Positions 1 to 64,000 of a stretch of 64,000 bases of DNA are shown piece by piece. The position numbers and the translations under genes were made by a program. Source of the DNA: Ignavibacteriota bacterium (GTDB taxonomy: Bacteria; Bacteroidota; Ignavibacteria; Palsa-1295); the NCBI GenBank assembly GCA_963787835.1, contig CAWBEI010000004.1, positions 96,001 through 160,000 of the forward strand, given 5' to 3'. Each line of letters begins with the position of its first letter. Positions within the stretch are counted from its first letter, which is position 1. The notes beneath the pieces are model-generated. The model worked only from the letters and a program-made list of their open reading frames with translations, was not told the origin of the DNA and ran no database searches.

Positions 1-1721
1 GAACCGGTTGGTTTTGGCTCGCGCACCATGCGCTTCAATGGCTCGATCACTGCTTCGGAAGTGTCGATATTCTGAATATCTGTCGGTAACGATTCATCTA
101 CAGTAGGGACGTGCTGTGCATGTCCGTCCCCTGGTGTTTCGTCCTCTGCCGGTCCTACGGAACCAACCTGTGCCACAGGCTCGGCAACAACGGCAGGTTG
201 CTCCGCTTTCTCCTCATCGGGATCGACCGCCCCATTCGTGAGCCGGCTGAAATGCCGTGAATTAGATCCAAGCTTGTCCTGCCCGTTGCGTGTCAGCCGA
301 GGAATGCCGGTGCCTTCGTGAAGTTTGGCTGGGCGTACCTTTAAAAGGGGTTGATGCTCAATGCGAGGAGCGGGAACTTCATCAGCAGAAGCAACGGCAA
401 CGATTGCTGGTTCGGCGATCGGCGTTGGACCTGTGGCAGGGGGCGGTGCTTCGGCGATGAGTGTTGCTTTGGGTTGTACGGGAGCAATCGGCCGAACGCG
501 ACCCATGTCTGGAACTTGCACGATCGGGGCTACAGCTTCGGCAACTGTCTCAGCTACCGGCGCGGCCATTGGCGTCACTTCTGTTGTATTCGCTATCTCT
601 GCCGCTTTAGATTCTTCTTCGAGCCGTTCTGCTTCTCGCCGTTCTTCCTTCGCGGCCTCGCGGACGGATTGACGTACTTCACGTTTTTCCCAGAATTCAA
701 TGATCTTGCGGCGCGACCATGTCACTAACAATTCCCACCATCCTCGGAGACGGGTGAACGTTTTCTCGATATCGAGATCGATCGAGAAGATGAGCATGAC
801 GATGAACGCTGCCGCATAAATAATGAACGCGCCGGCGCTACCGATAGCGCGGGCGAATGCAAGGCCAAGGAACTGACCTACCGAGCCGGACCATTCGCGC
901 GGAAGATTCAGGAAATTCGATGCGGTTCCCATCGTCGCGCTGAAGAGGATCGCCGTCAGCAGGAAGAACGTTGTGGCAAGCGTAAGCCGCCGGCGTTGCT
1001 TATAGGTGAAGCGAAAGAACGCAAGCGACCATGCGCCGAAAAAGATCGGGTACAGCACCGCTGCATAGCCGATGGTTTTATTGATGAGGAAATTAGCGAG
1101 CATCGCGCCGATAAGCCCAAGCCGGTTTTTCACCAGATCGGCATTTGCGCGGACGGCATCGCGTACGGGGTCGGGCGCGTCGCCGTGGGGAAGGAAAAGC
1201 GAGGGTAGGTCACTGATGCGCGTTTCGGAGCGGGAAGCATCGTCCGGAGAATACGTTACAATGGCGATCAGGATGAGTAATGCCGCAACGATACACGCAA
1301 CTCCAAGCATTTGCCGCTGTTTGACCAGCGAATCCGTTTTTTGCTTGGGAGCTTTTAGCGGAAGCGCCATTTGCTCAACTTCTTCTTCCTGAGGAGCCTG
1401 GGATTTCTTTGTTCTTCGCGCCCGCGGTTTGGGAGGTTCATCCACCGGCTGCGTGATGCGTGCCTGACGTTCTGCGGCGGCGGTCTCGCGCGCTTCTTCC
1501 GATAGACGTTTCGGCATCGGACGTGCACGCGGAGTCAGGGTACCGGCTGCATTGGTTTCGAGCGGCTCATCATCTTCTAAAAATGCGACGGAGGGAGATG
1601 CCTGCCGTATAGCTGACCTATCATCCCTCGCTGAACCGTCTTCCTCGGCAAAGCGCGTGACGGAGCCATTCCGCGAAATGCGGATCGGCGGCGTAGGCTC
1701 TCGATCGAAATCTTCCAGCAC
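1..1721 (-). CDS. ftsK: DNA translocase FtsK, 5' part only (N-terminal extension, 4TM domain, start of Pro/Ala/Glu-rich linker); runs off the left edge of the window
   Basis: Not in the ORF track because it has no stop inside the window. Manual minus-strand translation from GTG 1721 gives MLEDFDREPTPP...QMLGVACIVAALLILIAIVTYSPDD...KNRLGLIGAMLANFLINKTIGYAA...WSGSVGQFLG, matching the FtsK 4TM pattern (N-x-x-G-x-x-G-A), then a low-complexity linker. The motor domain is not in the window and the frame was only spot-checked. Confidence 0.8.
   Translation of the reverse strand, partial: MLEDFDREPTPPIRISRNGSVTRFAEEDGSARDDRSAIRQASPSVAFLEDDEPLETNAAGTLTPRARPMPKRLSEEARETAAAERQARITQPVDEPPKPRARRTKKSQAPQEEEVEQMALPLKAPKQKTDSLVKQRQMLGVACIVAALLILIAIVTYSPDDASRSETRISDLPSLFLPHGDAPDPVRDAVRANADLVKNRLGLIGAMLANFLINKTIGYAAVLYPIFFGAWSLAFFRFTYKQRRRLTLATTFFLLTAILFSATMGTASNFLNLPREWSGSVGQFLGLAFARAIGSAGAFIIYAAAFIVMLIFSIDLDIEKTFTRLRGWWELLVTWSRRKIIEFWEKREVRQSVREAAKEERREAERLEEESKAAEIANTTEVTPMAAPVAETVAEAVAPIVQVPDMGRVRPIAPVQPKATLIAEAPPPATGPTPIAEPAIVAVASADEVPAPRIEHQPLLKVRPAKLHEGTGIPRLTRNGQDKLGSNSRHFSRLTNGAVDPDEEKAEQPAVVAEPVAQVGSVGPAEDETPGDGHAQHVPTVDESLPTDIQNIDTSEAVIEPLKRMVREPKPTG
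103..125 (+). repeat. GTAG-type REP-like palindrome (family A) inside the ftsK linker
   Basis: GTAG followed by GGACGTGC-TGT-GCATGTCC hairpin; encodes GHAQHVPT in FtsK. Related copies at 7801-7816 and 45871-45893. Confidence 0.65.
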
Positions 1722-1726
1722 GAATA

Positions 1727-1807
1727 GAATTACGAATTACGAATTTCAAATTACGAATGAGGGCTCCTTGCCCCAATTCTTCATTCTTATTTCTTAATTC
1801 TAAATTG
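1727..1807. repeat. Inverted array of AT-rich heptamer repeats
   Basis: (GAATTAC)n arm followed by an inverted (AATTCTT)-like arm; same design as 11017-11090 and 11184-11279. Confidence 0.7.
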
Positions 1808-1850
1808 AACTGTGGGTATAAAGGGAGAAAAGTGGGAAATGGTTTCAGGC

Positions 1851-2075
1851 TTATTCGCTTTTATAGCTCTCAGGAACAAGTAGCAAATAGGGCTGGATTT
1901 TTAGGACTTTACAAATCGCAGCCCATCGTTCTAATGTCAATCCGTCTTCGGCTCTTTCGATTCTCGCTAAGTGATTTGCACCGATTCCGGCCTTGCCTGC
2001 AAGTGCCTCCTGGGTAAGACCCATTTTAAGGCGATAGCCTTTGATATTCTTTGCAATAATGTGCTTTAAATTCAC
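1851..2075 (-). CDS. XRE/HTH_3 transcriptional regulator (74 aa)
   Basis: IAKNIKGYRLKMGLTQEALAGKAGIGANHLARIER is a typical XRE helix-turn-helix; divergent from the fibre gene. Confidence 0.9.
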   Translation of the reverse strand: MNLKHIIAKNIKGYRLKMGLTQEALAGKAGIGANHLARIERAEDGLTLERWAAICKVLKIQPYLLLVPESYKSE

Positions 2076-2109
2076 ATCTGCAAATTATCACTGTATTAAA
2101 AAAGACCGT

Positions 2110-2155
2110 TATCAAAAAAATTGATAGTAATACTGATTTTTTCGTCGTATCTTTG
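2110..2155 (+). promoter_or_regulatory. Candidate operator palindrome and Bacteroidota-type -7 promoter element upstream of the fibre gene
   Basis: TATCAA-N5-TTGATA at 2110-2126; TATCTTTG (TAnnTTTG) at 2148-2155. Confidence 0.4.
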
Positions 2156-2199
2156 TATTCAGAGCTTCGGTTGAAACTCTTCAAAATGGAAAAATCAAT

Positions 2200-5100
2200 A
2201 TGAAAAAACTCATTTCTTTCGCTTTCTTGTTCTTCGTGCCATATTCACTTCAAGCGCAGCAGATGCCTAACGTGATTTCATATCAAGGAGTAATTCAGAG
2301 CGTTAATGGAGTTCCTGTCCAGGATAGCACTTACCCAGTCACCGTCATAATATGGACGGATGCGGATGCGGGTACACCGATCTGGCAGGACGTTTTCAAC
2401 GCCGAGGTAAGAGGTGGAGTGTTCAATATTCTACTCGGTTCCCATATCCCTCTACCTGCATCATCGGCCATGGATCATCCTCTTTGGATTAGTGTCAGCG
2501 TAGGTGAGTTCTCGGAATCTTCGAGGAGGACGATGCTCTCATCCGTGCCAATGGCAATGAACGTGACCGATAGTGCTATCACCACGAAGAAGCTTGCGGA
2601 TGGAGCCGTTACCTGGAATAAAATGGGAACCGACTATGTACCTTATATTCGGGTGAATGGAGCCAAAGTCAATACAGGCCAGAGCTCGATTAATTTCACC
2701 GGAGGTGATGGCTTGAAAATTGATTATGACTCTACAACGATGAGCGTAATCGTTCGCCCCGATGTGGCCTCCACAGCAGATAATCCCGGTACGGGTAATC
2801 TTGGTAATGGAATGAAGACGCTGACTATTGGCAATTCCTGGGTCGAAGGTGGCAATAGCGACATAGATAGTCCCTCGCCAAGCAAAGATTATCTTGGAAC
2901 CAAAACGAATGATCCAGTCTGGTTCAAAGTCAATACTGCCGGATCATCCGATACTACTGCGGGAACGGTAATGCGATATGTCCCAACATCAGGCGAGCCA
3001 AACATTATCGGTGGGAATGCTTCCAATACAAATACTGGGCATGGGTCTGTCATTGCCGGAGGTGGGTATTCGGGAGCACCGAATACCATTTCCAACGACA
3101 ATGCAACCATTAGTGGTGGATCAAATAATAATGTTATTGGCGAATGGGGTACAATAGGTGGTGGGCAGAATGGGAATGTATACAGCATATATGCTACTGT
3201 TGGAGGGGGAGTTGGAAATACCGCTGGCCATCTTGGTACCGGTCATAGTATGGATCAGCATCAAACAGTTGGCGGAGGTAACACGAATCTTGCACAAGGA
3301 GACGACGCTGTCGTTGCGGGAGGCGAGAATAACTCTGCAACCGGTGGGCACACCGCAATTGGCGGAGGATTCGGCAACACCGACACGGCAACTGGAGGGG
3401 TTGTTTCCGGAGGTGAGAGTAACACTTCTTTTGGAGATCATGCCTCAGTTGTTGGCGGGGATTCTAACACAACTTTGGGAAGCCATTCTGCAGTTTTGGG
3501 TGGCATACACAACTATGTCTCCGGAAAATACTCTTCGGTGTTAGGAGGGCAGTGGCTGGATTTGGGTGATAGCAGCATTGGTTTTAATGCAGCAATTATG
3601 GGGACCTCCCTCCTTAACCTTACGGCTTTTCAAAATGTTGGGTACTTCGGAAACATCGATTTATGGATTGGGAACATGAATGATGCCGCGAGAGAACTCC
3701 GGTTCTATGGGCCTAACCACGATCTTCATTACGCTACTTCTATGTACAGTGCCTTCAAGGCGGGTGTTCAAACCGATAGTATCGTGTACACACTCCCAAC
3801 GACAGCTCCGACAGCGGGCCAGCTGCTTGAAGCTTATTCCGTAAGTAGTGGTACAAACGTAGCGCTAAGTTGGGTGACTGGGGGTGGCGGATCGGCAGGA
3901 TGGCTCTTGACTGGCAATGCTGGAACAAATTCAGGAACGAACTATCTCGGCACGAACGATACGGCGGCATTCGAAATTCACTTAGATAATTTGGATCCAG
4001 CGACAGGCGGCAACCACCGTGTAATGAAATACTCTCAAGGCATCATCTCTCCGAATTTACTCGGAGGGTCACGTTACAATTCTATTGCACCTGGGCTAAG
4101 TGGAAATGCAATCATGGGAGGCGGGGATAGCGCCATGCCGAATATGATCATGCAAGCCACAAGCACTTTTGGATACCCGCTCCCTGCTAATCTGAATTTC
4201 ATCGGAGGAGGCGAAGGGAACGTTACATGGTCGGAGCATGATGTAATTGGCGGGGGCCGTGGTAATATGATGATGGCAGATACTTTTAGGTCAGGTTATA
4301 ATTTTATCGGAGGCGGGGACTCCAACTTCGTAGGTTGGGGATGCTATGATAATGTCATAGGGGGCGGCAGGTTTGATACCCTCGCCTCCTCCTACGGCGT
4401 CATTAGCGGAGGAGAGCTGAACCTCATCAACGGCCCTTCTACACTGGATTTCATCGGAGGCGGCATAGGGAATGACATCGGCGGAGTCATTTCGGTAAAT
4501 GGAAACGCGAACTATTCTGCGATAGTTGGTGGGGATTCGAACACCATTATGCAGTACGCTTCATATTCGTCAATTGTTGGAGGGTCACATAACGTGATTG
4601 ATTCGGCTGCATCATATAATTTCCTCGGTTCTGGCTTCAGAAATCACATTGACGTTGGTTCCGACACCTCGGCGCTTGTCGGCGGAGCCAACAACTATAT
4701 TGGTAGTGGCATGTATAGTTTCCTCGGCGCAGGTGCAAATGATACGATCAAATCATCCAATGCCTTCCTTGGTGGCGGACAGAACAACGCAGTCGAATCT
4801 TCATCAGATCATTCTGTGCTTTCAGGCGGGCAGAGCAATACCATCAAATCCGATCATGGAACCATCTCTGGTGGATCGCTAAACAACATCGGTTCGTCTG
4901 CTTCTTTCTCGACCGTCTCGGGTGGTGACAGTAACAGGGTTCTGGCCAACTTCAGCAATGTCAGTGGTGGGTATGGTAATACGATAGCCAATAATCTATA
5001 CGGCCTATCGTCGATCGGCGGAGGTCAGAATAATTACGTGGACACGTCCGCCTATCTGTCAACTATTGGCGGTGGGGCATTCAACTTCGTACTTTCTTAT

Positions 5101-6114
5101 TGGTCAACGATTGGTGGCGGAGAGCTGAACCTGATCGACCGGCTGGCACCCGCATCCACTATAGGTGGAGGTCAGATCAATAAAGCGTTCGCTAACTACA
5201 GCACCATTGGCGGTGGTTTTTACAACCTGATAGAACGCCAAACTTTAAGTTGGTGCGACTTGACTTGGAAAGAACCGACCGGGACGATTGCAGGGGGCGC
5301 ACAGGACACCATCGGTCCACTTGACACTCGATGGGTTACAAATGACTCATTATTGCTTCCCCCGAACTATTCTTCCCCTGTCATGGCTTCAATTGGAGGC
5401 GGCTATAAAAATACCGTTAACGGATCGTATGGATCAGTAGGCGGAGGCTACATCAATCATGCGCTTGGTATGGGCGCTACGGTTCCAGGGGGAATCGGAC
5501 TCGAAGCGACCGATTTGCAAACTGCCGTGGGGCGATATAATAAAAACACCGTATATAATCTTGGATACCTGCTGGGAGCACATCCAGATACAATACCCAG
5601 CCTCGGAAATGCTATTACTTTTATGGTTGGTAATGGCACGGATACGGGGCATCGTTCCAACGCCTTTACCGTCTCCGATGTTGGGTACTCTACCGCTTAC
5701 GATACCCTCAGTTCCGGCGGTGCGCAAACTCCACCTCCTCTTAGTACAGGACCAACCGTGATGGGCTCCACATATTTGCATAACACCATCATCGCATGGG
5801 GGAATGCAATTCCGGGCGCTCCTGCTGATAAAGACTCAGCGGACATGGGAGTTGCCAGTATCCAGTGGGTTCCGGCAGACACTCAATACGTGGTTACACT
5901 CAATGTTAACGACCCGAATGGATTGCCTCATCACTTTACACAAGGCCATTCTTCCGTGGTTGCTTCAATCAATCAGGGATTGTCGGGAACACCCGGGATT
6001 ATTGCAGTGACTTCTGTCGATGCCTCCAGTACGTTTCGTGTGACAACATGGCCAGCGGGCAGCACACATCCAACTGATACGTTTGGTTTTATGTTTCAAG
6101 TTGTGGCAAGATGA
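2200..6114 (+). CDS. Large secreted Gly-rich repeat fibre/adhesin-like protein (1304 aa)
   Basis: Signal peptide ending SLQA|QQ; N-terminal ISYQG...GVFNILLG domain; dozens of [IV]xGGxxN repeats with about 14-aa period; tail-fibre-like YTLPTTAPTAGQLL segment; no recognisable S74 chaperone or T9SS CTD. Confidence 0.8.
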   Translation: MKKLISFAFLFFVPYSLQAQQMPNVISYQGVIQSVNGVPVQDSTYPVTVIIWTDADAGTPIWQDVFNAEVRGGVFNILLGSHIPLPASSAMDHPLWISVSVGEFSESSRRTMLSSVPMAMNVTDSAITTKKLADGAVTWNKMGTDYVPYIRVNGAKVNTGQSSINFTGGDGLKIDYDSTTMSVIVRPDVASTADNPGTGNLGNGMKTLTIGNSWVEGGNSDIDSPSPSKDYLGTKTNDPVWFKVNTAGSSDTTAGTVMRYVPTSGEPNIIGGNASNTNTGHGSVIAGGGYSGAPNTISNDNATISGGSNNNVIGEWGTIGGGQNGNVYSIYATVGGGVGNTAGHLGTGHSMDQHQTVGGGNTNLAQGDDAVVAGGENNSATGGHTAIGGGFGNTDTATGGVVSGGESNTSFGDHASVVGGDSNTTLGSHSAVLGGIHNYVSGKYSSVLGGQWLDLGDSSIGFNAAIMGTSLLNLTAFQNVGYFGNIDLWIGNMNDAARELRFYGPNHDLHYATSMYSAFKAGVQTDSIVYTLPTTAPTAGQLLEAYSVSSGTNVALSWVTGGGGSAGWLLTGNAGTNSGTNYLGTNDTAAFEIHLDNLDPATGGNHRVMKYSQGIISPNLLGGSRYNSIAPGLSGNAIMGGGDSAMPNMIMQATSTFGYPLPANLNFIGGGEGNVTWSEHDVIGGGRGNMMMADTFRSGYNFIGGGDSNFVGWGCYDNVIGGGRFDTLASSYGVISGGELNLINGPSTLDFIGGGIGNDIGGVISVNGNANYSAIVGGDSNTIMQYASYSSIVGGSHNVIDSAASYNFLGSGFRNHIDVGSDTSALVGGANNYIGSGMYSFLGAGANDTIKSSNAFLGGGQNNAVESSSDHSVLSGGQSNTIKSDHGTISGGSLNNIGSSASFSTVSGGDSNRVLANFSNVSGGYGNTIANNLYGLSSIGGGQNNYVDTSAYLSTIGGGAFNFVLSYWSTIGGGELNLIDRLAPASTIGGGQINKAFANYSTIGGGFYNLIERQTLSWCDLTWKEPTGTIAGGAQDTIGPLDTRWVTNDSLLLPPNYSSPVMASIGGGYKNTVNGSYGSVGGGYINHALGMGATVPGGIGLEATDLQTAVGRYNKNTVYNLGYLLGAHPDTIPSLGNAITFMVGNGTDTGHRSNAFTVSDVGYSTAYDTLSSGGAQTPPPLSTGPTVMGSTYLHNTIIAWGNAIPGAPADKDSADMGVASIQWVPADTQYVVTLNVNDPNGLPHHFTQGHSSVVASINQGLSGTPGIIAVTSVDASSTFRVTTWPAGSTHPTDTFGFMFQVVAR

Positions 6115-6122
6115 TCATTGCG

Positions 6123-6149
6123 TGAGACCCGGTGAATTTCCGGGCCTCA
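6123..6149. other. Intergenic hairpin between the fibre gene and the T9SS gene
   Basis: TGAGACCCGG-TGAATTT-CCGGGCCTCA; no U-tract, so possibly an mRNA stability element. Confidence 0.35.
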
Positions 6150-6159
6150 TAAATTCGAC

Positions 6160-7923
6160 ATGAAAAAAATTATTATGTTCGCCATTCTGATGCTCCTGCC
6201 GCTCTGCGGCAGGGCGCAATGGCATTTGCTGCGTGATTTCGATAGTTACCTGCCTGCTGATATCCGGTCGAATGTTCAGCTAACTTCAATTTATTTCCTC
6301 GATCTCCCAGGGCCGCCCCGCATTGGATTCGTAGGCATGGATCACAACAATGTCGATAGTAATCAAGTATGGAAAACTACCGATGGCGGATGGACGTGGT
6401 ATTCGGTGAAAGCGCCGTATCACCCGGATCCTGTTTTTATAGGTTTGAATGCCGATGATTTTGCCTTCAAAGATAGCTCCACTGGCTGGCTCGCTAACTT
6501 TTGGGCGTGGGGAGGATGCGATGTGACGACGGACGCGGGAGAAACATGGACGACAGTTCCTATGCCGAATCCATCGAACCCCTGTTATCTCCTCTATTAT
6601 CATCATGCAACCAACCGCCTTTTTGCGGCCTTAGAAGCTGATAACTGGAGCCTCGTTTCGACTGACGAAGGAACTACCTGGCAAAGCATGAATTTATACT
6701 TTGTTGGGATTTCCTTCTCTGACGATTCAACAGGGATACTTCTGGGCGGGGCTTATTCTCTTGCTCCCCCAACAATTTACTATACAACTAATGGGGGAGT
6801 AACCTGGACACTCTCAAGCAGTTCTGTTCCCCCCGGCTGCGTTCATCCCCTTGCAATCAAAGGAACGAAAACATTCTTTATTGAAGATGTTGGCTGTGCT
6901 GTTTCCCGAAGTGACGACGGCGGACAGACGTGGCGCGAATTATCGATTGTTCCGTCACTCCATATTACTCTTGGAGAGGGAACAGGCGTGCTATTTGGGA
7001 ATTTACAAAACATTTACACCCAAACAGACGCTGGAATTTTTGTTTCGAAGGATTCAGGAATAACGTGGCAGAGTCTGTGCGGTCCCGGTAACAGTTTGGA
7101 CGGAGGCGAATTCACCAAATCTTTTTATGAACGGGATGGGCGCATATATGCTGGGGAATTTAATGATATTACACAAGGAAGGCTTTGGTATTTAAATACC
7201 GACTCTCTCAATATCTTTTCCTCCTCGCTTCACCTTACGCAAAGCACGTCGAGCGTAAGCAGTCTAAGCGTTCTCTTCCATCCACAAATAGATTCCACGG
7301 TTAGAGTCGATACGGCGCATTTTGCTATTCGGTATGATACCTCGCTTCTACTCAAATCGCTTCAGCTCCCAGCGGGTTGGAATATTCTCGATTCGAGTTT
7401 GAGTGGCAATACTATAAACATCACCATTTTTGATACCTTGAGCGAAGTCACTACACCATCTGTCACGTTGAATTTTGAACCGATCATAACGCCAACGAAA
7501 ACCTCCGGCATGATCTGGCTCGATTCAGCCAACCTTTCAGGCAAATGGATGAGCTGTGATATTTTGGCTCAATCCACATCTGCGCCAGATTCCGTTCAAA
7601 TCAATTTTAACGCCTGCGGGGATTCTCTTCTCCTTGCAGCGATGAGTGGCAAGCCGCTGTTCACGATCGAGAGCATTCAGCCGAATCCGGCGCAGGATGA
7701 GATCACGGTTCAGCTATCGGGGAATGTTCAGCCGGTTATCGAGATGTATGATGCGTTGGGCAGGGGGATGGATCCTTCGACAAGCTCAGGACAGGCTCCG
7801 CGCAGCACGTCCCTACGGAGTGGTATTTCGCTCGATGTTTCGGGTGTGCCATCGGGCATCTATTTTGTTCGGGTGTCGGCGGGAGGGTATGTGGAATCGC
7901 GGAGTGTAGTGGTGGAGCATTAA
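6160..7923 (+). CDS. BNR/Asp-box beta-propeller protein with T9SS type A C-terminal domain
   Basis: Signal peptide; repeated T/S-x-D-G-G-x-T-W motifs; [15 protein letters not shown]...YDALGR...PSGIYFVRV. Confidence 0.88.
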
Positions 7924-7927
7924 TTGT
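7588..7927 (+). repeat. T9SS CTD DNA module, copy 1
   Basis: About 14 mismatches over 177 nt (manual count, 7588-7764) against the copy starting at 48702; a 37-nt identical stretch is shared with the copy near 47032-47068. Confidence 0.9.
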
Positions 7928-8017
7928 CAGAAGCGGGATGACGCGGATTTCGATCTTGGATATTTGAGGATCAGAATGAGCGGATTATCGGCTGGGAACG
8001 GAAGTTCCCGCGTTGCT

Positions 8018-8142
8018 TCCGAACACAAAGTATATAAAATGTGGCGCTGCCTTTGGGAAAGCTTCGAAAATGGCATGTAATCGAGGGTACGGCAATGAAA
8101 AAGTGCAGCGGAACTCAGCTCCGGACACAAAGTATATAAAAT
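8018..8142 (+). repeat. Pair of 23-nt direct repeats, starts 102 nt apart
   Basis: TCCG(A/G)ACACAAAGTATATAAAAT at 8018-8040 and 8120-8142. Confidence 0.75.
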
Positions 8143-8417
8143 TGAGAATGCTTTTCACGGAGAATTAAAATTTGTGGAGAAAAGTGTTGATAAGTGGAAT
8201 TTTTTCCAGATGAATGGGTTTCCATGAGGGATGCTAAGCGCGGCCTGCCCTTCCGCGTTGTGCTTTTTAAGCCGGAGTGTGCCAATCTCCGGCTGCTCTA
8301 TCACCAAATCATTATGTATTCCGGTTCATTCGGAAACAAAATGGAGCTTTTCCATCGTATTAAGGATTGTAGATTTTCTCACTCCTTAATCCATTCAAAA
8401 ATGAGAAAAAACACAGC

Positions 8418-10829
8418 ATGACTAAACTCAAAACACCCAATCACCCTCTGCCGGAACGTGTCGATAAGCGCAGGACGCTTTGGGTATTTGCGCTAATGCT
8501 AACGTTTGCATTTATTGCAGGCTGTGGCAGCACGCCAAATACCACTCGTGAAACCCCCACAGCACAGGCTCCGGCCCCCGTAAAAGCAGATCCGTTTGCA
8601 GTGCTCGACGAACAAGCCAAGACCGGCAACATCGACCCTCACGTATTTCAGGAGAGAGTCGATGCCGCCCGTCAGGAATGGCTTCGCGCGTTGGTAGCCC
8701 AGCAAAAAAATGAGAAAACGGAAGTCGTGAAGCACTTTGAAAGCGCGATCGATATTCTGAACCGGCTGATCACCTATCCGGGCATCGATTCGAATACGGA
8801 TTTTAAAGATGTATCGAAGAGCGTGATCGGCGATTACGAGAAATATATTGCTCGGATCGACTCGCTTCCGTCGAATGCTTCGATCTTCGCATTTCGTGAG
8901 AAATTCAATCAGGAAATGACGAAAATGGACATCAAGAATGTCCCGCTGCCACGGATCGATCTTTCGAAAACGCAGATCCCGCTTACGATCAATACGGATG
9001 TCGAGCAATCCATCGCGTATTTTACCGAGGGCAACGGCCGCCCGTTTATGGAAAAATGGCTCGCTCGGACCGGAAGATATTTTCCGATGATGAAGGAGAT
9101 CATGAAGGAAGAGAAAGTGCCGGAAGAGATCATCCATCTCGCGATGATGGAAAGCGGGCTGAATCCTGCGGCGGTCAGTTGGGCAAAGGCAGTCGGTATG
9201 TGGCAGTTTATCGACGAGACGGGGTCGATCTATGGATTGCACAGCAATTGGTGGTTCGATATGCGCCGCGATCCCGTTGCGGCTACTCGCGCTGCCGCTC
9301 GTTTCCTGCGCGATCTCGATAACCAGCTCGGCGATTGGCACTTAGCCTTGGCCGCCTACGATTGTGGCGCGAACCGAATCCTTCAGGCGGAGGCGCAGGC
9401 GAATTCCAAGAGCTATTGGGACATTCGTCCTTTCCTGCCCAAGGAAACTCAGCGATATGTACCGCTTTTTATCGCCACGACGCTCATTTCGATGGACCCC
9501 GTGCGATATGGCTTCAACAATATCGTCTATGAGCAGCCCTTAAAATTTGACACCGTTCATTTGAAGGAAGCCATCGATCTGAAAGCCGTTGCGAAAGCGG
9601 CAGGCGTCAGTGATCTTGAAGTGAAGGAGCTAAATCCGGAATTGCTTCAACCCTCAACTCCGCCACTTGAGCTTTGTTCTCCAGATGGATATTGTTTGCG
9701 GCTGCCGGCTGGTGCAAGCCCGAGTTTTTATGAGCGGCTTGCTGCGATCCCACCCTCAGAGCGCCGACCCTGGCTGGTGCATACCGTTGCCAGAGGCGAG
9801 ACGATGCGCTCGATCGCGAAGCTATATGGCATTGGTACAGACCAACTCGCCGAGTACAATGATATGAGCGCAGGCGAGCACGTCAAGCGTGGAGAGCATC
9901 TGCGCGTACCCATGACCGTCATGGCGCCACAAACCGGTTCTTCTGAAGAAACAGCTTCTGCGCAGCAGGCCGGTTCTGACGATAGCGCACAACCCGGCGT
10001 TACACCCAAGCGTGTACCCATTGAGCAGGCCGCAACTGCCGGTGACTCCAAGCTTCGCCTTATTAAGCATAGAGTGCGCCATGGCGAAACACTCAACAGT
10101 ATCGCGATGGCGAACAGAGTCTCTGTATCGTCGCTCCGAAAATGGAACGACCTTTCGCGCCATGCAAACCTCCACAAGGGCGAAATGCTGAAAATTTACG
10201 AGACGAATATAGCTTCCGCAGTCAAACCAGGTTCGAAAAATGCTCAACTAGCTGCATCGAATAAAAAGTCAAAGCAAACGACGAAATGGGTGACGTATCA
10301 TGTCCGCCGCGGCGATACAATGGGCAAGATCGCAGATAATTTTGGAGTATCACTTAGCGAACTTCGAGCATGGAATCCCGGTGTCCGCAGAACGGTGCGT
10401 CAGGGACAAGCACTACGGGTCCATACGACGATAGATAATGCTGTTGACAATGCCAATATGGCTCAGTCGAACAAGCCAGCCGGTTCACCGACCTACCATA
10501 CTGTCCTTCCCGGTGAAACCCTGACTGCCATAGCGCACAAATTCGGCACAACACCAAACGATCTTTCCGACTGGAATGACGGACTTCAGGCCGACAATCT
10601 CCAGGCTGGCACAAAGATCAAGGTCTATGTACCAAATATTACCCCATCCCAGGGGGATCGCGTGCTTTCTCAGCATACGGCTAATCATCCGCTGACCTAT
10701 CGCGTGAAGCCTGGCGATACGCTTACGACCATTGCAGATGAATTTGGTGTGGGTGTCCGGGAGATCAAGCGCGTGAATCATCTCCACAGCTCACTGCTGA
10801 TCGCGGGTTTACGGCTGCGAATTCCCTGA
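8418..10829 (+). CDS. mltD: Lipoprotein lytic transglycosylase, MltD-like, with five C-terminal LysM domains
   Basis: Lipobox IAGC; SLT motifs AMMESGLNP, AVGMWQF, LALAAY, PKETQRYV; five [YH]xVxxG[DE]T LysM repeats. Confidence 0.9.
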   Translation: MTKLKTPNHPLPERVDKRRTLWVFALMLTFAFIAGCGSTPNTTRETPTAQAPAPVKADPFAVLDEQAKTGNIDPHVFQERVDAARQEWLRALVAQQKNEKTEVVKHFESAIDILNRLITYPGIDSNTDFKDVSKSVIGDYEKYIARIDSLPSNASIFAFREKFNQEMTKMDIKNVPLPRIDLSKTQIPLTINTDVEQSIAYFTEGNGRPFMEKWLARTGRYFPMMKEIMKEEKVPEEIIHLAMMESGLNPAAVSWAKAVGMWQFIDETGSIYGLHSNWWFDMRRDPVAATRAAARFLRDLDNQLGDWHLALAAYDCGANRILQAEAQANSKSYWDIRPFLPKETQRYVPLFIATTLISMDPVRYGFNNIVYEQPLKFDTVHLKEAIDLKAVAKAAGVSDLEVKELNPELLQPSTPPLELCSPDGYCLRLPAGASPSFYERLAAIPPSERRPWLVHTVARGETMRSIAKLYGIGTDQLAEYNDMSAGEHVKRGEHLRVPMTVMAPQTGSSEETASAQQAGSDDSAQPGVTPKRVPIEQAATAGDSKLRLIKHRVRHGETLNSIAMANRVSVSSLRKWNDLSRHANLHKGEMLKIYETNIASAVKPGSKNAQLAASNKKSKQTTKWVTYHVRRGDTMGKIADNFGVSLSELRAWNPGVRRTVRQGQALRVHTTIDNAVDNANMAQSNKPAGSPTYHTVLPGETLTAIAHKFGTTPNDLSDWNDGLQADNLQAGTKIKVYVPNITPSQGDRVLSQHTANHPLTYRVKPGDTLTTIADEFGVGVREIKRVNHLHSSLLIAGLRLRIP

Positions 10830-10874
10830 TAGTAACCCCTATTTACAAGGCCGACCGAAAATGATGAGACAGGA

Positions 10875-10904
10875 GGGGAACCAGACGAGCTGGTTTCCCA
10901 TTTT
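10875..10904 (+). terminator. Putative intrinsic terminator after mltD
   Basis: GGGGAACCAG-ACGAG-CTGGTTTCCC followed by ATTTT. Confidence 0.45.
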
Positions 10905-10936
10905 CCCGTCGCATTTTCAATACGCATCTAGAGCAG

Positions 10937-11009
10937 GCCGGCGTAGCTCAGTTGGTAGAGCAGCTGATTTGTAATCAGCAGGTCGTCGGTTCAAGTCCGT
11001 CCGCCGGCT
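10937..11009 (+). tRNA. tRNA-Thr(TGT)
   Basis: Acceptor stem GCCGGCG/CGCCGGC; anticodon arm GCTGA-TTTGTAA-TCAGC; GGTTCAAGT T-loop; no encoded CCA. Confidence 0.97.
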
Positions 11010-11016
11010 CTTTTGA

Positions 11017-11090
11017 CAATTAAGAATTAAGAATTAAGAATTAAAAGTGACGAATTCAACTTTTAATTCTTAATTCTTAATTCTTAATTG
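11017..11090. repeat. Heptamer inverted-repeat hairpin in tRNA spacer
   Basis: (AATTAAG)x3-AATTAAAAGT ... ACTTTT-(AATTCTT)x3-AATTG; long, near-perfect stem. Confidence 0.85.
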
Positions 11091-11095
11091 TCCTC

Positions 11096-11178
11096 GGGCA
11101 GATACTCAAGTGGCCAACGAGGACAGACTGTAAATCTGTTGACGATAGTCTACGAAGGTTCGAATCCTTCTCTGCCCA
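11096..11178 (+). tRNA. tRNA-Tyr(GTA)
   Basis: Acceptor stem GGGCAGA/TCTGCCC; anticodon arm ACAGA-CTGTAAA-TCTGT; long variable arm; GGTTCGAAT. Confidence 0.97.
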
Positions 11179-11183
11179 CTTAT

Positions 11184-11279
11184 TCAATTAATAATGAAGA
11201 ATTGAGAATTAAGAATTACGGAATCGGGTTTTGGGCCCTGAGTTCAATTCTTAATTCTTAACTATTAATTCTTAATTGA
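11184..11279. repeat. Heptamer inverted-repeat hairpin in tRNA spacer
   Basis: Degenerate AATTAAG repeats followed by inverted AATTCTT repeats, bounded by TCAATTAA/TTAATTGA. Confidence 0.8.
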
Positions 11280-11286
11280 ACCGCCG

Positions 11287-11359
11287 GCTCACGTAGCTCA
11301 GTTGGTAGAGCACATCCTTGGTAAGGATGAGGTCACCGGTTCAATCCCGGTCGTGAGCT
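11287..11359 (+). tRNA. tRNA-Thr(GGT)
   Basis: Acceptor stem GCTCACG/CGTGAGC; anticodon arm CATCC-TTGGTAA-GGATG; GGTTCAATC. Confidence 0.97.
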
Positions 11360-11493
11360 CAGCAGACGGATATTAACGGACTGGTGTTCTATTATTGTCC
11401 AGAGCTTCTCGGCATTTTTGAGTTGACACATTGTTCTTAATGGATACTCTTTTTCCCAAATCCTGTAAATCCATTATAATCCGATAAATCCGA

Positions 11494-13602
11494 GTGATAT
11501 TTCTCGGCCTCCACATTCTCGATTGGGCGATCATCGCACTCTACCTCGTTGCGCTGATCCTGATCGGCCGGTGGACGCAGCGGCGCGCCAGCCGATCGAC
11601 GAAGGATTTTTTTCAGGCCAATCGCAGCTTCGGCCGAGGAATTATGGGATTCCTGAATTTCGGCAATATGGTCTCAGCCGATCAGGCTGCTGGTGTAACA
11701 CGCGAGATCTACCGTCAGGGGTTGCAAGGAGTATGGTTCCAGAATCTCGTTCTGTTCATCACTCCATTTTATTGGTTCACATCGGTGCTGCAACGCCGTG
11801 CGCGTTACATCGGCCCTGGTGATATTTATGAACATCGATTCGAATCGAAATTTCTCGGAGGGCTTTTTGCTGTTTATCTTCTGCTTGCCTCGATCTATGG
11901 TTCCTCGATCGGGTATCTCATTACCGGTAAAACATTACAAGCTGTGATGTTAAAGCCGCCAGCAGCTTACACGATGCAAGAAAAACAAAGCGTAGCCCAG
12001 TTTCAGGAAATGCGCGCGATGGATATTGCTGCACAAAATGGAACACTCTCTGATTCTCTCAAACCGCGACTTTCGCTTTTGCATGAGAAAGAGCACACAG
12101 GACAAATTTCTGGGACGATCTCCTATCTCGACCTCGTAACGTTTTATTTGATCTATGGATGCGTGACGGCTGCGTATGTCATCATGGGAGGACTGTTCGC
12201 CGCTGCGTTTACCGATGTGATGCAGGGAATTATGATCATTTTCCTTTCTACAATTTTGATTCCAGTCGGTCTGACGAAGCTTGGCGGATTTTCCGGCCTT
12301 CATGCGCGCGTTGCAGACGATATGTTCCATTTGTTCGGTAGCGGCGCTGGTAGTGAATACACGTGGTGGTTCGTCGCGACAATGGTGCTGGTAAATCTGA
12401 TCGGTCTAGCACCTCGAAGCTTTACGCTGGGTGGTGCTGCAAAGGACGATAATTCTGCTCGCGTGGGAATGATAACAGGAGCATTCGTCAAGCGACTGGT
12501 GATGGTTGGGTGGGCACTCACGGGACTCATTGCCGTCGCACTGTATTCTGGCAAGCTTTCGGATGCTACCTATATCTGGGGAACGATGACACAGGATCTT
12601 CTCGGAGTTGGGTTTGTAGGTCTAATGATCGCAAGTGTGCTTGCGGCGAATATGGCATCGAAAGCATCTTCAAGTCTTGAATGGTCTGCGGCGTTCACTA
12701 AGAATATACTGGTGCCATTGCGTCCAAACACATCTGAAAAAACGCAGATTTTGGTCGGGCGCATTGTGATATTCATTGTCCTTATTGCAGGTATAGGATT
12801 TGCCTACATGGTCGATGATATTTTCGTCGTCTTTAAGTATGTGCTTTCGATTGGAACCATCATTGGCCCGTCGATCTGGCTGGTGTATTTCTGGCGACGG
12901 CTCACGACAAAAGCAGTGATCGTTCAAATGCTGCTTTCAATAATGGTTACGGTGGTCGTCCCGAACATCATCCCGCTTATCCCGTCGATTACGTCCACGC
13001 CGTCCATGACCATTATGACGCATGCCCGGGAACAGCATGAAACAACGAAAGCGAAACAAGACGATGTAAAAAGTGGAGCTGCACTTTACATTGGTGAATC
13101 AATTACGAAAGTTGAGCGAGAAGAACCCGTCGGAGTTTATTTTGAGAACATCGTTCATACCGATCCGTCCGACCCACATTCACAATTGCGGGGAAGTGGC
13201 ATGTTCCGATTTCAACTATGGCTCGTTGGGCTGACTGGAATTGATCTAACCGCCTTTTCTAAGGCAGGTCTTTCAGCACTTTCCTTTCTTTTCGATATTA
13301 TTTTTCCATTCCTGGTTCTATTTGTTGTAAGTTTATTCACAAAGCCCAATAGCGAACTGGTTTTGAGAGAATTTTATGCTCGAGTGCATACTCCGGCTGT
13401 TGCAGATCAAGAGAAAGATGCTATCGAAGTGAAAAAGCGCGTTGAAGATCCTTCGCTTGTCGAACAGGATAAGATGTTTCCTGGCACCAATTGGGAATTT
13501 TGGAAGCTTACGAAGAAAGATATGATGGGCTTCGGGCTATGCTGGCTTGGCGTAGGAGCGATAGTCTTACTATATATCGTTCTTACACAATTAGGATCAT
13601 AA
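11494..13602 (+). CDS. Sodium:solute symporter (SSS) family transporter with two large hydrophilic insertions
   Basis: LDWAIIALYL...KDFFQANRSFG; YVIMGGLFAAAFTDVMQG; about 13-14 hydrophobic segments. Confidence 0.92.
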   Translation: MIFLGLHILDWAIIALYLVALILIGRWTQRRASRSTKDFFQANRSFGRGIMGFLNFGNMVSADQAAGVTREIYRQGLQGVWFQNLVLFITPFYWFTSVLQRRARYIGPGDIYEHRFESKFLGGLFAVYLLLASIYGSSIGYLITGKTLQAVMLKPPAAYTMQEKQSVAQFQEMRAMDIAAQNGTLSDSLKPRLSLLHEKEHTGQISGTISYLDLVTFYLIYGCVTAAYVIMGGLFAAAFTDVMQGIMIIFLSTILIPVGLTKLGGFSGLHARVADDMFHLFGSGAGSEYTWWFVATMVLVNLIGLAPRSFTLGGAAKDDNSARVGMITGAFVKRLVMVGWALTGLIAVALYSGKLSDATYIWGTMTQDLLGVGFVGLMIASVLAANMASKASSSLEWSAAFTKNILVPLRPNTSEKTQILVGRIVIFIVLIAGIGFAYMVDDIFVVFKYVLSIGTIIGPSIWLVYFWRRLTTKAVIVQMLLSIMVTVVVPNIIPLIPSITSTPSMTIMTHAREQHETTKAKQDDVKSGAALYIGESITKVEREEPVGVYFENIVHTDPSDPHSQLRGSGMFRFQLWLVGLTGIDLTAFSKAGLSALSFLFDIIFPFLVLFVVSLFTKPNSELVLREFYARVHTPAVADQEKDAIEVKKRVEDPSLVEQDKMFPGTNWEFWKLTKKDMMGFGLCWLGVGAIVLLYIVLTQLGS

Positions 13603-13603
13603 C

Positions 13604-15571
13604 ATGCCGCAATCACTTCATCCTGACTTCAAAACGACGCTTCCCGATACCGATTATTTTTTCCTCGGCTCTGGGCAAATTCAGGCGGCAATCCAATGGA
13701 GCCGCCATCCGGGAGCAACTCCACTTGGGTTAGTCCTTTCCGATCCTACTCATTTCGCGCGCAAGTGGTCTTCTCATCTGTTCCATCCAGAGTATGGTCT
13801 TGGTAAAACAATGCTTACACTTATTCTCGACGGTGAGCGGTATCAACCGGACGAGAATACCAAGGTTGTTTGGTTCCCGGGCGAGATTCCCGGTGTAACC
13901 GCACTGTGGCAAGCAAAAAATTCTTTCGTGATCGAGCGGTTCTGGACTTCCATCGACGAGCCGGTGTTGGTGCGAGAAATTACATTTGAATCCGAACGGC
14001 AACTTACCTCCGCCGAGGTGGAAATAGCGCTGTTTGGGAACCCCGCATTATGTTCAGAGTTTCTTGGGAGTAGTTATGGGCTTTCGGCAAGGGGGTATGA
14101 TGCTGTGCTTGTCAGCACACACGCTCCTGGCAAGTTCCACGAGCGGACGCTAACGGTGCCGCTCTATCAGGAAGGTAATGTGTATCGCATGGCCATCATG
14201 TACTCACTTGGGCCAGATATGCCAAGCGTAAGTCTCGGACAGCTCACGGAGAATGAAACGGACTATTGGCGAACCACTTGTTTGAGATGGACCGAGCCGC
14301 ATCCTCATCAACTACATCACGAGATCGAGCGATTGTTTACTTCTTCTGCGATGGGATTGCGCGCTGCTGTGGCCGATGATGGGCGCTTCGATGCAAGTAT
14401 CTGGCAATATGGCTATGAATGGTCCGGCGATGCCTCGAATGTCGCTGAGGCGCTGGTCTATTCCGGGCAATTCGAAGTAGCGCGGTGCGTGCTGGAAAAT
14501 ATTTTGACGAGGATGACAATTCCCGAAGGAATGGCGATGGAATCGAGCAGGTTCCGTGGTGGTCAGGATGCAGAGCTAAACAATAATGGCGAAATTTTGA
14601 AAGCCTGCAGAACCTATCTTGATTGGACAGGAGATCGGGAATTTATCGAAGTACATTATGATCGAATTGCCGCCATAGCAGATTATTTATTGAGACCGGA
14701 ATTTTTGCACGAGGAAACCGGAATGCTCGTAGCCTCTCGCGATATTTGGGAGCGAAATGCCGAGGTAGGTATTCTTCTTGGCTTCGATATTGCGCATCAA
14801 ACATTTGGCATCCTCGGGCTTCGTGATGCCGCCAATATCGCAAAAGCATTTTCCAGAATGGATGATGTGGAACGCTGGACTACCGCAGGAAAGAAAATGC
14901 GCCAATCGTTTCTCGAACATCCAACCCACTCGATGATCGAAAATAATCGCATTATCAAACGGCGATTGCTGGATGGTTCTATTCAAACTGAACTTTCCAT
15001 TGCAAATATCGACAAAGATTTTCAAAAGCAGTTCGTTCCAAATGGAATGCCGCTTGCAACGAGTGGGCCAAAGTCATGGGAACCTGACATCTCCGAATGT
15101 TTTCCTATTGCGCTCGGGGTTATCGATCCACGATCGGATGTTGCAAAAAATACGATCGAAGCAATGGATTTGCTTTGGTCGCAAGGGTGGGAGGATGGCG
15201 GATATGGAAGATACAATGTTCTATCCGAGCCCGATTCCCCAGGCCCGTGGCCGCTTGCGACCATGTATGTTGCTGCAGCATGTCTGGAAGCGGGAGACGT
15301 AGAGCGTGGGCAGCGTGCAATTAGTTGGCTCATCGAGAAGGCGGGAGCAGGTGGCAGTTGGTTCGAATTTTACGGCGATCGGCCAACACCGCCGCTGCCG
15401 CCGACGGGAATTCTTGTCTGGGCGTGGGCGCAGTGGATAACGCTTGTCGTAAAACATCTCTTGGGTGCTCAAGTCAAGGACGATCAATTAATTATTCGTC
15501 CTCGACTCGGCGGTTTTTCAGGCGAGCTTCGTTTTAGAGATTCGAGTGTTCCTCTACCGAACGGAATGTAA
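13604..15571 (+). CDS. Cytoplasmic six-hairpin glycosidase-like protein (GH15-like)
   Basis: YGYEWSGD, DIWER, GYGRY, PWPLAT and WFEF occur in the order of GH15-like (alpha/alpha)6 motifs; no signal peptide; 1 nt after the SSS gene. Confidence 0.65.
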   Translation: MPQSLHPDFKTTLPDTDYFFLGSGQIQAAIQWSRHPGATPLGLVLSDPTHFARKWSSHLFHPEYGLGKTMLTLILDGERYQPDENTKVVWFPGEIPGVTALWQAKNSFVIERFWTSIDEPVLVREITFESERQLTSAEVEIALFGNPALCSEFLGSSYGLSARGYDAVLVSTHAPGKFHERTLTVPLYQEGNVYRMAIMYSLGPDMPSVSLGQLTENETDYWRTTCLRWTEPHPHQLHHEIERLFTSSAMGLRAAVADDGRFDASIWQYGYEWSGDASNVAEALVYSGQFEVARCVLENILTRMTIPEGMAMESSRFRGGQDAELNNNGEILKACRTYLDWTGDREFIEVHYDRIAAIADYLLRPEFLHEETGMLVASRDIWERNAEVGILLGFDIAHQTFGILGLRDAANIAKAFSRMDDVERWTTAGKKMRQSFLEHPTHSMIENNRIIKRRLLDGSIQTELSIANIDKDFQKQFVPNGMPLATSGPKSWEPDISECFPIALGVIDPRSDVAKNTIEAMDLLWSQGWEDGGYGRYNVLSEPDSPGPWPLATMYVAAACLEAGDVERGQRAISWLIEKAGAGGSWFEFYGDRPTPPLPPTGILVWAWAQWITLVVKHLLGAQVKDDQLIIRPRLGGFSGELRFRDSSVPLPNGM

Positions 15572-15576
15572 GTAAT

Positions 15577-16098
15577 ATGAAGGTCATCGTTATTTTTGTC
15601 ACAACGCTCGATGGAAAGATCACGAAGTGGGGCGATCTTCACGTGATGCGATGGTCCTCGCCCGAAGACCAGAAATACTTCCGAGCGATCTGGAACGATA
15701 GTCCGCTCATTATCATGGGAAGCAGCACGTTCGATTTCGATCCGATAAAACCCTCGCGGAAAAGTCTTCTTCATATCATGACGCGGAATCCCGAAAAATA
15801 TAAAATATACGAGGTTCCGGGAGAATTGGAGTTTTCGAGCGAAACGCCTAGGGAATTAGTGAAACGATTTGGATCGCAGTTCGAACAAATGCTCGTCGTT
15901 GGAGGGCCGCACGTTGCGACATCTTTTTTTAAGGATGGTCAGGTTGATGAGTTGTGGCTGACACTCGAACCTAAGATTTTCGGCGAGGGAGGGAATTTTG
16001 CGGTCGGAGCAGATCTTGACGTTGAGCTTTCCCTCATCAGTATGGAAAGAATGAACGACCGCGGGACATTGATTTTGAGATATCAAGTCATAAAATGA
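15577..16098 (+). CDS. Dihydrofolate reductase/RibD C-terminal domain protein
   Basis: TTLDGKI, IIMGSSTF, VVGGPHV, VDELWLTLEPKIFGEG. Confidence 0.9.
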   Translation: MKVIVIFVTTLDGKITKWGDLHVMRWSSPEDQKYFRAIWNDSPLIIMGSSTFDFDPIKPSRKSLLHIMTRNPEKYKIYEVPGELEFSSETPRELVKRFGSQFEQMLVVGGPHVATSFFKDGQVDELWLTLEPKIFGEGGNFAVGADLDVELSLISMERMNDRGTLILRYQVIK

Positions 16099-17225
16099 AA
16101 TTTCAATTCTCGTCATTGCGAGGACAAGCAAGGTGGCGACGAAGCGATCCCTCGTGGATTTGGTTGACCCGTGCAGATTGCTTCGTCGTCCCTTCGGGAC
16201 TCCTCGCAATGACGGTATTATTATTATTTGCTTTTCCGATCTATGCTCAGCATCTGCGCATCTTCGCCTGTGCCATAGCCAACGATAGCACTGGTGCATC
16301 CATGGGTGGAAGCTCCAATGGTTCCGGACTCTACCAATCCGACGATACCGGCAAAACTTGGAAGCATTTGGGATGGGATAATATCAAATGCTACTCGATG
16401 GACATGGTGCAGTCCTCGAATGGCCGCATTCTCTACGAGGCCACCGGCCTCGGCATTCTGCACTCCACCGATTATGGCGAGCACTGGAAGCAGATCACCG
16501 ATTGGCGCATCTCCGAAGCAATGGATGTTGCTGTCAATCAAAAAAATCCGAATGAGATATACATTGCCACAGCGCATGGGCCGTGGAGGAGTGAGGATGG
16601 GGGGAAGACCTGGGAGGCATTACTGGAGGGATTGCCTGTTCCATACACATGCAGAATTGTCATTGATTCAGTAATACCGAATCATGTGCTTGTTGCTTCG
16701 GAAGCAGGTATTTTCGCTTTGTGGAACGATACTTGGATAATAATTCCATGCGAGCAAAAGAATATTCGAAATGAGAAGGAAAAAACTCCAACCGAAATTC
16801 GATTCATCGATCAACTATCTCAGGATATCTGGCTTGCAGCAAGCGAGAACTCTCGGGAGTTGATTTCGTCGGACTCTGCGAAATCATTCGGCACTCCCAG
16901 CTTCGGTGACGAGGGTTTATGGACAATTTCTTCAATTTCACTCGGGCGAGACCATGACGTGACTGCGATGGGAGGAGGTTGGGGACATGCCATTTCTGAT
17001 AGGAACGATGATGAGGTTCGACAGTTCCGGGATGACAAAATAAAAAATGTCAGCAGCATTCTTCAAATTCCTATTCCGTATGATATGGGAAGTAGCTCTC
17101 ATGCCATGGGATTGTATAGTAGCCCGATGTTCGGCACACTTGGGGATGGAATTCCATGGAATGGTAAATCAAAGCTTTTTGACCGTCAAATCTGGACGCT
17201 CAAATCCTTCCTCGTCACGCCATGA
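16095..17225 (+). CDS. Secreted BNR/Asp-box repeat protein; signal peptide interrupted by an in-frame palindromic element
   Basis: SDDTGKTW, STDYGEHW and SEDGGKTW Asp-boxes; ATGA overlap with the downstream gene and 4-nt overlap with the upstream gene. Confidence 0.8.
   Translation: MKFQFSSLRGQARWRRSDPSWIWLTRADCFVVPSGLLAMTVLLLFAFPIYAQHLRIFACAIANDSTGASMGGSSNGSGLYQSDDTGKTWKHLGWDNIKCYSMDMVQSSNGRILYEATGLGILHSTDYGEHWKQITDWRISEAMDVAVNQKNPNEIYIATAHGPWRSEDGGKTWEALLEGLPVPYTCRIVIDSVIPNHVLVASEAGIFALWNDTWIIIPCEQKNIRNEKEKTPTEIRFIDQLSQDIWLAASENSRELISSDSAKSFGTPSFGDEGLWTISSISLGRDHDVTAMGGGWGHAISDRNDDEVRQFRDDKIKNVSSILQIPIPYDMGSSSHAMGLYSSPMFGTLGDGIPWNGKSKLFDRQIWTLKSFLVTP
16111..16214. repeat. CGTCATTGCGAG-family palindromic element, copy 1 (intragenic)
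   Basis: Perfect 14-bp terminal inverted repeat CGTCATTGCGAGGA/TCCTCGCAATGACG with inner GACGAAGCGATC/GATTGCTTCGTC stem. Confidence 0.9.
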
Positions 17226-19042
17226 AAAACGCATCGTGTAGAACCGAACCTTTATGTTCGGTCGGCAAATCCGCCCGACCTAAAGGTCGGGCGCTACACG
17301 TTTTTCTTTTTCTCCTGCTGCCACTGCAACTTCAGGCACAATCCACACAAACAAAAACCCGCGTCCTCGAGCACATTGCATCCATCCCACTCCGGAATGA
17401 TTTTGCAATGGTTGCGGCGAGAATTCATCAGAATATCGGTGTAGAAAGGGCTTACAAACAGCTCGATACGCTTCTCTCACGCGCGTATGGCGATATGTTC
17501 TGGATGTATGGCTGCGCGGGGCTTTATTATGCAACGGCGGATGTGCTGCGTCCGCAATACAAAGCGCGCATTCGAGAGTGCTGGAAGCATTGCACGCCCT
17601 ATCGCGGCGATACGGAGAATCATTTTCTGATGTATTACGGCTCGCTCTTCCTGATGGCGCAGGCGTGGCCCGATCTGCCGGATACAGCATGGTTTATGGG
17701 CAAATCGTCGAAGGAAATCTATGATGAATCGAAAGAATATCTCGATCACTGGATCGACGAGACTGTCCGTAATGGGCAGGAAGAATGGGATTCGCCACGC
17801 TATGGCTATTATTATATCACGCCGCTTGCGCTGCTTGCTGAACACACCAAAGATAAGCGCATGAAGCACCGCTTTTCGATGATGCTCGAATACGAGCTTG
17901 CATCTTACGCCGCCGATTACCTGAATGGGAGCTATTGCGGTGCACACTCCCGCGTCAGCGATGAATGCGCCATTGATCCGCACTCTGCCGAGATCGAAAC
18001 GTATGGTAATTATTTCTTCGGTGAAGATGGCGGCGAGGCGCGATTGGATACGCTCGCCGCAATGCATCCCGACATTGCGTTCGCTGCAATGACAAGTTTC
18101 AAATGCCCCGACATCATCTGTCATATTGCGACCGATCGTTCAGAGAGCTATGAGCAATTCTCGCTAAAGCGAGGACGGCAAATGCTGCGTTACTTAGGTG
18201 AGTGGAGCAGCACAGATTCCAGCCATGATTCCACCTTCCATGCGCCGGTCTATAAATACGATTACATGACGAAGGATTACTGCCTTGGCTCGATGCAAGG
18301 AGGAATTGTGCAGCCGATACAGCAGCAATCCTGGTCGCTTGTCTTTAATTCGGATAAGCACCATAATATTATTACGGGACTCAATCCTTACGTGAGCGCA
18401 GATGAATTGGGAATGTTCTTTCCTGAATATCCCAGCTTTATGCTCGAACGCATCGGCTCGACAAAAGCCAGCTACACAAGCGAGAACAAATGGGAAGGCG
18501 GCTCGCCGTACGAGCATATTTATCAGGATAAGAATGTGCTCGTCGCGTTGTATGATTTGCCGGATAGCGAGAAGTATCACCACATTGACCTTTATATTCC
18601 CGATTGTTTGACTCCCATTGGCCCTAATCCTGACTCAAATAAGCGAACGTGGCATTGCCCTCCCGGATGGAGACTCTATCAATCCGATTCCGTGTTGGTT
18701 GGAATCTATATGTTCAAAGGGTACACCACCGATTCTACATTATTCGGTACCCGATTCACTTCCGACGACAGTAATTCTGGGTACATCATATTATGCGATG
18801 ATCGTAGAGATTTGTCTGTGAATGAATTTGTCAATAGAGTAGGTAATCTCGCAATTGTTAGAACGCCAGAACGAATATATTCAAAAGGTGATGATCTACA
18901 TACAATAAACATAGAATTGAAGGAAGGAAAGCGGGATGCCGATCGGCTCTTCCATTCCCCTTATCTCGAATCGAACAAAGGCAGCGGTATTCTAACCATG
19001 CGCTATAAGGGTGCGTTGCGGGTGCTGGATTTCAGGAATTAG
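17222..19042 (+). CDS. Secreted hypothetical protein, possibly an (alpha/alpha)-toroid lyase/heparinase-like fold; signal peptide interrupted by a REPIN
   Basis: 606-aa ORF with helical N-half carrying TENH, EWDSPRY and GAHSR motifs and a beta-rich C-half. The fold call is an inference. Confidence 0.55.
   Translation: MKNASCRTEPLCSVGKSARPKGRALHVFLFLLLPLQLQAQSTQTKTRVLEHIASIPLRNDFAMVAARIHQNIGVERAYKQLDTLLSRAYGDMFWMYGCAGLYYATADVLRPQYKARIRECWKHCTPYRGDTENHFLMYYGSLFLMAQAWPDLPDTAWFMGKSSKEIYDESKEYLDHWIDETVRNGQEEWDSPRYGYYYITPLALLAEHTKDKRMKHRFSMMLEYELASYAADYLNGSYCGAHSRVSDECAIDPHSAEIETYGNYFFGEDGGEARLDTLAAMHPDIAFAAMTSFKCPDIICHIATDRSESYEQFSLKRGRQMLRYLGEWSSTDSSHDSTFHAPVYKYDYMTKDYCLGSMQGGIVQPIQQQSWSLVFNSDKHHNIITGLNPYVSADELGMFFPEYPSFMLERIGSTKASYTSENKWEGGSPYEHIYQDKNVLVALYDLPDSEKYHHIDLYIPDCLTPIGPNPDSNKRTWHCPPGWRLYQSDSVLVGIYMFKGYTTDSTLFGTRFTSDDSNSGYIILCDDRRDLSVNEFVNRVGNLAIVRTPERIYSKGDDLHTINIELKEGKRDADRLFHSPYLESNKGSGILTMRYKGALRVLDFRN
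17238..17297. repeat. 60-bp GTAG...CTAC REP doublet (REPIN-like), intragenic
   Basis: GTAG-A-ACCGAAC-CTTTAT-GTTCGGT, short spacer, then CGCCCGACC-TAAA-GGTCGGGCG-CTAC. Confidence 0.85.
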
Positions 19043-19412
19043 CGCCAGGTAAATAGCTTAATAGGTCAGGGAACTCTGCTCGGAAAATATGAGTACAATA
19101 GCTCCGTAAGGAAGGAGCATCAACCGTTGCAGAATCCCAGACGCGGGGTAATGTGGTGCCCCAATACTCATGGACAATATAATTTCGGAAGTCTTTAATT
19201 CGTACCCAATCGACATTGTGGTATTTCTGTTTCAACTCATTTGAGATGTGAGCCGACGCTTCGCCGATGATTACCAGTTTGTACAAAACGCCACTATGCA
19301 ATAGCTCATTATTCACAAACTCTTCGAAGGACTTCGGACCTTCAAGAAATCCGGCGATCGCATCTGCTGCCTCGATAATATCGATCAAACGGGGTGCATT
19401 AGGTCGCTTCAT
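19032..19412 (-). CDS. HepT-like (DUF86/HEPN) RNase toxin
   Basis: IIGEAS and the RX4HXY motif RNYIVHEY. Confidence 0.92.
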   Translation of the reverse strand: MKRPNAPRLIDIIEAADAIAGFLEGPKSFEEFVNNELLHSGVLYKLVIIGEASAHISNELKQKYHNVDWVRIKDFRNYIVHEYWGTTLPRVWDSATVDAPSLRSYCTHIFRAEFPDLLSYLPGANS

Positions 19413-19707
19413 ATAACGGTTTTATATCGGGGATCGCATAGTCTCGAATAATAGGTTTCAGACCGTGGCGAGGTGCGAGGTCAACTGGCACTCCAAACAA
19501 CTGCGAGAGTTCATCGCGAAAGCGGCCATATCCGATAAGACCCAGAACGGTATCCGGTAAAAATTCCACGAGGAGATCGACATCGCTGTCGGGACGGTTA
19601 TCTCCGCGCGCGCGCGAGCCAAAGACCGATAGTTCTTTCACCCGGTATTTTTGGCAAATAAGCTGAAGTTCCGCTTCGGGAACCTGTATTCCTGGAATGT
19701 GCTGCAT
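19399..19707 (-). CDS. MNT (MntA-like) nucleotidyltransferase antitoxin
   Basis: GSX10DXD motif FGSRARGDNRPDSDVD; overlaps the HEPN gene; start taken at ATG 19707. Confidence 0.92.
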   Translation of the reverse strand: MQHIPGIQVPEAELQLICQKYRVKELSVFGSRARGDNRPDSDVDLLVEFLPDTVLGLIGYGRFRDELSQLFGVPVDLAPRHGLKPIIRDYAIPDIKPLYEAT

Positions 19708-19738
19708 ATCACTAAAACGAATCAAAATGCAAGCCGGT

Positions 19739-20911
19739 TCACCGCTTCAGCTTCGGATCGAACGCATCGCGCAGGCCATCGCCAAACAGATTGAAGGCGA
19801 ACACGGCAAGCATGATGGCGAGAGCGGGGAAAAGCGTCAGACCCCAGTTCGATCCGGCAGCGATGTAGCCATAGCCATCGTGGATCATTTGTCCCCAGGT
19901 GGAAGTGGGTGGTTGAACACCTAATCCAAGGAACGAAAGCGAAGCTTCATAAATAATTGCATTCGCAAAACCGGCAGTTGCAATAACGATGATCGGCCCA
20001 AGCGAATTGGGAAGGATATGCCGAAAGATGGTCCGTTTGTTCGAAAGTCCGAGCGCTTTGGTGGCTTCAACGTATTCGGTTTCGCGCAGTGCAAAGAACT
20101 GCCCACGCACGATACGTGCCATATCGACCCACTCGGTAATGCCGATAGCAATGATCGTCTGCCACATGCCCAAACCAAGTGCGATCGAAAGAGCTATGAT
20201 GAGAAGCAGCGATGGAATCGACCACACCACATTCGTAAACCACATCAGCCCATCATCGACCGGGCCGCGATAAAATCCCGCAAGCGAGCCAAGTATTACT
20301 CCGATGAATAGACTGCACATTTCTGCAAAAAATGCCACCGTCAGCGAAACGCGAGCCCCATACATCAGGCGGGAGAGCACATCGCGACCGTAGCGATCGG
20401 TACCGAAATAATAGGTGGGTGTTTTGTGCCAATCTTTTTCTGAAGTTCCGGCAAGGCGAGAAATGGGAATTGATTTATCGCGACCCTCATCGGTGGTGTA
20501 GATGACTCGGTCACCTTGAATGCGATATTCACCAATAGGAATGGGGATGGTCTGGGTTGGATCGACCTCGCTTTTTGTCAGCAGCACATTCCCCTGAAAT
20601 CCGATGGGCTTTGTGGAATACTCGAGCACTTGCATATTAGGATCGAACGGCGCGAGTGCGCTGGCAAATACGGCCACAATAATTAGAATTGCAGTGATGA
20701 CAAGACCAGCCATTGCAAGCCGGTTACGCCGTAATCGCCGCCAGGAATAATACGAAAGGGAATGCGGCTGCTGCTGAAGAACGTGCTCATTCTCCAATTT
20801 CCGCCGCTCAGCCTCTTCTCTGGTAATGCGCGGAGGAGCAGTGCCCAGCTCGATCAATTCCTCGCTTACATCCTCGGCAGCCAATAATTCGGGTGTCTCT
20901 TCCAATTGCAT
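19739..20911 (-). CDS. oppC: Oligopeptide/dipeptide ABC permease (OppC/DppC)
   Basis: WRRLRRNRLA, FGTDRYGRDVLSRLMYGAR and EAA loop EYVEATKALG. Confidence 0.92.
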   Translation of the reverse strand: MQLEETPELLAAEDVSEELIELGTAPPRITREEAERRKLENEHVLQQQPHSLSYYSWRRLRRNRLAMAGLVITAILIIVAVFASALAPFDPNMQVLEYSTKPIGFQGNVLLTKSEVDPTQTIPIPIGEYRIQGDRVIYTTDEGRDKSIPISRLAGTSEKDWHKTPTYYFGTDRYGRDVLSRLMYGARVSLTVAFFAEMCSLFIGVILGSLAGFYRGPVDDGLMWFTNVVWSIPSLLLIIALSIALGLGMWQTIIAIGITEWVDMARIVRGQFFALRETEYVEATKALGLSNKRTIFRHILPNSLGPIIVIATAGFANAIIYEASLSFLGLGVQPPTSTWGQMIHDGYGYIAAGSNWGLTLFPALAIMLAVFAFNLFGDGLRDAFDPKLKR

Positions 20912-20996
20912 TTTGTCTATTCGATACAGAATGACAAATATGCGGTGATAGAGATTCCCGCAGAAATTTCACTTTATCACAACCACTGTGTCGTAA

Positions 20997-21116
20997 CGTC
21001 ATTGCGAGGAAGAATCACGAAGCGTAGCGGAGTGATTCTGACGAAGCAATCTCACCCTTGAGGTTGCTTCGTCGCATGATTTTCCCTCCGGTCGAATCAT
21101 GCTCCTCGCAATGACG
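20997..21116. repeat. CGTCATTGCGAG-family palindromic element, copy 2 (intergenic)
   Basis: Same 14-bp terminal inverted repeat and inner GACGAAGCAATC stem as 16111-16214, with different side hairpins. Confidence 0.9.
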
Positions 21117-21136
21117 ATCACATAATTGCAGGAATT

Positions 21137-22681
21137 TTAATACGCGTTCTTATCGCCCCGAAGAATGCAGACGATGGTACGCGCAACGATGGTCAGATCG
21201 AACAAGAACGACCAGTTCTCGATGTAATACAGATCGTGCTCGATGCGACGTTGCATCGCCTCGGGATTTTGGGTTGCTCCACGATAGCCATTCACTTGTG
21301 CCCATCCGGTGAGGCCAGGTTTCACGAAATGCCGAACCATGTATTGCGAAATGATCTTGCGATAGTCTTCGGTATGCTTCAGCATGTGTGGGCGCGGCCC
21401 AATCACGGACATCTCGCCTCGGAGCACATTCCAGAATTGTGGCAGTTCGTCGAAACTGGTGCGGCGCAGTATCCGACCGAATCCTGTCAGGCGTGGATCG
21501 TTCTTTGTGGCCTGTACGCGGTGTGCGGCTTCGGCATCCTCTCGCATGGTCCGAAATTTATAACAGGTAAATGTTTGGCCGTCCTCACCGGTTCGCGCCT
21601 GCCGAAAGAAGATAGGGCCACGCGAGCCAAGTTTGATAAAGAGTGCGCTAACAAGAAAGACGATCGGGAAAATGGTTACAAGCACCACAAAACTAAAGAG
21701 GACATCGAAGGTGCGCTTTACCGTTCTGTGTGCCCATTGGTCAAGGGGAGCTTCGCGCATGCGAACCAGGGAGAAATCGCCGACGCGCTCGATGGTGCGC
21801 GAAGTCAGCGGTCCATAGGAGAGTTCTTCACTGGGTAATAAGGCGACCCGAATACAGCGATCGTCACATGCCGCAACAAGTTGCGAAATGGTGTTCTCAT
21901 CCGCCTTTGGAAGAGCGATCACTACTTCGTCGATCGTTTGGTTGGTGGCAATACGTTCGAGGTCGCTGAGTTTTCCGAGGATCATCGGGCGAACGTGGCT
22001 ATCTACGCCGTTATCGTCCAGGAACCCGAGTACCTTGTAGCCATACGCCGGATTAGTGCGGACGGTATCGTAGAAACGCTCGCCGTAACTTCCAGCGCCT
22101 ATCACGACGATATTTTTTCGCGGAGATTTCTGCTGGCGTACCGTCGTAGCTGCCGATAATGTGACAATACGAAGGCCAACAAGCACCAACGGGATCGACG
22201 TTAAAAAATAAGCCAGGAAAAGCCGAGAATAATAGTTATATCCTCCCTGCGCTACGATAAAAAGAAGCAGTGCGCCAGCAAGCAGAAGACCTGCTCGCGC
22301 GACCGAACGAATCTGATCGAGATTTCCAGAAGACTGTCCTGACTCCATCTCCGGCTGCTTTCGCGGGCGCCGATAGATCGGAAGCAGGATGGCGATGGCC
22401 GCCCAAAACACATTGAGAAAGATTTCCAGCTCGGGATAAATCGACCACGGTGCGCCGCCCAAGCGTTCAGGACTGCCGGCGAAGAATGCTCCAAAACGAA
22501 CGAGCAACATTAAATGGTACGTTACATTCAACACCAAAAGGTCCATCACGAACTGCAAGAGGCGAAGAAGGACGCTATTATACGTTCTCCGAGCAGTTGG
22601 TACAGCATTAGCCGAGATAAGGTGTGTGCCGGAGTCAGCAGATTCCGGTTTTTTCAAAGCGATCGAAGGTGCGTTTGTCAT
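21137..22681 (-). CDS. wcaJ: Undecaprenyl-phosphate glucose phosphotransferase (WcaJ-like)
   Basis: Four TMs, CoA-binding-like domain (VIGAG), and Bac_transf motifs KRTFD, YKFRTM, DELPQF, GPRP, KPGLTGWAQV; start at ATG 22681 gives an ATGA overlap. Confidence 0.9.
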   Translation of the reverse strand: MTNAPSIALKKPESADSGTHLISANAVPTARRTYNSVLLRLLQFVMDLLVLNVTYHLMLLVRFGAFFAGSPERLGGAPWSIYPELEIFLNVFWAAIAILLPIYRRPRKQPEMESGQSSGNLDQIRSVARAGLLLAGALLLFIVAQGGYNYYSRLFLAYFLTSIPLVLVGLRIVTLSAATTVRQQKSPRKNIVVIGAGSYGERFYDTVRTNPAYGYKVLGFLDDNGVDSHVRPMILGKLSDLERIATNQTIDEVVIALPKADENTISQLVAACDDRCIRVALLPSEELSYGPLTSRTIERVGDFSLVRMREAPLDQWAHRTVKRTFDVLFSFVVLVTIFPIVFLVSALFIKLGSRGPIFFRQARTGEDGQTFTCYKFRTMREDAEAAHRVQATKNDPRLTGFGRILRRTSFDELPQFWNVLRGEMSVIGPRPHMLKHTEDYRKIISQYMVRHFVKPGLTGWAQVNGYRGATQNPEAMQRRIEHDLYYIENWSFLFDLTIVARTIVCILRGDKNAY

Positions 22682-24087
22682 GAGTTCACGCTCCTTACTC
22701 GTTCGCGGATCGTTTCCGGATTTTGTTTGGCAGGTGGCTCCCCGATACCGGCGCCATCGAAAAATTCCGGGACGCACATTCGGATCACGGAATTGAACGT
22801 GCGAAAGACATGCTCCCAGGTATAACGGTCCTGAACCAGTTCACGCGCGTTGCGAGCAAGCCGAAGCGCTTTGTCATCATTTTTGAGCAGGGAAAGCGTG
22901 GCTTCGATAATTTCCTGATCGCTCGATCGGATAAGCGCATGGACGTTATCTTCCAATCCCTCGATCCCGCTTGCGCCCACCGGCGTTGTTACGATGGGTG
23001 TACCGACCGCCATGGCCTCCAGTAGCTTGTTCTGTATGCCTGCGCCGACGGTCTGGGCATGTACGAGCACTTTGGCGCTATGCAGGTATGGCCGAACATC
23101 CTCTACGTCCGCATGAAGTTCTGCACCCGGCGTATGCTCGATCAGTGCTCGCAATTGCTTCCCGGGCGATTTCCCGATCATCATCAGCTTCGTGCGCGGA
23201 GAAACTTCCCGAATTTTCGGATAGATGTTTTTCAGCAACCGCCGGGCCATCTGGATATTATGATACGTTCCAAGATGACCGAAGAAGATCAGTTTATCTT
23301 CACGCTCACCGGCATAAAAATCGAACTCGTTCAGATCAACGCCGTTGGAAAGGATAGCGGTTGGCAGTGATGGATCTGCGGTGAGAATTCTTCGTTCATC
23401 GACCTTTGAAACGAAGGTGATCCGTTCGAATCCCTCGGCCATAGCGCGCGGCTCATACTCGCGCAACCGGTTAGCATCTATTTTCCGGATAAGATATTGC
23501 AATTGATCTCCGATGCCTCGGAATGGCGAGAACCTTCCCGACGCGCGTTCTTCCAGAATAACGCGGGCGTCTTCTGCCACCAGCAGTTTTGGGGTTCGAG
23601 TATGATTCCGAACGAATTTCGCGGTGCGGAGGAAAAAGCAGACGATCAGATCGTATTCGTTCGTGGCAAGTGCGCGATCAACCGCCTCCTGCATGGCAAC
23701 ATCGTCATAATAGGCAAACTCGATAGGGCGGCGGCTGACAAAGGCTTTCGCTACACGGATCATTGCGCGCTGTTTGTCGAATGGCAGTAACTCCAGATTT
23801 GCGAATGCTTCAAGTTCCGGGATATTTTCGGGGGTGGCGCTCTTGGCTTCATCGAGCGCGATCAGATCGACATCGGCGATTGTGGAGAGATGTTGGACGA
23901 GATAATATGACTTTATCCGGTCGCCACCTATCAAAGGATAGGGGAAGCGATAGGAAAGAAAAAGAACGCGCGGCTTGCGCGCACCTTCGCGGTGTGCGTT
24001 GCCGATTCGTGCGTAGTCATTCGTGTGGCTGTTGGTGCTGTGACCGCTCATACGATCATGGCTTCTCATGCGGGTACCTTGTGACAT
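22678..24087 (-). CDS. GT4 glycosyltransferase
   Basis: RFPYPLIGGDRI, NGVD, GIQNKLLEAMAVGTPIV; exact start uncertain. Confidence 0.9.
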   Translation of the reverse strand: MSQGTRMRSHDRMSGHSTNSHTNDYARIGNAHREGARKPRVLFLSYRFPYPLIGGDRIKSYYLVQHLSTIADVDLIALDEAKSATPENIPELEAFANLELLPFDKQRAMIRVAKAFVSRRPIEFAYYDDVAMQEAVDRALATNEYDLIVCFFLRTAKFVRNHTRTPKLLVAEDARVILEERASGRFSPFRGIGDQLQYLIRKIDANRLREYEPRAMAEGFERITFVSKVDERRILTADPSLPTAILSNGVDLNEFDFYAGEREDKLIFFGHLGTYHNIQMARRLLKNIYPKIREVSPRTKLMMIGKSPGKQLRALIEHTPGAELHADVEDVRPYLHSAKVLVHAQTVGAGIQNKLLEAMAVGTPIVTTPVGASGIEGLEDNVHALIRSSDQEIIEATLSLLKNDDKALRLARNARELVQDRYTWEHVFRTFNSVIRMCVPEFFDGAGIGEPPAKQNPETIRERVRSVNS

Positions 24088-24699
24088 TGCTTACGTTTTG
24101 CTCTGACAATGATTCGAAATCCTGACTCTTCCGACAACAGCCGTGTTAGCGAACGTTGTCTTAGCGCCCTCCGCAACTGCAGAGATCGCCCTTCTTAAAG
24201 AAGACCTGTGAGTCAGGAAATGGTAACCGTATCAATGGCCATACTTATGGGTAAAATTTTGTGACCTATTGCGGGGGGAGGGGAACAATCGAGTTCCACA
24301 ATCGAGCAGGCGAACGCTCGGTTGCAGCCGGAGAACCGAAAGCGCAAGGAGCAAGCGATGCGGGGAAGCGCTTGCCCGGAATGCAGAGGTTTCAATAAAT
24401 CGCAACAGGTCAGCAGGATAAAAATACGTAAAGCACACAGCCGCCGGAAGTACCGGTTTTGGCTGCTGAAGGGGTCTAAACCACAAAATACTCAAGAATC
24501 TTCCCTAAATCCTATAGAAATCAAAGAAAAATGAGGCACATTCGTGAACATGCTTTAGCCCCCAAATACAACCAGTCTCAAGGGACAAAAGCTCGATGCG
24601 CTTCTAATTTCTACAAAATTAGCTATCTTTTCTTTGAAAAGCAATAGGGGGAAAAATTTGTGACCTAAATTCCAGGAGGAAAACGGTACCCATCCTCCG

Positions 24700-24846
24700 T
24701 CAAACAGGTCGTCTGCCCTGGATGATCCGAACCAGCACTGAGATGATCGCAAGAATGAACAGGACGTGAATGATCGCGCCAATATTCCAAACCGTGAAGC
24801 CAAGCAGCCATCCGATAAGGAGAAGAATAAGTATGGTCCAAAGCAT
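24700..24846 (-). CDS. lmo0937-family (DUF5670) small membrane protein, 48 aa
   Basis: Manual translation MLWTILILLLIGWLLGFTVWNIGAIIHVLFILAIISVLVRIIQGRRPV; below the ORF-track cutoff. Confidence 0.9.
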   Translation of the reverse strand: MLWTILILLLIGWLLGFTVWNIGAIIHVLFILAIISVLVRIIQGRRPV

Positions 24847-24872
24847 GGTCGTCTTTTATTTTGGTGAATTGA

Positions 24873-25022
24873 TTAAAAGTCGGGGATCCATTCATGGAGC
24901 GCGAGCGCCAGAATGGTGAGGATTGTGAGCACGATCAACGGTTGGAGGATCGCTCGTGCAACCAGTATCGTCGCTCCCGGCTCCCGCAGTGCAGAAAGTA
25001 TGTTGATGATGATACCAAACAT
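24873..25022 (-). CDS. Putative 49-aa hydrophobic protein
   Basis: Manual translation MFGIIINILSALREPGATILVARAILQPLIVLTILTILALALHEWIPDF; ends 26 nt before the lmo0937-family gene. Confidence 0.4.
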   Translation of the reverse strand: MFGIIINILSALREPGATILVARAILQPLIVLTILTILALALHEWIPDF

Positions 25023-25148
25023 AATGGGATGGAGGGCACAATTATCATACCAAAGAGAGAGATTGGGAATTCAAGCGAATTATCGCAATTCGTAACTTTC
25101 AGGTGACCACTTCGTCATTCAATACGGATCTCTTACCATATTAATGAA

Positions 25149-26531
25149 ATGAAAAAAATCTGTTTTGTTCTCATCTCCATTCTTTCTTCATCGCTTCAAG
25201 CTTCATCGCTCCTGGCGCAACAGAAGTCGAACAATGCAACCGATGATGGGCGCTCCATTGCCATCACAGTCTATAATGACGATCTTGGCGTCGTTCGCGA
25301 CGTTCGTAAATTCAGTATTAAAGATGGCACAAGCGAAGTCCGAATGGTGGATGTGCCTTCTCGCATCGATCCGACGACGGTGAAGATCACCGATCTCGAT
25401 CATCCGAAAGACATCGATGTGCTCGAACAGAATTATGAGTACGATCTTATCAGCCAGGATAAACTACTTCAGAAGTATATTGATAAATCTATTACTCTTG
25501 TTTCGAATGCTGGAAAACGCATCACTGGAACTGTTCTTGCCGTCGAGGCAGGGAAATTAATGCTGATGACCGATTCCGGGATCGTATCGGTTTCGGGTCT
25601 TACCGGCTATACGCTGAGTATGTCTTCAGTCGCCGAGGGGCTTTACACAAAACCAACATTGATATGGCAATTGCAATCTGATAGAACGTTGACGAACGAG
25701 CCGCTCGAAGTGCTCTATCAAACGGGTGGAATGAAGTGGCATGCCGAATATATCGCGGCGCTTAGTGACGATGAAAAATCGCTGGATCTCAGCGGATGGG
25801 TCAGCATTGAAAACAACAGTGGAGCATCGTTCCCGGATGCGAAACTGAAACTGGTTGCGGGATCGATCAATCGAGTGTCGCCTACACCACGAAATAAGTC
25901 TGATCTTATGTTCAGTGGTGCTGCCCGAGCTTCTGCGCCCCAATTCGAAGAACACGGCATGTTCGAATACCACGTCTATGATCTTGACCGAAAAACGACG
26001 ATCAATAACGATGAAGTAAAACAAATCTCGCTCCTAACCGCAAATGGCGTTGGTTCTGAAAAGCATTACACGTACGAAGGCGGGAAGGATGTTGCGGTAA
26101 CCATAAGTTTTCAAAATTCCGAGGCAAATCATCTTGGGATACCATTGCCGATGGGCGTTATCCGCGTGATGAAGCGCGATAACGATGGTACGCTCGAATT
26201 CATCGGCGAGGATCGAATCGAGCACACCCCGCGCGATGAAAAACTTACACTTCATGTCGGAAATGCGTTCGATCTGGTTGGCGACAGGCAGGTTACCGCA
26301 AGCCGCACCCTCGGCGAGCATGAAAGCGAAGAAACTGTAGAGATCACGTTGAAAAATCATAAGGACGAAGACGTTACAATTGATGCCTTAGAAAATCTTG
26401 GAACTGACTGGGAGATCATTCAGAAATCCATGGACTACGAAAAGAAGAATGCAAACTCCATCGTCTTTCGCGTTCCCGTCAAAGCTCGTAGTGAGCAAAA
26501 GGTGACTTACACGGTGCAGCACCGGTGGTAA
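25149..26531 (+). CDS. DUF4139 domain secreted protein
   Basis: Signal peptide; ITVYNDDLGVVRD, EQNYEYDL, WHAEY, LKLVAG, LGIPLP, FIGEDRIEHTP. Confidence 0.88.
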   Translation: MKKICFVLISILSSSLQASSLLAQQKSNNATDDGRSIAITVYNDDLGVVRDVRKFSIKDGTSEVRMVDVPSRIDPTTVKITDLDHPKDIDVLEQNYEYDLISQDKLLQKYIDKSITLVSNAGKRITGTVLAVEAGKLMLMTDSGIVSVSGLTGYTLSMSSVAEGLYTKPTLIWQLQSDRTLTNEPLEVLYQTGGMKWHAEYIAALSDDEKSLDLSGWVSIENNSGASFPDAKLKLVAGSINRVSPTPRNKSDLMFSGAARASAPQFEEHGMFEYHVYDLDRKTTINNDEVKQISLLTANGVGSEKHYTYEGGKDVAVTISFQNSEANHLGIPLPMGVIRVMKRDNDGTLEFIGEDRIEHTPRDEKLTLHVGNAFDLVGDRQVTASRTLGEHESEETVEITLKNHKDEDVTIDALENLGTDWEIIQKSMDYEKKNANSIVFRVPVKARSEQKVTYTVQHRW

Positions 26532-26540
26532 ATGTAGCTC

Positions 26541-28985
26541 TCAAAAACTGATTGCCAGCGTTCCCGTTACATAGAAATTGTTCGCGGTTTTGAAGTCGAG
26601 CCGCCAGGCAGCGTCGAAGCGTAGGACGTTTAGGATATTACCAATACCAAATCCTGCTTCGGTGAAAGGCGTGCTGCCAAGCGTTTGTACCGGTGCAGGA
26701 AGCAAAGCTTGCGTCGCGCTTGAAAGCGATGCTTCCGCCATATTGGCAAAACCAAACCAATGAAGATCGATCGGCATGTGAATGCCCAATGCGCGTGTGG
26801 GAAGATCGTAGAAATTCTGCTCGAACTGAACGGTCAGCGCTTTATCGCCTTGGAACTCGAACGGCGCAAGTGTGCGGAATACATCGCGTGGCGCGATGAT
26901 GGCATCTCGTGCATCGAAAAAGAAAAGGTTTTGAGCGGGTAATGCCCCATTTAGAAGGAACTGATATTTTCCAGAGATCCACGTTTTTCCCCATCCACCT
27001 AACTTGCCTTCGAGCGAAAGCCGAAGATCCGACGTGAAATAATTAAACTGGCTTCCAATAGCCGAATTAGAATAGGCAAAATTCGCTATTGCAGAACCTT
27101 CCCAAAAACCGAGCGGGAAATCCTCATTCAGATCGAGAGCTATTTGATGTAATTGGCCGGCGTTAATATACGGATTAGCTTGGAAGGTGTCCTTGCGGAA
27201 GAAGAAACTATAATTCGTTACATTGCCGAGACTGTGTTCCGATTGGTCTTTAAAATCGAGCATAGCCGAAAAACGTCGGTTCGGCGTCAACGAATAATTG
27301 ATGTCGAATCCATGCGCCTCGTAATAGTTGGGATAATCTTTGTGCAAGAAAAGTGAAGTGAGCGTGTTCACGAATTGGTCGTACTCGCCGCTACGGGCAA
27401 CACGTTCATCATAATATCGAGCATCGATAGAAGAGGTTACTTGCACATCATTTCTTCCGCCCGTCATTTCCACATCTCCGTCGAATGAGATATTGGCCGT
27501 GATCGCAGCTTGTTTTTTTGTAGTTAGCGCCTGCCGGAGTTCCATAGAATATTCCCAGTCTCCATCGCCGAGGTCAAGATCGGCGTCGCCACCAAAGGTT
27601 GTCGGAAGCTGATCGTTCACCGTCCAGAGGTGTCCGAGTTCCAGGCTCACGCCATCGATACGATTGAATTGAAAGAAATCCGTTCCCGGGAAAAGCTGCC
27701 ACAGCAATCCCAACGGGGTGAATGGTGTTTGCGTTGATTTGAAGTTTTGTACAACACTGTCGATTCTACGATAGGCTGTGTCTTCATCTCGTTCGAGAGG
27801 AATGGTTCGCAGTGCGGTCCAGTGCACGGAATCGACACTATCGGCGGTCGGCGCGACCACATGTTGTGCGGTAAAGATAGAATCTGGAATTACTCCATTG
27901 ATAACATAATTCTGTAGCGTGGCGGACTGGCTGATATCGAACTCCGGCACGATGGGTAGCTCAAGCTTGATGGCGCAATCGAAATTGAGTTCGGATGGCA
28001 TCCAAAACTTGTTATCTACGAACGTGAACGTTTGCCGAATATCGATTCCCTGCACCGGCCCGATCTTGATTGCATCGTCCGGCTGAAGATCGAGATACGC
28101 TATCGTGTAATCCACTTTATCGATCCAAAGCGTACCTTTGAATGCTGGAGTAAGATCTCCAAGCGGCTCGACCGAAATTTTATAGACCTGCTCACCATTC
28201 ATTTCGCCCTCGCCAAGCAGATCGTAGTCGTACCGGTCGAATGCATCGTGCGCCACGGGGCTCACGACATTATAATCGACAAAATCCATGCGATCGTTGT
28301 AGAAATTCTGGATGCCAACGAGCGCCACACGATTGACATCCGCCGGAATATCGGCCGTTTGCTTGCGGGCGTTAATTCGCTCGGCGTAACCGTGGTCGCG
28401 TTTCCAATATCCATCGGCAGAAGATTCTACAATGGCAAGTATGTTGCTATTAGTAGCATTGGTATCTTTTTTATCATCGTCATCAGTATCCTTTTTATTC
28501 TTTTTTGTTCGCAAACTGGTCTTCGAATAGACATCGAATGAATAATTAGTTATTTGCGATTGCCAGGTATCTTTCGAATCGATCACTTTGTGCATGATGC
28601 GCCGCGCCTCGGTGCGGCTTGCATCTGCTGAGATCGTGATCTGTGGGCCCAGGATCGGGGCGGAAACCAGTTGAATGGTCTGAGATTTGTTCTGAAACAG
28701 TTGCACACGGATCGTATCCGGGCGGTACCCGAGTGCTGTTACTCGAATGGCATATTTCACTCCACTATCAAGAACCAGATGAAAATGACCCGCTGAATTC
28801 GTACGTGCGCCCCGCGAGGTACCTAAAATATGAAGCGATGCACCGGGAATGGGATCGTTATCTTCATGCTCGGTGATGGTTCCAGAAAGTTGGAACGTTT
28901 GGGAAAATGCAGGATGGACTTGTGAAAAAACAAGCAGGCCGATCAGCAATAAGTAGGAACCGTGCAGTGTGAAATGTTTGCCCAT
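26541..28985 (-). CDS. DUF5686 family outer-membrane protein with N-terminal CarboxypepD_reg-like domain
   Basis: Signal peptide from ATG 28985; PIPGAS...TNSAGHF...ALGY; VSPVA...Y.Y.L; FKGTLWID; C-terminal beta-strand ending in Phe. Confidence 0.8.
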   Translation of the reverse strand: MGKHFTLHGSYLLLIGLLVFSQVHPAFSQTFQLSGTITEHEDNDPIPGASLHILGTSRGARTNSAGHFHLVLDSGVKYAIRVTALGYRPDTIRVQLFQNKSQTIQLVSAPILGPQITISADASRTEARRIMHKVIDSKDTWQSQITNYSFDVYSKTSLRTKKNKKDTDDDDKKDTNATNSNILAIVESSADGYWKRDHGYAERINARKQTADIPADVNRVALVGIQNFYNDRMDFVDYNVVSPVAHDAFDRYDYDLLGEGEMNGEQVYKISVEPLGDLTPAFKGTLWIDKVDYTIAYLDLQPDDAIKIGPVQGIDIRQTFTFVDNKFWMPSELNFDCAIKLELPIVPEFDISQSATLQNYVINGVIPDSIFTAQHVVAPTADSVDSVHWTALRTIPLERDEDTAYRRIDSVVQNFKSTQTPFTPLGLLWQLFPGTDFFQFNRIDGVSLELGHLWTVNDQLPTTFGGDADLDLGDGDWEYSMELRQALTTKKQAAITANISFDGDVEMTGGRNDVQVTSSIDARYYDERVARSGEYDQFVNTLTSLFLHKDYPNYYEAHGFDINYSLTPNRRFSAMLDFKDQSEHSLGNVTNYSFFFRKDTFQANPYINAGQLHQIALDLNEDFPLGFWEGSAIANFAYSNSAIGSQFNYFTSDLRLSLEGKLGGWGKTWISGKYQFLLNGALPAQNLFFFDARDAIIAPRDVFRTLAPFEFQGDKALTVQFEQNFYDLPTRALGIHMPIDLHWFGFANMAEASLSSATQALLPAPVQTLGSTPFTEAGFGIGNILNVLRFDAAWRLDFKTANNFYVTGTLAISF

Positions 28986-28986
28986 G

Positions 28987-29568
28987 TCAATGTTGCTCCG
29001 CCAGCCATTTCTGGTAATGGGCAAGCAGCGACTTTTTCGGTTCCTGGGGAGTAGAAAGCGACATGGTATAAGAAAGATCGCGTTGCGTTGAATCCCAAAA
29101 AATAACGGGAAGTTTGTCGCCGAGATAGGTTCCATTGCTCGACTCATATTGGCCGCTGGTGAAGAATCCATCGGCAACCGTGTAGAGCATCCAGGGGCCG
29201 GTTCCTTTGTAGCGGAAGAATGAGAGATCGGAGATGTCATCGAAATTGAAATCGATCTCGGCCATCAGCTTGCCACTTTCCTGATACAGCTTTTTATGGA
29301 CATTCTTCCACCCCTTATTTTCAAGTTCGATCTTGCGGCCCTGATAATACTCCGCGATCAGAGAGTTGAAATCCTCGTTAACGACGTCAAGCGAATCTCC
29401 CGGACTACTGGAAATGCCGGTAAAGATGATTTTTCCGGTGCCGCTGACGCCATCGTCATTAATAGAGATGCGGACCTCCTTTTTTTCTGCCGTGAGACAT
29501 CCGCTCACACCGGTTAGAATGACAAAAGCAGCGAGGATAACCGATAGGGGATAGCGTTTAATGTTCAC
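28987..29568 (-). CDS. Hypothetical lipoprotein
   Basis: From GTG 29568: MNIKRYPLSVILAAFVILTGVSG|C lipobox; 1 nt from the downstream gene. Confidence 0.75.
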   Translation of the reverse strand: MNIKRYPLSVILAAFVILTGVSGCLTAEKKEVRISINDDGVSGTGKIIFTGISSSPGDSLDVVNEDFNSLIAEYYQGRKIELENKGWKNVHKKLYQESGKLMAEIDFNFDDISDLSFFRYKGTGPWMLYTVADGFFTSGQYESSNGTYLGDKLPVIFWDSTQRDLSYTMSLSTPQEPKKSLLAHYQKWLAEQH

Positions 29569-29679
29569 GAATAACGGGTTATGATCGAGGGTAAATGTTG
29601 TCCGCGCACCATGCGAGGAACTTCGGTAAACGGTATCCAACGAAATTTTCGTGCCCATTACGTGTTACCATGGGACGAA

Positions 29680-30711
29680 ATGACAGAGATAGCCACAAAC
29701 GAGCATACTGAACAAGCGGTCTGTGCCGTCCGTTACGAGCCTTCGGAGCATGCCGCACTATGGGATGCCTTCATCGAGCGCTCGATGAACGGTACGGTGT
29801 TTCACAGCCAGCAATTCCTTTCCTACCATCCCGAAGGCCGTTTCGATCTGCACCATCTTTTATTCTTTCAGGGTAAAAGACTGATCGCGGTGCTGCCTGG
29901 CGGATTGCGCGATGGAGGACGCACGTTTGAATCTCCGCTCGGAGCGAGCTATGGTTCATTCGTGACCGAGGACATTAGCACGCAGACGGCTCTTGATATT
30001 GTCGCCGCGTTCGAGCGATACATTCTTTCTATAGGGGTAAAGGATGTCTATCTCACTCCAGCGCCGGTTATCTATCAGCCATTGCTAACGCAAAATCTGG
30101 ATTTTGCATTGCTCTATCGAGGGTATGCATACCAGAGGCATTATATTTCTCACGCCATCGATCTTCGTCATCCCGGTGTGCCATTCGACCGGTTTCAATC
30201 GGTGGCGCGTAAGCATATTCGGCGGGTCACCCGAGAGAATCCAACGGTATGGATCGACGAATCGCAGCCGGAATCGCTGAAAGAAATGCTGGCGGAATTC
30301 TACCCAATCCTGCTCGAAAATAAAGCAAAGTACAACGCCAAGCCGACGCACACGCTGGAAGAACTTCTTCGCCTGCATGACCTTCTGCCGGATTTTATGA
30401 AGCTATTCCTCGTCCGTGTTGGAGAGGAGCCGGTTGCAGGTTCGCTGCTCTTTCTTGCGAACGATCGAGTGGCTTTGATCTTCTATCACATGCTTCGTTA
30501 TGCTTTTGATGACTATAAGCCGATCTATTTGCTCATGGATCGTGTGACGCGCTGGTCCAAAGAGGAAGGCTATCACTTTGTCGATATCGGCGTTTCGCAG
30601 GACACGAGCGATGAAAACCCAATGACGCCCGCGCTCAGCCTAATCAATTTTAAAGAGAAGTTCGATTCGCGGGGTATCCTGCGTTCGACACTTCACAAAA
30701 GATATCCTTAA
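29680..30711 (+). CDS. GNAT/FemAB-like acyltransferase
   Basis: WDAFIERSMNGTVFH...FLSYH, SYG, DIGVS, LINFKEKF; start taken at ATG 29680. Confidence 0.8.
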   Translation: MTEIATNEHTEQAVCAVRYEPSEHAALWDAFIERSMNGTVFHSQQFLSYHPEGRFDLHHLLFFQGKRLIAVLPGGLRDGGRTFESPLGASYGSFVTEDISTQTALDIVAAFERYILSIGVKDVYLTPAPVIYQPLLTQNLDFALLYRGYAYQRHYISHAIDLRHPGVPFDRFQSVARKHIRRVTRENPTVWIDESQPESLKEMLAEFYPILLENKAKYNAKPTHTLEELLRLHDLLPDFMKLFLVRVGEEPVAGSLLFLANDRVALIFYHMLRYAFDDYKPIYLLMDRVTRWSKEEGYHFVDIGVSQDTSDENPMTPALSLINFKEKFDSRGILRSTLHKRYP

Positions 30712-30714
30712 GAG

Positions 30715-31794
30715 TTGGCTGAACGCTCGATTCTCTTTCTTTTTCTAGGCGATGCGACACGCGATCGCCGCGTGCAAAATTTCGCGCGATATTTTAAAGA
30801 ACAAGGTTGGAATGCGGAGGTTATTGCTATCCAACCGTCTATTTCCCGTGGTCCGCGAAAGTTCTTAGAATACCATCGGCGTATTCGAAAAGCAGTTCGC
30901 GAAAAGAAGGCCGATGTTGTTATGGCCTGCGATCTTTACTCCCTTTCCGCCGCTGCATGGATGAAGCGAACCGGTCGCTCGAAGCAGCTCTTGTATGATG
31001 CGCGGGAGCTTTACACGGAATTGCCTTCAGTCACGCATAAACCTCTTGCTAAATTTGTCTGGAGAACTCTGGAACGGCGGGGGTTGATCCAGACTAATTT
31101 GATTATAGTTACCGCTCCGAATGATGCCAATGCCATCCTGCGCGTTCACAACTTTTTGCCACGACCCGTGCTTGTTCGAAATCTTCCGTGGCTGGAACCC
31201 GAGATCGTATCAGATCGGAGGCTGCTTGATTCGTTCGGCATTCCCGAGGGTGCTAAGACCCTGGTGTATCTCGGAGGTTTGCAGCACGGCAGAGGTTTGA
31301 ATACATTGATCGAGAGCATGAAGGCATTGCCGTATCATCTCTTGTTGATCGGGGACGGAGATATGCGTTATCGGCTTGAAGCGCTTAGTAAGCAACAGAG
31401 TTTATCTTCGAAGGTTCATTTTGCGGGTCCACTTCCATCCGATGAAGCCTTGCGACTTGTTGCGGCCTGTGATGCGGGCATTTCACTTGTCGAACCATTA
31501 TCGCCGAGCTATGAACTTGCGTTGCCCAGTAAGTTTTTTGAGTACATGATGTGCGGCATTCCCATTGTATCCAGCCGCGTATCGCAGGTGCTCGATCTTT
31601 TTCGGAATGAGGAATGGGTTACGTACGTCGATGAAGGCGATACAAATTCGATTGCTGCTGGAATCCCAAAAGCACTTATCACTTCTGAAAAACCAGATGT
31701 TCGAGAGCGAGAGAGGTCGCTTGCACAATCTGAATATCATTTCGAACACGATGCAAAGACACTTTTTGCTTCAGTAGAAACATTGCTTCCCTAA
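30715..31794 (+). CDS. GT4 glycosyltransferase
   Basis: DRRV, LYDARE, YLGGLQHGRG, LPSKFFEYMMCGIPIV. Confidence 0.9.
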   Translation: MAERSILFLFLGDATRDRRVQNFARYFKEQGWNAEVIAIQPSISRGPRKFLEYHRRIRKAVREKKADVVMACDLYSLSAAAWMKRTGRSKQLLYDARELYTELPSVTHKPLAKFVWRTLERRGLIQTNLIIVTAPNDANAILRVHNFLPRPVLVRNLPWLEPEIVSDRRLLDSFGIPEGAKTLVYLGGLQHGRGLNTLIESMKALPYHLLLIGDGDMRYRLEALSKQQSLSSKVHFAGPLPSDEALRLVAACDAGISLVEPLSPSYELALPSKFFEYMMCGIPIVSSRVSQVLDLFRNEEWVTYVDEGDTNSIAAGIPKALITSEKPDVRERERSLAQSEYHFEHDAKTLFASVETLLP

Positions 31795-31805
31795 GATCGT
31801 GAGAG

Positions 31806-32780
31806 CTACCGCTTCCCTGCGTCTCTTCGATCGGCGCTCCAAAATAATTTCGTTCTCAGGAGATCGAAATAGGATCGTTCCTTTCTGCGAAGCAAATGCA
31901 GCCGATTTGGAGCAGCGCTGATGACCACTTCCGCCGGCGTTGTAACGACGATCTGTTCCTGACCATCGGCCACAACGAGTACCTGATGTGTTTCTTCGGT
32001 CAATGAGCGGAAGCGCATTACGGCATCCTGCGGTACAATAATGGGCCGGACATTCAGCGAATGCGGAGCGATAGCTGTGATAAGCATGACCTGACTTGTC
32101 GGCTCAACAATTGGTCCGCCTGCGCTGACAGCGTAGCCTGTAGAACCGGTTGGAGTAGAAACCATCATGCCATCGGCCCGAATAACACCCACCAAAGCAC
32201 CCGGATGATCGCTCATGCTTCCCACATATACTTCAAGAGTAAGCATACGTGTCGAGCCATAATTATCGATCACGACTTCATTCAACGCATCAAGCGTTAC
32301 CTGTGGGGCCGACATTCCGCTTCTGGATGGTTCCAGATTATCTTGCTTGACAAGCACGGGTTCTCCCGAATCGCTTTTGACGCTTGCATGGAGCATGAGC
32401 CGTTCTTCAACCACCAGCGATCCGCTTGCAAGATCATCAATAAGGGCATCGATCTCTTCCGGTGGGTGCTCGGAAAGAAATCCCAGTTTTCCGGCGTTCA
32501 CGCCGATCAGGCGTGTAGCGGGGTTTGCGCGAGCAATAGCGCGTGCGGCCAGCAGCATCGTCCCATCGCCGCCAATGGATACGATGACGTCGCTTGCTTT
32601 TGCTAACTCGATCAGTGAAGGGGCAACCTTAGAATCTTTAGGCTGTTCCAGTGATGCCATCTTCTCGGTAAGGATGAGCGTTGCATCGGGAAATTTCTTG
32701 GATAGTTTAGCAAGAACATGCGAAAGCGTCTCGCGAACCGAAGCGAGATTTTCGTGTCCAATGATGCCAATGGTATTCAT
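31806..32780 (-). CDS. nadK: NAD+ kinase
   Basis: GGDGT, GKLGFL, ALNE, DGMMVSTPTGSTGY. Confidence 0.95.
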   Translation of the reverse strand: MNTIGIIGHENLASVRETLSHVLAKLSKKFPDATLILTEKMASLEQPKDSKVAPSLIELAKASDVIVSIGGDGTMLLAARAIARANPATRLIGVNAGKLGFLSEHPPEEIDALIDDLASGSLVVEERLMLHASVKSDSGEPVLVKQDNLEPSRSGMSAPQVTLDALNEVVIDNYGSTRMLTLEVYVGSMSDHPGALVGVIRADGMMVSTPTGSTGYAVSAGGPIVEPTSQVMLITAIAPHSLNVRPIIVPQDAVMRFRSLTEETHQVLVVADGQEQIVVTTPAEVVISAAPNRLHLLRRKERSYFDLLRTKLFWSADRRDAGKR

Positions 32781-33709
32781 GCGGGTCGCAAACTTAAGTT
32801 TGCGCTACATTGCCGCTGCGCCGCTGTCATTGTGTTTCTTAGCACCATCGCAATGGTCATTGGTCCGATGCCTCCGGGAACTGGCGTGATCGCGCTGGCT
32901 TTCATTTTTACATGGTCATAATCGACATCGCCGACAAGGCGTGAGCCGGATTTCCGTGTCTTGTCCTCAATGCGATTGATGCCTACATCGACGACGACCG
33001 CACCTTCGCGAACCATATCGGCTGTTATCGCAAGTGGAACTCCCATTGCCGCGATGAGAATATCCGCTTGCCGGGTGATCTCCCCAAGCCGTGCGCCGGC
33101 ACCGGTGTGGGCGATCGTTGCAACAGCATTGGCTTTGGAATTTTTCTGGGCGAGCAATAGTGCAAGCGGCTTGCCTACTAAATTCGAGCGCCCGACGACC
33201 ACCGCGTGCTTGCCAGGAACTTCCACGCCGGTTCGTGCGAGCAATTCGATGACTCCAGATGGGGTGCAAGGCGCGAAGTAATCGCCTTTGCCGATCGAGA
33301 GCCTTCCGGCATTCAGCGGGTTGAACCCATCGACATCTTTTTCTGGCGCGATCAGTTCGATCACACGCTCTTCGCGCATCTGCTTTGGTAATGGGAACTG
33401 CACAAGCAGGCCGTGCGTGGATGGATCCTCATTCGTCTGACGGATAAATTCAAGCAGCACTTCTTCTTCGGCGTTCGAGGGAAGAAGTATCGTCTCATGA
33501 GAAAAACCGGCTTCCTCGGCGGCGATACCCTTGTTGCGCACATAGACTTCGCTTGCGGGATCCTCACCTACGAGGATGAAGACGATGCGCGGACGAATCC
33601 CCTGCGATTCTAAAAATTGCGCGGCCTCGATGCGGACTTCCTCGCGAATTTCAGCAGCAACTTTCTTCCCATCGAGGATTCGGGCTTCAGCCATTGATTG
33701 TTTCTCCAT
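32777..33709 (-). CDS. folD: Bifunctional methylene-THF dehydrogenase/cyclohydrolase
   Basis: YVRNK, KDVDG, PCTP, GRSNLVGKP, TPVPGGIGPMT; alternative start at 33694. Confidence 0.97.
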   Translation of the reverse strand: MEKQSMAEARILDGKKVAAEIREEVRIEAAQFLESQGIRPRIVFILVGEDPASEVYVRNKGIAAEEAGFSHETILLPSNAEEEVLLEFIRQTNEDPSTHGLLVQFPLPKQMREERVIELIAPEKDVDGFNPLNAGRLSIGKGDYFAPCTPSGVIELLARTGVEVPGKHAVVVGRSNLVGKPLALLLAQKNSKANAVATIAHTGAGARLGEITRQADILIAAMGVPLAITADMVREGAVVVDVGINRIEDKTRKSGSRLVGDVDYDHVKMKASAITPVPGGIGPMTIAMVLRNTMTAAQRQCSANLSLRPA

Positions 33710-34601
33710 TTAACACCCCTTCGGATGCAGCGACGAGCGTATCGTTCTCGATCTCTTCGATCTCGGGAGGCGCTTCGGGGGCTCGAGTGCGCTCAAAATT
33801 TGGATACATAAATGGTTCGATGTCCAATGCGGAACCTGTGGCAACATCGATCGTAAGGCTAACGCCGGCGATACGAATGCTCTCAGTGGCAATTTCGTAT
33901 TTGTATGGGGTCTGGTGCAGGAATCGCTTCACGGCGACATCTATCTTCATTCCGATCACGCTTTCATAAGGCCCGCTCATGCCAACATCGGTGATATACG
34001 CGGTCCCTCCGGGAAGGATCTGCGCATCGGCGGTCTGCACGTGGGTATGGGTTCCAAGCACGGCGCTTACTTTGCCATCGAGGTATCGGCCCATCGTTTG
34101 CTTTTCGGCGGTAGCTTCAGCGTGCATATCTACGATGATAATGCGCGCTCGCTCGCCGACTTTATCTAATGCCCAATGCGACACGCGGAACGGGCAGTCG
34201 ATGGTCTGCATGTACGTGCGGCCTTGCAAATTCACCACGCCGACGGCAATGCCGCTCTTTGTTTCGCCTACGGCATAGCCTGAGCCGGCATTTTCGCGCG
34301 GGTAATTTGCGGGGCGCAAGACGCGGCGATCTTCCGCCATCAACCCACGGGCATCCCAGCGATCCCAGACGTGGTTGCCGGTCGTGATAACTTTCGCGCC
34401 GGCCGCGAAGATCTCATTCGCCTGCTTTTTCGTGAGGGATTTTCCTTCAGCGACGTTCTCGCCATTGACGATAATAAAATCCGACGAATATTTTTGGGCA
34501 AGCGTTGGAAGCATCTTCGTCACCATGGCGAGGGCGCCTGTGCCGACGACATCGCCAATGAAGAGAACCCGAACAGTAGAGGATTGTGTGGTTTCTGGCA
34601 T
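33687..34601 (-). CDS. ymdB: YmdB/TIGR00282 metallophosphoesterase
   Basis: FIGDVVG, NGEN, TGNH, DMHAEATAEK, GTHTHV, TDVGM; start taken at ATG 34601. Confidence 0.93.
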   Translation of the reverse strand: MPETTQSSTVRVLFIGDVVGTGALAMVTKMLPTLAQKYSSDFIIVNGENVAEGKSLTKKQANEIFAAGAKVITTGNHVWDRWDARGLMAEDRRVLRPANYPRENAGSGYAVGETKSGIAVGVVNLQGRTYMQTIDCPFRVSHWALDKVGERARIIIVDMHAEATAEKQTMGRYLDGKVSAVLGTHTHVQTADAQILPGGTAYITDVGMSGPYESVIGMKIDVAVKRFLHQTPYKYEIATESIRIAGVSLTIDVATGSALDIEPFMYPNFERTRAPEAPPEIEEIENDTLVAASEGVLNGETING

Positions 34602-34734
34602 AGAAACACTAAACAGAATCCACGGCGGGTTCGTCCCGCGTTCAGGGAAAGCAGAATGGAGCGGCATGTTCTGAGACACGATAAAGCGTACCCTTGTTGT
34701 TGTGTGCCGGAAAGACAGCTATTTTTTATTTTTG

Positions 34735-35979
34735 ATGGCTTACGAACTCTGGATCGCCCGCCGGTATGCGTTCTCGAAACGGCGTGAAAACTTCATTACG
34801 ATTATCAGCATTCTTTCTATCGTCGGGCTGGCGGTGGGAACGGCGGCGCTCGTGATCGTCCTTTCTGTATTCAACGGATTTTCTTCCGTGGTGACGAACA
34901 TATACGTCAGTTTCGATCCACATGTTCGCATTTCTGCGATCGCAGACACCACGAAGGGCGATGGAGGTCCGGCTCTTATCACGAACGCCGACAGTATTAT
35001 TCGAATCGTGCGTAGAGTTCCAGAAGCGCGAGGCGTGGCGGCAGCGATCCACGGGAAGGCGGTGCTCGTGCATTATACACTACCGAAAGTGATCGATCTC
35101 ACCGGTATTTCTGCCGACGATGCAAAGGCTGTTTCGGGAATTGGGCATAGCATTGTCGCAGGAAGTCTTCAGCTTGATTCTGGCAGTATGGTCGTTGGGC
35201 AACTTTTGGCGAACGAGTTGGCGCTGCAAATTGGGGACAGCCTCGAGATCTATAGTCCATCGGGATTGGAGCGTATTCTTACAGAGCCGGTTACACCACG
35301 TATGCGAACGCTGTTCGTCCGCGGGATCTTTGCCGCCAACAACCGCGACTACGATGCCACCAATGCGTACGTAAGCCCGGATGTAGCGCGGGATCTGTTC
35401 GAGATCCCTGCACATGCCGCAACTACGATTGACGTACGATCAGCCGATGTGCAGTACGCGAACGAGCTAAAAGAGAAGATCGGAAAGGCGGTCGGTGGAA
35501 CCTATAACGTGCAGTCCTGGTACGACTTGCATACGGAACTCTATTCCGTGATGCAGATCGAGCGGTGGGTGGCGTATATCATTTTATTCCTTATTGTGGG
35601 CGTTGCGGCATTCAGCATTTTTAGCTCGCTCACGCTGACCGTCTTCGAAAAACAACGGGACATTGGGCTGTTGCGCGCACTCGGAAGCCCGATCAGTGGT
35701 ATTCGCAAGATCTATTGGATGCAAGGAACGCTCGTCGGCCTTATCGGCACCATTTCCGGATGCACCATTGGATTGATAGTGGTAGTGTTGCAGCAGAAGT
35801 TCGGGTTTTTCCCGCTCGACTCTACGGTTTATATCATTAGCGCGCTACCGGTCGAACTGCGATGGGAAGATTTCGTCTCCGTCGGCATTGGGTCGATGGC
35901 TCTGACGATGCTGTGCTCACTCATTCCATCCCGCCGTGCCGCCGAGGTCGATCCTGCCATTGCGTTGAGATGGGAATAA
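34735..35979 (+). CDS. LolC/E-family ABC permease
   Basis: IARRY...FITIIS...GTAALVIVLSVFNGF; EKQRDIGLLRALG; PSRRAA...ALR. Confidence 0.9.
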   Translation: MAYELWIARRYAFSKRRENFITIISILSIVGLAVGTAALVIVLSVFNGFSSVVTNIYVSFDPHVRISAIADTTKGDGGPALITNADSIIRIVRRVPEARGVAAAIHGKAVLVHYTLPKVIDLTGISADDAKAVSGIGHSIVAGSLQLDSGSMVVGQLLANELALQIGDSLEIYSPSGLERILTEPVTPRMRTLFVRGIFAANNRDYDATNAYVSPDVARDLFEIPAHAATTIDVRSADVQYANELKEKIGKAVGGTYNVQSWYDLHTELYSVMQIERWVAYIILFLIVGVAAFSIFSSLTLTVFEKQRDIGLLRALGSPISGIRKIYWMQGTLVGLIGTISGCTIGLIVVVLQQKFGFFPLDSTVYIISALPVELRWEDFVSVGIGSMALTMLCSLIPSRRAAEVDPAIALRWE

Positions 35980-36064
35980 AAGGAAGTTGGCACAATTTTT
36001 CCGTTTTCATCGTATATTGTAATCTAAATGATAGGCACCTATTCTGCCGTCTCAGGCCGCGCAC

Positions 36065-37666
36065 ATGAATAAACTGTATTTCGGTGATAATCTCGATATT
36101 CTCCGCGAGCACATTGCGGATGAATCGGTTGATCTTATCTATCTCGATCCGCCGTTCAATTCCAAGCGCGATTATTCCGTGCTCTTTAAAACCCCGAAGG
36201 GACACGAAAGCGACGCGCAGATCACCGCATTTGAAGATAGCTGGCATTGGGGCGAACAGGCCGAGCGTGAGTTCTCCGAACTCGAGCAAAGCCAGCATAC
36301 CGATGTCGCCGAGATGATGATCGCGCTCCGAAAGTTCCTCGGCACCAACGACATGATGGCCTATCTCACTATGATGGCCAACCGGCTGCTCGAACTACAC
36401 CGCGTGCTAAAACCCACAGGCTCGCTCTATCTCCATTGTGACCCGACTGCAAGCCATTATTTGAAGGTTATTTTGGATGGAGTTTTTGGACATGGAAATT
36501 TTAGAAATGAAATTTCATGGAGGCGGTCAAATCCAAAGAGTCAGAGCTCCGTGAATTTTCCCAACTGTCGCGACATCATTTTAAGATACTCGAAAGGAGA
36601 ACATCCTATATTTCATATGATGTATGGAGAACATGATTTAGGTTATGTTGATAAAGCTTATCGTTACAAGGATGAACGAGGACGCTACAGGCTGCTCCCG
36701 CTCCTGAATCCTAACAAGGATCGACCCAATCTTACCTACGATTTCCTTGGAATCCATAGGGTATGGCGATGGACGCGTGATAGGATGCAAAAGGCTTACG
36801 ATGAGGGTCTTGTAGTGCAACTCAAACCGGGAGCTGTTCCGCAATATAAACTATATCTTGAAGATTCGAAGGGCCGAACAATTTCTAACGACTGGAATGA
36901 CGTAGATCAGGCTGCGGGAAATGAATCATTAGGTTATCCGACGCAAAAACCGCTCGCGCTGCTTGAAAGAATTATCGAAGCATCGTCTGACGAGGGCGAT
37001 GTGGTGCTCGATCCGTTTTGCGGATGCGGGACAGCGGTGCATGCCGCAGAGAAGCTCGGACGGCAGTGGATTGGCATCGACATCACGCACCTCGCCATTT
37101 CGCTCATCGAAAAACGGCTGAAGGATGCGTTCCCGGGAATTAAATTCGAGATCGAGGGCACGCCGAAAGATGTGGATGGCGCGCGCGACCTGGCCGAACG
37201 CGATAAATATCAGTTCCAGTGGTGGGCCTGTTCCTTAGTGAACGCCGCGCCGTATCAGGGCAAGAAAAAAGGTGCCGACTCCGGCATTGACGGACTCATC
37301 TTTTTCCACGACGATAAATCCGGCGCGAAGAAGATCGTGGTATCGGTCAAGGGCGGCGAGAATGTGAACGTAGCGATGGTGCGCGATCTCGGCCACGTGG
37401 TCGATCGCGAAAAAGCCTCGATGGGATTTTTTGTCACACTGGCCGAACCGACGCGACCGATGCGCGAGGAAGCAGTCTCCGCCGGTTTCTACGACGCGCC
37501 CCGCTTCGGCTCCGAATACCCGAAGCTGCAAATCCTCACCATCGAAGGACTCATGAACGGCACCGAACGGCCCCGGTTCCCTGATTTATCTTTGGGGGGG
37601 GCCACGTTCAAAAGGGCGGAAAAGGATGAGCGTGTGACAAAACAGCACCGTTTGTTTAATGAGTGA
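36065..37666 (+). CDS. Beta-class N6A/N4C DNA methyltransferase fused to a C-terminal Mrr-like domain
   Basis: Motif IV DPPF precedes the TRD and motif I (LDPFCGCGT); YPTQKP; C-terminal GADSGIDG...VSVKGG. Confidence 0.92.
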   Translation: MNKLYFGDNLDILREHIADESVDLIYLDPPFNSKRDYSVLFKTPKGHESDAQITAFEDSWHWGEQAEREFSELEQSQHTDVAEMMIALRKFLGTNDMMAYLTMMANRLLELHRVLKPTGSLYLHCDPTASHYLKVILDGVFGHGNFRNEISWRRSNPKSQSSVNFPNCRDIILRYSKGEHPIFHMMYGEHDLGYVDKAYRYKDERGRYRLLPLLNPNKDRPNLTYDFLGIHRVWRWTRDRMQKAYDEGLVVQLKPGAVPQYKLYLEDSKGRTISNDWNDVDQAAGNESLGYPTQKPLALLERIIEASSDEGDVVLDPFCGCGTAVHAAEKLGRQWIGIDITHLAISLIEKRLKDAFPGIKFEIEGTPKDVDGARDLAERDKYQFQWWACSLVNAAPYQGKKKGADSGIDGLIFFHDDKSGAKKIVVSVKGGENVNVAMVRDLGHVVDREKASMGFFVTLAEPTRPMREEAVSAGFYDAPRFGSEYPKLQILTIEGLMNGTERPRFPDLSLGGATFKRAEKDERVTKQHRLFNE

Positions 37667-38678
37667 GGAACAATTCTTTATTGCCGAAGGTGGAAACCTT
37701 CTTCTTAATAGGCTTACAGAAGCTATCGTTTCTGCCCGCCCTACAAGTCTCTCGATTGCGTCCGCATTCGTCACATTCGGAGGTGTTTACGAGCTAGATC
37801 AGCTCGCGCAGAAGGCTTCTATAAGAGATGTTAGGCTAGTGGCAGGAACGGACTTCTGTATCACTCAACCGGAAGCACTAAGAGACTCTATTGATAAGGG
37901 ATGGAACCTACGCATTGCCCAGCCGCGCAATGGAATTTTCCACCCTAAGGTGATTATTGCCTCCAGCGAGAAAGAAGGCACTTTAGAACCGAATGGCATA
38001 CTTTATGTTGGCTCAGCTAACTTAACGGGGCGGGGGCTTCGTGAAAACATAGAAAGTTGCTGGATGGGTAACAGGAATATCGAACAACCAATTATCGAGT
38101 TCAATCGAATTTGGGAAACTTCGCGTGAGTTTTCCGAGGAGTTTTTTGAGGACTATTCAAAACTGTTTGCGAAGGCGAATGCATCTCGTTCAGCTGAAAC
38201 AAGAGATGCGCTTCAAGGTGTATTATCAAGCACAAGCGGTGAAGAAAAAAGGACAGTCATAAGCCATACCTATGCAACAGCCGCTTGGGCCGAATTGAAA
38301 AGTTTTACAGGTGGGTACGTGCTTCAAGTGGAATTTCCTCGGGATGTTGCAGAGGTTGTACGAGGATTCGTACATGGAAGGCTGAGCAATGATGATCGCG
38401 TCCAAATCAACTGTGCAGATGGCGATATTAGGAACCTAATGCTAAAATTTTATGAGGCTAATTCAATGTACCGCCTCAATATTCCTAAAAGCGTTCCTAA
38501 TGTAAAGAGCGCGATAGAAACTCATTCAGGGATTGCACTGCTAACCAATCTCGGTCCACAAGAACCGCTGCAACTGAAGATTGTTACAATGCCCGACGAA
38601 ATGGAAACAATAGTATCTCGTTCGGAAGCTCTTCATTCGATTTATACGACAACCACTAGACGCTATGGATGGTACTAA
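37659..38678 (+). CDS. Phospholipase D-family nuclease (single HxK motif) with uncharacterised C-terminal domain; putative restriction endonuclease
   Basis: IASAF, FHPKV, GSANLT...NIE; 8-nt overlap with the MTase stop. Confidence 0.78.
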   Translation: MSEEQFFIAEGGNLLLNRLTEAIVSARPTSLSIASAFVTFGGVYELDQLAQKASIRDVRLVAGTDFCITQPEALRDSIDKGWNLRIAQPRNGIFHPKVIIASSEKEGTLEPNGILYVGSANLTGRGLRENIESCWMGNRNIEQPIIEFNRIWETSREFSEEFFEDYSKLFAKANASRSAETRDALQGVLSSTSGEEKRTVISHTYATAAWAELKSFTGGYVLQVEFPRDVAEVVRGFVHGRLSNDDRVQINCADGDIRNLMLKFYEANSMYRLNIPKSVPNVKSAIETHSGIALLTNLGPQEPLQLKIVTMPDEMETIVSRSEALHSIYTTTTRRYGWY

Positions 38679-38772
38679 CTGTCTAGGTTTCTGCGCCGTA
38701 TGTTATCTGCACCCTACTGCATAGCGTTTCGAAGTCTGAACCAGCTCCTACTAGCACTTTGTTCATATATCA

Positions 38773-39429
38773 ATGGCACTAAACTCGGTATACCGGCGAA
38801 GAATGATCCAAATTTTGGATAACTCTGTGCTAACGTCCGGTAATTTTGATTACGATTTCTCACAAGATGGTGACGGGGTAGTATTGATAGTTTGTAAGCA
38901 TAACGAGCTTTACTACTTCTCGGCTAATTCCCGATTTCAAATCTCATGCGCTCCTAGCGAAGTCTTCGATAAGCAAGAAACGAATCTAAATAACATCGAA
39001 CAAGTTTTGGATGAATTGAAAAAATGGGTCGAGAGGGTTGAGCGAAACCTCGAGGCAGATGCAGAGCTCTATGGTGATATAGACGACTTTGTCAAAGAGT
39101 CTGAGACTTTTATTGAAGGGCTTCTGGATGCAAAGTTGCCAATCCCTGAAAATGAACAAGAATCGTGGGTTGAAAAACTAAGTACGTTGGAGCAGGAATG
39201 CATTAGAATTCTTGAGCAACAGAAAAAGGGAGCTGAGGCCATCGAACAATTAAGAAAAGACATAGACAACTTGAAAGCGAAGATAGGATCAATGCCAGCT
39301 GGTACTTGGCTACGAAGTGCTGCGGGTCGCTTTCGCAAGATTTATCAAAAAGCCAAAAATAACCCTCAAGCGAAGGCTTTCATGTTATGGGGGGCAGAGA
39401 AGGGAGTTGAAAAATTGCTTGGCATGTAG
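38773..39429 (+). CDS. Hypothetical protein with acidic coiled-coil C-half
   Basis: 218-aa AT-rich ORF co-oriented with the MTase/PLD pair; no family recognised. Confidence 0.75.
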   Translation: MALNSVYRRRMIQILDNSVLTSGNFDYDFSQDGDGVVLIVCKHNELYYFSANSRFQISCAPSEVFDKQETNLNNIEQVLDELKKWVERVERNLEADAELYGDIDDFVKESETFIEGLLDAKLPIPENEQESWVEKLSTLEQECIRILEQQKKGAEAIEQLRKDIDNLKAKIGSMPAGTWLRSAAGRFRKIYQKAKNNPQAKAFMLWGAEKGVEKLLGM

Positions 39430-39625
39430 TCCTCCCGCTTCCCGTCGCGCGGCTTGTGTCGTCCGCCTCCGTGTCTGAACTGGGATTAATGGGACGGGGA
39501 GGATTTTTGGGATGATCGTGCGTAATCCCAACCATCCAAATCATCCTCCTCTATGGGCAATTATGAATTATGAAGTATGAAGTATGAAAGGGGCCCATTT
39601 ATTTTTATTTATTTTCGAGAATCGC

Positions 39626-39654
39626 TTGACTTCCTGGAATTCCAATCGTATATT
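39626..39654 (+). promoter_or_regulatory. Sigma70-type promoter with no convincing downstream CDS
   Basis: TTGACT-N17-TATATT. Confidence 0.55.
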
Positions 39655-39831
39655 AGGTGGTGTGATGATGAGCACCAAGTGTCTATGGGAATTGTGTTTC
39701 GTGTCATGTTCATTGACAATCTGGCAGCCAGCGGTGGTTTTCGTTATGAACGAGTTCTCTGAGAATAGAATTTGTTGCAACAAATGGCGAAAACAGCCTG
39801 GAAACGACAGTTCATCGGGAACTCGAAAGAA

Positions 39832-39864
39832 AGAAAAATGGCACCATGTTCTGGGAGAACATGG
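39832..39864 (-). terminator. Hairpin downstream of tpl, possibly bidirectional
   Basis: CCATGTTCT-GGG-AGAACATGG with an A-rich run on its left, which is a T-tract on the minus strand. Confidence 0.55.
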
Positions 39865-39873
39865 ATTTGATAC

Positions 39874-41268
<1,395 letters not shown>

Positions 41269-41306
41269 TTAAAAAATGATGACGATAAATTATTGCTTAA
41301 GCAATA

Positions 41307-43583
41307 CTACTTGAAGGAGAACAGCATCGCCGGTCGGGGTAAATTTTCAGCTTCCATCTCCGGACCATGCAAGACGACCCTTGCATCAAGCGCAATGCAG
41401 CCTTCCGGCGAGGCAATAAGTGGATTAATATCGATCTCGGAGATCCACGGCTCATTGATAACTAACTGGCTGAATTTTACGAGCAGCGATTCAAGTCCGG
41501 CAACATCGATCGGCAACTTGCCGCGAGTTCCCTTTAGTGCCTGCCAGATATGGAGTTGCTCCATCATCTTGCGCGCCAGCGTATTATTGAGGGGCGGAAG
41601 TTCCAGCACGGTGTCCTTCATGACTTCGGCAAGGATGCCACCGGCTCCGAGCAGAAGAATAGGGCCAAATTGGGGATCGATGCTGCAGCCTAAGATGAGC
41701 TCGTATCCTTCCCGTTTTATCATCGGCTGGATGGAGACGCCATCGAAATCGCTTTCGTGACCTTTCGTGATCACGGAATCATGGATCTCCTTGAAGGCGC
41801 GGCTTACTTCATCCTCATTATGGATATTCAGCTTAACTCCGCCCACATCCGATTTATGGGTGATGGTCTTAGAAAGCAATTTTACAACGACGGGGAACCC
41901 GATGCGCCTCGCGGCATCGATGGCATCTCCGACTGTTGTAACAGCAACGGTTTCTGTAACGGGTATGCCATATTCGGTGAAGAGCTGCTTGGATTCGACT
42001 TCAGTCAGGATCGTTCGGCCTTCGGCTCGAACCTGGTCGATAATAGTGGAATGTTTTTGCAGCGGGTGCACAAAGTGGATGGAAGGTTCATCGGATTCCA
42101 AGGTGTTTAACCGTTCGCCGAATTTCCACATATAATTGAACACATTCGCTGCATCGTCCGGGAACTTGAAGGTGGGGATCCCGCCACGGCTCATGATGCC
42201 ATCGGCAGCGGAGACGTCCTCGCCTCCCATGAAGGATGCAATGAGCGGCTTGCCGAGTTTTGCATACTTCGCAATATTGGTTGCCATGGTTTGTGGCCGG
42301 GCCGCCACGAGCGGCGCGGTGATAGCAAGTACGCCGTCGGTGCCTTCGTCATTTAGTGCCAGTTCCACGGCACGTTCGAAGGTTGCTTCGGTGGCATCGG
42401 CAAGGATATCAACGGGGTTCCCATGGCTCCAGTGTGGCGGAAGAATTTCATTGAGGGCGCCCATGGTGTCCGGTGAAAGCTGCGCAAGTTGGCCGCCGCC
42501 CTCCATGAGGGCATCGGCCGCCAACACGCCCGGGCCACCGGCGTTCGTTACAATGGCAAGGCGTCGCCCTTTGGGGCGAGGTTGCTTGGCAAGGACGTCA
42601 GCAATATGGAAAAGTTCACCAATGCGATCGAGCCTCAGAACGCCGGCACGCCGAAACGCGGCATCGAGGACGGCATCGCTTCCGGTCAGAGCGCCGGTAT
42701 GCGAAGCAGCAGCTTTGGCGGCAGCTTCGGTGCGTCCGGCTTTAATTACGATGATCGGCTTACGAAGAGCGACCTCACGAGCGGCCGCAAGAAAGCGTGG
42801 AGCATTCCCGATGGACTCCATATAGATCACAATGGATTCCGTATTCGGATCGCTTCCAAGATAATCTATGAGATCACCCCATCCCACATCGAGCATCGAT
42901 CCGACGGAAACGAAGGCACTGAATCCCAAAGCCTCATTCAAGCTCCAGTCGAGGATCGCGGTGCAGAGCGCTCCGCTCTGGCTGATGAATGCCACATTCC
43001 CTGGCAAGGCTGCTTTTCGAGCGAACGTCGCATTCAGGCGATCGATGGGGTTCATCACTCCGATACAGTTCGGTCCTATGATGCGGAGTTGCGTGCCACG
43101 GATCCGGTCAGATATTTCTTTCTCAAGCGCCTTTCCTGCGGCTCCTGTTTCCCGAAATCCGGCAGAAATAATGATCGCACCTCGAACGCCTCTCTCTACG
43201 CATTCACTAATGATCGCTGGAACTGTGGCAGCAGGAGTTACGATCGCAGCCAGATCAACTTGCTTGGGAATATCGGCAAGCGAAGCGTATGCAGTATGCC
43301 CGGCAACCGTCTTACGGGTGGGATTGACGGCGAATATCTCCAAACCTGGGCGGACGTGTGAAAAGAGATTCGAGGTCAGAGCTTCCCCCGGGCTTCCCGG
43401 ACGTTCCGTAGCACCAATGATCGCGATGCTTTTGGGGTGGAAGAAGACGTTCAGAGGATGTTGAGTGGAGGGCGATGGAGTATGAGAAGCATCGCCGGCG
43501 ATACTTCTCGAGCTTTCCAATCCATCTATCAGGTTCTTACCCATCGTTCGAGGCGCGGGGTCTAAGATTTCTGTTGTAGGCAT
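41307..43583 (-). CDS. Acyl-CoA synthetase (ADP-forming), fused alpha/beta; Pat-like but without GNAT domain
   Basis: IGPNCIG, SQSGAL, catalytic His in [18 protein letters not shown]-grasp [14 protein letters not shown]; ends [11 protein letters not shown]. Confidence 0.9.
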
Positions 43584-43936
43584 TACCGAGGTGAATAAAT
43601 CTTTGAAAATACTAAATTATCAGATGTGAAAAGCGTTGAGATTGATAAAAATGCTACAATCCTGTGCCATCTCCAGGATCCATCGTGGATTTTGAAAAGA
43701 TGGCAAAATAACAGGCCAGCGCAATTTTCATGTGTGCTGGCCCCGAACAATAAACGTTCAATTTTCTTACGGTTGGGTCAATTCTTTTATGTATTTGATC
43801 TCCAGAAATAGCAGCAGATAGGGTGGGATATGCAGGCAATATTCCCCGAACACTCCTATCACACCATGACGGATTATCTCAGCCGCGCATGGTTGGTGTA
43901 TAAGCCGTAGGGGGTTCGTTTCTTTTCATTCCCGCA

Positions 43937-43996
43937 GTGTATAAACCGGGTTTTAACCCGGAGCGAATTTTCACCGGGTTGAAACCCGGTGTACAC
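43937..43996. repeat. GTGT...ACAC REP doublet (REPIN-like), 60 bp
   Basis: GTGTATAAA-CCGGGTT-TT-AACCCGG, spacer, CCGGGTT-GA-AACCCGG-TGTACAC. Confidence 0.75.
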
Positions 43997-44215
43997 CCAA
44001 CCTATTCTGTCTTCATGAAAAGCACTATTTTAATGAATAAATAGCTTTCGCTGTTACCTTTTTGCTTTTCATAGGTCTTCTTAATTTAAGGGCGATATGC
44101 TTTCGAGCAATTATTAGGATCATAGGAATAGACGATGCTCTTAGTAGAATAACAATTTTGGACCCCACGCCCATCCAGGAGTGTGAGGCTCTTTGTTTTT
44201 ATGGAACGAAGTTTT

Positions 44216-47212
44216 ATGCGAACTCTCGGAATTGTTTTGGTAGCAATGGTCTGCGTTTCGCAAGCCTGTGCCCAATCAAGTTCACATTGGAGAAAAATGG
44301 GACAGTTTCCACCTGACTATCCAATAGCGTGTGGTTATTTTTGGAATACCCAGCATGGAATTGTCGGGGGAATTGACGGAATCTTTTATACAACAAATGG
44401 AGGAACAACTTGGCAGACAAGCGCGGTGCCAAGTTTTTCCGCTTATATCACATCCATTTATATGAAAGATACACTCGCTGGATGGGCTTCGTTAGCAACG
44501 CTCCAGCCTGGAACAACAGTTTTGTGGCAAACAATGGATGGTGGCGTTACATGGAAAAACGTACCTGGTTATGTGTCAGGAGGGAAGCAGCCGGACGGAA
44601 ATGGAGATTCCGACGATCCCTCAGGTATTACTGATATTTCGATTGCACCCACAACCGGTGCTTTAATCCTTACCTCATGGGGTTTGCATTTTACTTTTCC
44701 GCCAGAGGATGCAACTTCCATTACATGGGATAGCACTGGATTGGGTGTAATTGGCGGCTTCGGAGATTGTTACGTTTCGTCCAATAGGGGAAAGACATGG
44801 AAAATGACAGGCAACGATCCTGGATGGGCATTCGGAATTTTTCCTTCTTCAAATTGGCATACATTTTTTGAAGTCTCATACGTGCTTCCATGGGGAACGA
44901 TTTATACATCGAAAGATCAGGGAGCGACATGGGACTCGGTTTATGCCACGGGGCAGCTAATGACTGGCGATGCCGAAGGCGCCCCGGGGGTTTGTTATGT
45001 TCAGAGTAGCAGCAACGGTATCTATCGAACTACCGATACTGGTAACACATGGGTAAATATTGGTGGCCCATCCAATGTGGAAATCACACGTTTTTGCGTG
45101 CTGGGTTGTAACGGGGCAACTGTGATCGCATTCGATGACACAGGTGGCGTTTGGCTAACACAGGATGGCGGCGATGGAACGCTTTCCAAAGCTATTCAAA
45201 CTCTCTTGATCGATACGTTCCCATCCGTTTCACAATGCTCACAGAGTAGGATGGGCGTAAAACTCAACATCTCAAATTCCTGCCAGAACTCGTTCTCGCT
45301 TACGGGTTATCATTTAGAGGACGATACTACTCATTTTTCGCTTGATTCATTGCTCCCATTTCCTAAATCTTATGGCGGCGGAGACTACACTGACTCTTTT
45401 TACGTTTCTTTCAACCCACAAACACAGCCCGGCACATTTACGACGAAGTTACACGTAACCGGGACGGTATTCTTGTCGGATAGTTCTTTTTCGTATGACA
45501 CGGTAATTTTGATAACTGCAACTTCGACTCCAAGCCGGCCCAATATCATTGCATCTGATTCTTTGCTCGCTTTTGGCGCGATCTCCACTTGCAATGGAAC
45601 GGCGCTTGCATCTGTCACTTTCAAGAACGGCGGTTGTGCCCCGGATACGATCACAAACTTTACACTTTCCGGTACGGGTTTCACAGGCCCGAATGATACA
45701 CTACCCATAATTGTGCTAGCAGGTGATTCGGTGAAACTTGAGTATCGTTTCGTTCCGCCGGATTCGGGTGTGTTTACCGGTCAGGCACAGTTGAATGTGG
45801 TTTCGATGGGCCTGACGGAAAATCCGGTGATTGACTTGTCCGGTCAGGGTGTGCAGGGCCTTGGGGTGCTGGACGTGCGCAGCATGGGACTACAAGCGGG
45901 AAGTTTCTCTTTCTGCACGGGCGATACGACGCTTACAGACACCATCTCGAACACCGGCTGCGACACGCTGGTGATCTCGAATATCCGATTTGCGGGTGGG
46001 TCGGCGTTCTCGCTTCTTTCAGTAAGCGGGGATTCTCTATTGCTTCCGGGTGCAAGCCGCGTGTTTCAGTTTCATTTTGTGCCGAGAACGAAAGGTGCGC
46101 AGTCCGCCACACTGACGTTTCATTCCCAGAATATCGTGAACGATGCCGGGCACGATACAACCATCACGCTTGCGGGTATCGGACTCGGTGGCACAAAGAT
46201 ACTTACAGCCGATACATCGCTCCGGGATTTTGGTGGGTTGTATGCGTGCCAGTCGCGGGATACAACGATTGTGCTTTCCAATCCGGGGTGCGATACGCTT
46301 CGGATCGATAGTGGTACTGTGAACAATGGTACGTATTCGACGAACGCGATTTATCCGATCATACTTCCACCTGATTCCTCTGTGTCAGTTACAATTCATT
46401 TAACCGCCGATAGCGCGGGCATGAATGGAACGCTCACATTCTTCAGCGATGCCAACAAGGGTGATAGCGTGGTAACGATTCCGCTCACGGCAAGCATCAT
46501 TCCGCCAGCGCATTTGGTTCTCGCACTTTCGCCATCGGACACCGCAACGGATGGTACACTTGTGAAATGCTACGTACTGCTCGAAGGTCAGGTGCCTCCC
46601 GGTGCGATCTCCGGGATGCAGTTCGATATTACGCATAATGACGATCTGCTAAGTTTTTTGAATGCAAGCGGGGTAACGATGACTGGAACTGCTGGAACTC
46701 CGGAGGCGCAGGTGCTGCATTTTGCTGCGGGGAGTCAGGCTGGAAGCCCGACCTACGCGGATACTATTGGGACAATCACGTTCCGGGTGTATCTGAGCGA
46801 TTCCATCTTTACGCCGCTTTCATTATCGAACGTGACGTTTACGAATTCACTTTCCTTATCGGATGATTGCGTAGCGAGCATTCTCGATTCGGGAGCGTCG
46901 TTCACCTATCTCTATCGTTGCGGCGAACCGATCATACAGGATGCGATGGAGAACGTGACGCCATTCTCGATCGAATCAATTGTTCCCAATCCGGCAGGAG
47001 ATGAGATCACCATTGAGTTATCGGGGAGTGCTCAGCCGGTTATCGAGATGTATGATGCGTTGGGCAGGAGTGTGCTGACCACCCCCCAGCCCCCTCCTTC
47101 TATAGGAGTGGGAGTAGTGCTCGATGTGTCTGAGGTGCCATCGGGAATCTATTATCTCAGGTTTTCGTCCGAAGGGTGTGTTCAGACAAGGAGGATTTCG
47201 GTTGCGCGGTAA
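44216..47212 (+). CDS. T9SS cargo: BNR propeller, several ASH/choice-of-anchor-D-like Ig domains, cohesin-like domain and CTD
   Basis: Signal peptide from ATG 44216; TTNGGTTW-type boxes; repeated NxGC(D)T motifs; IVPNPAGDEITI...YDALGR...PSGIYYLR. Confidence 0.85.
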   Translation: MRTLGIVLVAMVCVSQACAQSSSHWRKMGQFPPDYPIACGYFWNTQHGIVGGIDGIFYTTNGGTTWQTSAVPSFSAYITSIYMKDTLAGWASLATLQPGTTVLWQTMDGGVTWKNVPGYVSGGKQPDGNGDSDDPSGITDISIAPTTGALILTSWGLHFTFPPEDATSITWDSTGLGVIGGFGDCYVSSNRGKTWKMTGNDPGWAFGIFPSSNWHTFFEVSYVLPWGTIYTSKDQGATWDSVYATGQLMTGDAEGAPGVCYVQSSSNGIYRTTDTGNTWVNIGGPSNVEITRFCVLGCNGATVIAFDDTGGVWLTQDGGDGTLSKAIQTLLIDTFPSVSQCSQSRMGVKLNISNSCQNSFSLTGYHLEDDTTHFSLDSLLPFPKSYGGGDYTDSFYVSFNPQTQPGTFTTKLHVTGTVFLSDSSFSYDTVILITATSTPSRPNIIASDSLLAFGAISTCNGTALASVTFKNGGCAPDTITNFTLSGTGFTGPNDTLPIIVLAGDSVKLEYRFVPPDSGVFTGQAQLNVVSMGLTENPVIDLSGQGVQGLGVLDVRSMGLQAGSFSFCTGDTTLTDTISNTGCDTLVISNIRFAGGSAFSLLSVSGDSLLLPGASRVFQFHFVPRTKGAQSATLTFHSQNIVNDAGHDTTITLAGIGLGGTKILTADTSLRDFGGLYACQSRDTTIVLSNPGCDTLRIDSGTVNNGTYSTNAIYPIILPPDSSVSVTIHLTADSAGMNGTLTFFSDANKGDSVVTIPLTASIIPPAHLVLALSPSDTATDGTLVKCYVLLEGQVPPGAISGMQFDITHNDDLLSFLNASGVTMTGTAGTPEAQVLHFAAGSQAGSPTYADTIGTITFRVYLSDSIFTPLSLSNVTFTNSLSLSDDCVASILDSGASFTYLYRCGEPIIQDAMENVTPFSIESIVPNPAGDEITIELSGSAQPVIEMYDALGRSVLTTPQPPPSIGVGVVLDVSEVPSGIYYLRFSSEGCVQTRRISVAR
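46734..46756 (-). repeat. Single GTAG-type REP inside a T9SS cargo gene
   Basis: Minus strand reads GTAG-GTCGGGC-TTCCA-GCCTGAC; encodes SQAGSPTY. Confidence 0.7.
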
Positions 47213-47276
47213 ATTAATCGCCGATTTGAAAGGAAGAGAATTCTACGGAACGAATACCAAGCCTATCAATGCTGGC

Positions 47277-49031
47277 ATGGTATTCCCGTTTTTTCTTTTT
47301 TTCGTGGCAGCAATCATCCTAACAACTTCTGGAAAACTTTATGCTCAATGGGAACCCGTGATAACTTTGCCAGGGCCAATTTGCACCGTTTATTTTATGG
47401 ATCAGGTTGGTAAGCCAGAAATTGGGTTCATAAGTGCATATTGGAATCAGTTAGTCAAATTCGATACGAACCATTACTTGTGGCGGACATCCGATGCTGG
47501 AATGACATGGCGAGGGCTTGATATTCCCCCAGCTGATACGGAGCCGTGGCTTAGAGGTGGGGCAAGGGACTTCGCGTTCAAAGATAGCTTGAATGGTTGG
47601 ATGGCAAATTATATTAACTTTCAAACAACGGATGCAGGGCTTTCGTGGATTCCGATGTCTCCCGACATCAATGGTCCCGCCGATGAGGATTGGGCAATCG
47701 CCTATAATTCTGAAACGAAGTTATTGTTTTGTTCTCGTATTACTAATGGTGTTGGAGCAACCGATACGGCAAAATCTTCTTCTGACGATGGCACAACATG
47801 GAAAGCTCTCGCTCCGTTATGCTCATACAACGGATATGCATTTTCCGGTTTGAATGGGATTGTGACTGGTTTAGAGAGTATTCCTGTTCCCGCTTTATAC
47901 ACCACGGATGGTGGCTATACATGGCTTGAAAGTAATTTTTCTGATGAGTGTTATCAACCGGCATGTATCCCAGGAACGAACACTTTTGTCGCAGAATCTG
48001 AATTAATGCATAGAATATCACGATCAGATGATGGTGGAAAAACATGGCGGACAATCTTTACTCTTAATAATTATCCCAGTGCTTACAGCTCGAGTGGTTG
48101 TATTCGCACGGACGACTGCGGAAATCTTTATGTGGTGACCTTCGAAGGCTTTTTCATGTCTTCTGATGCGGGTGATAGCTGGCATTCAATCGGCGGCCCT
48201 GCAGAATGGAAAGACGTTAGATTTTGGGTAACGAAAGATTATATTTATGCTGCGGACCAAAAAGATGTGGCGATGTATGACCAGTATCCCAGCACGGTAT
48301 GGCGCTATCCTTTGCATAACCGGGTTACGTTTGCGCTGACCGACAGCTCCAAACTCACCTCCATAAAGCCTGGAACGGATGTCAGCGTGAATATTCCGGT
48401 TGAGATCAATCAATCGCTTGGCTCCGATTCGCTCCATTTGGTAATCCGGTTCGATACTGCGCCATTGGAACTGAAAAATATCCTTCTTACGGGCGGTCTC
48501 TCGCTTATCGACTCCAGTTCTAATGACGATACACTAAATTTATGGCTTGTACTTGATTCCAATCAAGTATCGCGATCGCCAAATATCGGTTTAACATTTA
48601 AAACATTCCTCAATAGCCCCACCGCAAAGATCCATCTCGATTCCACACAATTTTATGGTGGTTGCGCAACATGCAACTGCGCGTTAGCTGTTTCTCATCC
48701 CGATTCCGTTCAAATCAATTTTAACGCCTGTGGGGATTCGCTTCTTCTTGCAGCGATGAATGGCAGGCCGTTGTTCACGATCGAGAGTATTCAGCCGAAT
48801 CCGGCGGCGGATGAGATCATGGTTCAGTTATCTGGGAATGTTCAGCCCGTTATCGAGATGTATGATGCGTTGGGAAGGAGTGTGCTCGCGCAGAGGACCA
48901 CCCCCCAGCCCCCTCCTTCTATAGGAGGGGGAGTAATACTCGATGTGTCGGGTGTGCCATCGGGGATTTATTTTCTGCGGGTGTCGTCGGGAGGGTATGT
49001 GCAATCGAGGAGTGTGGTGGTGCAGCATTAA
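47277..49031 (+). CDS. BNR/Asp-box beta-propeller protein with T9SS CTD; paralogue of 6160-7923
   Basis: Signal peptide from ATG 47277; DFAFKDS.xGW shared with the paralogue; near-identical CTD. Confidence 0.87.
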   Translation: MVFPFFLFFVAAIILTTSGKLYAQWEPVITLPGPICTVYFMDQVGKPEIGFISAYWNQLVKFDTNHYLWRTSDAGMTWRGLDIPPADTEPWLRGGARDFAFKDSLNGWMANYINFQTTDAGLSWIPMSPDINGPADEDWAIAYNSETKLLFCSRITNGVGATDTAKSSSDDGTTWKALAPLCSYNGYAFSGLNGIVTGLESIPVPALYTTDGGYTWLESNFSDECYQPACIPGTNTFVAESELMHRISRSDDGGKTWRTIFTLNNYPSAYSSSGCIRTDDCGNLYVVTFEGFFMSSDAGDSWHSIGGPAEWKDVRFWVTKDYIYAADQKDVAMYDQYPSTVWRYPLHNRVTFALTDSSKLTSIKPGTDVSVNIPVEINQSLGSDSLHLVIRFDTAPLELKNILLTGGLSLIDSSSNDDTLNLWLVLDSNQVSRSPNIGLTFKTFLNSPTAKIHLDSTQFYGGCATCNCALAVSHPDSVQINFNACGDSLLLAAMNGRPLFTIESIQPNPAADEIMVQLSGNVQPVIEMYDALGRSVLAQRTTPQPPPSIGGGVILDVSGVPSGIYFLRVSSGGYVQSRSVVVQH

Positions 49032-49034
49032 TTG
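48702..49034 (+). repeat. T9SS CTD DNA module matching 7588-7927, with a C/G-rich hairpin at 48900-48933 (also at 47081-47114)
   Basis: Direct alignment; insert ACCCCCCAG-CCCCCTCCT-TCTAT-AGGAGGGGG encodes TPQPPPSIGGG. Confidence 0.9.
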
Positions 49035-49056
49035 TGGGATGTAATGATAATATGAT

Positions 49057-49115
49057 GTGTGCAGGGAAGCGCTGCTTCCCGGAGATGGTCACGGAAGCAG
49101 CGCTTCCGTGCACAC
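49057..49115. repeat. GTGT...ACAC REP doublet (REPIN-like), 59 bp
   Basis: GTGTGCAG-GGAAGC-GCT-GCTTCC, spacer, GGAAGC-AGC-GCTTCC-GTGCACAC. Confidence 0.8.
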
Positions 49116-49388
49116 AACACTATGATTTTTGTAGTGGGCGAAATAATTGTCGTATATTAGAGTATGGTATTAAAGGCACCTATTTCTGGGAGAACAAACA
49201 GTGCATAAGTTCATGAAAGAAACAGGGGTGTTCATTAAATGACAATTCAATTGATTACAATGGGCACCTATTCTTGGGGAAAGGATGAAAGATGAATTAT
49301 AAAGTATGAAATGGGAAGAACGATGAAAGCATATCACAACGAATGGCGAATTTCACTTAAAAACGCCATAGTTCATGAAACTCGAATG

Positions 49389-49422
49389 CAAAAAAAGCAC
49401 CTGTTTCATCGGAAACGGGTGC
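49389..49422 (-). terminator. Intrinsic terminator for the SDR operon
   Basis: GCACCTGTTTC-ATCG-GAAACGGGTGC preceded by A7, which is T7 on the minus strand. Confidence 0.7.
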
Positions 49423-49445
49423 CTTATCTTACAGGACTCTAAGTT

Positions 49446-50213
49446 TTACCGGGCGGTATATCCACCATCGATCACAAGCTCTGAGCCAGTGACGAATTTT
49501 GCTTCGTCGGATGCAAGATAGACGATACCCCATGCGATGTCATTCGGTTCGCCAATATGACCGAGCGGGTGTAGTGCATCGAGCGCCTTGCGTGCTTGCT
49601 CCTCAGCGCCGGTTTCTTTCGCGAAGTTTTCGACCATCGGAGTCCAGATAAATCCGGGATGGACGGAATTAACGCGAATCTTATCCTTGGCGAATGAGAT
49701 CGCATCATTCTTGGACATTTCCCTAACCGCGCCCTTCGATGCATGATAGGGGGAAACATCTCCGGCGCCGATCAAGCCATAGATCGACGAGAGATTAATG
49801 ATGCTTCCGCCGCCCGCTTTGCGAAGAAAAGGCACTGCATGTTTTGTACAGAAGAATACACCTTTGACATTGATCGACATCAGCTTGTCCCACTCTGCTT
49901 CGGTTACGTCCTCTGTTGACTTATTCGCACCGGATATTCCGGCATTATTAACGAGAATGTCGATCTTGCCCCATTTCGAGTCTATTTCAGACATGACTCG
50001 AATCACATCGGCTTCTTTCGATACATCGAGATGCCAATATACTGCAATTCCGCCATTCATGTTGATCTGATTGACCGTTTCCGCACCGGCTGCATCATTG
50101 ACATCTGTGATCGCGACTTTGGCACCTTCTTCTGCGAGACGGATTGCCGTTTGGTGTCCTATACCGAGCGACGCGCCCGTGATTACTGCTACCTTATCTT
50201 TTACTCTGTTCAT
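49446..50213 (-). CDS. Classical short-chain dehydrogenase/reductase
   Basis: TGASLGIG, NNAG, YHASK, DGGY. Confidence 0.95.
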   Translation of the reverse strand: MNRVKDKVAVITGASLGIGHQTAIRLAEEGAKVAITDVNDAAGAETVNQINMNGGIAVYWHLDVSKEADVIRVMSEIDSKWGKIDILVNNAGISGANKSTEDVTEAEWDKLMSINVKGVFFCTKHAVPFLRKAGGGSIINLSSIYGLIGAGDVSPYHASKGAVREMSKNDAISFAKDKIRVNSVHPGFIWTPMVENFAKETGAEEQARKALDALHPLGHIGEPNDIAWGIVYLASDEAKFVTGSELVIDGGYTAR

Positions 50214-50224
50214 GGAAGTATTTT

Positions 50225-50416
50225 CTAATTTACATGTGACCCGTTATATGCTTGCTGCTTTTTTATCTGGGCCTTAACCCGCATCGTCGACGATGCTTCA
50301 GGTATCGGGCGACAGTTACAATTTTTTGCATGTTCCTTATGCCAAAGCATCCGCTCCATTTCGGTTGCGTTTTTCGGCATTCGGTGCTTTTCATGCCATT
50401 CCCGATTGATAGCCAT
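50225..50416 (-). CDS. Small His/Cys-rich hypothetical protein (63 aa)
   Basis: WHEKHRMPKNAT...WHKEHAKNCNCRPIP; GAGGAG RBS; packed between ppsA and the SDR gene. Confidence 0.75.
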   Translation of the reverse strand: MAINREWHEKHRMPKNATEMERMLWHKEHAKNCNCRPIPEASSTMRVKAQIKKQQAYNGSHVN

Positions 50417-50422
50417 GGTGTA

Positions 50423-52918
50423 TTACTCCTCTATATCGAAATCCGGATGATGATCCGAATGCTCCAAAAGTGCTTCTTTTGAAGCCACTACGTAATGTGT
50501 GGGAAATTTCGCTTCTGCAAGATTGATGTTTTCGATCCCACGCAATAACGCATCAGGATTGAAAGAGATACTATCGATATGATGCGCAACGAGAAACTCT
50601 GCGAATGCAGGATGGTCGCTCGGCGCTTGACCGCAGAGGCCGATCTTACGGTCTGCAAGCCGTGCGGATTCAATGACAGACGCCATCATTGCTTTTGGTG
50701 CTTCATTTTGCTCATCGAACAAGTCTCGGATAATATCGGAATCGCGATCGATCCCAAGCGTGAGTTGTGTCAGGTCGTTAGAGCCGATCGAGAATCCATC
50801 AAACACTTCTGCAAATTCTTTTGCAAGTACCACATTGCTCGGAATTTCAGCCATGACGTAAATTTCAAGTCCATTATCGCCGCGCCGGAGTCCTTGTTGC
50901 TCCATGATACCGACGACCTTCCGCCCTTCCTCGACGGTTCGGCAGAACGGGATCATAAGCTTCACATTGGTTAGTCCCATTTCGTCGCGAACCAGTTTCA
51001 TTGCCTGGCATTCAAGAGCAAAGCCCGCTTGGTATCTTGGATTATAATAGCGTGAAGCACCTCGGAAGCCAAGCATCGGGTTCTCTTCTTTGGGTTCAAA
51101 CTCCATGCCGCCAACTAGGTTTGCGTACTCGTTCGTCTTAAAGTCGCTCATACGAACGATCACATCTTTCGGATAAAATGCTGCCGCAATGGTTGCAACT
51201 CCTTCAGCAAGTTTTTCGACGAAGAATCGTTTCTTGTCTTCAAACCCCTTTGTTATCTCAACGATTTGCTGCTTTGCCTTTAAATCTTTCAGTGTATCGA
51301 AATTAACGAGCGCCATGGGATGAATGCGGACGCTGTCGGTAATGATAAATTCGATTCTGAGCAAGCCAACGCCTTGATTCGGATAGAACGAAAGCTCGAA
51401 GGCACGATCGGGATCTGCAAGAATGAGCATCGGCTTGGTACGGGGCATTGTGACTTTACTTAGATCGCGGTCTGTTTTGGAGAACCGTAATTCTCCCCGA
51501 TAGACGGTGCCGCGTCCACTGGCGTCACACACCACGGTGATCATCTCGCCATTGGTGATTTTTTCGGTTGCATCGAGTGCACCTACGATGGCAGGGGTAC
51601 CGAGTTCCCGGGCTACGATCGCGGCATGACTCGTACGTCCACCTTTGTTGGTTACGATGGCATTCGCCCGTTTCATGATCGGATCCCAATCGGGACTGGT
51701 TATGTCCGTAACGAGAATTTCGCCAACCAGAAGCGAATCTTCCTCACGCGGGGATGTGAGAATGTGTGCTTTTCCAGTGACGATCTTGTTGCCAAGACCC
51801 ATTCCTGTTGATAAGACGATGCCTTCTTCGCTTAACTCATACTCGCTGATAGTAATATGTTTATCGCGCGAGCGAACAGTCTCGGGGCGTGCCTGAACGA
51901 TCCAAAGTTCATTCGTTATTCCATCGAGTGCCCATTCGATGTCCATTGGCTCTTTGTAGTGTTCTTCGATCGCAAGCAGCCAGTCTCCAAGCTCTTCTAG
52001 TTGAAGATCGGTGAGCACGAAACGTTCACGAAGATCCTCTGGCGTATTGAGATTGACCGTGCAAATATCTGGATTATCTCGTATGACATCATGATACACC
52101 ATCATTTTTTCCTTCGCGCCAAGCTTGTGGGAGATAACAGCTCGTTGGCCATTTCTGAGTGCGGGCTTGAAGAGGAAGAATTCATCGGGCTCAACAGCTC
52201 CTTGTACCACATTTTCTCCTAATCCCCATGCGCCGGTAATGAGCATCGCGTTGTCAAAACCAGAATCAGGATCGAGCGTGAACGCCACACCCGAAGCTCC
52301 TTTGTCTGAGCGGACCATACGTTGGATCCCAACGGAGACCGCAACTTTGTTATGCTCGAAACCCTGATCTTCCCTGTACTTGATCGCGCGATCCGTATAA
52401 AGGGAAGCAAAACATTTCCTCACAGCCTTGATGACGGCTTCTTTGCCGGTGATATTGAGGTAGGACTCAAGCTGCCCTGCAAAGCTCGCTCCGGCAAGAT
52501 CTTCTGCTGTCGCGCTGCTTCGGACAGCGACGCTAACAGGCTCGCCGTTGCTCGAAAGGGCAAGATAGGAACCAATTATTGCCTGTTCAACTTGATTTTC
52601 AAACTTACCGCGCATGATCGCATCGCGAATCCTTGCGCCGATCTCATGCAAATTAGAATAGTTCTTGTGATCGAGACTTGCAATCGCAGTATCGATCTCC
52701 ATCGACAAGTGATTTAATTCAAGAAAATTCCGGAATGCATCGGTGGTCACGGCAAATCCTTCAGGAATTCGAACGCCTAGCGGGGTCAATGCTTGTGTCA
52801 TCTCGCCAAGGGATGCATTTTTACCACCGACGATTGCAACGTCCTTCATGCCGACTTTTGCAAAAGGAATCACATAGGCAGATAGACCATTCTGGTAAGA
52901 ATCATGCGAGGAATTCAT
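50423..52918 (-). CDS. ppsA: Phosphoenolpyruvate synthase
   Basis: VGGKNASLGEM, AVRSSATAED, GGRTSHAAIVARELG, SIGSNDLTQL. Confidence 0.97.
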   Translation of the reverse strand: MNSSHDSYQNGLSAYVIPFAKVGMKDVAIVGGKNASLGEMTQALTPLGVRIPEGFAVTTDAFRNFLELNHLSMEIDTAIASLDHKNYSNLHEIGARIRDAIMRGKFENQVEQAIIGSYLALSSNGEPVSVAVRSSATAEDLAGASFAGQLESYLNITGKEAVIKAVRKCFASLYTDRAIKYREDQGFEHNKVAVSVGIQRMVRSDKGASGVAFTLDPDSGFDNAMLITGAWGLGENVVQGAVEPDEFFLFKPALRNGQRAVISHKLGAKEKMMVYHDVIRDNPDICTVNLNTPEDLRERFVLTDLQLEELGDWLLAIEEHYKEPMDIEWALDGITNELWIVQARPETVRSRDKHITISEYELSEEGIVLSTGMGLGNKIVTGKAHILTSPREEDSLLVGEILVTDITSPDWDPIMKRANAIVTNKGGRTSHAAIVARELGTPAIVGALDATEKITNGEMITVVCDASGRGTVYRGELRFSKTDRDLSKVTMPRTKPMLILADPDRAFELSFYPNQGVGLLRIEFIITDSVRIHPMALVNFDTLKDLKAKQQIVEITKGFEDKKRFFVEKLAEGVATIAAAFYPKDVIVRMSDFKTNEYANLVGGMEFEPKEENPMLGFRGASRYYNPRYQAGFALECQAMKLVRDEMGLTNVKLMIPFCRTVEEGRKVVGIMEQQGLRRGDNGLEIYVMAEIPSNVVLAKEFAEVFDGFSIGSNDLTQLTLGIDRDSDIIRDLFDEQNEAPKAMMASVIESARLADRKIGLCGQAPSDHPAFAEFLVAHHIDSISFNPDALLRGIENINLAEAKFPTHYVVASKEALLEHSDHHPDFDIEE

Positions 52919-52930
52919 TGAAGTAATTAG

Positions 52931-54088
52931 TTATGCGTTTGTTATTCCGGCGCGAAGAAGTGCGGTAACGCCGGTTGGTGATTTATGGGTGTTAGATGAG
53001 ATCACATTGCCATGATGCTCTAAGGTTCTGACGAGTGCAGTGTTTATGCGATCTGGTTCAACGAGATCCTGGTTCTCCAATGTAACAGCAGAGTCATTCA
53101 CCATCAGAGTCATGATGCCTCCTGATCCTGAAAGCGTTAGTATGGCATCGAGATCCTCCGTCACTCTTCCCTCGCTTCGTAAATATTCGACCTGATCCTC
53201 TACAACAGAATGCTTTATCTCCATTTCGGAAAATAGTTTTGTACATTCACGCCATGTGGAAGTGTCTAGTGTAAGCGGATCACCCTCTGGAATCGGAATG
53301 CGCTTCGGACTAATCAGGATGTTCGGATAGTGAAGATATTTTCGGAAATGCGAGACAAGTTCATCTGCCCCGGTAACTACGAGTGGTGAATAGGATTGCT
53401 TAAGTGTATCGTTGACTACTCCGGCCAATTGCTTAAGAAAATGTTCGCGTCTCCGAAACTCCCCATCCTGCGAACCGCCATCCGGGATGGTGCCATGATG
53501 TCCGTTCCCAGAAACCCCAGCATGACTCCCCGACGATGCAGTATGGAATGCACGGTCATGGACCACATTCTCCTGTGCCAGCGCGGCATCAAGAGCCGAC
53601 ACTTGGTCGAGCAGAATTGGAGTGGTGAATTGGGGATGAACGTGCGCCATGCGCGGAGTGCCACGCGACACTTCTAAGAGATAATACTGCTCCGGCAAGG
53701 AAATGAGATGGATGAGAGGTGTAAGGTAGAAATCGTTGCCAATATGTGCCTCATCCCGTACTGGAAGTGGTAATGCATACCAACGTAGCATGGATGGGCT
53801 GGCAAAGATCGAATAGCTCTCGCTACGGTGCTTCCAAAGTTCCTGGGAGTCCAGAAGAGAATGGAGTGAATCCAGAATTATTTTCCGAATCTCACCTGGT
53901 GTTTCTATTTCCTCAAACCATGCAGTCACGGTATGAATATGCCCTTTCAATTCCGCATGGCCAATGATCGCATAGTCGGAAGACGGTGGAACCGAAAAAT
54001 AGATGGTAACCTTCGGTCCACGAAGCTTGGACTCTTGTGTGATCATCTCAAGGAGATTACGAAGGTCAATGACTTTGGGTTGTTCCAT
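52931..54088 (-). CDS. Bacterial archaeo-eukaryotic release factor homologue (baeRF3/7-like)
   Basis: VTIY...LW...SIFAS...LP...FYLTPL...YYLL.VS...PLVVTG; Pelota-like C-terminus (TLEHHGNV...ALLR); no GGQ. Confidence 0.7.
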   Translation of the reverse strand: MEQPKVIDLRNLLEMITQESKLRGPKVTIYFSVPPSSDYAIIGHAELKGHIHTVTAWFEEIETPGEIRKIILDSLHSLLDSQELWKHRSESYSIFASPSMLRWYALPLPVRDEAHIGNDFYLTPLIHLISLPEQYYLLEVSRGTPRMAHVHPQFTTPILLDQVSALDAALAQENVVHDRAFHTASSGSHAGVSGNGHHGTIPDGGSQDGEFRRREHFLKQLAGVVNDTLKQSYSPLVVTGADELVSHFRKYLHYPNILISPKRIPIPEGDPLTLDTSTWRECTKLFSEMEIKHSVVEDQVEYLRSEGRVTEDLDAILTLSGSGGIMTLMVNDSAVTLENQDLVEPDRINTALVRTLEHHGNVISSNTHKSPTGVTALLRAGITNA

Positions 54089-54554
54089 GGCGTTTGTGGA
54101 AAAGGGGATTGTTCTGGGTTTTCACAACGATAGCGGCTATCGGAATCTTGTTTTCATTTGGGGCGACTGCCGGAAAAGAAGATCTATTCATGGGAACTGG
54201 TCGATGCAAGATTCCGCACCAATCCAGAACGTCCTTTTCTAAGGCAGCCATATGCGCTGGCTCCAATTTTTTTAGGCCATGCTGCTCAAGCAGCATGTGC
54301 ATGGAGCGAGCAAGGGAGTCGGATGCGATCGCAAGCTCATCTTCAGCAAGTTCGTATTTCATGAGAGCAAGGCGAGCTTGTTCCAGTAGTTCGGCATATG
54401 CAATGCGCGAGGCGGGCGGTGAATTATAAAGTTGGGCGAGTGCTGCTACATCAATATTTCCCAACCCTGGATGGGTATCCCTGACCGTGTCAGAACCATG
54501 CCCGTTTGCACGAATACGAGTCACTCTTGGGGTGCTGTGTTTCTGCTTTGTCAT
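54066..54554 (-). CDS. Hypothetical protein
   Basis: AAAGGTGG RBS before ATG 54554; lies between hsp20 and baeRF. Confidence 0.6.
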   Translation of the reverse strand: MTKQKHSTPRVTRIRANGHGSDTVRDTHPGLGNIDVAALAQLYNSPPASRIAYAELLEQARLALMKYELAEDELAIASDSLARSMHMLLEQHGLKKLEPAHMAALEKDVLDWCGILHRPVPMNRSSFPAVAPNENKIPIAAIVVKTQNNPLFHKRHGTTQSH

Positions 54555-54691
54555 AGTTCCACCTTTTTTTGTCTTTACTATTAGAATCATCAACCACTCC
54601 GGTTTTTGCCGGAGTGGTTGTCTTCATTACCGTGACCGGCACATCAACGTGAGCGCGTGCATCGTAGGTGATGCATCGCATCGAGGCTCGT

Positions 54692-55210
54692 CTATGCGGG
54701 AACCACTGTTCCGTTAGTTTTCAATTGTCCATTGGGCTTCATTGATATCGTGGTCGATCCGGTAGAAGCTGCGTTCAGCGGTATCTCTCGCGTGGCAGGC
54801 GTTTCCTGGGCGATCTTCGGGAGCGTGATTTCGAGAAGGCCATCTTTGAATGTGCCAATGATCATGTTGGCTTTAACATTCTTTGGGAGCGACATCGACC
54901 GTGTGAATTCGCCGAACGATCGCTCGATGCGGTGATAATTCCGGTCTTTCTTCTCGTCTTTTCGTTCCTTCTGACCGCTGATCGTGAGCACGTTATCATT
55001 TACGGTTACTTTTACATCTTTCTCGGCAAGACCCGACAATTCCGCGATCATATAGAAGTTCTCTTTGTCCTCGGAAATATCGAGGCTCGGAACGAACAAG
55101 TCATCCATACTCGAGAATCTTCGTGGAAAACGGAAATTGCTGTTCATCGTATCAAGAAAAGCACGTTCGATCCTGTCGAACGGTGTTTCAACCCACTTAA
55201 TTAGATCCAT
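54692..55210 (-). CDS. Hsp20/alpha-crystallin small heat-shock protein
   Basis: PSLDISE, LTISG, ERSFGEFTRS.xLP, FKDGLLEITLPK; GGAGG RBS. Confidence 0.96.
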   Translation of the reverse strand: MDLIKWVETPFDRIERAFLDTMNSNFRFPRRFSSMDDLFVPSLDISEDKENFYMIAELSGLAEKDVKVTVNDNVLTISGQKERKDEKKDRNYHRIERSFGEFTRSMSLPKNVKANMIIGTFKDGLLEITLPKIAQETPATREIPLNAASTGSTTISMKPNGQLKTNGTVVPA

Positions 55211-55252
55211 TGTACACCTCCATAAATAAGTGAAATTATACTAATTCTTAGA

Positions 55253-55267
55253 GCGAATGCCGTGCCA
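55253..55267 (-). promoter_or_regulatory. Sigma54 (-24/-12) promoter of the hsp20 operon
   Basis: Minus strand TGGCACGGCATTCGC (GG-N10-GC), about 45-55 nt upstream of the ATG. Confidence 0.65.
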
Positions 55268-55532
55268 TTCTGGAGTTATGGCGAATAGAGAGTGTCGTTG
55301 CTATTTCAATCGTCTTGAGACTCTTTGGAGGCAACAATTTTTACATTCTTTGTAAGCATTCCTGACACCGAATGCTTAGAACGCGTTTATCTTGCGTGTC
55401 CGAACTTTTCGTTTTCCTGATCCGCGTTGGCATCTGTTTTTTAGACGGGAATTCGTCTATCGAGTGGTATGGCTCTAAAGACCGAATAAATCTTCATATG
55501 GCAGGCCAAGCTCCAGGAACTGGAAGCATAGG

Positions 55533-56167
55533 TTACAAGCTAAAAGGAGGATATTCATCTGTCGTTAGAAGCACGGAATAGGCCGCCACTCGGAGCGACC
55601 ACCGCATTACGCTTACAATAAAATCGAACAGAGACTTTGGATACCGAAGCATCGTCGGCGATGCGCGGTAAACAGGATCGCGAACCATGCTATGATCACA
55701 CATACGATTGCCGCAATACCCAAGGCCCAGAGCACAATATAGTGAAGGATCGCAAGAAACCACTTGAAGAGCGGCATACCTGGGCTGAGACGCACAACAT
55801 CTGGATATGGAATGGTGATATGAACGCCCTGCTCCTCATCGATCGAGGGGTATTCATCTCGCAATAAAAAAAGATAGGCAGAACACCGTGTGCTAAACTT
55901 TATCAATTCCACATTCCAATCGAACCACCAACGTGGATATTTATGAAGGAATAATAAGGTCAGGAGGGTTGGGAAAAAGAGAACCCCTCCAGCGCCCGTC
56001 AAAAAAAAGCTGCATCCCCAGGTTCCCGATGAACCGGAGATCAGAACGAGGATGATCAGTATCGGGATTGCCATAAATGGCCGAAAAAAGCTTGTAAGCT
56101 TATTAAGGGGCCGATCCAGATAGTCGATCTCAAGGGTGGCAGGGAATGAAGCTGAAGGAGTTTCCAT
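55533..56167 (-). pseudogene. DUF4389 membrane protein, frameshifted near 55646-55665
   Basis: One frame gives the first repeat up to WFAILFT. The matching second-repeat end RYPKSLFDF...DEYPPFSL is in another frame, and a 20-nt palindrome sits at the junction. Confidence 0.8.
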
Positions 56168-56171
56168 AAGG

Positions 56172-56282
56172 CTAATTTTTTTTGACGATAGTACGTGGAC
56201 TCAGCAATGCAAGAGCAAAGATCACCACAGAGACATCCTGAAGCCAGCTCGGCCAGCCCATCCACCAATGAATAATATCCAT
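56172..56282 (-). CDS. Putative 36-aa single-TM protein
   Basis: Manual translation MDIIHWWMGWPSWLQDVSVVIFALALLSPRTIVKKN; fills the gap between the USP and DUF4389 genes. Confidence 0.5.
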   Translation of the reverse strand: MDIIHWWMGWPSWLQDVSVVIFALALLSPRTIVKKN

Positions 56283-56305
56283 GTTACTTATTGATTCGAA
56301 ATGGA

Positions 56306-57229
56306 TTATCTTACAATTTCGACGGTCGTCTCCGCGTGAGCTGCTACACTATGCGCGACGCTTCCAAGTAGCATGCGCTCAAGGCCGGAAAGTCCGCGCG
56401 AGCCAATAAAAATAGTATCTGCATGCACCTGCTTGGCCTGCGCCAAGATCTCACGTGAAGCCGTTCCCACGGGCATCGCACTTGTTACCACGTTGAAATG
56501 CTTGCTCATCTCTCGTTCAAGGGAATACACGGCTTGATCAATGCGCGATTCTTTCATTTCCTGATAAATTCCAACGTCTCCAGCAGCCAGCCATATATAT
56601 TCCGGAGAAGCAAGAACGCTGTAATCGAGCGCAGCTACGATGTGAAGATGTGTATGCTTTGGCCATGCTCGTTGAACAAGACTGTGAACCATCTTACGTG
56701 CCCCACTGGAGCCGTCGAACGATGCAAGCAGGGTGAGTGGGCGATTGTTATTTATATGTGTACTTGGTCGAACGATTCGTACGGAGCAAGGTGCTTCACT
56801 GGCCACCCGAAGTGAAACACTTCCCAGAAAGAGACGCCCGATCGCTCCCCGCCCGTGGGAGCCCATCACGATGAGGTCAGGCTTGAGGGATTCTGCAACT
56901 TGGAGGATCATCGAGGCCGGTGAATTCAGCCGCGCACAAGTGGTCGTCTCCCATTTCGGGAAAAGAGCGGAGACCATTTTTACACCTTGACCAGCATCCT
57001 CTTCCGCTGCTTCGCGTGCATATTGGATCGTTTCCTGTAGGTTGTCAATTGCATAAGCGGCGAGCGTGAGGCCGGACTCGATATTGAGAGCTGGTTCACC
57101 ACCCGTGCGAATTTCTCCGACGGAAAGTACTGTCGCCTGAACACCTTCGATCGGAAGTCCGGCATTGTTCAGATCTTGGATCGCATTACTCGCTGATTGC
57201 GAGCCATCATAAGCTATAAGTATTTTCAT
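56306..57229 (-). CDS. Tandem universal stress protein
   Basis: KILIAYDGS; LIVMGSHG...LGSVS; IGSRG...LLGSVA. Confidence 0.95.
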   Translation of the reverse strand: MKILIAYDGSQSASNAIQDLNNAGLPIEGVQATVLSVGEIRTGGEPALNIESGLTLAAYAIDNLQETIQYAREAAEEDAGQGVKMVSALFPKWETTTCARLNSPASMILQVAESLKPDLIVMGSHGRGAIGRLFLGSVSLRVASEAPCSVRIVRPSTHINNNRPLTLLASFDGSSGARKMVHSLVQRAWPKHTHLHIVAALDYSVLASPEYIWLAAGDVGIYQEMKESRIDQAVYSLEREMSKHFNVVTSAMPVGTASREILAQAKQVHADTIFIGSRGLSGLERMLLGSVAHSVAAHAETTVEIVR

Positions 57230-57340
57230 AGTTCCGATAATAGAGAAAAGTATGCCATTGATATGATGTCATAAATTTGAATAAGAATTACACGTTGCGG
57301 TCAATGTTCTTCTAAAACATGTAAGAGAAGGTGCCATTTG

Positions 57341-57355
57341 GTAAGAAATTCTTAC
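57341..57355. promoter_or_regulatory. GTAAG-N5-CTTAC palindrome (candidate activator site)
   Basis: GTAAGAAATTCTTAC between divergent genes; a half-site GTAAG lies 20 nt earlier. Confidence 0.55.
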
Positions 57356-57440
57356 GCTTCTCGATGCGAGAACTATTTGGTAATATTACTAATCTCCTTG
57401 AAAAGCAAGTCTGGTTGTCTTCGATCAGGGCGGTAACCTT

Positions 57441-57455
57441 TGGCGCGAAAATTGC
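57441..57455 (+). promoter_or_regulatory. Sigma54 promoter
   Basis: TGGCGCGAAAATTGC (GG-N10-GC with TTGC). Confidence 0.65.
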
Positions 57456-57471
57456 TATGAATGAACATTCG

Positions 57472-57756
57472 ATGATCGCATTACAAATGATAGAGAATTA
57501 TTCATCCCCTTCATTCCAATTTGGTTCGAAAGGGTCTGTCGCCTCCGATCGGCAACGGATCTTTCAGGCAGAAGCGTGTAAGATCTTTCGCAATTATGCG
57601 CTTTCTCCTGCGGATTTTTCTGAGGCAGTACTGCGATTTACTCGATTAAGAAATGATAGTATGAGCTTGCCCGTTGATCAAGAATTATCTTCGGATGATC
57701 TGGTGAGGCGAGTGCTGTATTCCATGCAGTGCGAGGATGTGTGGCGCAGGAGATAG
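57472..57756 (+). CDS. Small hypothetical protein (about 90 aa)
   Basis: In-frame ATGs just downstream of the sigma54 promoter; start uncertain. Confidence 0.45.
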   Translation: MIALQMIENYSSPSFQFGSKGSVASDRQRIFQAEACKIFRNYALSPADFSEAVLRFTRLRNDSMSLPVDQELSSDDLVRRVLYSMQCEDVWRRR

Positions 57757-57953
57757 GTGAATGGTCTCATCGAGCATGAAAAATTGTAAGGATTGATTTG
57801 CTACAGGAATTCCGATCATAGTTCACGATCCAACGATTCTTTGAAATATTCCGGAAGGATTATTGACCAGTGAGTGTAAAATATTATCCTTGCTAAAAAC
57901 ATCTCAGAGCTCAGGATACGTGCTTTAGTTCACCTATGAGCGAAATGTATAAG

Positions 57954-57968
57954 TGGCTTGGATTTTGC
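57954..57968 (+). promoter_or_regulatory. Sigma54 promoter of the BON operon
   Basis: TGGCTTGGATTTTGC, about 50 nt upstream of ATG 58020. Confidence 0.6.
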
Positions 57969-58019
57969 CTACGTTCGAGTTGTTAAAAACTTCCATCTAA
58001 TATTTTAACAGATACCAAT

Positions 58020-58688
58020 ATGAAAACGAACCAACAACTCCAGCGCGATGTAGTGGACGCGCTTAAATGGGAACCCCTCCTTAATGGGGCAGAACTCGGT
58101 GTGACCGCCAGGGATGGTGTTATAACGCTGACGGGACATGTGGATAATTATCCGAAAAAATTAGCTGCCGAACGCGCCGCGAAGAGCGTGCATGGTGTTC
58201 GGGCGGTTGCCGAGGAAATTGATGTTAAATTAGGCGCGGAAGACCGGGTGACGGATTCCGAAATTGCTTCGATTGCCATCAATGCGCTAAAATGGTGCAA
58301 TTCCGTTCCAGACGAGCGCATCACGATCAGCGTCGAGAACGGATGGGTTAAGCTCGAAGGCGATGTCGAATGGCAATTCCAAAAGGACGAAGCTCGCCAT
58401 GAGATCGAAGACATCAATGGCGTAAAAGGCGTCACTAATCTTATCATGGTCCAGCCTGAATTAGAGCCGGTAGAGATCAAAGATAAGATCCAGCGCGCGC
58501 TTCAGCGTTCAGCAACGGTTGATGCCAGCAACGTCGTAGTAGATGTCAATGGCAGCTTAGTAACCCTGAAAGGCACGGTCCGCTCCTGGGCAGAGCGCGA
58601 AGATGCCGAAAATGCAGCGTGGGCTGCGCCTGGGGTTGCAAAAGTGAACGATCAGATCCTCGTAAGTGAGGAAGCAGGCGTGCTCTAA
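58020..58688 (+). CDS. Triple BON-domain protein (OsmY-like, no signal peptide)
   Basis: Three repeats of V.xG.xV.xL.xG...A...GV..V.N. Confidence 0.93.
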   Translation: MKTNQQLQRDVVDALKWEPLLNGAELGVTARDGVITLTGHVDNYPKKLAAERAAKSVHGVRAVAEEIDVKLGAEDRVTDSEIASIAINALKWCNSVPDERITISVENGWVKLEGDVEWQFQKDEARHEIEDINGVKGVTNLIMVQPELEPVEIKDKIQRALQRSATVDASNVVVDVNGSLVTLKGTVRSWAEREDAENAAWAAPGVAKVNDQILVSEEAGVL

Positions 58689-58728
58689 TTTTACAGTAAA
58701 ATATCAATTCGGAAAGGAGTATTCTATC

Positions 58729-59232
58729 ATGACGACCTCCGCAGTTCCCATCACCCATAAATTCCCGGACGATTCAAAGCAGATTAAGTGGGCGAAGGTC
58801 GGCTTTACGGTGGCCGCAGCAGTTGCTGCGGCCATTGGCATACGCCGAGTTTTCTTGAAGCGCGGCAAAGGATTCCATCAATATAAGCATCATTTTGAGG
58901 AGTGGCTTACTCCACGCCTTCGGACACTGTCTGAAACGCTCGGAGTTTCGAGTGAAGTGGAGAGTCAAATGTCGAAAGAAGTTCATGCAGCGGCAAAGGC
59001 TACATTATGCATGGGACGCGCATCGCAGAAAGTAAGAGCCAACAAACGGGATCTTATTGAGATCGGTCTGGAAAGAAGACTTCTCAAAATGAAGAAACGA
59101 ATTCACCAAATGATTGATATCAAGGAAGCCGCCCAGGCTACTGCGCTCCATGAGTTCTACGAAGAACTTCGCCAATGGTTGATCCCTAAAGGAAATGAAC
59201 ATAAAGGAGCGGCCTATTATGCCGATACATAG
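58729..59232 (+). CDS. Hypothetical membrane-anchored protein
   Basis: AAGGAG RBS before ATG 58729; one TM followed by a helical basic region. Confidence 0.65.
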   Translation: MTTSAVPITHKFPDDSKQIKWAKVGFTVAAAVAAAIGIRRVFLKRGKGFHQYKHHFEEWLTPRLRTLSETLGVSSEVESQMSKEVHAAAKATLCMGRASQKVRANKRDLIEIGLERRLLKMKKRIHQMIDIKEAAQATALHEFYEELRQWLIPKGNEHKGAAYYADT

Positions 59233-59243
59233 ATGAGGATTAT

Positions 59244-60047
59244 ATGAAAACATTATGTTTTAGAGTTGGTATACGATCATGGTGTCGTATGCCGCTTATC
59301 TCAATCCTATCAATCATAGCTTTGGGCTTAACTTTTGTGCAGAGTGCAAAGGCGCAGGAGCCAAAGAAGGATACTATTGTTCATGACTCCACGGCGGTTA
59401 TTTATGATACTACTAAAGTAGGAGATGATACCGCAAATGTTTATCATACATACGTTCCACCGCCGTGGGCTCCGCCGTATGACAACGTGAGCACGGTTCG
59501 ATATTATTACTTGCCTGATTGCGAGATTTACTATGATGTATGGGAAGGGCTGTGGTGGTATCCTGACGGCGGAGTATGGGTTTCACTTCCTTGTGTTTTG
59601 CGACCCCCAATGTGCGGGGGAATTGATCTTTATGCCACCTTCTTTGTGCTGATCGACCGCGACATGTATCGGCCATGGGAACGTCATGATTATTACCGGG
59701 AGAATTATCCGGCTCATTTTTACGATCATTATCGCCCGATCGTGATCCGAAATGGGATCATCGAGCATGTTCCAGCCGACCGCGAACTTGTTGCGCGGGC
59801 CTTTAATGAGAATTCGAACCGAGTGACGTTCATGCAGGGCACCATTGCCCATGAAGCCCCGCTTGCGAACCCACACAATCCTTCTCAAGTGCTCCCTCCT
59901 GCCGCACGGACCTATGACCGCGTAGTGCATGAAGTGCCAATGCGAGTGCTTTCACCATCAATGCCCGCCGAGAGCAGGAGATACAACTATGGATCTGGCT
60001 ATGCAAGAGGTGGGGCAGGCACTGTAAGGGGTTCTGGACGAAGATGA
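59244..60047 (+). CDS. Secreted Pro/Tyr-rich hypothetical protein
   Basis: Signal peptide (AKA|Q); PPPWAP...RYYYLPD.EIYYD...W motif. Confidence 0.7.
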   Translation: MKTLCFRVGIRSWCRMPLISILSIIALGLTFVQSAKAQEPKKDTIVHDSTAVIYDTTKVGDDTANVYHTYVPPPWAPPYDNVSTVRYYYLPDCEIYYDVWEGLWWYPDGGVWVSLPCVLRPPMCGGIDLYATFFVLIDRDMYRPWERHDYYRENYPAHFYDHYRPIVIRNGIIEHVPADRELVARAFNENSNRVTFMQGTIAHEAPLANPHNPSQVLPPAARTYDRVVHEVPMRVLSPSMPAESRRYNYGSGYARGGAGTVRGSGRR

Positions 60048-60094
60048 TGTTTAGAAAAAGAGTTTTTATAATAATTATATTTTACAGATACTAA

Positions 60095-60544
60095 ATGAAA
60101 ACCAAATTGTTCTCAGTATTAGTATTGTTGTGCTTACTCGGCGCTGCTCTGAGTGGAATATCGAACGCCTCTACTGTCGTATTATCTGTTCAGGATTCAA
60201 CGGTAGCACCGTTAACTCCGGAGCAACGGGTCGATCTCCGATTATCTCATGCCAAGCATGTGCTCCATCTGTCCGATTTGCAGATGAGTCAGATGCGAAC
60301 GGTTCTTTTGGCGCATGAAGGATCATTGCAAACGGATCGAACAAATCTGGAATCGACAACACTCGGAACCCCGGAACGGGAAGCAGCCCGCAAAAAACTT
60401 ATTGCCGAAATTCAGGCAATGAATCTGGAGCTGAAGCCGATCTTAAACACTCACCAGTTAGCTAAATGGCGCAAGATCCTCATGCGCGAATTACGTCGAA
60501 GAGAAATAGAACTTCGACGCAGGCAAGAAGAGCTTCATCGATAA
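60095..60544 (+). CDS. Periplasmic Spy/CpxP-like helical protein
   Basis: Signal peptide; LHLSDLQ and ILNTHQ resemble LTXXQ motifs. Confidence 0.6.
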   Translation: MKTKLFSVLVLLCLLGAALSGISNASTVVLSVQDSTVAPLTPEQRVDLRLSHAKHVLHLSDLQMSQMRTVLLAHEGSLQTDRTNLESTTLGTPEREAARKKLIAEIQAMNLELKPILNTHQLAKWRKILMRELRRREIELRRRQEELHR

Positions 60545-60598
60545 CATGGAGTTTCCAAGGTAGATCGCTATTTCTAAGAGTAAAAGCTTGTTCCAACA

Positions 60599-60681
60599 GT
60601 AAGATTTTCTTACATATTTCGCATGCTTTTCCTCATTATTTCTCTGGTTCAAAGCGTATTTAATTCTGGCACAACCATAGC
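60599..60681 (+). promoter_or_regulatory. GTAAG-N5-CTTAC site plus sigma54 promoter of the MacAB-like operon
   Basis: GTAAGATTTTCTTAC at 60599-60613; TGGCACAACCATAGC at 60667-60681. Confidence 0.6.
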
Positions 60682-60708
60682 TATTGAAAAGATGAAAGTC
60701 AAACACAA

Positions 60709-61983
60709 ATGGCGGATCAAAATCAAATAATTAGCATTCCCAATTCGGGAACATCAGTGAACGTGCATGCTTCGAATGGTGTAGCACCAGCGTTGCGCGA
60801 GCCACTCTCGGATATGATCTCGCGCGAAGATACGCGCGAAAAAAGAAATCGAAAAATTCGATGGTTGCTCATCGCACTCATCCCGTTGGTAGGAATCGGA
60901 TTGTGGTATATGTTCAAACCGAAACCAGTGCCGCTCGCGCAACGCTTCAGAGTGGGCGTGGTCTCTAATGGTGGCGTGATTCGCGAAGTAAAAGCAACGG
61001 GAGATGTCGAAGCCGTAACGACGATCCAAGTTGGAGCTCAAGTTTCCGGACTGATCTCGAAAGTTCCTGTTGATTACAACACGGTCGTTCATGCTGGGCA
61101 GGTGCTCGCAAAGATCGATCCTACGCTCTATCAGGCTGAGTACGATCAGGCGAATGGACAATTTCTTTCCGCGGAGGCCTCACTCGATCAGGCAATTTCC
61201 AATCGCGATCATAGCGCTCGCGATCTCGCTCGAGCTCAGCAGTTATTCGAAAAACACCTTATCTCTGTATCCGATCTAGATACCGATACTTCCAATCTTC
61301 GGATCGCGGAAGAAACTGTAGCGGCTTCTCGAGCTTCTTTAGCCGCAGCAAATGGAAGCATGGAAGTTGCAAGAACGAATCTCCAATATTGCACCATCAA
61401 GTCTCAGATCAATGGTATCATTGTCTCCCGAAATATTGATTCCGGCCAAACGCTGGCATCGGTGTTTCAAACGCCCGTGCTCTATACTGTTGCAGCCGAC
61501 CTGAAGCAAATGCAGGTGGTTGCAGCAGTCGATGAGGCCGATGTAGGAGAACTTGTCGTGGGCCAGCTGGCAACGTTTACGGTAAATGCCTATCCTGATC
61601 GCATCTTTAAGGGCGTAGTAACCCGTGTTCGCAACGCTCCGGTCATCGTTGAGGATGTTGTTACGTACGGCACAGAAATTATCGTCGATAATTCCGATCT
61701 TGCTCTGAAGCCTGGCATGACGGCTACGGTCAGTATTGTAACAGCCACCTCGAAGAATCCGCTCAAAGTTCCAAATGCGGCCTTTCATTTCACCCCGCCG
61801 ACCGAAAAGGTCGATTCGGTTCACGGTGTCTGGACACTTGACCATGATTCGTTCCGACGCATCCATCTCACGCCTGGCGTTTCCGATGGCGAATGGACGG
61901 AAGTGGTCCGTGGGACGATCACGCTAGGAACTTCTGTGCTTCTTGAACTCACGCCCGATGGAAAGAAGGCGTATGCAAAATGA
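60709..61983 (+). CDS. MacA-like periplasmic adaptor
   Basis: VGAQVSG, VDYN, V.AGQVLA.ID, IKSQING, LKPGMTA. Confidence 0.92.
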   Translation: MADQNQIISIPNSGTSVNVHASNGVAPALREPLSDMISREDTREKRNRKIRWLLIALIPLVGIGLWYMFKPKPVPLAQRFRVGVVSNGGVIREVKATGDVEAVTTIQVGAQVSGLISKVPVDYNTVVHAGQVLAKIDPTLYQAEYDQANGQFLSAEASLDQAISNRDHSARDLARAQQLFEKHLISVSDLDTDTSNLRIAEETVAASRASLAAANGSMEVARTNLQYCTIKSQINGIIVSRNIDSGQTLASVFQTPVLYTVAADLKQMQVVAAVDEADVGELVVGQLATFTVNAYPDRIFKGVVTRVRNAPVIVEDVVTYGTEIIVDNSDLALKPGMTATVSIVTATSKNPLKVPNAAFHFTPPTEKVDSVHGVWTLDHDSFRRIHLTPGVSDGEWTEVVRGTITLGTSVLLELTPDGKKAYAK

Positions 61984-62737
61984 TGTTCATCCCCTAAATG
62001 GGAAGCACGCATCGTTCATGACGCGAGTTGCTTCCGTGACTCCCGGGCCACTGCTGTCCTTTCGCAATGTGTCAAAAGTCTATGGACAGCAAGCGGCAGC
62101 GGTGCATGCGCTCGATGCGGTTAACCTTGATGTTCACGAGGGAGAATTTGTTGCAATTACAGGTCCCAGTGGTTCGGGTAAATCGACCGCGCTGAGCATC
62201 TTTGGAATTTTGGAAACACCAACCACGGGAGAATATTGCATTGAGGGCGTTCCTGTCCAAAATCTTGTAAAAAATGTTCTAGCATTACTGCGCAACAGCC
62301 GTTTTGGTTTCGTGTTTCAACAGTTCAATTTACTTTCTCGCACGTCCGCGTTGGAAAATGTCACTCTGCCATTAGTGTATGGGGGAGTGGGTTCTCGTGA
62401 ACGCAATGCTCGAGCGCGAGAAGCGCTCGATTCGGTCGGTCTTCCCGGAAGATATGACGCGCATCCTAACCAACTTTCTGGCGGTCAGCAGCAGCGCGTA
62501 GCAATGGCACGAGCGATCGTAAATAATCCGTCGGTCATTCTTGCCGATGAACCAACCGGAAATCTTGATTCCAAAATGGGCAAGGAGATCATGCAGCTCA
62601 TCCAGAATCTGAATCGCGAGCGTGGTATTACCGTCCTTATGGTTACCCACGACCCCTCCTGTGCTGCATACGCAGGACGCGAAGTCTCCTTCCGCGACGG
62701 CAGGATCGAAAATGACATTTCAAGAATCAGAACATGA
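61973..62737 (+). CDS. MacB/LolD-family ABC ATPase
   Basis: GPSGSGKS, LSGGQQQR, ILADEPTGNLD, VTHD; start may be 61973 or the later MTRV ATG. Confidence 0.95.
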   Translation: MQNDVHPLNGKHASFMTRVASVTPGPLLSFRNVSKVYGQQAAAVHALDAVNLDVHEGEFVAITGPSGSGKSTALSIFGILETPTTGEYCIEGVPVQNLVKNVLALLRNSRFGFVFQQFNLLSRTSALENVTLPLVYGGVGSRERNARAREALDSVGLPGRYDAHPNQLSGGQQQRVAMARAIVNNPSVILADEPTGNLDSKMGKEIMQLIQNLNRERGITVLMVTHDPSCAAYAGREVSFRDGRIENDISRIRT

Positions 62738-63942
62738 CCGTCACCTCCACAATTCGGCTTGCCCAGTCTGCACTCTTGCGGAACAAGATGCGCTCGTTGC
62801 TCACGACGCTTGGCATGGTGATCGGTGTTGGTGCCGTCGTCATTATGCAATCAATGGGGGAAGGCGCGACGGCCTACATTGACGATCAGATCACCGGGCT
62901 TGGCGCCAATATGTTTATCGTAGTTCCGGGTACGACGCGAATTATGGGGGGCCAGAGCACCGGCGTGCCACTCTTCACCGTAGGTGACATGGAAACCATG
63001 CGACGGCGAGCGCATAGCATTCTGGATATCGCACCACTATGTAACCGCCCACTCCGCACGATGTACGGAACTAATTATCATAACACGGTGATCAATGGAA
63101 CCACCCCCGATTTTTTCCGCATTCGAAAATTTGTTGTAACCGAAGGCCGCGATCTGAGTGATGACGATGAGCGCACCGGAGCACTGGTATGCATTCTTGG
63201 CACCACCGTGCTCGATGCTCTTTTCGGAAGCCAAGACCCCATCGGGAAGGAAATTCGGATTCATAACCTACCGGTACGCGTCATCGGTGTCCTCGAATCT
63301 CGAGGGTCCATGCTCGGAATGGATGCCGATGATATTGTTTATATTCCATATAATACTTTCTCTCGACGCATCAGCGGGAATGATCGCATTGGCGCTATAA
63401 TGTTCAGCGCGGTCTCGCAGGACCGCAGCGATGATGCAAAAACCGAAGCACAGCAGATCTTCCGCCAACGCCGACATATCCTTCCCGGCGAGGATGATGA
63501 TTTCACTGTACGTGACCCCAAGGAAATGGCTTCCCTGCTCGATTCCGTCACAGGAGCGCTAACGATTCTTCTTTCTGGAATTGCTGCTATCTCACTGCTC
63601 GTCGGTGGGATCGGCATTATGAACATCATGTTAGTTTCGGTAACGGAGCGAACCCGCGAGATCGGCCTTCGGCTCGCCGTTGGAGCAACGTCAGCCGATA
63701 TTCTCATGCAATTTTTGGTCGAGGCCACGATACTTGCGACCCTCGGCGGAATGATCGGTCTCGTGCTCGGGCTTATCGGCTCAGCGGTCGTTGCAAATGC
63801 GATCAGTATTCCATTTATCATTCCGATCGCTTCGATCCCAATAGCCTTTGGAGTATCGGTGTTCATTGGAATTGTATTTGGGGTTGCGCCAGCTCGCAAA
63901 GCCTCACAATTGATTCCCCTGGATGCATTACGCTTCGAGTGA
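62734..63942 (+). CDS. MacB/FtsX-family ABC permease
   Basis: NKMRSLLT.LG..IG; VGGIGIMNIMLVSVTERTREIG. Confidence 0.95.
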   Translation: MTVTSTIRLAQSALLRNKMRSLLTTLGMVIGVGAVVIMQSMGEGATAYIDDQITGLGANMFIVVPGTTRIMGGQSTGVPLFTVGDMETMRRRAHSILDIAPLCNRPLRTMYGTNYHNTVINGTTPDFFRIRKFVVTEGRDLSDDDERTGALVCILGTTVLDALFGSQDPIGKEIRIHNLPVRVIGVLESRGSMLGMDADDIVYIPYNTFSRRISGNDRIGAIMFSAVSQDRSDDAKTEAQQIFRQRRHILPGEDDDFTVRDPKEMASLLDSVTGALTILLSGIAAISLLVGGIGIMNIMLVSVTERTREIGLRLAVGATSADILMQFLVEATILATLGGMIGLVLGLIGSAVVANAISIPFIIPIASIPIAFGVSVFIGIVFGVAPARKASQLIPLDALRFE

Positions 63943-64000
63943 TCTGGAACACTACACTTTGATCAAAACCAAATTCCCTGTAACCATACCTGAGGTGACT

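What the first reader, a model, noticed from the sequence alone, without database searches (positions are those of the whole stretch)
103..46756. GTAG-type REPs recur inside coding sequence, including housekeeping genes
Seen: family A (approximate consensus GTAGGGACGTGCTGCGCACGTCC) lies in the ftsK linker (103-125), in a T9SS CTD (7801-7816, partial) and degenerate at 45871-45893. All three read ...CTAC on the sense strand, and no intergenic copy was spotted. A second family lies at 46734-46756. A weaker GTGG-type remnant (TGTGGGGCCGACATTCC, 32302-32318) encodes GMSAPQ in an apparent extra loop of NadK. Inference: this lineage tolerates REP-derived peptides in loops and linkers, a route to new protein sequence. 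No RAYT/Y1 transposase is present in the window.
Basis: partly seen in the sequence, partly recalled or inferred. Interest (0 to 1): 0.7.

Follow-up and report, generated by a model that had tools for sequence, protein, structure and literature searches.

The report
Hairpin repeats overwriting bacterial protein segments
In a genus of uncultured Kapabacteria-like bacteria, small hairpin-forming DNA repeats, likely spread by their own transposases, sit in frame inside many genes, and different repeat families occupy the same few protein positions in different species, which extends a known way for selfish DNA to likely become protein sequence.

Summary
The repeats are real. Family A is a GTAG-type REP: 39 copies in this genome, 14 in ORFs (9 well inside), 19 intergenic, 6 at gene edges. 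It was found in 12 of 14 congeners and 0 of 26 other genomes. Its RAYT transposase gene, flanked by these REPs, is present in relatives; none was found here. Against a sister species, 45 of 203 internal in-frame indels overlap repeat words (control 0.7%). Intragenic REPs in housekeeping genes are known (Opitutus terrae, Rickettsia), and this scan noted them on other DNA, including pheS of this genome. Less ordinary points: the same sites (T9SS tail, CoaBC, MetH, a capsid) hold different repeat families in different species; at 45871 the REP peptide aligns without a gap to an Ig-domain strand; and shared coding repeats show few synonymous changes (12 of 87 codons; 26-44 expected). Most likely the sites are repeatedly overwritten and filtered for frame. 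Translation is untested. Verdict: new variant of a known kind, moderate interest.

The parts
1..1721 (-). ftsK, 5' part (gene continues off the window; 1141 aa in the genome)
   Evidence: Pfam FtsK_4TM; gene call G000:C4:94296-97721
103..125 (+). Family A GTAG REP, 2 mismatches, hairpin kept; read antisense in the variable FtsK linker (GHAQHVPT)
   Evidence: G014 has GRAQHVPT, G006 a decayed form, G002/G005/G009 unrelated sequence
6160..7923 (+). BNR-repeat protein with T9SS C-terminal sorting domain
7774..7800 (+). Second repeat (family R) nested inside the family A copy; adds 8 residues
   Evidence: 8-residue gap against the G006 orthologue
7794..7816 (-). Family A REP in the T9SS tail, interrupted by the nested repeat
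   Evidence: intact form QDVRSTSL in paralogues of five genomes
16108..16217 (+). TGTC/CGTC-type repeat pair at the 5' end of ORF 16095-17225; coding only if the upstream ATG is used
   Evidence: my gene caller chose a start downstream of most of it
31806..32780 (-). nadK (NAD kinase)
32202..32219 (-).
   Evidence: present in 2 of 30 nadK loci (G000, G002); an ~89%-alike contig of run X5 lacks 4+14 nt here; 6-residue gap against PDB NAD kinases
32302..32318 (+).
32787..32808 (-). Family D GTAG REP forming the last codons of the gene upstream of nadK (folD-like by inspection)
44297..47212 (+). Secreted BNR / ASH-type Ig-repeat protein with T9SS tail, holding three repeat-derived segments
45871..45893 (-). 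Decayed family A REP (LDVRSMGLQ) at the first strand of an Ig domain; length-neutral
   Evidence: gap-free against 84 homologues; residues 525-527 and 531-538 strand, 528-530 coil, pLDDT ~80
46734..46756 (-). Family B-like GTAG REP (SQAGSPTY) in a flexible loop
   Evidence: pLDDT <50 at residues 816-821
47079..47116 (+). DUF559-flanking-type repeat (family L, TTPQPPPS) at the T9SS-tail site that family A holds in paralogues
   Evidence: the same family flanks a DUF559 gene on both sides
48898..48936 (+). Second family L copy at the same tail site of the next gene (47226-49031)

Best explanation
These are non-autonomous hairpin repeats of several families, likely spread by RAYT transposases and small nucleases, that sit in frame inside genes and likely survive only where frame and fold tolerate them, with the same tolerant sites likely overwritten again and again. 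Steps. (1, shown) Family A is a genus-restricted GTAG REP whose RAYT gene is flanked by it in relatives; none was found in this genome, so the family is probably orphaned here. (2, shown) Families C, D and F flank Y1 genes here, E and B2 in relatives, L flanks a DUF559 gene, and TGTC-type repeats flank GIY-YIG-like ORFs (named by inspection). (3, shown) Repeats come and go quickly between sister species, in spacers and in genes. (4, inferred) Frameshifting or disruptive hits are purged, leaving 4-68% of each family inside ORFs, below the 88% coding density. (5, inferred) An existing hairpin or tolerant loop is a preferred or permitted target, so new repeats nest in or replace old ones; this gives family swaps and young-looking DNA at old sites. 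(6, inferred) Some peptides become part of the fold, as at the Ig strand and the T9SS tail, and are then kept as protein after the DNA family dies out.
For: RAYT flanked by family A: L124 (NCBIfam REP_Tyr_transpos E 3e-17 but 62.7 bits, below the cut-off of 80), L380 in G014 (60% identical) and a remnant in G009 (L381). Census with reversed-pattern controls of 0 for family A. 45 of 203 indels versus 0.7%. Syntenic spacers: of 97 with a repeat (443 examined), 68 have it in one genome only, 17 the same family, 12 different families. Coding hot spots with different families in different species: CoaBC linker, MetH, HK97 capsid, T9SS tail and loop site. Nested repeats: R in A, N in E. Synonymous differences 12 of 87 codons versus 43.7 expected, or 26.2 for one branch (P 3e-4); T9SS tail 27 of 290 codon pairs versus 388 of 915 in flanks. 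A two-base, stem-preserving swap between two family E variants at the same site in two genes, one side non-synonymous. G011, with 0 family A copies, keeps LDVHSTSLE with mostly third-position changes.
Against: No experiment shows that RAYT inserts or overwrites these sites. The mobiliser of the 16-18-nt palindromes is unidentified. No RNA or peptide data were available. The synonymous test rests on 18 sites in one genome pair, about three of them probably spurious matches (kept in the count), and none of family A. Flanks are also somewhat more conserved than expected (266 of 698 versus 332), which would lower the one-branch expectation to about 21 (hand estimate). The tail copies are paralogues and not independent. 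The gene-level scan is weak: 142 of 2173 genes versus 72-78 in codon shuffles. ftsK is not a clean insertion; it lies in a linker that barely aligns. 158 of 203 indels showed no library match.
Confidence: 0.65

Rival explanations
1. Each coding repeat inserted once, long ago, and its DNA is kept near-perfect by selection on the hairpin as a DNA or mRNA element (pausing, stability, protein binding), not by re-insertion.
For: Low synonymous change. The ftsK copy's two changes keep the stem. An identical family E copy sits in coaBC of four species. PMC2817692 argues for selection on palindromicity in REPs flanking RAYT genes (passages).
Against: The same sites hold unrelated families, or nothing, in sister species. 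Spacers show the same swapping. Copies decay where the family is absent (G010, G011), and the 45871 copy no longer folds.
Confidence: 0.15
2. Stems are kept symmetrical by template-switch correction of imperfect palindromes during replication (mechanism recalled from general knowledge, not read here), with no role for transposases after the first insertion.
For: It would explain paired two-base changes and low stem divergence.
Against: Unpaired positions are conserved too: the tag and loop codons of family E, and the family L leader with 0 of 15 synonymous differences. The swapped variant exists as a family variant elsewhere, including beside RAYT genes. It does not explain family swaps.
Confidence: 0.1
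3. At 45871 and in the T9SS tail the peptide is native protein sequence that resembled the REP by chance, and was converted to, or merely looks like, the repeat; paralogue duplication and conversion inflate the counts.
For: Native Ig strands have a similar pattern, and some homologues read ..TTSLNAGSF without the rest of the REP peptide. T9SS cargo genes are many and recently duplicated.
Against: Perfect 23-of-23 matches in several genomes. Even decayed copies use the REP's serine codon classes. Reversed-pattern control 0 at 4 mismatches. It does not apply to single-copy genes such as nadK, coaBC and metH.
Confidence: 0.1

Closest known systems
Intragenic GTAG/CGTC REPs (Di Nocera et al. 2013, PMC3733652; read: abstract, passages, section 15, part 1 of 3 of supplement 3)
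   Same: GTAG-tagged 20-25-nt hairpins, singles and dimers, inside housekeeping genes, several families per genome, with RAYT genes flanked by cognate REPs. Opitutus terrae has 70 listed intragenic entries; its ASPIC/UnbV paralogues list different families at similar positions.
   Different: A different lineage (record titles: Ca. Kapaibacterium / Ignavibacteriota MAGs). DUF559-type repeats and short untagged palindromes also enter genes here. In the parts read, the paper does not analyse family swaps at orthologous coding sites, length-neutral strand replacement, or synonymous rates.
Rickettsia palindromic elements (Ogata 2000, 2002; seen only through passages of the review PMC10969869 and PMC3733652; the 2002 paper was not held)
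   Same: Palindromic repeats inserted in frame in unrelated metabolic genes, apparently compatible with the fold.
   Different: RPEs are ~100-150 bp with a conserved peptide. Here the units are 16-25 nt (dimers ~60-90 nt), read in several frames, and cognate RAYTs are identifiable for several families.
REPIN-RAYT / REPtron systems (PMC2817692, PMC3686654, PMC8266576; passages read)
   Same: HUH tyrosine transposase gene bracketed by inverted GTAG REPs; uneven copy numbers among relatives; families outliving their RAYT; novel REP variants may partly replace older ones (PMC3686654).
   Different: Described REPs are mostly extragenic; here about a quarter to a third of families A, D and E lie inside ORFs.

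Membership tests
GTAG-type REP (family A) | GTAG tag followed by a short stem-loop, 20-40 nt | tested here: met
   23 nt, 8-bp stem, z about -4
GTAG-type REP (family A) | Multicopy, dispersed, lineage-restricted | tested here: met
   39 copies at <=4 mismatches; 12 of 14 congeners, 0 of 26 other genomes; one Akkermansia record also matched
GTAG-type REP (family A) | Inverted dimers (REPINs) | tested here: met
   20 of 39 copies have a partner within 120 nt
GTAG-type REP (family A) | Cognate RAYT gene flanked by the same REP | tested here: met
   L124 and L380; below the NCBIfam cut-off; not found in G000
GTAG-type REP (family A) | Predominantly extragenic | tested here: inconclusive
   19 intergenic, 6 edge, 14 in ORFs, 9 of them deep
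GTAG-type REP (family A) | Bound and cleaved by the RAYT as single-stranded DNA | not testable with these tools
   needs biochemistry
RPE-like coding palindromes | In-frame insertion absent from orthologues | tested here: met
   nadK 18 nt; 45 of 203 indels; unclear for ftsK and not met at 45871, which is length-neutral
RPE-like coding palindromes | ~100-150 bp unit with one conserved peptide | tested here: not met
   16-25-nt units read in several frames
RPE-like coding palindromes | Insert lies in a surface loop or linker | tested here: inconclusive
   met for 46734 and 47079 in the predicted model; 45871 overlaps predicted strands
RPE-like coding palindromes | Decorated protein is expressed | not testable with these tools
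   needs RNA or proteome data
GTGG-type REP (NadK 32302-32318) | Hairpin, multicopy, absent from orthologues | tested here: not met
   a direct genome count of this 17-mer was not made

The most novel reading that the evidence does not exclude
In this genus, RAYT-driven hairpin repeats do not only add loops: they overwrite equal-length stretches of folded domains (an Ig strand, the T9SS export tail) and keep refreshing those codons while the family is active, so one protein position cycles through peptides from unrelated selfish repeats and the peptide is retained as protein after the repeat family dies.
Probability: 0.3. Interest if true: 0.7.

Novelty: new variant of a known kind. Interest (0 to 1): 0.45.

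Why it matters
Repeat-derived peptides in bacterial proteins are known but have mostly been listed, not followed through time. This genus offers 15 related genomes, identifiable transposases for several families, and single-copy genes whose same site holds different repeats. That makes two open questions testable: how REPs choose and re-use targets, and whether selfish-DNA peptides become structural. It also warns annotators and phylogeneticists that short shared peptides and low synonymous rates in these genes come from repeats.

Tried and rejected
NadK GTGG remnant: rejected. Looking for family A's RAYT with Pfam PF01797: none of 50 loci from 8 genomes was bracketed by family A (L097 had one distant 4-mismatch-level copy), and a tblastx of those Y1 regions against L101-L203 found nothing; the gene was found only by reading ORFs between REP copies, so PF01797 misses it. 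First synonymous test (7 of 54 versus 168 of 367) rejected as circular, because 'shared' was defined on DNA; redone with a peptide criterion. Single-sequence structure prediction was poor (pLDDT 42) and was replaced by an alignment-based one (79.7). The fold search gave only generic ASH/Ig-repeat matches. No RNA holder listed. Contigs of runs X1-X3 were too short to test strain polymorphism at the repeat sites. G006 was compared over 2.08 of about 3.8 Mb only. A genus-wide ftsK alignment and loci for one search were not obtained. Direct genome counts of the 46734 variant and the NadK 17-mer, and a frame-by-frame stop table, were not made. Literature searches listed no paper on repeats in Kapabacteria or on family swaps at coding sites; subscription papers, Ogata 2002, and parts 2-3 of supplement 3 of PMC3733652 were not seen and may bear on novelty.

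Full report
Setting. The window is G000:C4:96001-160000 of a 3.57-Mb, 97.9% complete genome. Records that carry family A are titled Ca. Kapaibacterium, Ignavibacteriota or Bacteroidetes MAGs, with one Akkermansia exception among the 80 rows shown, and a homologue is named as from Ca. Kapabacteria. Genes were called with my own dicodon caller (3064 genes, 88% coding), so start positions are approximate.

Observation. Four of the five listed sites are real repeats and lie antisense to their genes. The copy at 103-125 keeps its hairpin. The 'partial' copy in the T9SS tail is partial because a second repeat was nested in it, adding 8 residues against the G006 orthologue. The 45871 copy has 4 mismatches and no longer folds, but perfect copies occupy the homologous site in three loci. 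The NadK site is wrong: the loop holding GMSAPQ is present in all 24 family loci and of equal length in the 15 genus loci, and the 17-mer does not fold. A true insertion lies at 32202-32219: 18 nt of a short palindrome family, in 2 of 30 loci, absent from an ~89%-alike contig of run X5 and a 6-residue gap against solved NAD kinases.

Census. Family A has 39 copies: 19 intergenic, 6 at gene edges, 14 in ORFs, of which 9 are at least 30 codons from the start; the reversed-pattern control gave 0. Other families inside ORFs: D 15 of 43, E 12 of 34, L 19 of 28, C 4 of 69, TGTC-type 4-14%. All 7 single in-gene family A copies are antisense, but dimers include sense copies and families D and E show no such bias; the tag carries a stop codon in one sense frame, which may contribute (inference). 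A looser gene-level scan found 142 of 2173 genes with an internal repeat segment against 72-78 in codon shuffles, so about 3% of genes in excess. Family A was found in 12 of 14 congeners (0 to 72 copies) and 0 of 26 other genomes.

Mobilisers. The genome has 10 PF01797 matches; three are bracketed by families C, D and F. Families E and B2 bracket Y1 genes in relatives. Family L brackets one of two DUF559 genes, and TGTC-type repeats bracket short ORFs that look like GIY-YIG nucleases by inspection. The family A RAYT was missed by Pfam but found between REP copies in L124 (NCBIfam REP_Tyr_transpos 62.7 bits, cut-off 80), with a 60%-identical, likewise bracketed gene in G014 and a remnant in G009. 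In G000 the best hit is 32% over 88 residues, so family A is probably orphaned here; its in-gene copies carry more mismatches (mean 1.21) than those outside (0.52).

Comparison with a sister species. Over 2.08 of about 3.8 Mb of G006, 907 orthologue pairs (median 83% identity) contain 203 internal indels of 5-60 residues; 45 overlap words from an intergenic repeat library, against 0.7% of 10,143 control segments; 158 do not. Most species-specific inserts are family L and the 16-18-nt palindromes, not GTAG REPs. Decorated genes include ribE, nusB, xerC, tsaD, queA, ksgA, hemW, pheS, coaBC and metH (names from the G006 orthologues).

Re-used sites. Across the genus, the CoaBC linker, a MetH linker and a capsid loop each hold different repeat families, or none, in different species. 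The T9SS tail site holds family A, family L, another GTAG variant or heptamer repeats, and the window gene 44297-47212 alone has three repeat-derived segments. Spacers behave alike: of 443 syntenic spacers, 97 carry a repeat; 68 in one genome only, 17 the same family, 12 different families. Swapping is therefore a general property of these repeats, and coding sites are the subset that passes the frame filter (inference).

Young DNA at old sites. At 18 shared coding sites chosen on peptide identity, 12 of 87 same-residue codons differ, against 43.7 expected from codon-specific rates, or 26.2 for one branch (P 3e-4); flanks show 266 of 698 against 332 expected. About three of the 18 are probably spurious and were kept, and none is family A. 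For family A, all 10 T9SS tails picked by flanks and a 14-residue length carry the peptide, with 27 of 290 codon pairs differing against 388 of 915 in flanks; these are paralogues and not independent. Two genes show a paired two-base swap between family E variants. Unpaired positions are conserved too (family L 0 of 15), which argues against stem repair alone.

Replacement rather than addition. At 45871 the peptide aligns without a gap to the first strand of an ASH-type Ig domain in 84 homologues. In the alignment-based model (mean pLDDT 79.7) residues 525-527 and 531-538 are strands with pLDDT near 80, while the 46734 and 47079 segments are low-confidence loops. G011, with no family A copy at 2 mismatches, keeps LDVHSTSLE with mostly third-position changes, as expected if the peptide is now kept as protein. 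The alternative, a native strand that resembled the REP, is not excluded, since some homologues read TTSLNAGSF.

What is known. PMC3733652 reports GTAG and CGTC REPs inside genes of many species, most in Opitutus terrae (70 entries in the part of supplement 3 read), and suggests linkers or loops as neutral sites. Its table already lists different families at similar positions of ASPIC/UnbV paralogues. Rickettsia elements are the classic case (review passages). PMC3686654 notes that new REP variants may partly replace older ones and that proliferation stops on RAYT loss. Eight searches listed no paper on this lineage's repeats or on swaps at orthologous coding sites, within the library's limits. 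This scan has 341 earlier notes matching the words searched and one on pheS of this genome.

Verdict. The basic phenomenon is known. The serial re-use of sites by unrelated repeat classes, the length-neutral strand replacement and the low synonymous divergence make it a new variant, with interest 0.45. Mobilisation, overwriting and translation are inferred, not shown.

Noticed in passing
G000:C2:835836-837113 and L366-L379; portal gene nearby (L260:13077-14393): An HK97-type major capsid gene gives one match per genome in 14 of 15 genus genomes at 70-89% identity, with a portal gene close by; this suggests a domesticated, gene-transfer-agent-like cluster.
   Followed up: no
window 32202-32219; L012: The nadK insertion is shared by G000 and G002 but absent from G006 and G014, although G006 is closer to G000: independent hits, precise loss or local recombination.
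   Followed up: partly
genome-wide, e.g. window 43487-43502, 50277-50299, 55647-55667: Untagged 16-18-nt palindromes (families M, N, O; 58, 90 and 13 copies at loose thresholds) make clean 6-codon inserts and nest inside other repeats; no mobiliser was identified.
   Followed up: partly
window 17222-17300: The N-terminal ~25 residues of ORF 17222-19042 are shared with G006, G009 and G014 but replaced by a longer, repeat-like segment in G002; possibly a repeat-derived signal-peptide n-region.
   Followed up: no
window 1725-1809, 11013-11281, 39555-39593, 49260-49316: AT-rich heptamer tandem repeats upstream of ftsK and around tRNA-like genes; similar heptamers occur inside genes of relatives.
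   Followed up: no
L346-L349 (metH of G007, G008, G011): Three genus members carry an extra ~150-residue segment in the MetH linker where others carry repeats.
   Followed up: no
G000:C2:1365633-1366789; G006 ftsK (L044): coaBC of G000 and ftsK of G006 appear split between frames, probably assembly indels; a caveat for gene-level counts.
   Followed up: no
window 36065-38678: A DNA methyltransferase-like ORF followed by a phospholipase-D-type nuclease-like ORF, by inspection of the translations; likely a restriction-modification pair.
   Followed up: no
L124:944-1483: The family A RAYT group is missed by Pfam PF01797 and scores below the NCBIfam cut-off, so searches with these models undercount RAYTs in this lineage.
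   Followed up: yes

What the first reader, a model, noticed from the sequence alone, without database searches (positions are those of the whole stretch)
7588..49034. T9SS cargo paralogues have diverged propellers, homogenised C-terminal DNA and one insertion hotspot
Seen: 6160-7923 and 47277-49031 share only patchy protein motifs in the propeller, then become about 92% identical in DNA from 7588/48702 to the YDALGR codons (manual count 14/177 mismatches, many synonymous). They stay similar to the stop. The third cargo shares a 37-nt identical block. Just after YDALGR each carries a palindromic insert: family-A REP with a CCTTCGACAAGCTCAGG element nested in it (7773-7816, [16 protein letters not shown]) versus a C/G hairpin (47081-47114 and 48900-48933, TPQPPPSIG). 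Inference: an expanded secreted-protein family in which the sorting module is exchanged by gene conversion or recombination while binding domains diversify, with REP hairpins as possible recombination landmarks.
Basis: partly seen in the sequence, partly recalled or inferred. Interest (0 to 1): 0.72.

Follow-up and report, generated by a model that had tools for sequence, protein, structure and literature searches.

The report
Shared secretion tails carrying frozen hairpins
Three secreted-protein genes of an uncultured Kapabacteria-type bacterium have very different front ends but near-identical export tags, likely because the tags are copied between genes by recombination, and one loop of the tag carries interchangeable DNA hairpins that stay almost unchanged across related species.

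Summary
Observation confirmed: 14/177 mismatches from 7588/48702, 9 of them silent; a 37-nt A/B block; inserts at the stated positions.

The genes are type A T9SS cargo in a genome with 255 such tails. The A and C bodies are saturated at silent sites, but their tails are not (pS 0.76 vs 0.36). Propeller and tail trees conflict, and AU tests reject congruence both ways. Tails cluster by genome across five species, with staggered breakpoints. Assembly collapse is unlikely.

The hairpins are dispersed repeat families. They are not required for exchange: 10 of 12 tail-sharing clusters have none detected. Yet their DNA is 91-100% identical at silent sites between species, against 53-54% in the flanks, and insert type is unlinked to the flanks. 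The tails also show an unexplained G excess.

Best reading: concerted evolution and terminal reassortment of a secretion tag, like H. pylori bab 3' ends, with an actively refreshed hairpin loop. This is a new variant of a known process. The scan noted similar T9SS tail sharing on other DNA before.

The parts
6160..7923 (+). Gene A: BNR/Asp-box beta-propeller, middle beta-sandwich domain, linker, type A T9SS C-terminal domain (587 aa)
   Evidence: TIGR04183 39 bits vs cut-off 23; PF18962; BNR; model and fold search
44183..47212 (+). Gene B: propeller, choice-of-anchor-D/ASH-type Ig repeats, T9SS CTD (1009 aa from a GTG; true start may lie a few codons later)
   Evidence: TIGR04183 34.9 bits, NF012200
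47277..49031 (+). Gene C: same layout as A (584 aa); propeller closest to genes of more distant species
   Evidence: TIGR04183 36.8 bits; propeller 59-61% to a G004 gene
7585..7764 (+). Homogenised tract in A (linker plus first half of the CTD), 92% identical to 48699-48878
48699..48878 (+). Homogenised tract in C
   Evidence: junction to C's own body seen in an independent contig
7831..7923 (+). Second half of the CTD in A, 83/93 identical to 48939-49031
48939..49031 (+). Second half of the CTD in C
7728..7764 (+). 37-nt block identical between A and B (B copy at 47032-47068)
47032..47068 (+). B copy of the 37-nt block, in a tail otherwise 62% identical to A
7770..7816 (+). Composite in-frame insert in A: GTAG-type palindrome with a 24-nt element (7774-7797) nested in one arm; low-confidence loop in the model
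   Evidence: covered with 0 differences by an independent contig
47081..47114 (+). C/G-run hairpin in frame in B; same family flanks a DUF559 nuclease gene at C2:1483396
48900..48933 (+). C/G-run hairpin in frame in C
49142..49294 (+). Dispersed intergenic repeat of about 150 nt downstream of C; a copy also follows paralogue D
   Evidence: 94% to C2:1065348, 87% to C2:328439
2200..6114 (+). Large fibre-like gene upstream of A; also lies upstream of A's closest relative in G006 at another locus
   Evidence: weak NF053851 and PF21300 hits below cut-off; gene map

Best explanation
These genes are type IX secretion cargo whose last roughly 330 bases (linker plus sorting domain) are likely copied among scattered paralogues by ordinary homologous recombination, while the propeller front ends are old lineages that stay apart or are replaced. 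The short conserved tag is the only stretch where the genes are alike enough to pair. Patchwise conversion there would keep tails genome-specific, and crossovers at the linker or PNPA motif would graft the tail onto unrelated bodies, giving new secreted proteins. One surface loop of the tag tolerates inserts and holds either of two dispersed hairpin families. These are swapped independently of the flanks and likely refreshed from the genome's other hairpin copies, so they ride on the exchange rather than cause it. Shown: mosaic structure, tree conflict, genome-specific silent sites, frozen hairpins. Inferred: RecA-type conversion, refreshing of the hairpins, secretion, and a binding role for the propellers.
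For: A/C body pS 0.76 vs tail 0.36; fourfold sites 14/74 vs 34/45. A's body has a 70%-identical relative in G006 with dS 1.47, matching the 1.3-1.4 of neighbouring orthologues, so the bodies are older than the species. Propeller tree: A+G006_L033 100/100, C+G004_L031 100/98. Tail tree: the four G000 tails form one side of a branch (90/99); genome labels need 6 changes on the tail tree and 11 on the propeller tree, minimum 5. AU tests: propellers reject A+C (p 5e-59); tails reject A+G006_L033 (p 0.035) and C+G004_L031 (p 0.006). Among 43 tails of 5 genomes, fourfold identity is 0.63 within vs 0.52 between genomes (0 of 2000 permutations), and 33 of 43 nearest neighbours are in the same genome. 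Staggered identical runs of 37, 53, 65 and 71 nt (0-2 of 5000 shuffles); E switches to another CTD after PNPA, and F and H join at about PNPA. Genome-wide, 41 of 255 CTD genes in 12 clusters show the same discordance, with tail fourfold identity 0.47-0.86 vs body 0.19-0.35. Shared tracts are richer in G+C at fourfold sites than their bodies in 12 of 13 CTD families, two by only 0.01. 10 of 12 clusters lack a detected repeat. No RVT_1 reverse transcriptase was found.
Against: The A/C tract itself has no significantly long identical run (26 nt, 2579 of 5000 shuffles) and dS is about 0.5, so this exchange is old and not shown to be ongoing. The tail tree is short (183 columns) with only 3 starred branches; G006 and G014 tails are not single clades. 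10 of 43 nearest neighbours are in another genome, up to 88.7% identical. Raw between-species tail identity (0.52) exceeds the housekeeping value (0.45-0.52) and falls below it only after allowing for the G-rich composition. Plain conversion explains neither the G-over-C excess nor, by itself, the frozen hairpins. No chimeric alleles were seen in the low-depth contigs.
Confidence: 0.72

Rival explanations
1. The hairpins drive the exchange. A hairpin-recognising nuclease (RAYT-, DUF559- or Ssn-like) nicks at the loop, and repair from a paralogue converts the tail, so the tag behaves as a nuclease-addressed cassette.
For: 41 of 43 tails of this subfamily in five genomes carry one of two hairpin families (tallied). 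Hairpin fourfold sites are 552/606 and 795/795 identical between genomes, against 0.53-0.54 in the flanks. Insert type is unlinked to flank similarity (22 of 40 nearest neighbours share it). The C/G hairpin flanks a DUF559 gene, and GIY-YIG genes are flanked by repeats with similar ends. The tails have a strand-specific G excess. SsnA cuts ssDNA at its repeat and alters transformation (PMC11893778 passages).
Against: 10 of 12 tail-sharing clusters have no detected repeat. CTD tails overall are not hairpin-rich (20 of 255 vs 52 of 500 controls). Breakpoints sit at the linker and PNPA. None of 9 Y1 transposase loci is flanked by this GTAG hairpin within 600 nt. Another cluster with a hairpin in 5 of 19 members shows no G excess. 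The same hairpins sit in many unrelated ORFs.
Confidence: 0.15
2. Strong purifying selection on the sorting domain plus shared codon bias keeps the tails alike without recombination.
For: Tail dN is low (0.10-0.15). The G-rich third positions raise chance identity to 0.42.
Against: Silent identity is genome-specific and reaches 0.72 within G000. 171 of 255 CTDs have no DNA-level partner. Long identical runs end abruptly. The trees conflict.
Confidence: 0.05
3. Recent whole-gene duplication followed by very fast divergence of the propeller.
For: A, C, D and E share one domain layout.
Against: Body silent sites are saturated. Each body has closer relatives in other species than in its own genome. 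The AU test rejects G000 propeller monophyly, p 4e-57.
Confidence: 0.03
4. Assembly collapse or mis-joining of repeats.
For: The genome is an uncultured-organism assembly. A's own junction at 7588 is not bridged by an independent contig.
Against: The copies differ by 8-17%, which collapse would not give. Independent contigs join C's body to the tail, cover A's insert with 0 differences and cross B's body into its tail with 0 differences. Four other genomes show their own tail signatures.
Confidence: 0.02

Closest known systems
Helicobacter pylori babA/babB concerted evolution (PMC3960876, passages)
   Same: Dispersed surface-protein paralogues whose 3' segments are more alike within a genome than between genomes, attributed to RecA-dependent gene conversion.
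   Different: Here the shared part is a roughly 330-nt secretion tag. It spans about 12 clusters and 41 genes, joins unrelated bodies, is seen between species, and carries in-frame hairpins.
Terminal reassortment of secretion signals (type III effectors, Bartonella BID; PMC5675462 passages citing Stavrinides 2006, which I could not open)
   Same: New secreted proteins arise by fusing a terminal secretion signal to other sequence.
   Different: C-terminal T9SS signal in a free-living soil lineage, with continued homogenisation after fusion.
Porphyromonas gingivalis gingipain/HagA domain rearrangement (PMC5266723, passages)
   Same: Mosaic T9SS cargo produced by domain rearrangement and allelic exchange.
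   Different: The passages read concern adhesin and catalytic domains. The CTD is called conserved there, not analysed as the exchanged unit.
Rickettsia palindromic elements and intragenic REP/MITE insertions (PMC10969869, passages)
   Same: Palindromic repeats inserted in frame in protein-coding genes.
   Different: RPEs are about 150 bp in unrelated genes. These are 23-34 nt, alternate at one loop of a shared module, and nest inside each other.
Ssn-NTS repeats (PMC11893778, passages) and REP-RAYT systems (recalled)
   Same: Short hairpin repeats found around small nuclease genes.
   Different: NTS are rarely intragenic (2%). No nuclease was shown to act on these tails, and the GTAG-type hairpin has no flanked RAYT in this assembly.

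Membership tests
Type A T9SS cargo | C-terminal TIGR04183/PF18962 domain above cut-off | tested here: met
   39, 34.9 and 36.8 bits vs 23; PF18962 38.4, 32.4 and 33 vs 27
Type A T9SS cargo | Ig-like beta-sandwich fold of the CTD | tested here: inconclusive
   All-beta C-terminal domain in both models. Mirolase and RgpB CTDs appear only at E 0.003-0.02 from a low-confidence model.
Type A T9SS cargo | N-terminal Sec signal peptide | tested here: inconclusive
   Hydrophobic N-termini ending before AQ/AQW seen by eye; no predictor run
Type A T9SS cargo | T9SS machinery in the genome | tested here: met
   PorV family, 4 over cut-off; PorU sortase over cut-off; other components not searched
Type A T9SS cargo | Actual secretion and CTD cleavage | not testable with these tools
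   Needs proteomics or a heterologous reporter
Concerted evolution by gene conversion (bab-type) | Paralogue segments more alike within than between genomes at silent sites | tested here: met
   0.63 vs 0.52, 0 of 2000 permutations
Concerted evolution by gene conversion (bab-type) | Conflicting trees for converted and unconverted parts | tested here: met
Concerted evolution by gene conversion (bab-type) | Patchy tracts with sharp borders | tested here: met
   4 of 5 pairs tested have significant runs; A/C does not
Concerted evolution by gene conversion (bab-type) | Ongoing chimeric alleles; RecA dependence | tested here: inconclusive
   Only low-depth contigs of one study, none clearly chimeric; RecA dependence untestable
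REP/REPIN-RAYT | Short multicopy palindrome dispersed in the genome | tested here: met
   42 GTAG-type, 19 C/G-type and 9 nested-element matches
REP/REPIN-RAYT | RAYT (Y1) gene flanked by the same repeat | tested here: not met
   0 of 9 Y1_Tnp loci have this GTAG hairpin within 600 nt; they are flanked by other repeats
DUF559-flanking hairpin repeats | Nuclease gene flanked by inverted copies of the hairpin | tested here: met
   1 of 2 DUF559 genes (C2:1483396) is flanked on both sides by the C/G family; activity unknown
Ssn-related motifs | Match to the SRM consensus and an SsnA homologue | not tested
   Only a by-eye resemblance of the nested element to the ends of repeats around 2 of 5 small GIY-YIG genes
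Diversity-generating retroelement | Reverse transcriptase gene | tested here: not met
   No PF00078 match in the 98%-complete genome

The most novel reading that the evidence does not exclude
The T9SS tag of this subfamily is a nuclease-addressed, semi-mobile secretion cassette. Domesticated hairpins, held at the DNA level across species, are nicked on one strand. That starts strand-polarised conversion (leaving the G-over-C footprint) and lets incoming propeller genes recombine onto a resident tail at stable loci such as ftsK-mltD. Selfish repeats would thus build the secretome.
Probability: 0.15. Interest if true: 0.82.

Novelty: new variant of a known kind. Interest (0 to 1): 0.5.

Why it matters
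T9SS sorting domains are usually treated as independently drifting signals. Here, genome-wide and cross-species evidence shows them being exchanged as modules, which offers a simple route to a 255-member secretome and means CTD trees do not track cargo history. The frozen, swappable hairpins and the G excess give concrete handles for asking whether repeat-associated nucleases steer this exchange. The process itself (3'-end concerted evolution, terminal reassortment, in-frame palindromes) is known from other systems. My nine searches found no paper describing it for T9SS CTDs, but the library lacks most subscription journals.

Tried and rejected
G excess as a general mark of converted DNA: rejected. 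Skew rose in only 12 of 20 families and did not correlate with local strand skew (rho -0.01, n=20).

G-quadruplex trigger: G4Hunter maxima of 0.76-1.4 in the subfamily overlap other clusters; not pursued.

Retro-element mechanism: no RVT_1.

Hairpin enrichment in all CTD tails: none.

Tail staying with its locus, tested with downstream DNA: not discriminating. A's tail is equally close to the syntenic G006 gene and to its body orthologue (pS 0.43 vs 0.42).

Known RNA family in the tails: only three tRNAs in the window.

No RNA holder listed, so expression is untested. A's junction at 7588 had no contig cover. A joint 47068-48939 in one contig at 85% likeness had only 30 letters on its short side and fits paralogue F or A; not counted as a chimera.

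The single-sequence model of A's C-terminal part was poor (pLDDT 53). The middle domain has no Pfam match, and a cohesin-like fold was not established. Propeller fold hits (sialidase, GH74, Ycf48, sortilin; 10-16% identity) give no function.

The Minerva preprint passages had nothing on this.
Full report
Observation. Genes A (6160-7923), B (44183-47212) and C (47277-49031) all end in a type A T9SS sorting domain above the curated cut-offs and begin with BNR/Asp-box propellers. From 7588/48702, A and C differ at 14 of 177 nt, 9 silent and 5 replacement, and at 10 of the last 93 nt. Upstream the identity falls to chance level. The 37-nt block is shared by A and B. The inserts lie where stated. 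The genome (3.57 Mb, 7 contigs) has PorV and PorU homologues. Two records with close relatives of C are labelled Candidatus Kapaibacterium sp., so I call the organism Kapabacteria-type.

The family in this genome. An iterated profile found 255 ORFs ending in a CTD. 84 of them fall into 21 clusters by tail DNA, and 171 have no partner. The A/B/C cluster has six members (A, B, C; D C2:326389; F C2:550684; H C3:286399). A seventh gene, E (C2:1656333), shares only the linker. A/C bodies are 34% identical in protein with saturated silent sites (pS 0.76), while the tails have pS 0.36, dS 0.48. Breakpoints are staggered. A and C join at the linker start. D and E share the middle domain and linker, then E switches to another CTD right after PNPA. 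F and H, with different bodies, join at about PNPA. Identical runs of 37 (A/B), 65 (A/D), 53 (A/E) and 71 nt (D/E) are reached in 0-2 of 5000 codon shuffles; the A/C run of 26 nt is not significant. Genome-wide, 41 of 255 genes in 12 clusters have a tail at least 82% identical to a partner whose body is under 50% identical or unrelated. Fourfold-site identity in those pairs is 0.47-0.86 in tails and 0.19-0.35 in bodies.

Across species. All 14 genus relatives have the protein subfamily. I fetched 40 regions, chosen from the top tail hits, the top propeller hits and the syntenic loci. Most came from G002, G006, G009 and G014, a few from G003, G004, G008 and G013, and none from G001, G005, G007 or G010-G012. 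Selecting by similarity to C's tail favours between-genome likeness, which is conservative for the test below. Each genome has its own tail signature. Among 43 tails of five genomes, with inserts excluded, fourfold identity is 0.63 within and 0.52 between genomes (0 of 2000 label permutations), and 33 of 43 nearest neighbours are in the same genome. Neighbouring orthologues are 0.45-0.52 identical at fourfold sites, dS 1.1-1.4 (that pool includes a few antisense ORFs, which inflate it). Tail third positions are G-rich, so chance identity is 0.42 against 0.26 genome-wide. By my arithmetic the excess over chance is about 0.17 for between-genome tails, 0.27 for orthologues, 0.36 for within-genome tails and 0.52 within G000. 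Cross-species tail transfer is therefore not required, though pairs up to 88.7% identical do not exclude it.

Trees. For 24 proteins of the 600-aa class, the propeller tree pairs A with G006_L033 (100/100) and C with G004_L031 (100/98). The tail DNA tree puts all four G000 tails on one side of a branch (90/99). Genome labels need 11 changes on the propeller tree and 6 on the tail tree, minimum 5. AU tests reject A+C (p 5e-59) and all-G000 (p 4e-57) on propellers, with one long-branch row left out and a quick search. On tails they reject the propeller pairs (p 0.035 and 0.006); these groups were named after seeing the trees. The tail tree is weak elsewhere, with 3 starred branches. C's propeller is 53-61% identical to genes of G003, G004 and G008 but at most 43% to anything in the closer G002, G006, G009 and G014, which fits import of the front end or differential loss. 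The ftsK-mltD interval is empty in G009. It holds tail-bearing cargo in G000, G002, G006 and G014, with propellers only 31-41% identical to A's. A's true body relative sits elsewhere in G006, behind the same fibre-like gene. This fits front-end replacement at a stable site, but downstream DNA could not prove that the tail stayed in place.

The inserts. Tallied, 20 of 43 tails carry the GTAG-type palindrome (the name is recalled), 21 carry a C/G-run hairpin, one carries heptamer repeats and one has no repeat. Both types occur in all five genomes, the C/G type in G014 as a variant. Further variants occur in G003 and G014, and a second insertion site lies after the second strand in some G006, G009 and G014 tails. 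In the model of A the insert is a low-confidence loop between two strands. All three elements are dispersed: 42, 19 and 9 matches, of which 19, 16 and 2 lie in ORFs of 150 aa or more (crude gene calls overcount this). One is in the FtsK-like linker at window 102-119. A's composite also occurs at three other places. The C/G family flanks a DUF559 gene. The nested element resembles, by eye, the ends of repeats around small GIY-YIG genes. No Y1 transposase is flanked by the GTAG hairpin. The hairpin DNA is nearly frozen: fourfold sites are 552/606 (19 tails) and 795/795 (20 tails, left arm) identical between genomes, against 0.53-0.54 for the flanks of the same pairs, and insert type does not track flank similarity (22 of 40). 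These pair counts are not independent. 21 of 39 copies in G000, the tail copies included, match the GTAG-type motif exactly, so refreshing from the dispersed pool is plausible. Against a causal role, only 9 of 255 tails and 6 of the 41 discordant genes carry a detected repeat. That screen undercounts one cluster, where 5 of 19 tails carry a degenerate hairpin. It leaves 10 of 12 clusters without one.

Base composition. Shared tracts are richer in G+C at fourfold sites than their bodies in 12 of 13 CTD families. This fits GC-biased conversion, AT-rich foreign bodies, or both. In this subfamily the excess is G alone: 0.61 G and 0.13 C against 0.28 and 0.24 in bodies. Its members are the five most G-rich of 255 tails. 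The homogenised part of the giant tandem pair C2:500210/506165 shows the same (G 0.55-0.66, against 0.23 in its unconverted end). The skew is not general and does not follow local strand skew. It remains unexplained. Strand-polarised heteroduplex with poor repair of C:C mismatches is one untested idea from recalled knowledge; MutS1 and ComEC are present.

Artefact check. Low-depth contigs from four runs of one study, possibly related to the source sample, match the window. One joins C's unique body to the tail, one covers A's insert without differences, and one crosses B's body into its tail. A's own junction is not covered.

Comparison with what is known. The pattern works like H. pylori babA/babB, whose 3' segments show intrastrain similarity attributed to conversion (PMC3960876, passages). 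It also works like terminal reassortment of secretion signals (PMC5675462, passages). Mosaic T9SS cargo is described in P. gingivalis (PMC5266723, passages), in-frame palindromes in Rickettsia (PMC10969869, passages), and nuclease-linked hairpins in the Ssn family (PMC11893778, passages). I read no supplements; the Ssn motif tables may bear on the nested element. Nine searches found no paper on T9SS CTD homogenisation. Earlier unchecked notes of this scan report similar tails, some with palindromes, in other genomes.

Verdict. The finding is real and well supported as recombinational exchange of a secretion tag: a new variant of a known kind. The frozen, swappable hairpins and the G excess are the parts worth following. 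Interest 0.5.

Noticed in passing
window 102-119 (-), G000 C4:96102: A GTAG-type hairpin sits in frame in the disordered linker of the FtsK-like protein that runs off the window's left end.
   Followed up: partly
G000 C2:500210-494541 and C2:506165-500499: The homogenised 4.8 kb of this giant tandem pair has G 0.55-0.66 and C mostly 0.10-0.21 at fourfold sites, against G 0.23 in the unconverted end. The excess is G-specific, not just G+C.
   Followed up: partly
window 49142-49294 and 49053-49119: A dispersed intergenic repeat of about 150 nt with dozens of partial copies, and a long hairpin, follow gene C. A copy of the repeat also follows paralogue D.
   Followed up: partly
G000 C4:405194-405850: Two direct copies of the composite hairpin bracket a small two-gene pair that looks by eye like a RelE/ParE-type toxin-antitoxin module; not searched against a library.
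   Followed up: no
G000 C2:1483200-1483850, C5:324220, C2:1221612, C2:1256678, C2:1473150, C2:1244874: DUF559, small GIY-YIG and Y1 genes are each flanked by their own inverted hairpin families.
   Followed up: partly
G000 C2:376824, C2:429245, C2:517372, C2:1512212, C5:347220: A second CTD cluster carries a different degenerate palindrome in another loop, in 5 of 19 members.
   Followed up: partly
window 2200-6114; L033, L034, L031, L013: Fibre-like genes without a Pfam match above cut-off repeatedly precede the 600-aa propeller cargo genes and appear to move with them.
   Followed up: partly
L023:6864 vs L014:5423; G000 D vs E: The middle domain is also exchanged: near-identical middle domains on different propellers.
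   Followed up: partly
window 10937-11359, 1723-1807, 39554-39584: Three tRNA genes are separated by heptamer tandem repeats that recur elsewhere in the window.
   Followed up: no
G000 C2:1845930-1903306: Several genes in this stretch have very high G+C at fourfold sites, unlike the rest of the genome; possibly foreign or mis-binned DNA.
   Followed up: no

Follow-up and report, generated by a model that had tools for sequence, protein, structure and literature searches.

What does it mean when two neighbouring genes each carry a different palindromic repeat, in frame, just behind the start codon? In-frame palindromes as such are already known. Whether repeats of the REP type live as parasites or serve their host is a long-open question, and copies at N-termini have so far been dismissed as annotation errors. 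We addressed this question at one locus in the window, that is the whole stretch of 64,000 nucleotides analysed, and at the orthologous sites of related genomes.

Two overlapping gene junctions each hold a palindrome

The two genes belong to a co-directional cluster on the forward strand that starts with a sodium:solute symporter gene (11494..13602; Pfam SSF, E 5.7e-17), followed by a glycosidase-like gene with weak amylase/trehalase matches (13604..15571; NCBIfam TIGR01577, E 1e-9, below cut-off) and a RibD_C/DHFR-like gene without a signal peptide (15577..16098). Gene A (16095..17225) codes for a BNR/Asp-box protein of 376 aa with a predicted 51-residue signal peptide, its mature part running from a Gln at 16248. 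Gene B (17222..19042) codes for a protein of 606 aa for which a polysaccharide-lyase-like fold and a 39-residue signal peptide are predicted, the mature part again running from a Gln (17339); a search of PDB sequences with gene B returned 0 matches, and the lyase-like matches of its fold search reach a TM of only about 0.3-0.44. ATG 16095 and ATG 17222 each overlap the stop codon of the preceding gene as ATGA, in the case of gene A with the TGA of the RibD_C/DHFR-like gene. In relatives that lack this latter gene, the stop of the glycosidase-like gene overlaps or abuts the start of gene A. Both repeats begin 12 nt past the overlapping upstream stop and lie in an open frame. This is the usual position of REPs just past a stop codon, a point that the original prediction had missed.

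Element 1, in gene A, is a CGTC-tagged inverted dimer of 104 bp (16111..16214; 102-bp core) whose 14-bp terminal inverted repeat is perfect, and its coordinates, length, ends and in-frame placement are all as had been predicted. Each half has a terminal CGTC or TGTC tag, and the element folds as RNA at -57.7 kcal/mol (z -7.66; 0/200 shuffles equally good). Its right arm codes for the first part of the gene A h-region. The element is multi-copy, with 58 full members of its subfamily among the 110 full CGTC elements of the genome and 125 exact 11-mer ends vs 1 for the control. A sister subfamily closely matches the Neisseria NTS motif. CGTC halves lie on either side of four small GIY-YIG genes in this genome, and one of these, an ssn-like gene (C2:1244874-1245089), has the left half of element 1 upstream and the right half downstream. 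Element 1 is a gene-less miniature of this Ssn-like cassette family. A CG target duplication had also been proposed, but duplications of 2-5 bp are no commoner among the 110 full CGTC elements than in shuffles, and a C before and G after the element is found at 9/110 only. Likewise a general rule of lengths in multiples of three holds in just 6/12 read-through CGTC cores.

Element 2, in gene B, is the predicted in-frame 60-bp doublet (17238..17297), in which two inverted REP units, each a GTAG tag plus a short hairpin, form a GTAG...CTAC structure (-29.2 kcal/mol, z -5.54). The inverted repeat continues into the flanks, to about 17235-17300, which leaves the true ends of the element uncertain. 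It has a single copy in the genome, and none of the 10 Y1 matches found here is flanked by its REP; these matches are flanked by other families instead. Element 2 is therefore an old orphan. Its exact core occurs in 3/15 genomes of the genus (some of them 80-91% complete), solely at the gene B locus; the same 60-bp insert sits at the corresponding place in the relatives G014, G009 and G006, and G008 has a variant of it there.

NCBIfam includes RPE models. Searches with the inserts yielded no Pfam, NCBIfam or Rfam family match (Rfam gave only weak CRISPR-DR9 matches far under threshold), and a sequence match to Rickettsia palindromic elements was not found.

The leaders are probably translated through the repeats

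Signal peptides were assigned by motif and by eye in 28 alleles, and on this inspection they show a basic n-region, an uncharged h-region, a small-x-small site and homology among orthologues from the following Gln. The leaders of genes A and B are in keeping with Sec/SPI signal peptides, and leaders of 38-98 residues are predicted to be exported and cleaved. Removal of each element by script yields the two shortened peptides originally described. The exact restored junctions, on the other hand, lack support, as empty gene A orthologues are too diverged for a base-by-base comparison and gene B is empty in 0/14 orthologues. Among five sequencing runs listed for this sequence, none was of RNA. 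Within four DNA runs, no contig bridging either element was found; one relative's contig differs at both leaders.

One reading, which we consider very improbable, is that the leaders are untranslated and that translation restarts at or after each element, at ATG 16209 for gene A and at a rare CTG for gene B. A possible second start of gene A in this genome is ATG 16209..16211 in the right stem of element 1, an in-frame codon with a short hydrophobic stretch behind it. The 13-residue leader that it would give has no basic n-region, and the GC-rich context of this ATG, with a mean unpaired probability of 0.35 vs 0.49 at ATG 16095, is unlike the AT-rich starts of this genome, just 12% of which (among 1404) have a Shine-Dalgarno-like motif. 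A real restart within a repeat does occur at gene B of G001, where the overlapping ATG is out of frame, and most N-terminal REPs of several species were judged misannotations in the account of Di Nocera et al. (PMC3733652). Read-through across repeats is thus not universal. However, gene B of this genome has no in-frame ATG, GTG or TTG between codons 1 and 63, and hence none before the mature part, and 11/14 gene B alleles use the -4 overlap as their start, with leaders of 38-98 residues free of stops, which together make read-through very likely. In addition, the frame set by the overlapping start persists through unrelated inserts of up to 98 codons, and a restart in gene A of G014 or gene B of L240 would leave no h-region. 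The orthologous open frames hence support the original proposal that the elements are translated from the overlapping starts.

Unrelated repeat families occupy the same two sites

Within the genus, a repeat is present in 11/14 gene A orthologues (six families by eye, the G011 case being weak) and in 14/14 gene B orthologues (seven families by eye). The remaining 3/14 gene A alleles are empty with leaders of 20-23 residues, and all 14 are open in frame. Two of the 14 gene B alleles start at +11, within the repeat. In the alleles of both genes outside this genome, the repeat lies about 12-26 nt from the upstream stop (by eye). In four alleles (gene A of G001; gene B of G002, G012 and G004) the frame used is the only open one of six. 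The start of the RibD_C/DHFR-like gene serves as an internal control, with a repeat after its own start in 0/6 genomes that have this gene in the locus. Replacement is indicated by the gene B tree, which places this genome next to G002: G002 has a CGTC element, whereas G014, G009 and G006 share the doublet. The comparison supports the view that the cleaved leader is a tolerated site for such elements. It also shows two things absent from the original prediction. First, each of the two sites is a hot spot at which one family gives way to another, unrelated one. Second, a repeat can replace the h-region, and not merely lengthen the n-region. Specifically, just 7-9 residues separate the repeat from the cleavage site in gene A of G014 and in gene B of G002, L238, L240 and L250, indicating that the repeat supplies the hydrophobic core. 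CGTC read-through cases in this genome exit in the hydrophobic frame in 10/12 instances (p 0.026), with a median of 11 residues past the element vs 28 in the other frame. The hairpin is nonetheless dispensable, as indicated by the three empty gene A alleles and by gene B of several sister genera, which is without a repeat.

Is it the peptide, then, that is selected? A long basic n-region, with an Arg-Arg pair in the CGTC alleles, could alter the route or rate of export; CGTC left arms do code for Arg-Arg-Ser/Asn in the frame used at gene A of G000, G014 and L238, and the peptide coded by the doublet is conserved in four genomes. We find this hardly credible given that the alleles range from 20 to 98 residues without a common peptide motif, and given where the doublet is conserved. 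Its four-fold sites are identical at 67/73 positions over six pairs of four genomes (pairs that are not independent); the corresponding values are 45-58% for the gene body, 20/31 for the h-region and 36/61 for the first ribD codons. Conservation at silent positions points to the nucleic acid rather than to the peptide. Palindromes shared at other junctions are also 70-100% identical, in a set selected by shared words. High conservation is therefore a general property of these palindromes, and self-repair could partly explain it.

Repeats at junctions and in signal peptides across the genome

The genome has a very high repeat load of about 230 elements per Mb, with 345/1880 co-directional junctions occupied. 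CGTC elements lie at a median of 19 nt past a stop (70/87 within 30 nt) in flanks of 72% AT, and those that are read through keep a greater distance to the preceding stop (median 35 nt vs 19 nt for intergenic elements, p 0.009). At orthologous co-directional junctions the relative is occupied in 39/103 cases if this genome is and in 26/437 if not, and with different families only the former count is 20/84 (p 3e-6), in a test that counts ordinary terminators too and makes no correction for junction length.

The anticipated enrichment of elements in secreted genes holds for CGTC elements here (12/30 vs 2/83, classes assigned by eye and not blind). An automatic count over four genomes, noisier than that by eye, also finds secreted genes enriched (17/131 vs 22/533); the fairer automatic contrast for the relatives alone is not significant (8/45 vs 12/151, p 0.09). 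The strictest automatic contrast (13/131 vs 1/533) was set aside for the bias of its unequal search windows, as was an initial automatic sorting of 1383 orthologue pairs into classes, which was too noisy for counting because its alignments ran upstream of true starts. Signal-peptide orthologue pairs show weak recurrence genome-wide (2/5 vs 8/126, p 0.047). Altogether 15/262 signal peptides hold an element, and start-stop overlap as a general predictor of leader elements was dropped, having no link with them (4/59 vs 11/203).

These figures bear on a strong rival explanation, in which the repeats simply lodge here neutrally: they would be translated and cut off at no benefit to the host, an existing hairpin or AT-rich flanks would draw insertions and recombination, and the stems would be conserved by self-repair. 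The repeat load and the AT-rich flanks are as this explanation expects, as are the nested repeats in the gene B leader of L238, the occurrence of empty alleles and the very different length and stability of the unrelated families at the site. Yet the doublet has no second copy here as a repair template, and most of its spacer, too, is kept, with silent sites of the same gene near 50%. Moreover, occupancies of 14/14 and 11/14 far exceed both the 18% of junctions and the 15/262 signal peptides, and a repeat is no longer dispensable where it supplies the h-region. On balance we regard purely neutral lodging as less likely than a hairpin kept for a role, but as a serious alternative.

A proposed hairpin-holding junction within a cleaved signal peptide

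On the best reading, the overlap of the genes places a hairpin-holding junction inside a signal peptide that is cleaved off. We put the probability at roughly 0.55 that mobile hairpins sit in frame behind the overlapping stops, are translated, are cut off with the signal peptide and are kept for a role in the mRNA. In this lineage, palindromic repeats concentrate directly behind stop codons, and different families come to occupy some junctions again and again. With the ATGA overlap at both junctions, the zone behind the stop is the n-region of the next gene. As the comparison shows, alleles keep an open frame from the overlap to the h-region and the Ala-x-Ala/Gln site, through which ribosomes would read; in alternative alleles the start and h-region come from the repeat. 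Sec export and cleavage by signal peptidase I would then leave normal mature proteins. Repeats would arrive and be replaced via RAYT-type and Ssn-type systems, and in this genome several of these repeat families border genes of both types. In the least certain step, the hairpin would be selected as an RNA structure that stabilises the upstream message or damps translation at the junction, and any family giving a hairpin and an open frame would do. More tentatively, such junctions may need a hairpin and not one particular sequence, so that interchangeable palindrome families would provide both an mRNA control hairpin for the upstream gene and the signal peptide of the downstream protein, even as far as its entire hydrophobic core.

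The results suggest that a disposable export signal is likely translated through a hairpin and is likely a junction where hairpins are swapped and kept. At one orthologous site, nature provides a series of alleles in which the site is empty, holds one of six or seven unrelated families, or takes its start or h-region from the repeat. With such a series the effects of DNA, RNA hairpin and peptide can be told apart, and one way in which signal peptides are rebuilt becomes visible. It is also a warning that starts will be misplaced by gene callers wherever a genome is rich in repeats.

Comparison with known systems

CGTC- and GTAG-tagged REPs, intragenic copies included, were described by Di Nocera et al. 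2013 (PMC3733652), and as here they have terminal tags, inverted dimers, several families per genome and in-frame copies, some at ORF N-termini. In that study most copies at N-termini are taken to be probably extragenic, and the term 'signal peptide' does not occur, whereas the orthologues here indicate read-through and unrelated families swap at one site. The units of element 1 also lack the 8-9 bp stem and 4-5 nt loop given there for CGTC units, having instead an imperfect stem round a longer inner hairpin, with an inner loop much longer than those 4-5 nt. The four small GIY-YIG genes between CGTC halves resemble the NTS-ssnA-NTS cassettes of PMC11893778, where mobilisation by Ssn is presented as a hypothesis; element 1 differs from these cassettes in that its halves enclose no gene and in that it sits in coding sequence. 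As in REPIN-RAYT systems, element 2 is an inverted GTAG doublet and RAYT-like genes of this genome are flanked by families found in the relatives' alleles, but its own family is single-copy and flanks 0/10 Y1 matches.

Rickettsia palindromic elements lie in frame in intact genes, with N-terminal copies reported as expressed (summarised in PMC3733652). The present case, for which the evidence is comparative, is similar, although the sequences differ and the inserts concentrate in cleaved leaders and not in mature proteins. In E. coli, REPs that lie no more than 15 nt from a stop codon damp translation (cited in PMC12306157); elements 1 and 2 share this spacing, but here the zone also codes for the next gene, and a similar damping effect in this phylum is hypothetical. 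A link of pneumococcal BOX elements to signal peptides was discarded, 'signal' having 0 matches in PMC3049150. A search of full texts available without subscription found no paper on several repeat families swapping in signal peptides; the supplement of PMC3733652 on intragenic REPs may hold leader cases. In another known case a repeat-coded hydrophobic stretch likewise adds to a predicted signal peptide. There, just one locus was involved and was interpreted as a new gene, whereas here the genes are those of a conserved operon whose leaders appear to have been rebuilt repeatedly by different families.

Palindromic repeats in the leaders of two adjacent genes

Gene A, which codes for a BNR/Asp-box protein (16095-17225), and its neighbour gene B, which codes for a predicted secreted protein (17222-19042), each carry a palindromic repeat in the leader coding for a predicted signal peptide. 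Element 1, a CGTC-tagged inverted dimer with a perfect 14-bp terminal inverted repeat, occupies 16111-16214 in the A leader (RNA fold of -57.7 kcal/mol, z -7.66), and element 2, a GTAG...CTAC doublet, occupies 17238-17297 in the B leader (-29.2 kcal/mol, z -5.54). Inverted repeats and folds confirm both positions given in the original prediction, and its support for the two starts holds as well: each ATG overlaps the preceding gene's stop as ATGA, both frames are open through the elements, and each element begins 12 nt after the upstream stop. The CG target duplication it proposed is not borne out, as 2-5 bp duplications are not above shuffles among 110 full CGTC elements of the genome under study (G000).

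The cluster codes for a sodium:solute symporter, a glycosidase-like protein, a RibD_C protein, BNR-repeat protein A and protein B. It likely serves glycan use, since the predicted structure of B (pLDDT 85) resembles polysaccharide lyases, at low TM-scores. Most named records that contain close relatives of B bear the titles of Ca. Kapaibacterium, Ignavibacteriota or Bacteroidetes MAGs. Only 6 of the 14 genus genomes have the RibD_C gene (15577-16098), upstream of A, at this locus, and in most genomes without it the glycosidase stop overlaps the A start directly. On stretch L024 (G004) the glycosidase gene end, 5' of ribD_C, is by eye apparently lengthened by a short palindrome. A minus-strand HepT-like ribonuclease and nucleotidyltransferase pair of toxin-antitoxin type (19032-19725) overlaps the end of B. 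The window also has AT-rich heptamer inverted repeats between tRNA-like genes (11001-11287) and a 27-bp inverted repeat, 93% complementary (49053-49119). Two stretches of G000, contig C2 at ~1.85-1.92 Mb and C6 near 226 kb, are markedly GC-rich relative to the rest of the assembly and are possibly foreign or misbinned DNA.

Different repeats occupy the same leaders across the genus

Among 15 genus genomes including G000, the N-terminus was compared in 14 for A (none found in G013) and in 14 for B (the G007 match is a C-terminal piece), with family labels assigned by eye. The A leader has a repeat in 11 of 14: CGTC in G000 and G014, a GTAG-type element in G001, 9-mer arrays in G002, G005, G006 and G009, 7-mer arrays in G007 and, weakly, G011, a C-rich hairpin in G008 and a composite in G010. 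Empty alleles, for which the original prediction proposed a search, are found in G003, G004 and G012, with leaders of 20-23 residues. The A frame is open in all 14; a script places its start no more than 25 nt from the upstream stop in 10 of them, and inspection by eye adds 2.

All 14 B leaders have a repeat: the doublet in G000, G014, G009 and G006 (a variant in G008), CGTC in G002, a GTAG-type element in G012, two RAYT-flanking families (one in G013 and G005, the other in G004), an ATG-rich 9-mer in G011, G001 and G003, and a degenerate repeat in G010. In eleven alleles B starts at the -4 overlap and the leader runs for 38-98 residues without a stop, and in two it starts at +11, inside the repeat; in G001 the overlap ATG is out of frame and the restart is inside the repeat. 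In the B tree the sister of G000 is G002; it carries CGTC at the site, while the doublet is common to three other close relatives, which points to replacement rather than accumulation. Metagenome contigs add further alleles, including nested repeats and, on L238, a CGTC element in opposite orientation in A. Sister genera mostly have short leaders, with several distant contigs also repeat-bearing at the site. None of the six genomes compared has a repeat after the ribD_C start, our control without a signal peptide.

The leaders are very likely translated through the repeats

Concerning downstream starts, B has no ATG, GTG or TTG between codons 1 and 63, and in four genome alleles the frame used is the only open one of six. 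In the G014 A allele and four B alleles only 7-9 residues lie between repeat and cleavage site, indicating that the repeat itself would form the hydrophobic core (h-region). For A in G000, translation may instead begin at a second start inside element 1, ATG 16209; however, this ATG lies in a GC-rich context, is more paired than 16095 and would leave a leader of 13 residues. Shine-Dalgarno-like motifs precede only 12% of 1404 starts in G000. Judged from sequence, read-through and cleavage of the leaders is very likely (probability about 0.9).

G000 has 221 CGTC element ends, 113 of them facing a downstream gene. Enrichment in secreted leaders, which the original prediction proposed to test, is observed: sorted by eye and not blind, read-through from an upstream start occurs at 12 of 30 ends facing signal-peptide genes versus 2 of 83 others (p 1e-6), although about half of all CGTC ends contain no stop in either of two frames. 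An automatic count over all families in four genomes gives a weaker contrast, 17/131 versus 22/533. Of the 12 read-through elements, 10 exit in the hydrophobic frame (p 0.026). Frame-keeping length is not a rule, as only 6 of 12 read-through cores are multiples of three, which suggests rebuilding, not just a clean extension, of some leaders. Two G000 genes without a signal peptide are apparently also read through from an upstream ATG (C2:1634377, C2:1474269), and 12 elements, several of them GTAG doublets, lie deep within called genes (C2:372184, 600386, 846277, 848779, 1494353; C3:268056; C4:76728; others).

Recurrent occupation of gene junctions

The median distance of CGTC elements from the preceding stop is 19 nt, with 70 of 87 no more than 30 nt away; it is larger, 35 nt, for those read through (n 11, p 0.009). 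Co-directional junctions were compared over 2.8 Mb of three relatives, covering roughly one third of G001 and of G002 and one tenth of G006, with terminators and junction length uncontrolled: the relative's junction is occupied in 39 of 103 cases where that of G000 is, versus 26 of 437 otherwise; counting different families only, recurrence is 20/84. The junctions of A and B are extreme examples, in which the start/stop overlap has shifted the repeats into coding sequence. Two further leaders with differing repeats in G000, G002 and G006 (C2:198210, C2:1564477) are additional hot sites.

The doublet is 54-58/60 identical among four genomes. Its four-fold sites are identical at 67 of 73 positions (six non-independent pairs), at 14/14 versus 96/168 between G014 and G006 (p 0.001) and at 10/11 versus 98/177 between G000 and G014 (p 0.026); comparison regions give 20/31 (h-region) and 36/61 (ribD_C start), and across the whole genome 45% of silent sites match G006. 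Other palindromes common to orthologous junctions are likewise well conserved, so self-repair of stems may contribute. Empty alleles demonstrate that the hairpin is dispensable; we lean slightly towards a selected RNA role of the hairpins.

The element 1 subfamily has 58 full copies in G000, and one of its halves lies on each side of a small GIY-YIG gene at C2:1244874, an arrangement also described for Ssn nucleases (PMC11893778). Element 1 thus looks like a gene-less miniature of an Ssn-like cassette. CGTC halves from three subfamilies border four small GIY-YIG genes in Ssn-like cassettes (C2:1221612, 1256678, 1244874, 1473150), and the right halves at C2:1221612 and 1256678 run in frame into the next gene's leader. 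A further small GIY-YIG gene (C5:67020-67214) is bordered by a tRNA-like sequence and by a repeat of its 3' part. No second copy of element 2 was found in G000, and it flanks none of 10 Y1-transposase matches there, although other repeat families do. By our own repeat library, G000 carries ~230 palindromic repeats per Mb.

Comparison with known cases

The repeats in the predicted signal peptides of A and B are real. In-frame palindromes are already known, for instance in Rickettsia (PMC3733652), one repeat-built signal peptide has been predicted in Yersinia (PMC2759123), and E. coli REPs no farther than 15 nt from a stop reportedly damp translation (cited in PMC12306157). Full-text searches, with subscription papers outside their coverage, returned no literature on multi-family repeat turnover inside signal peptides.
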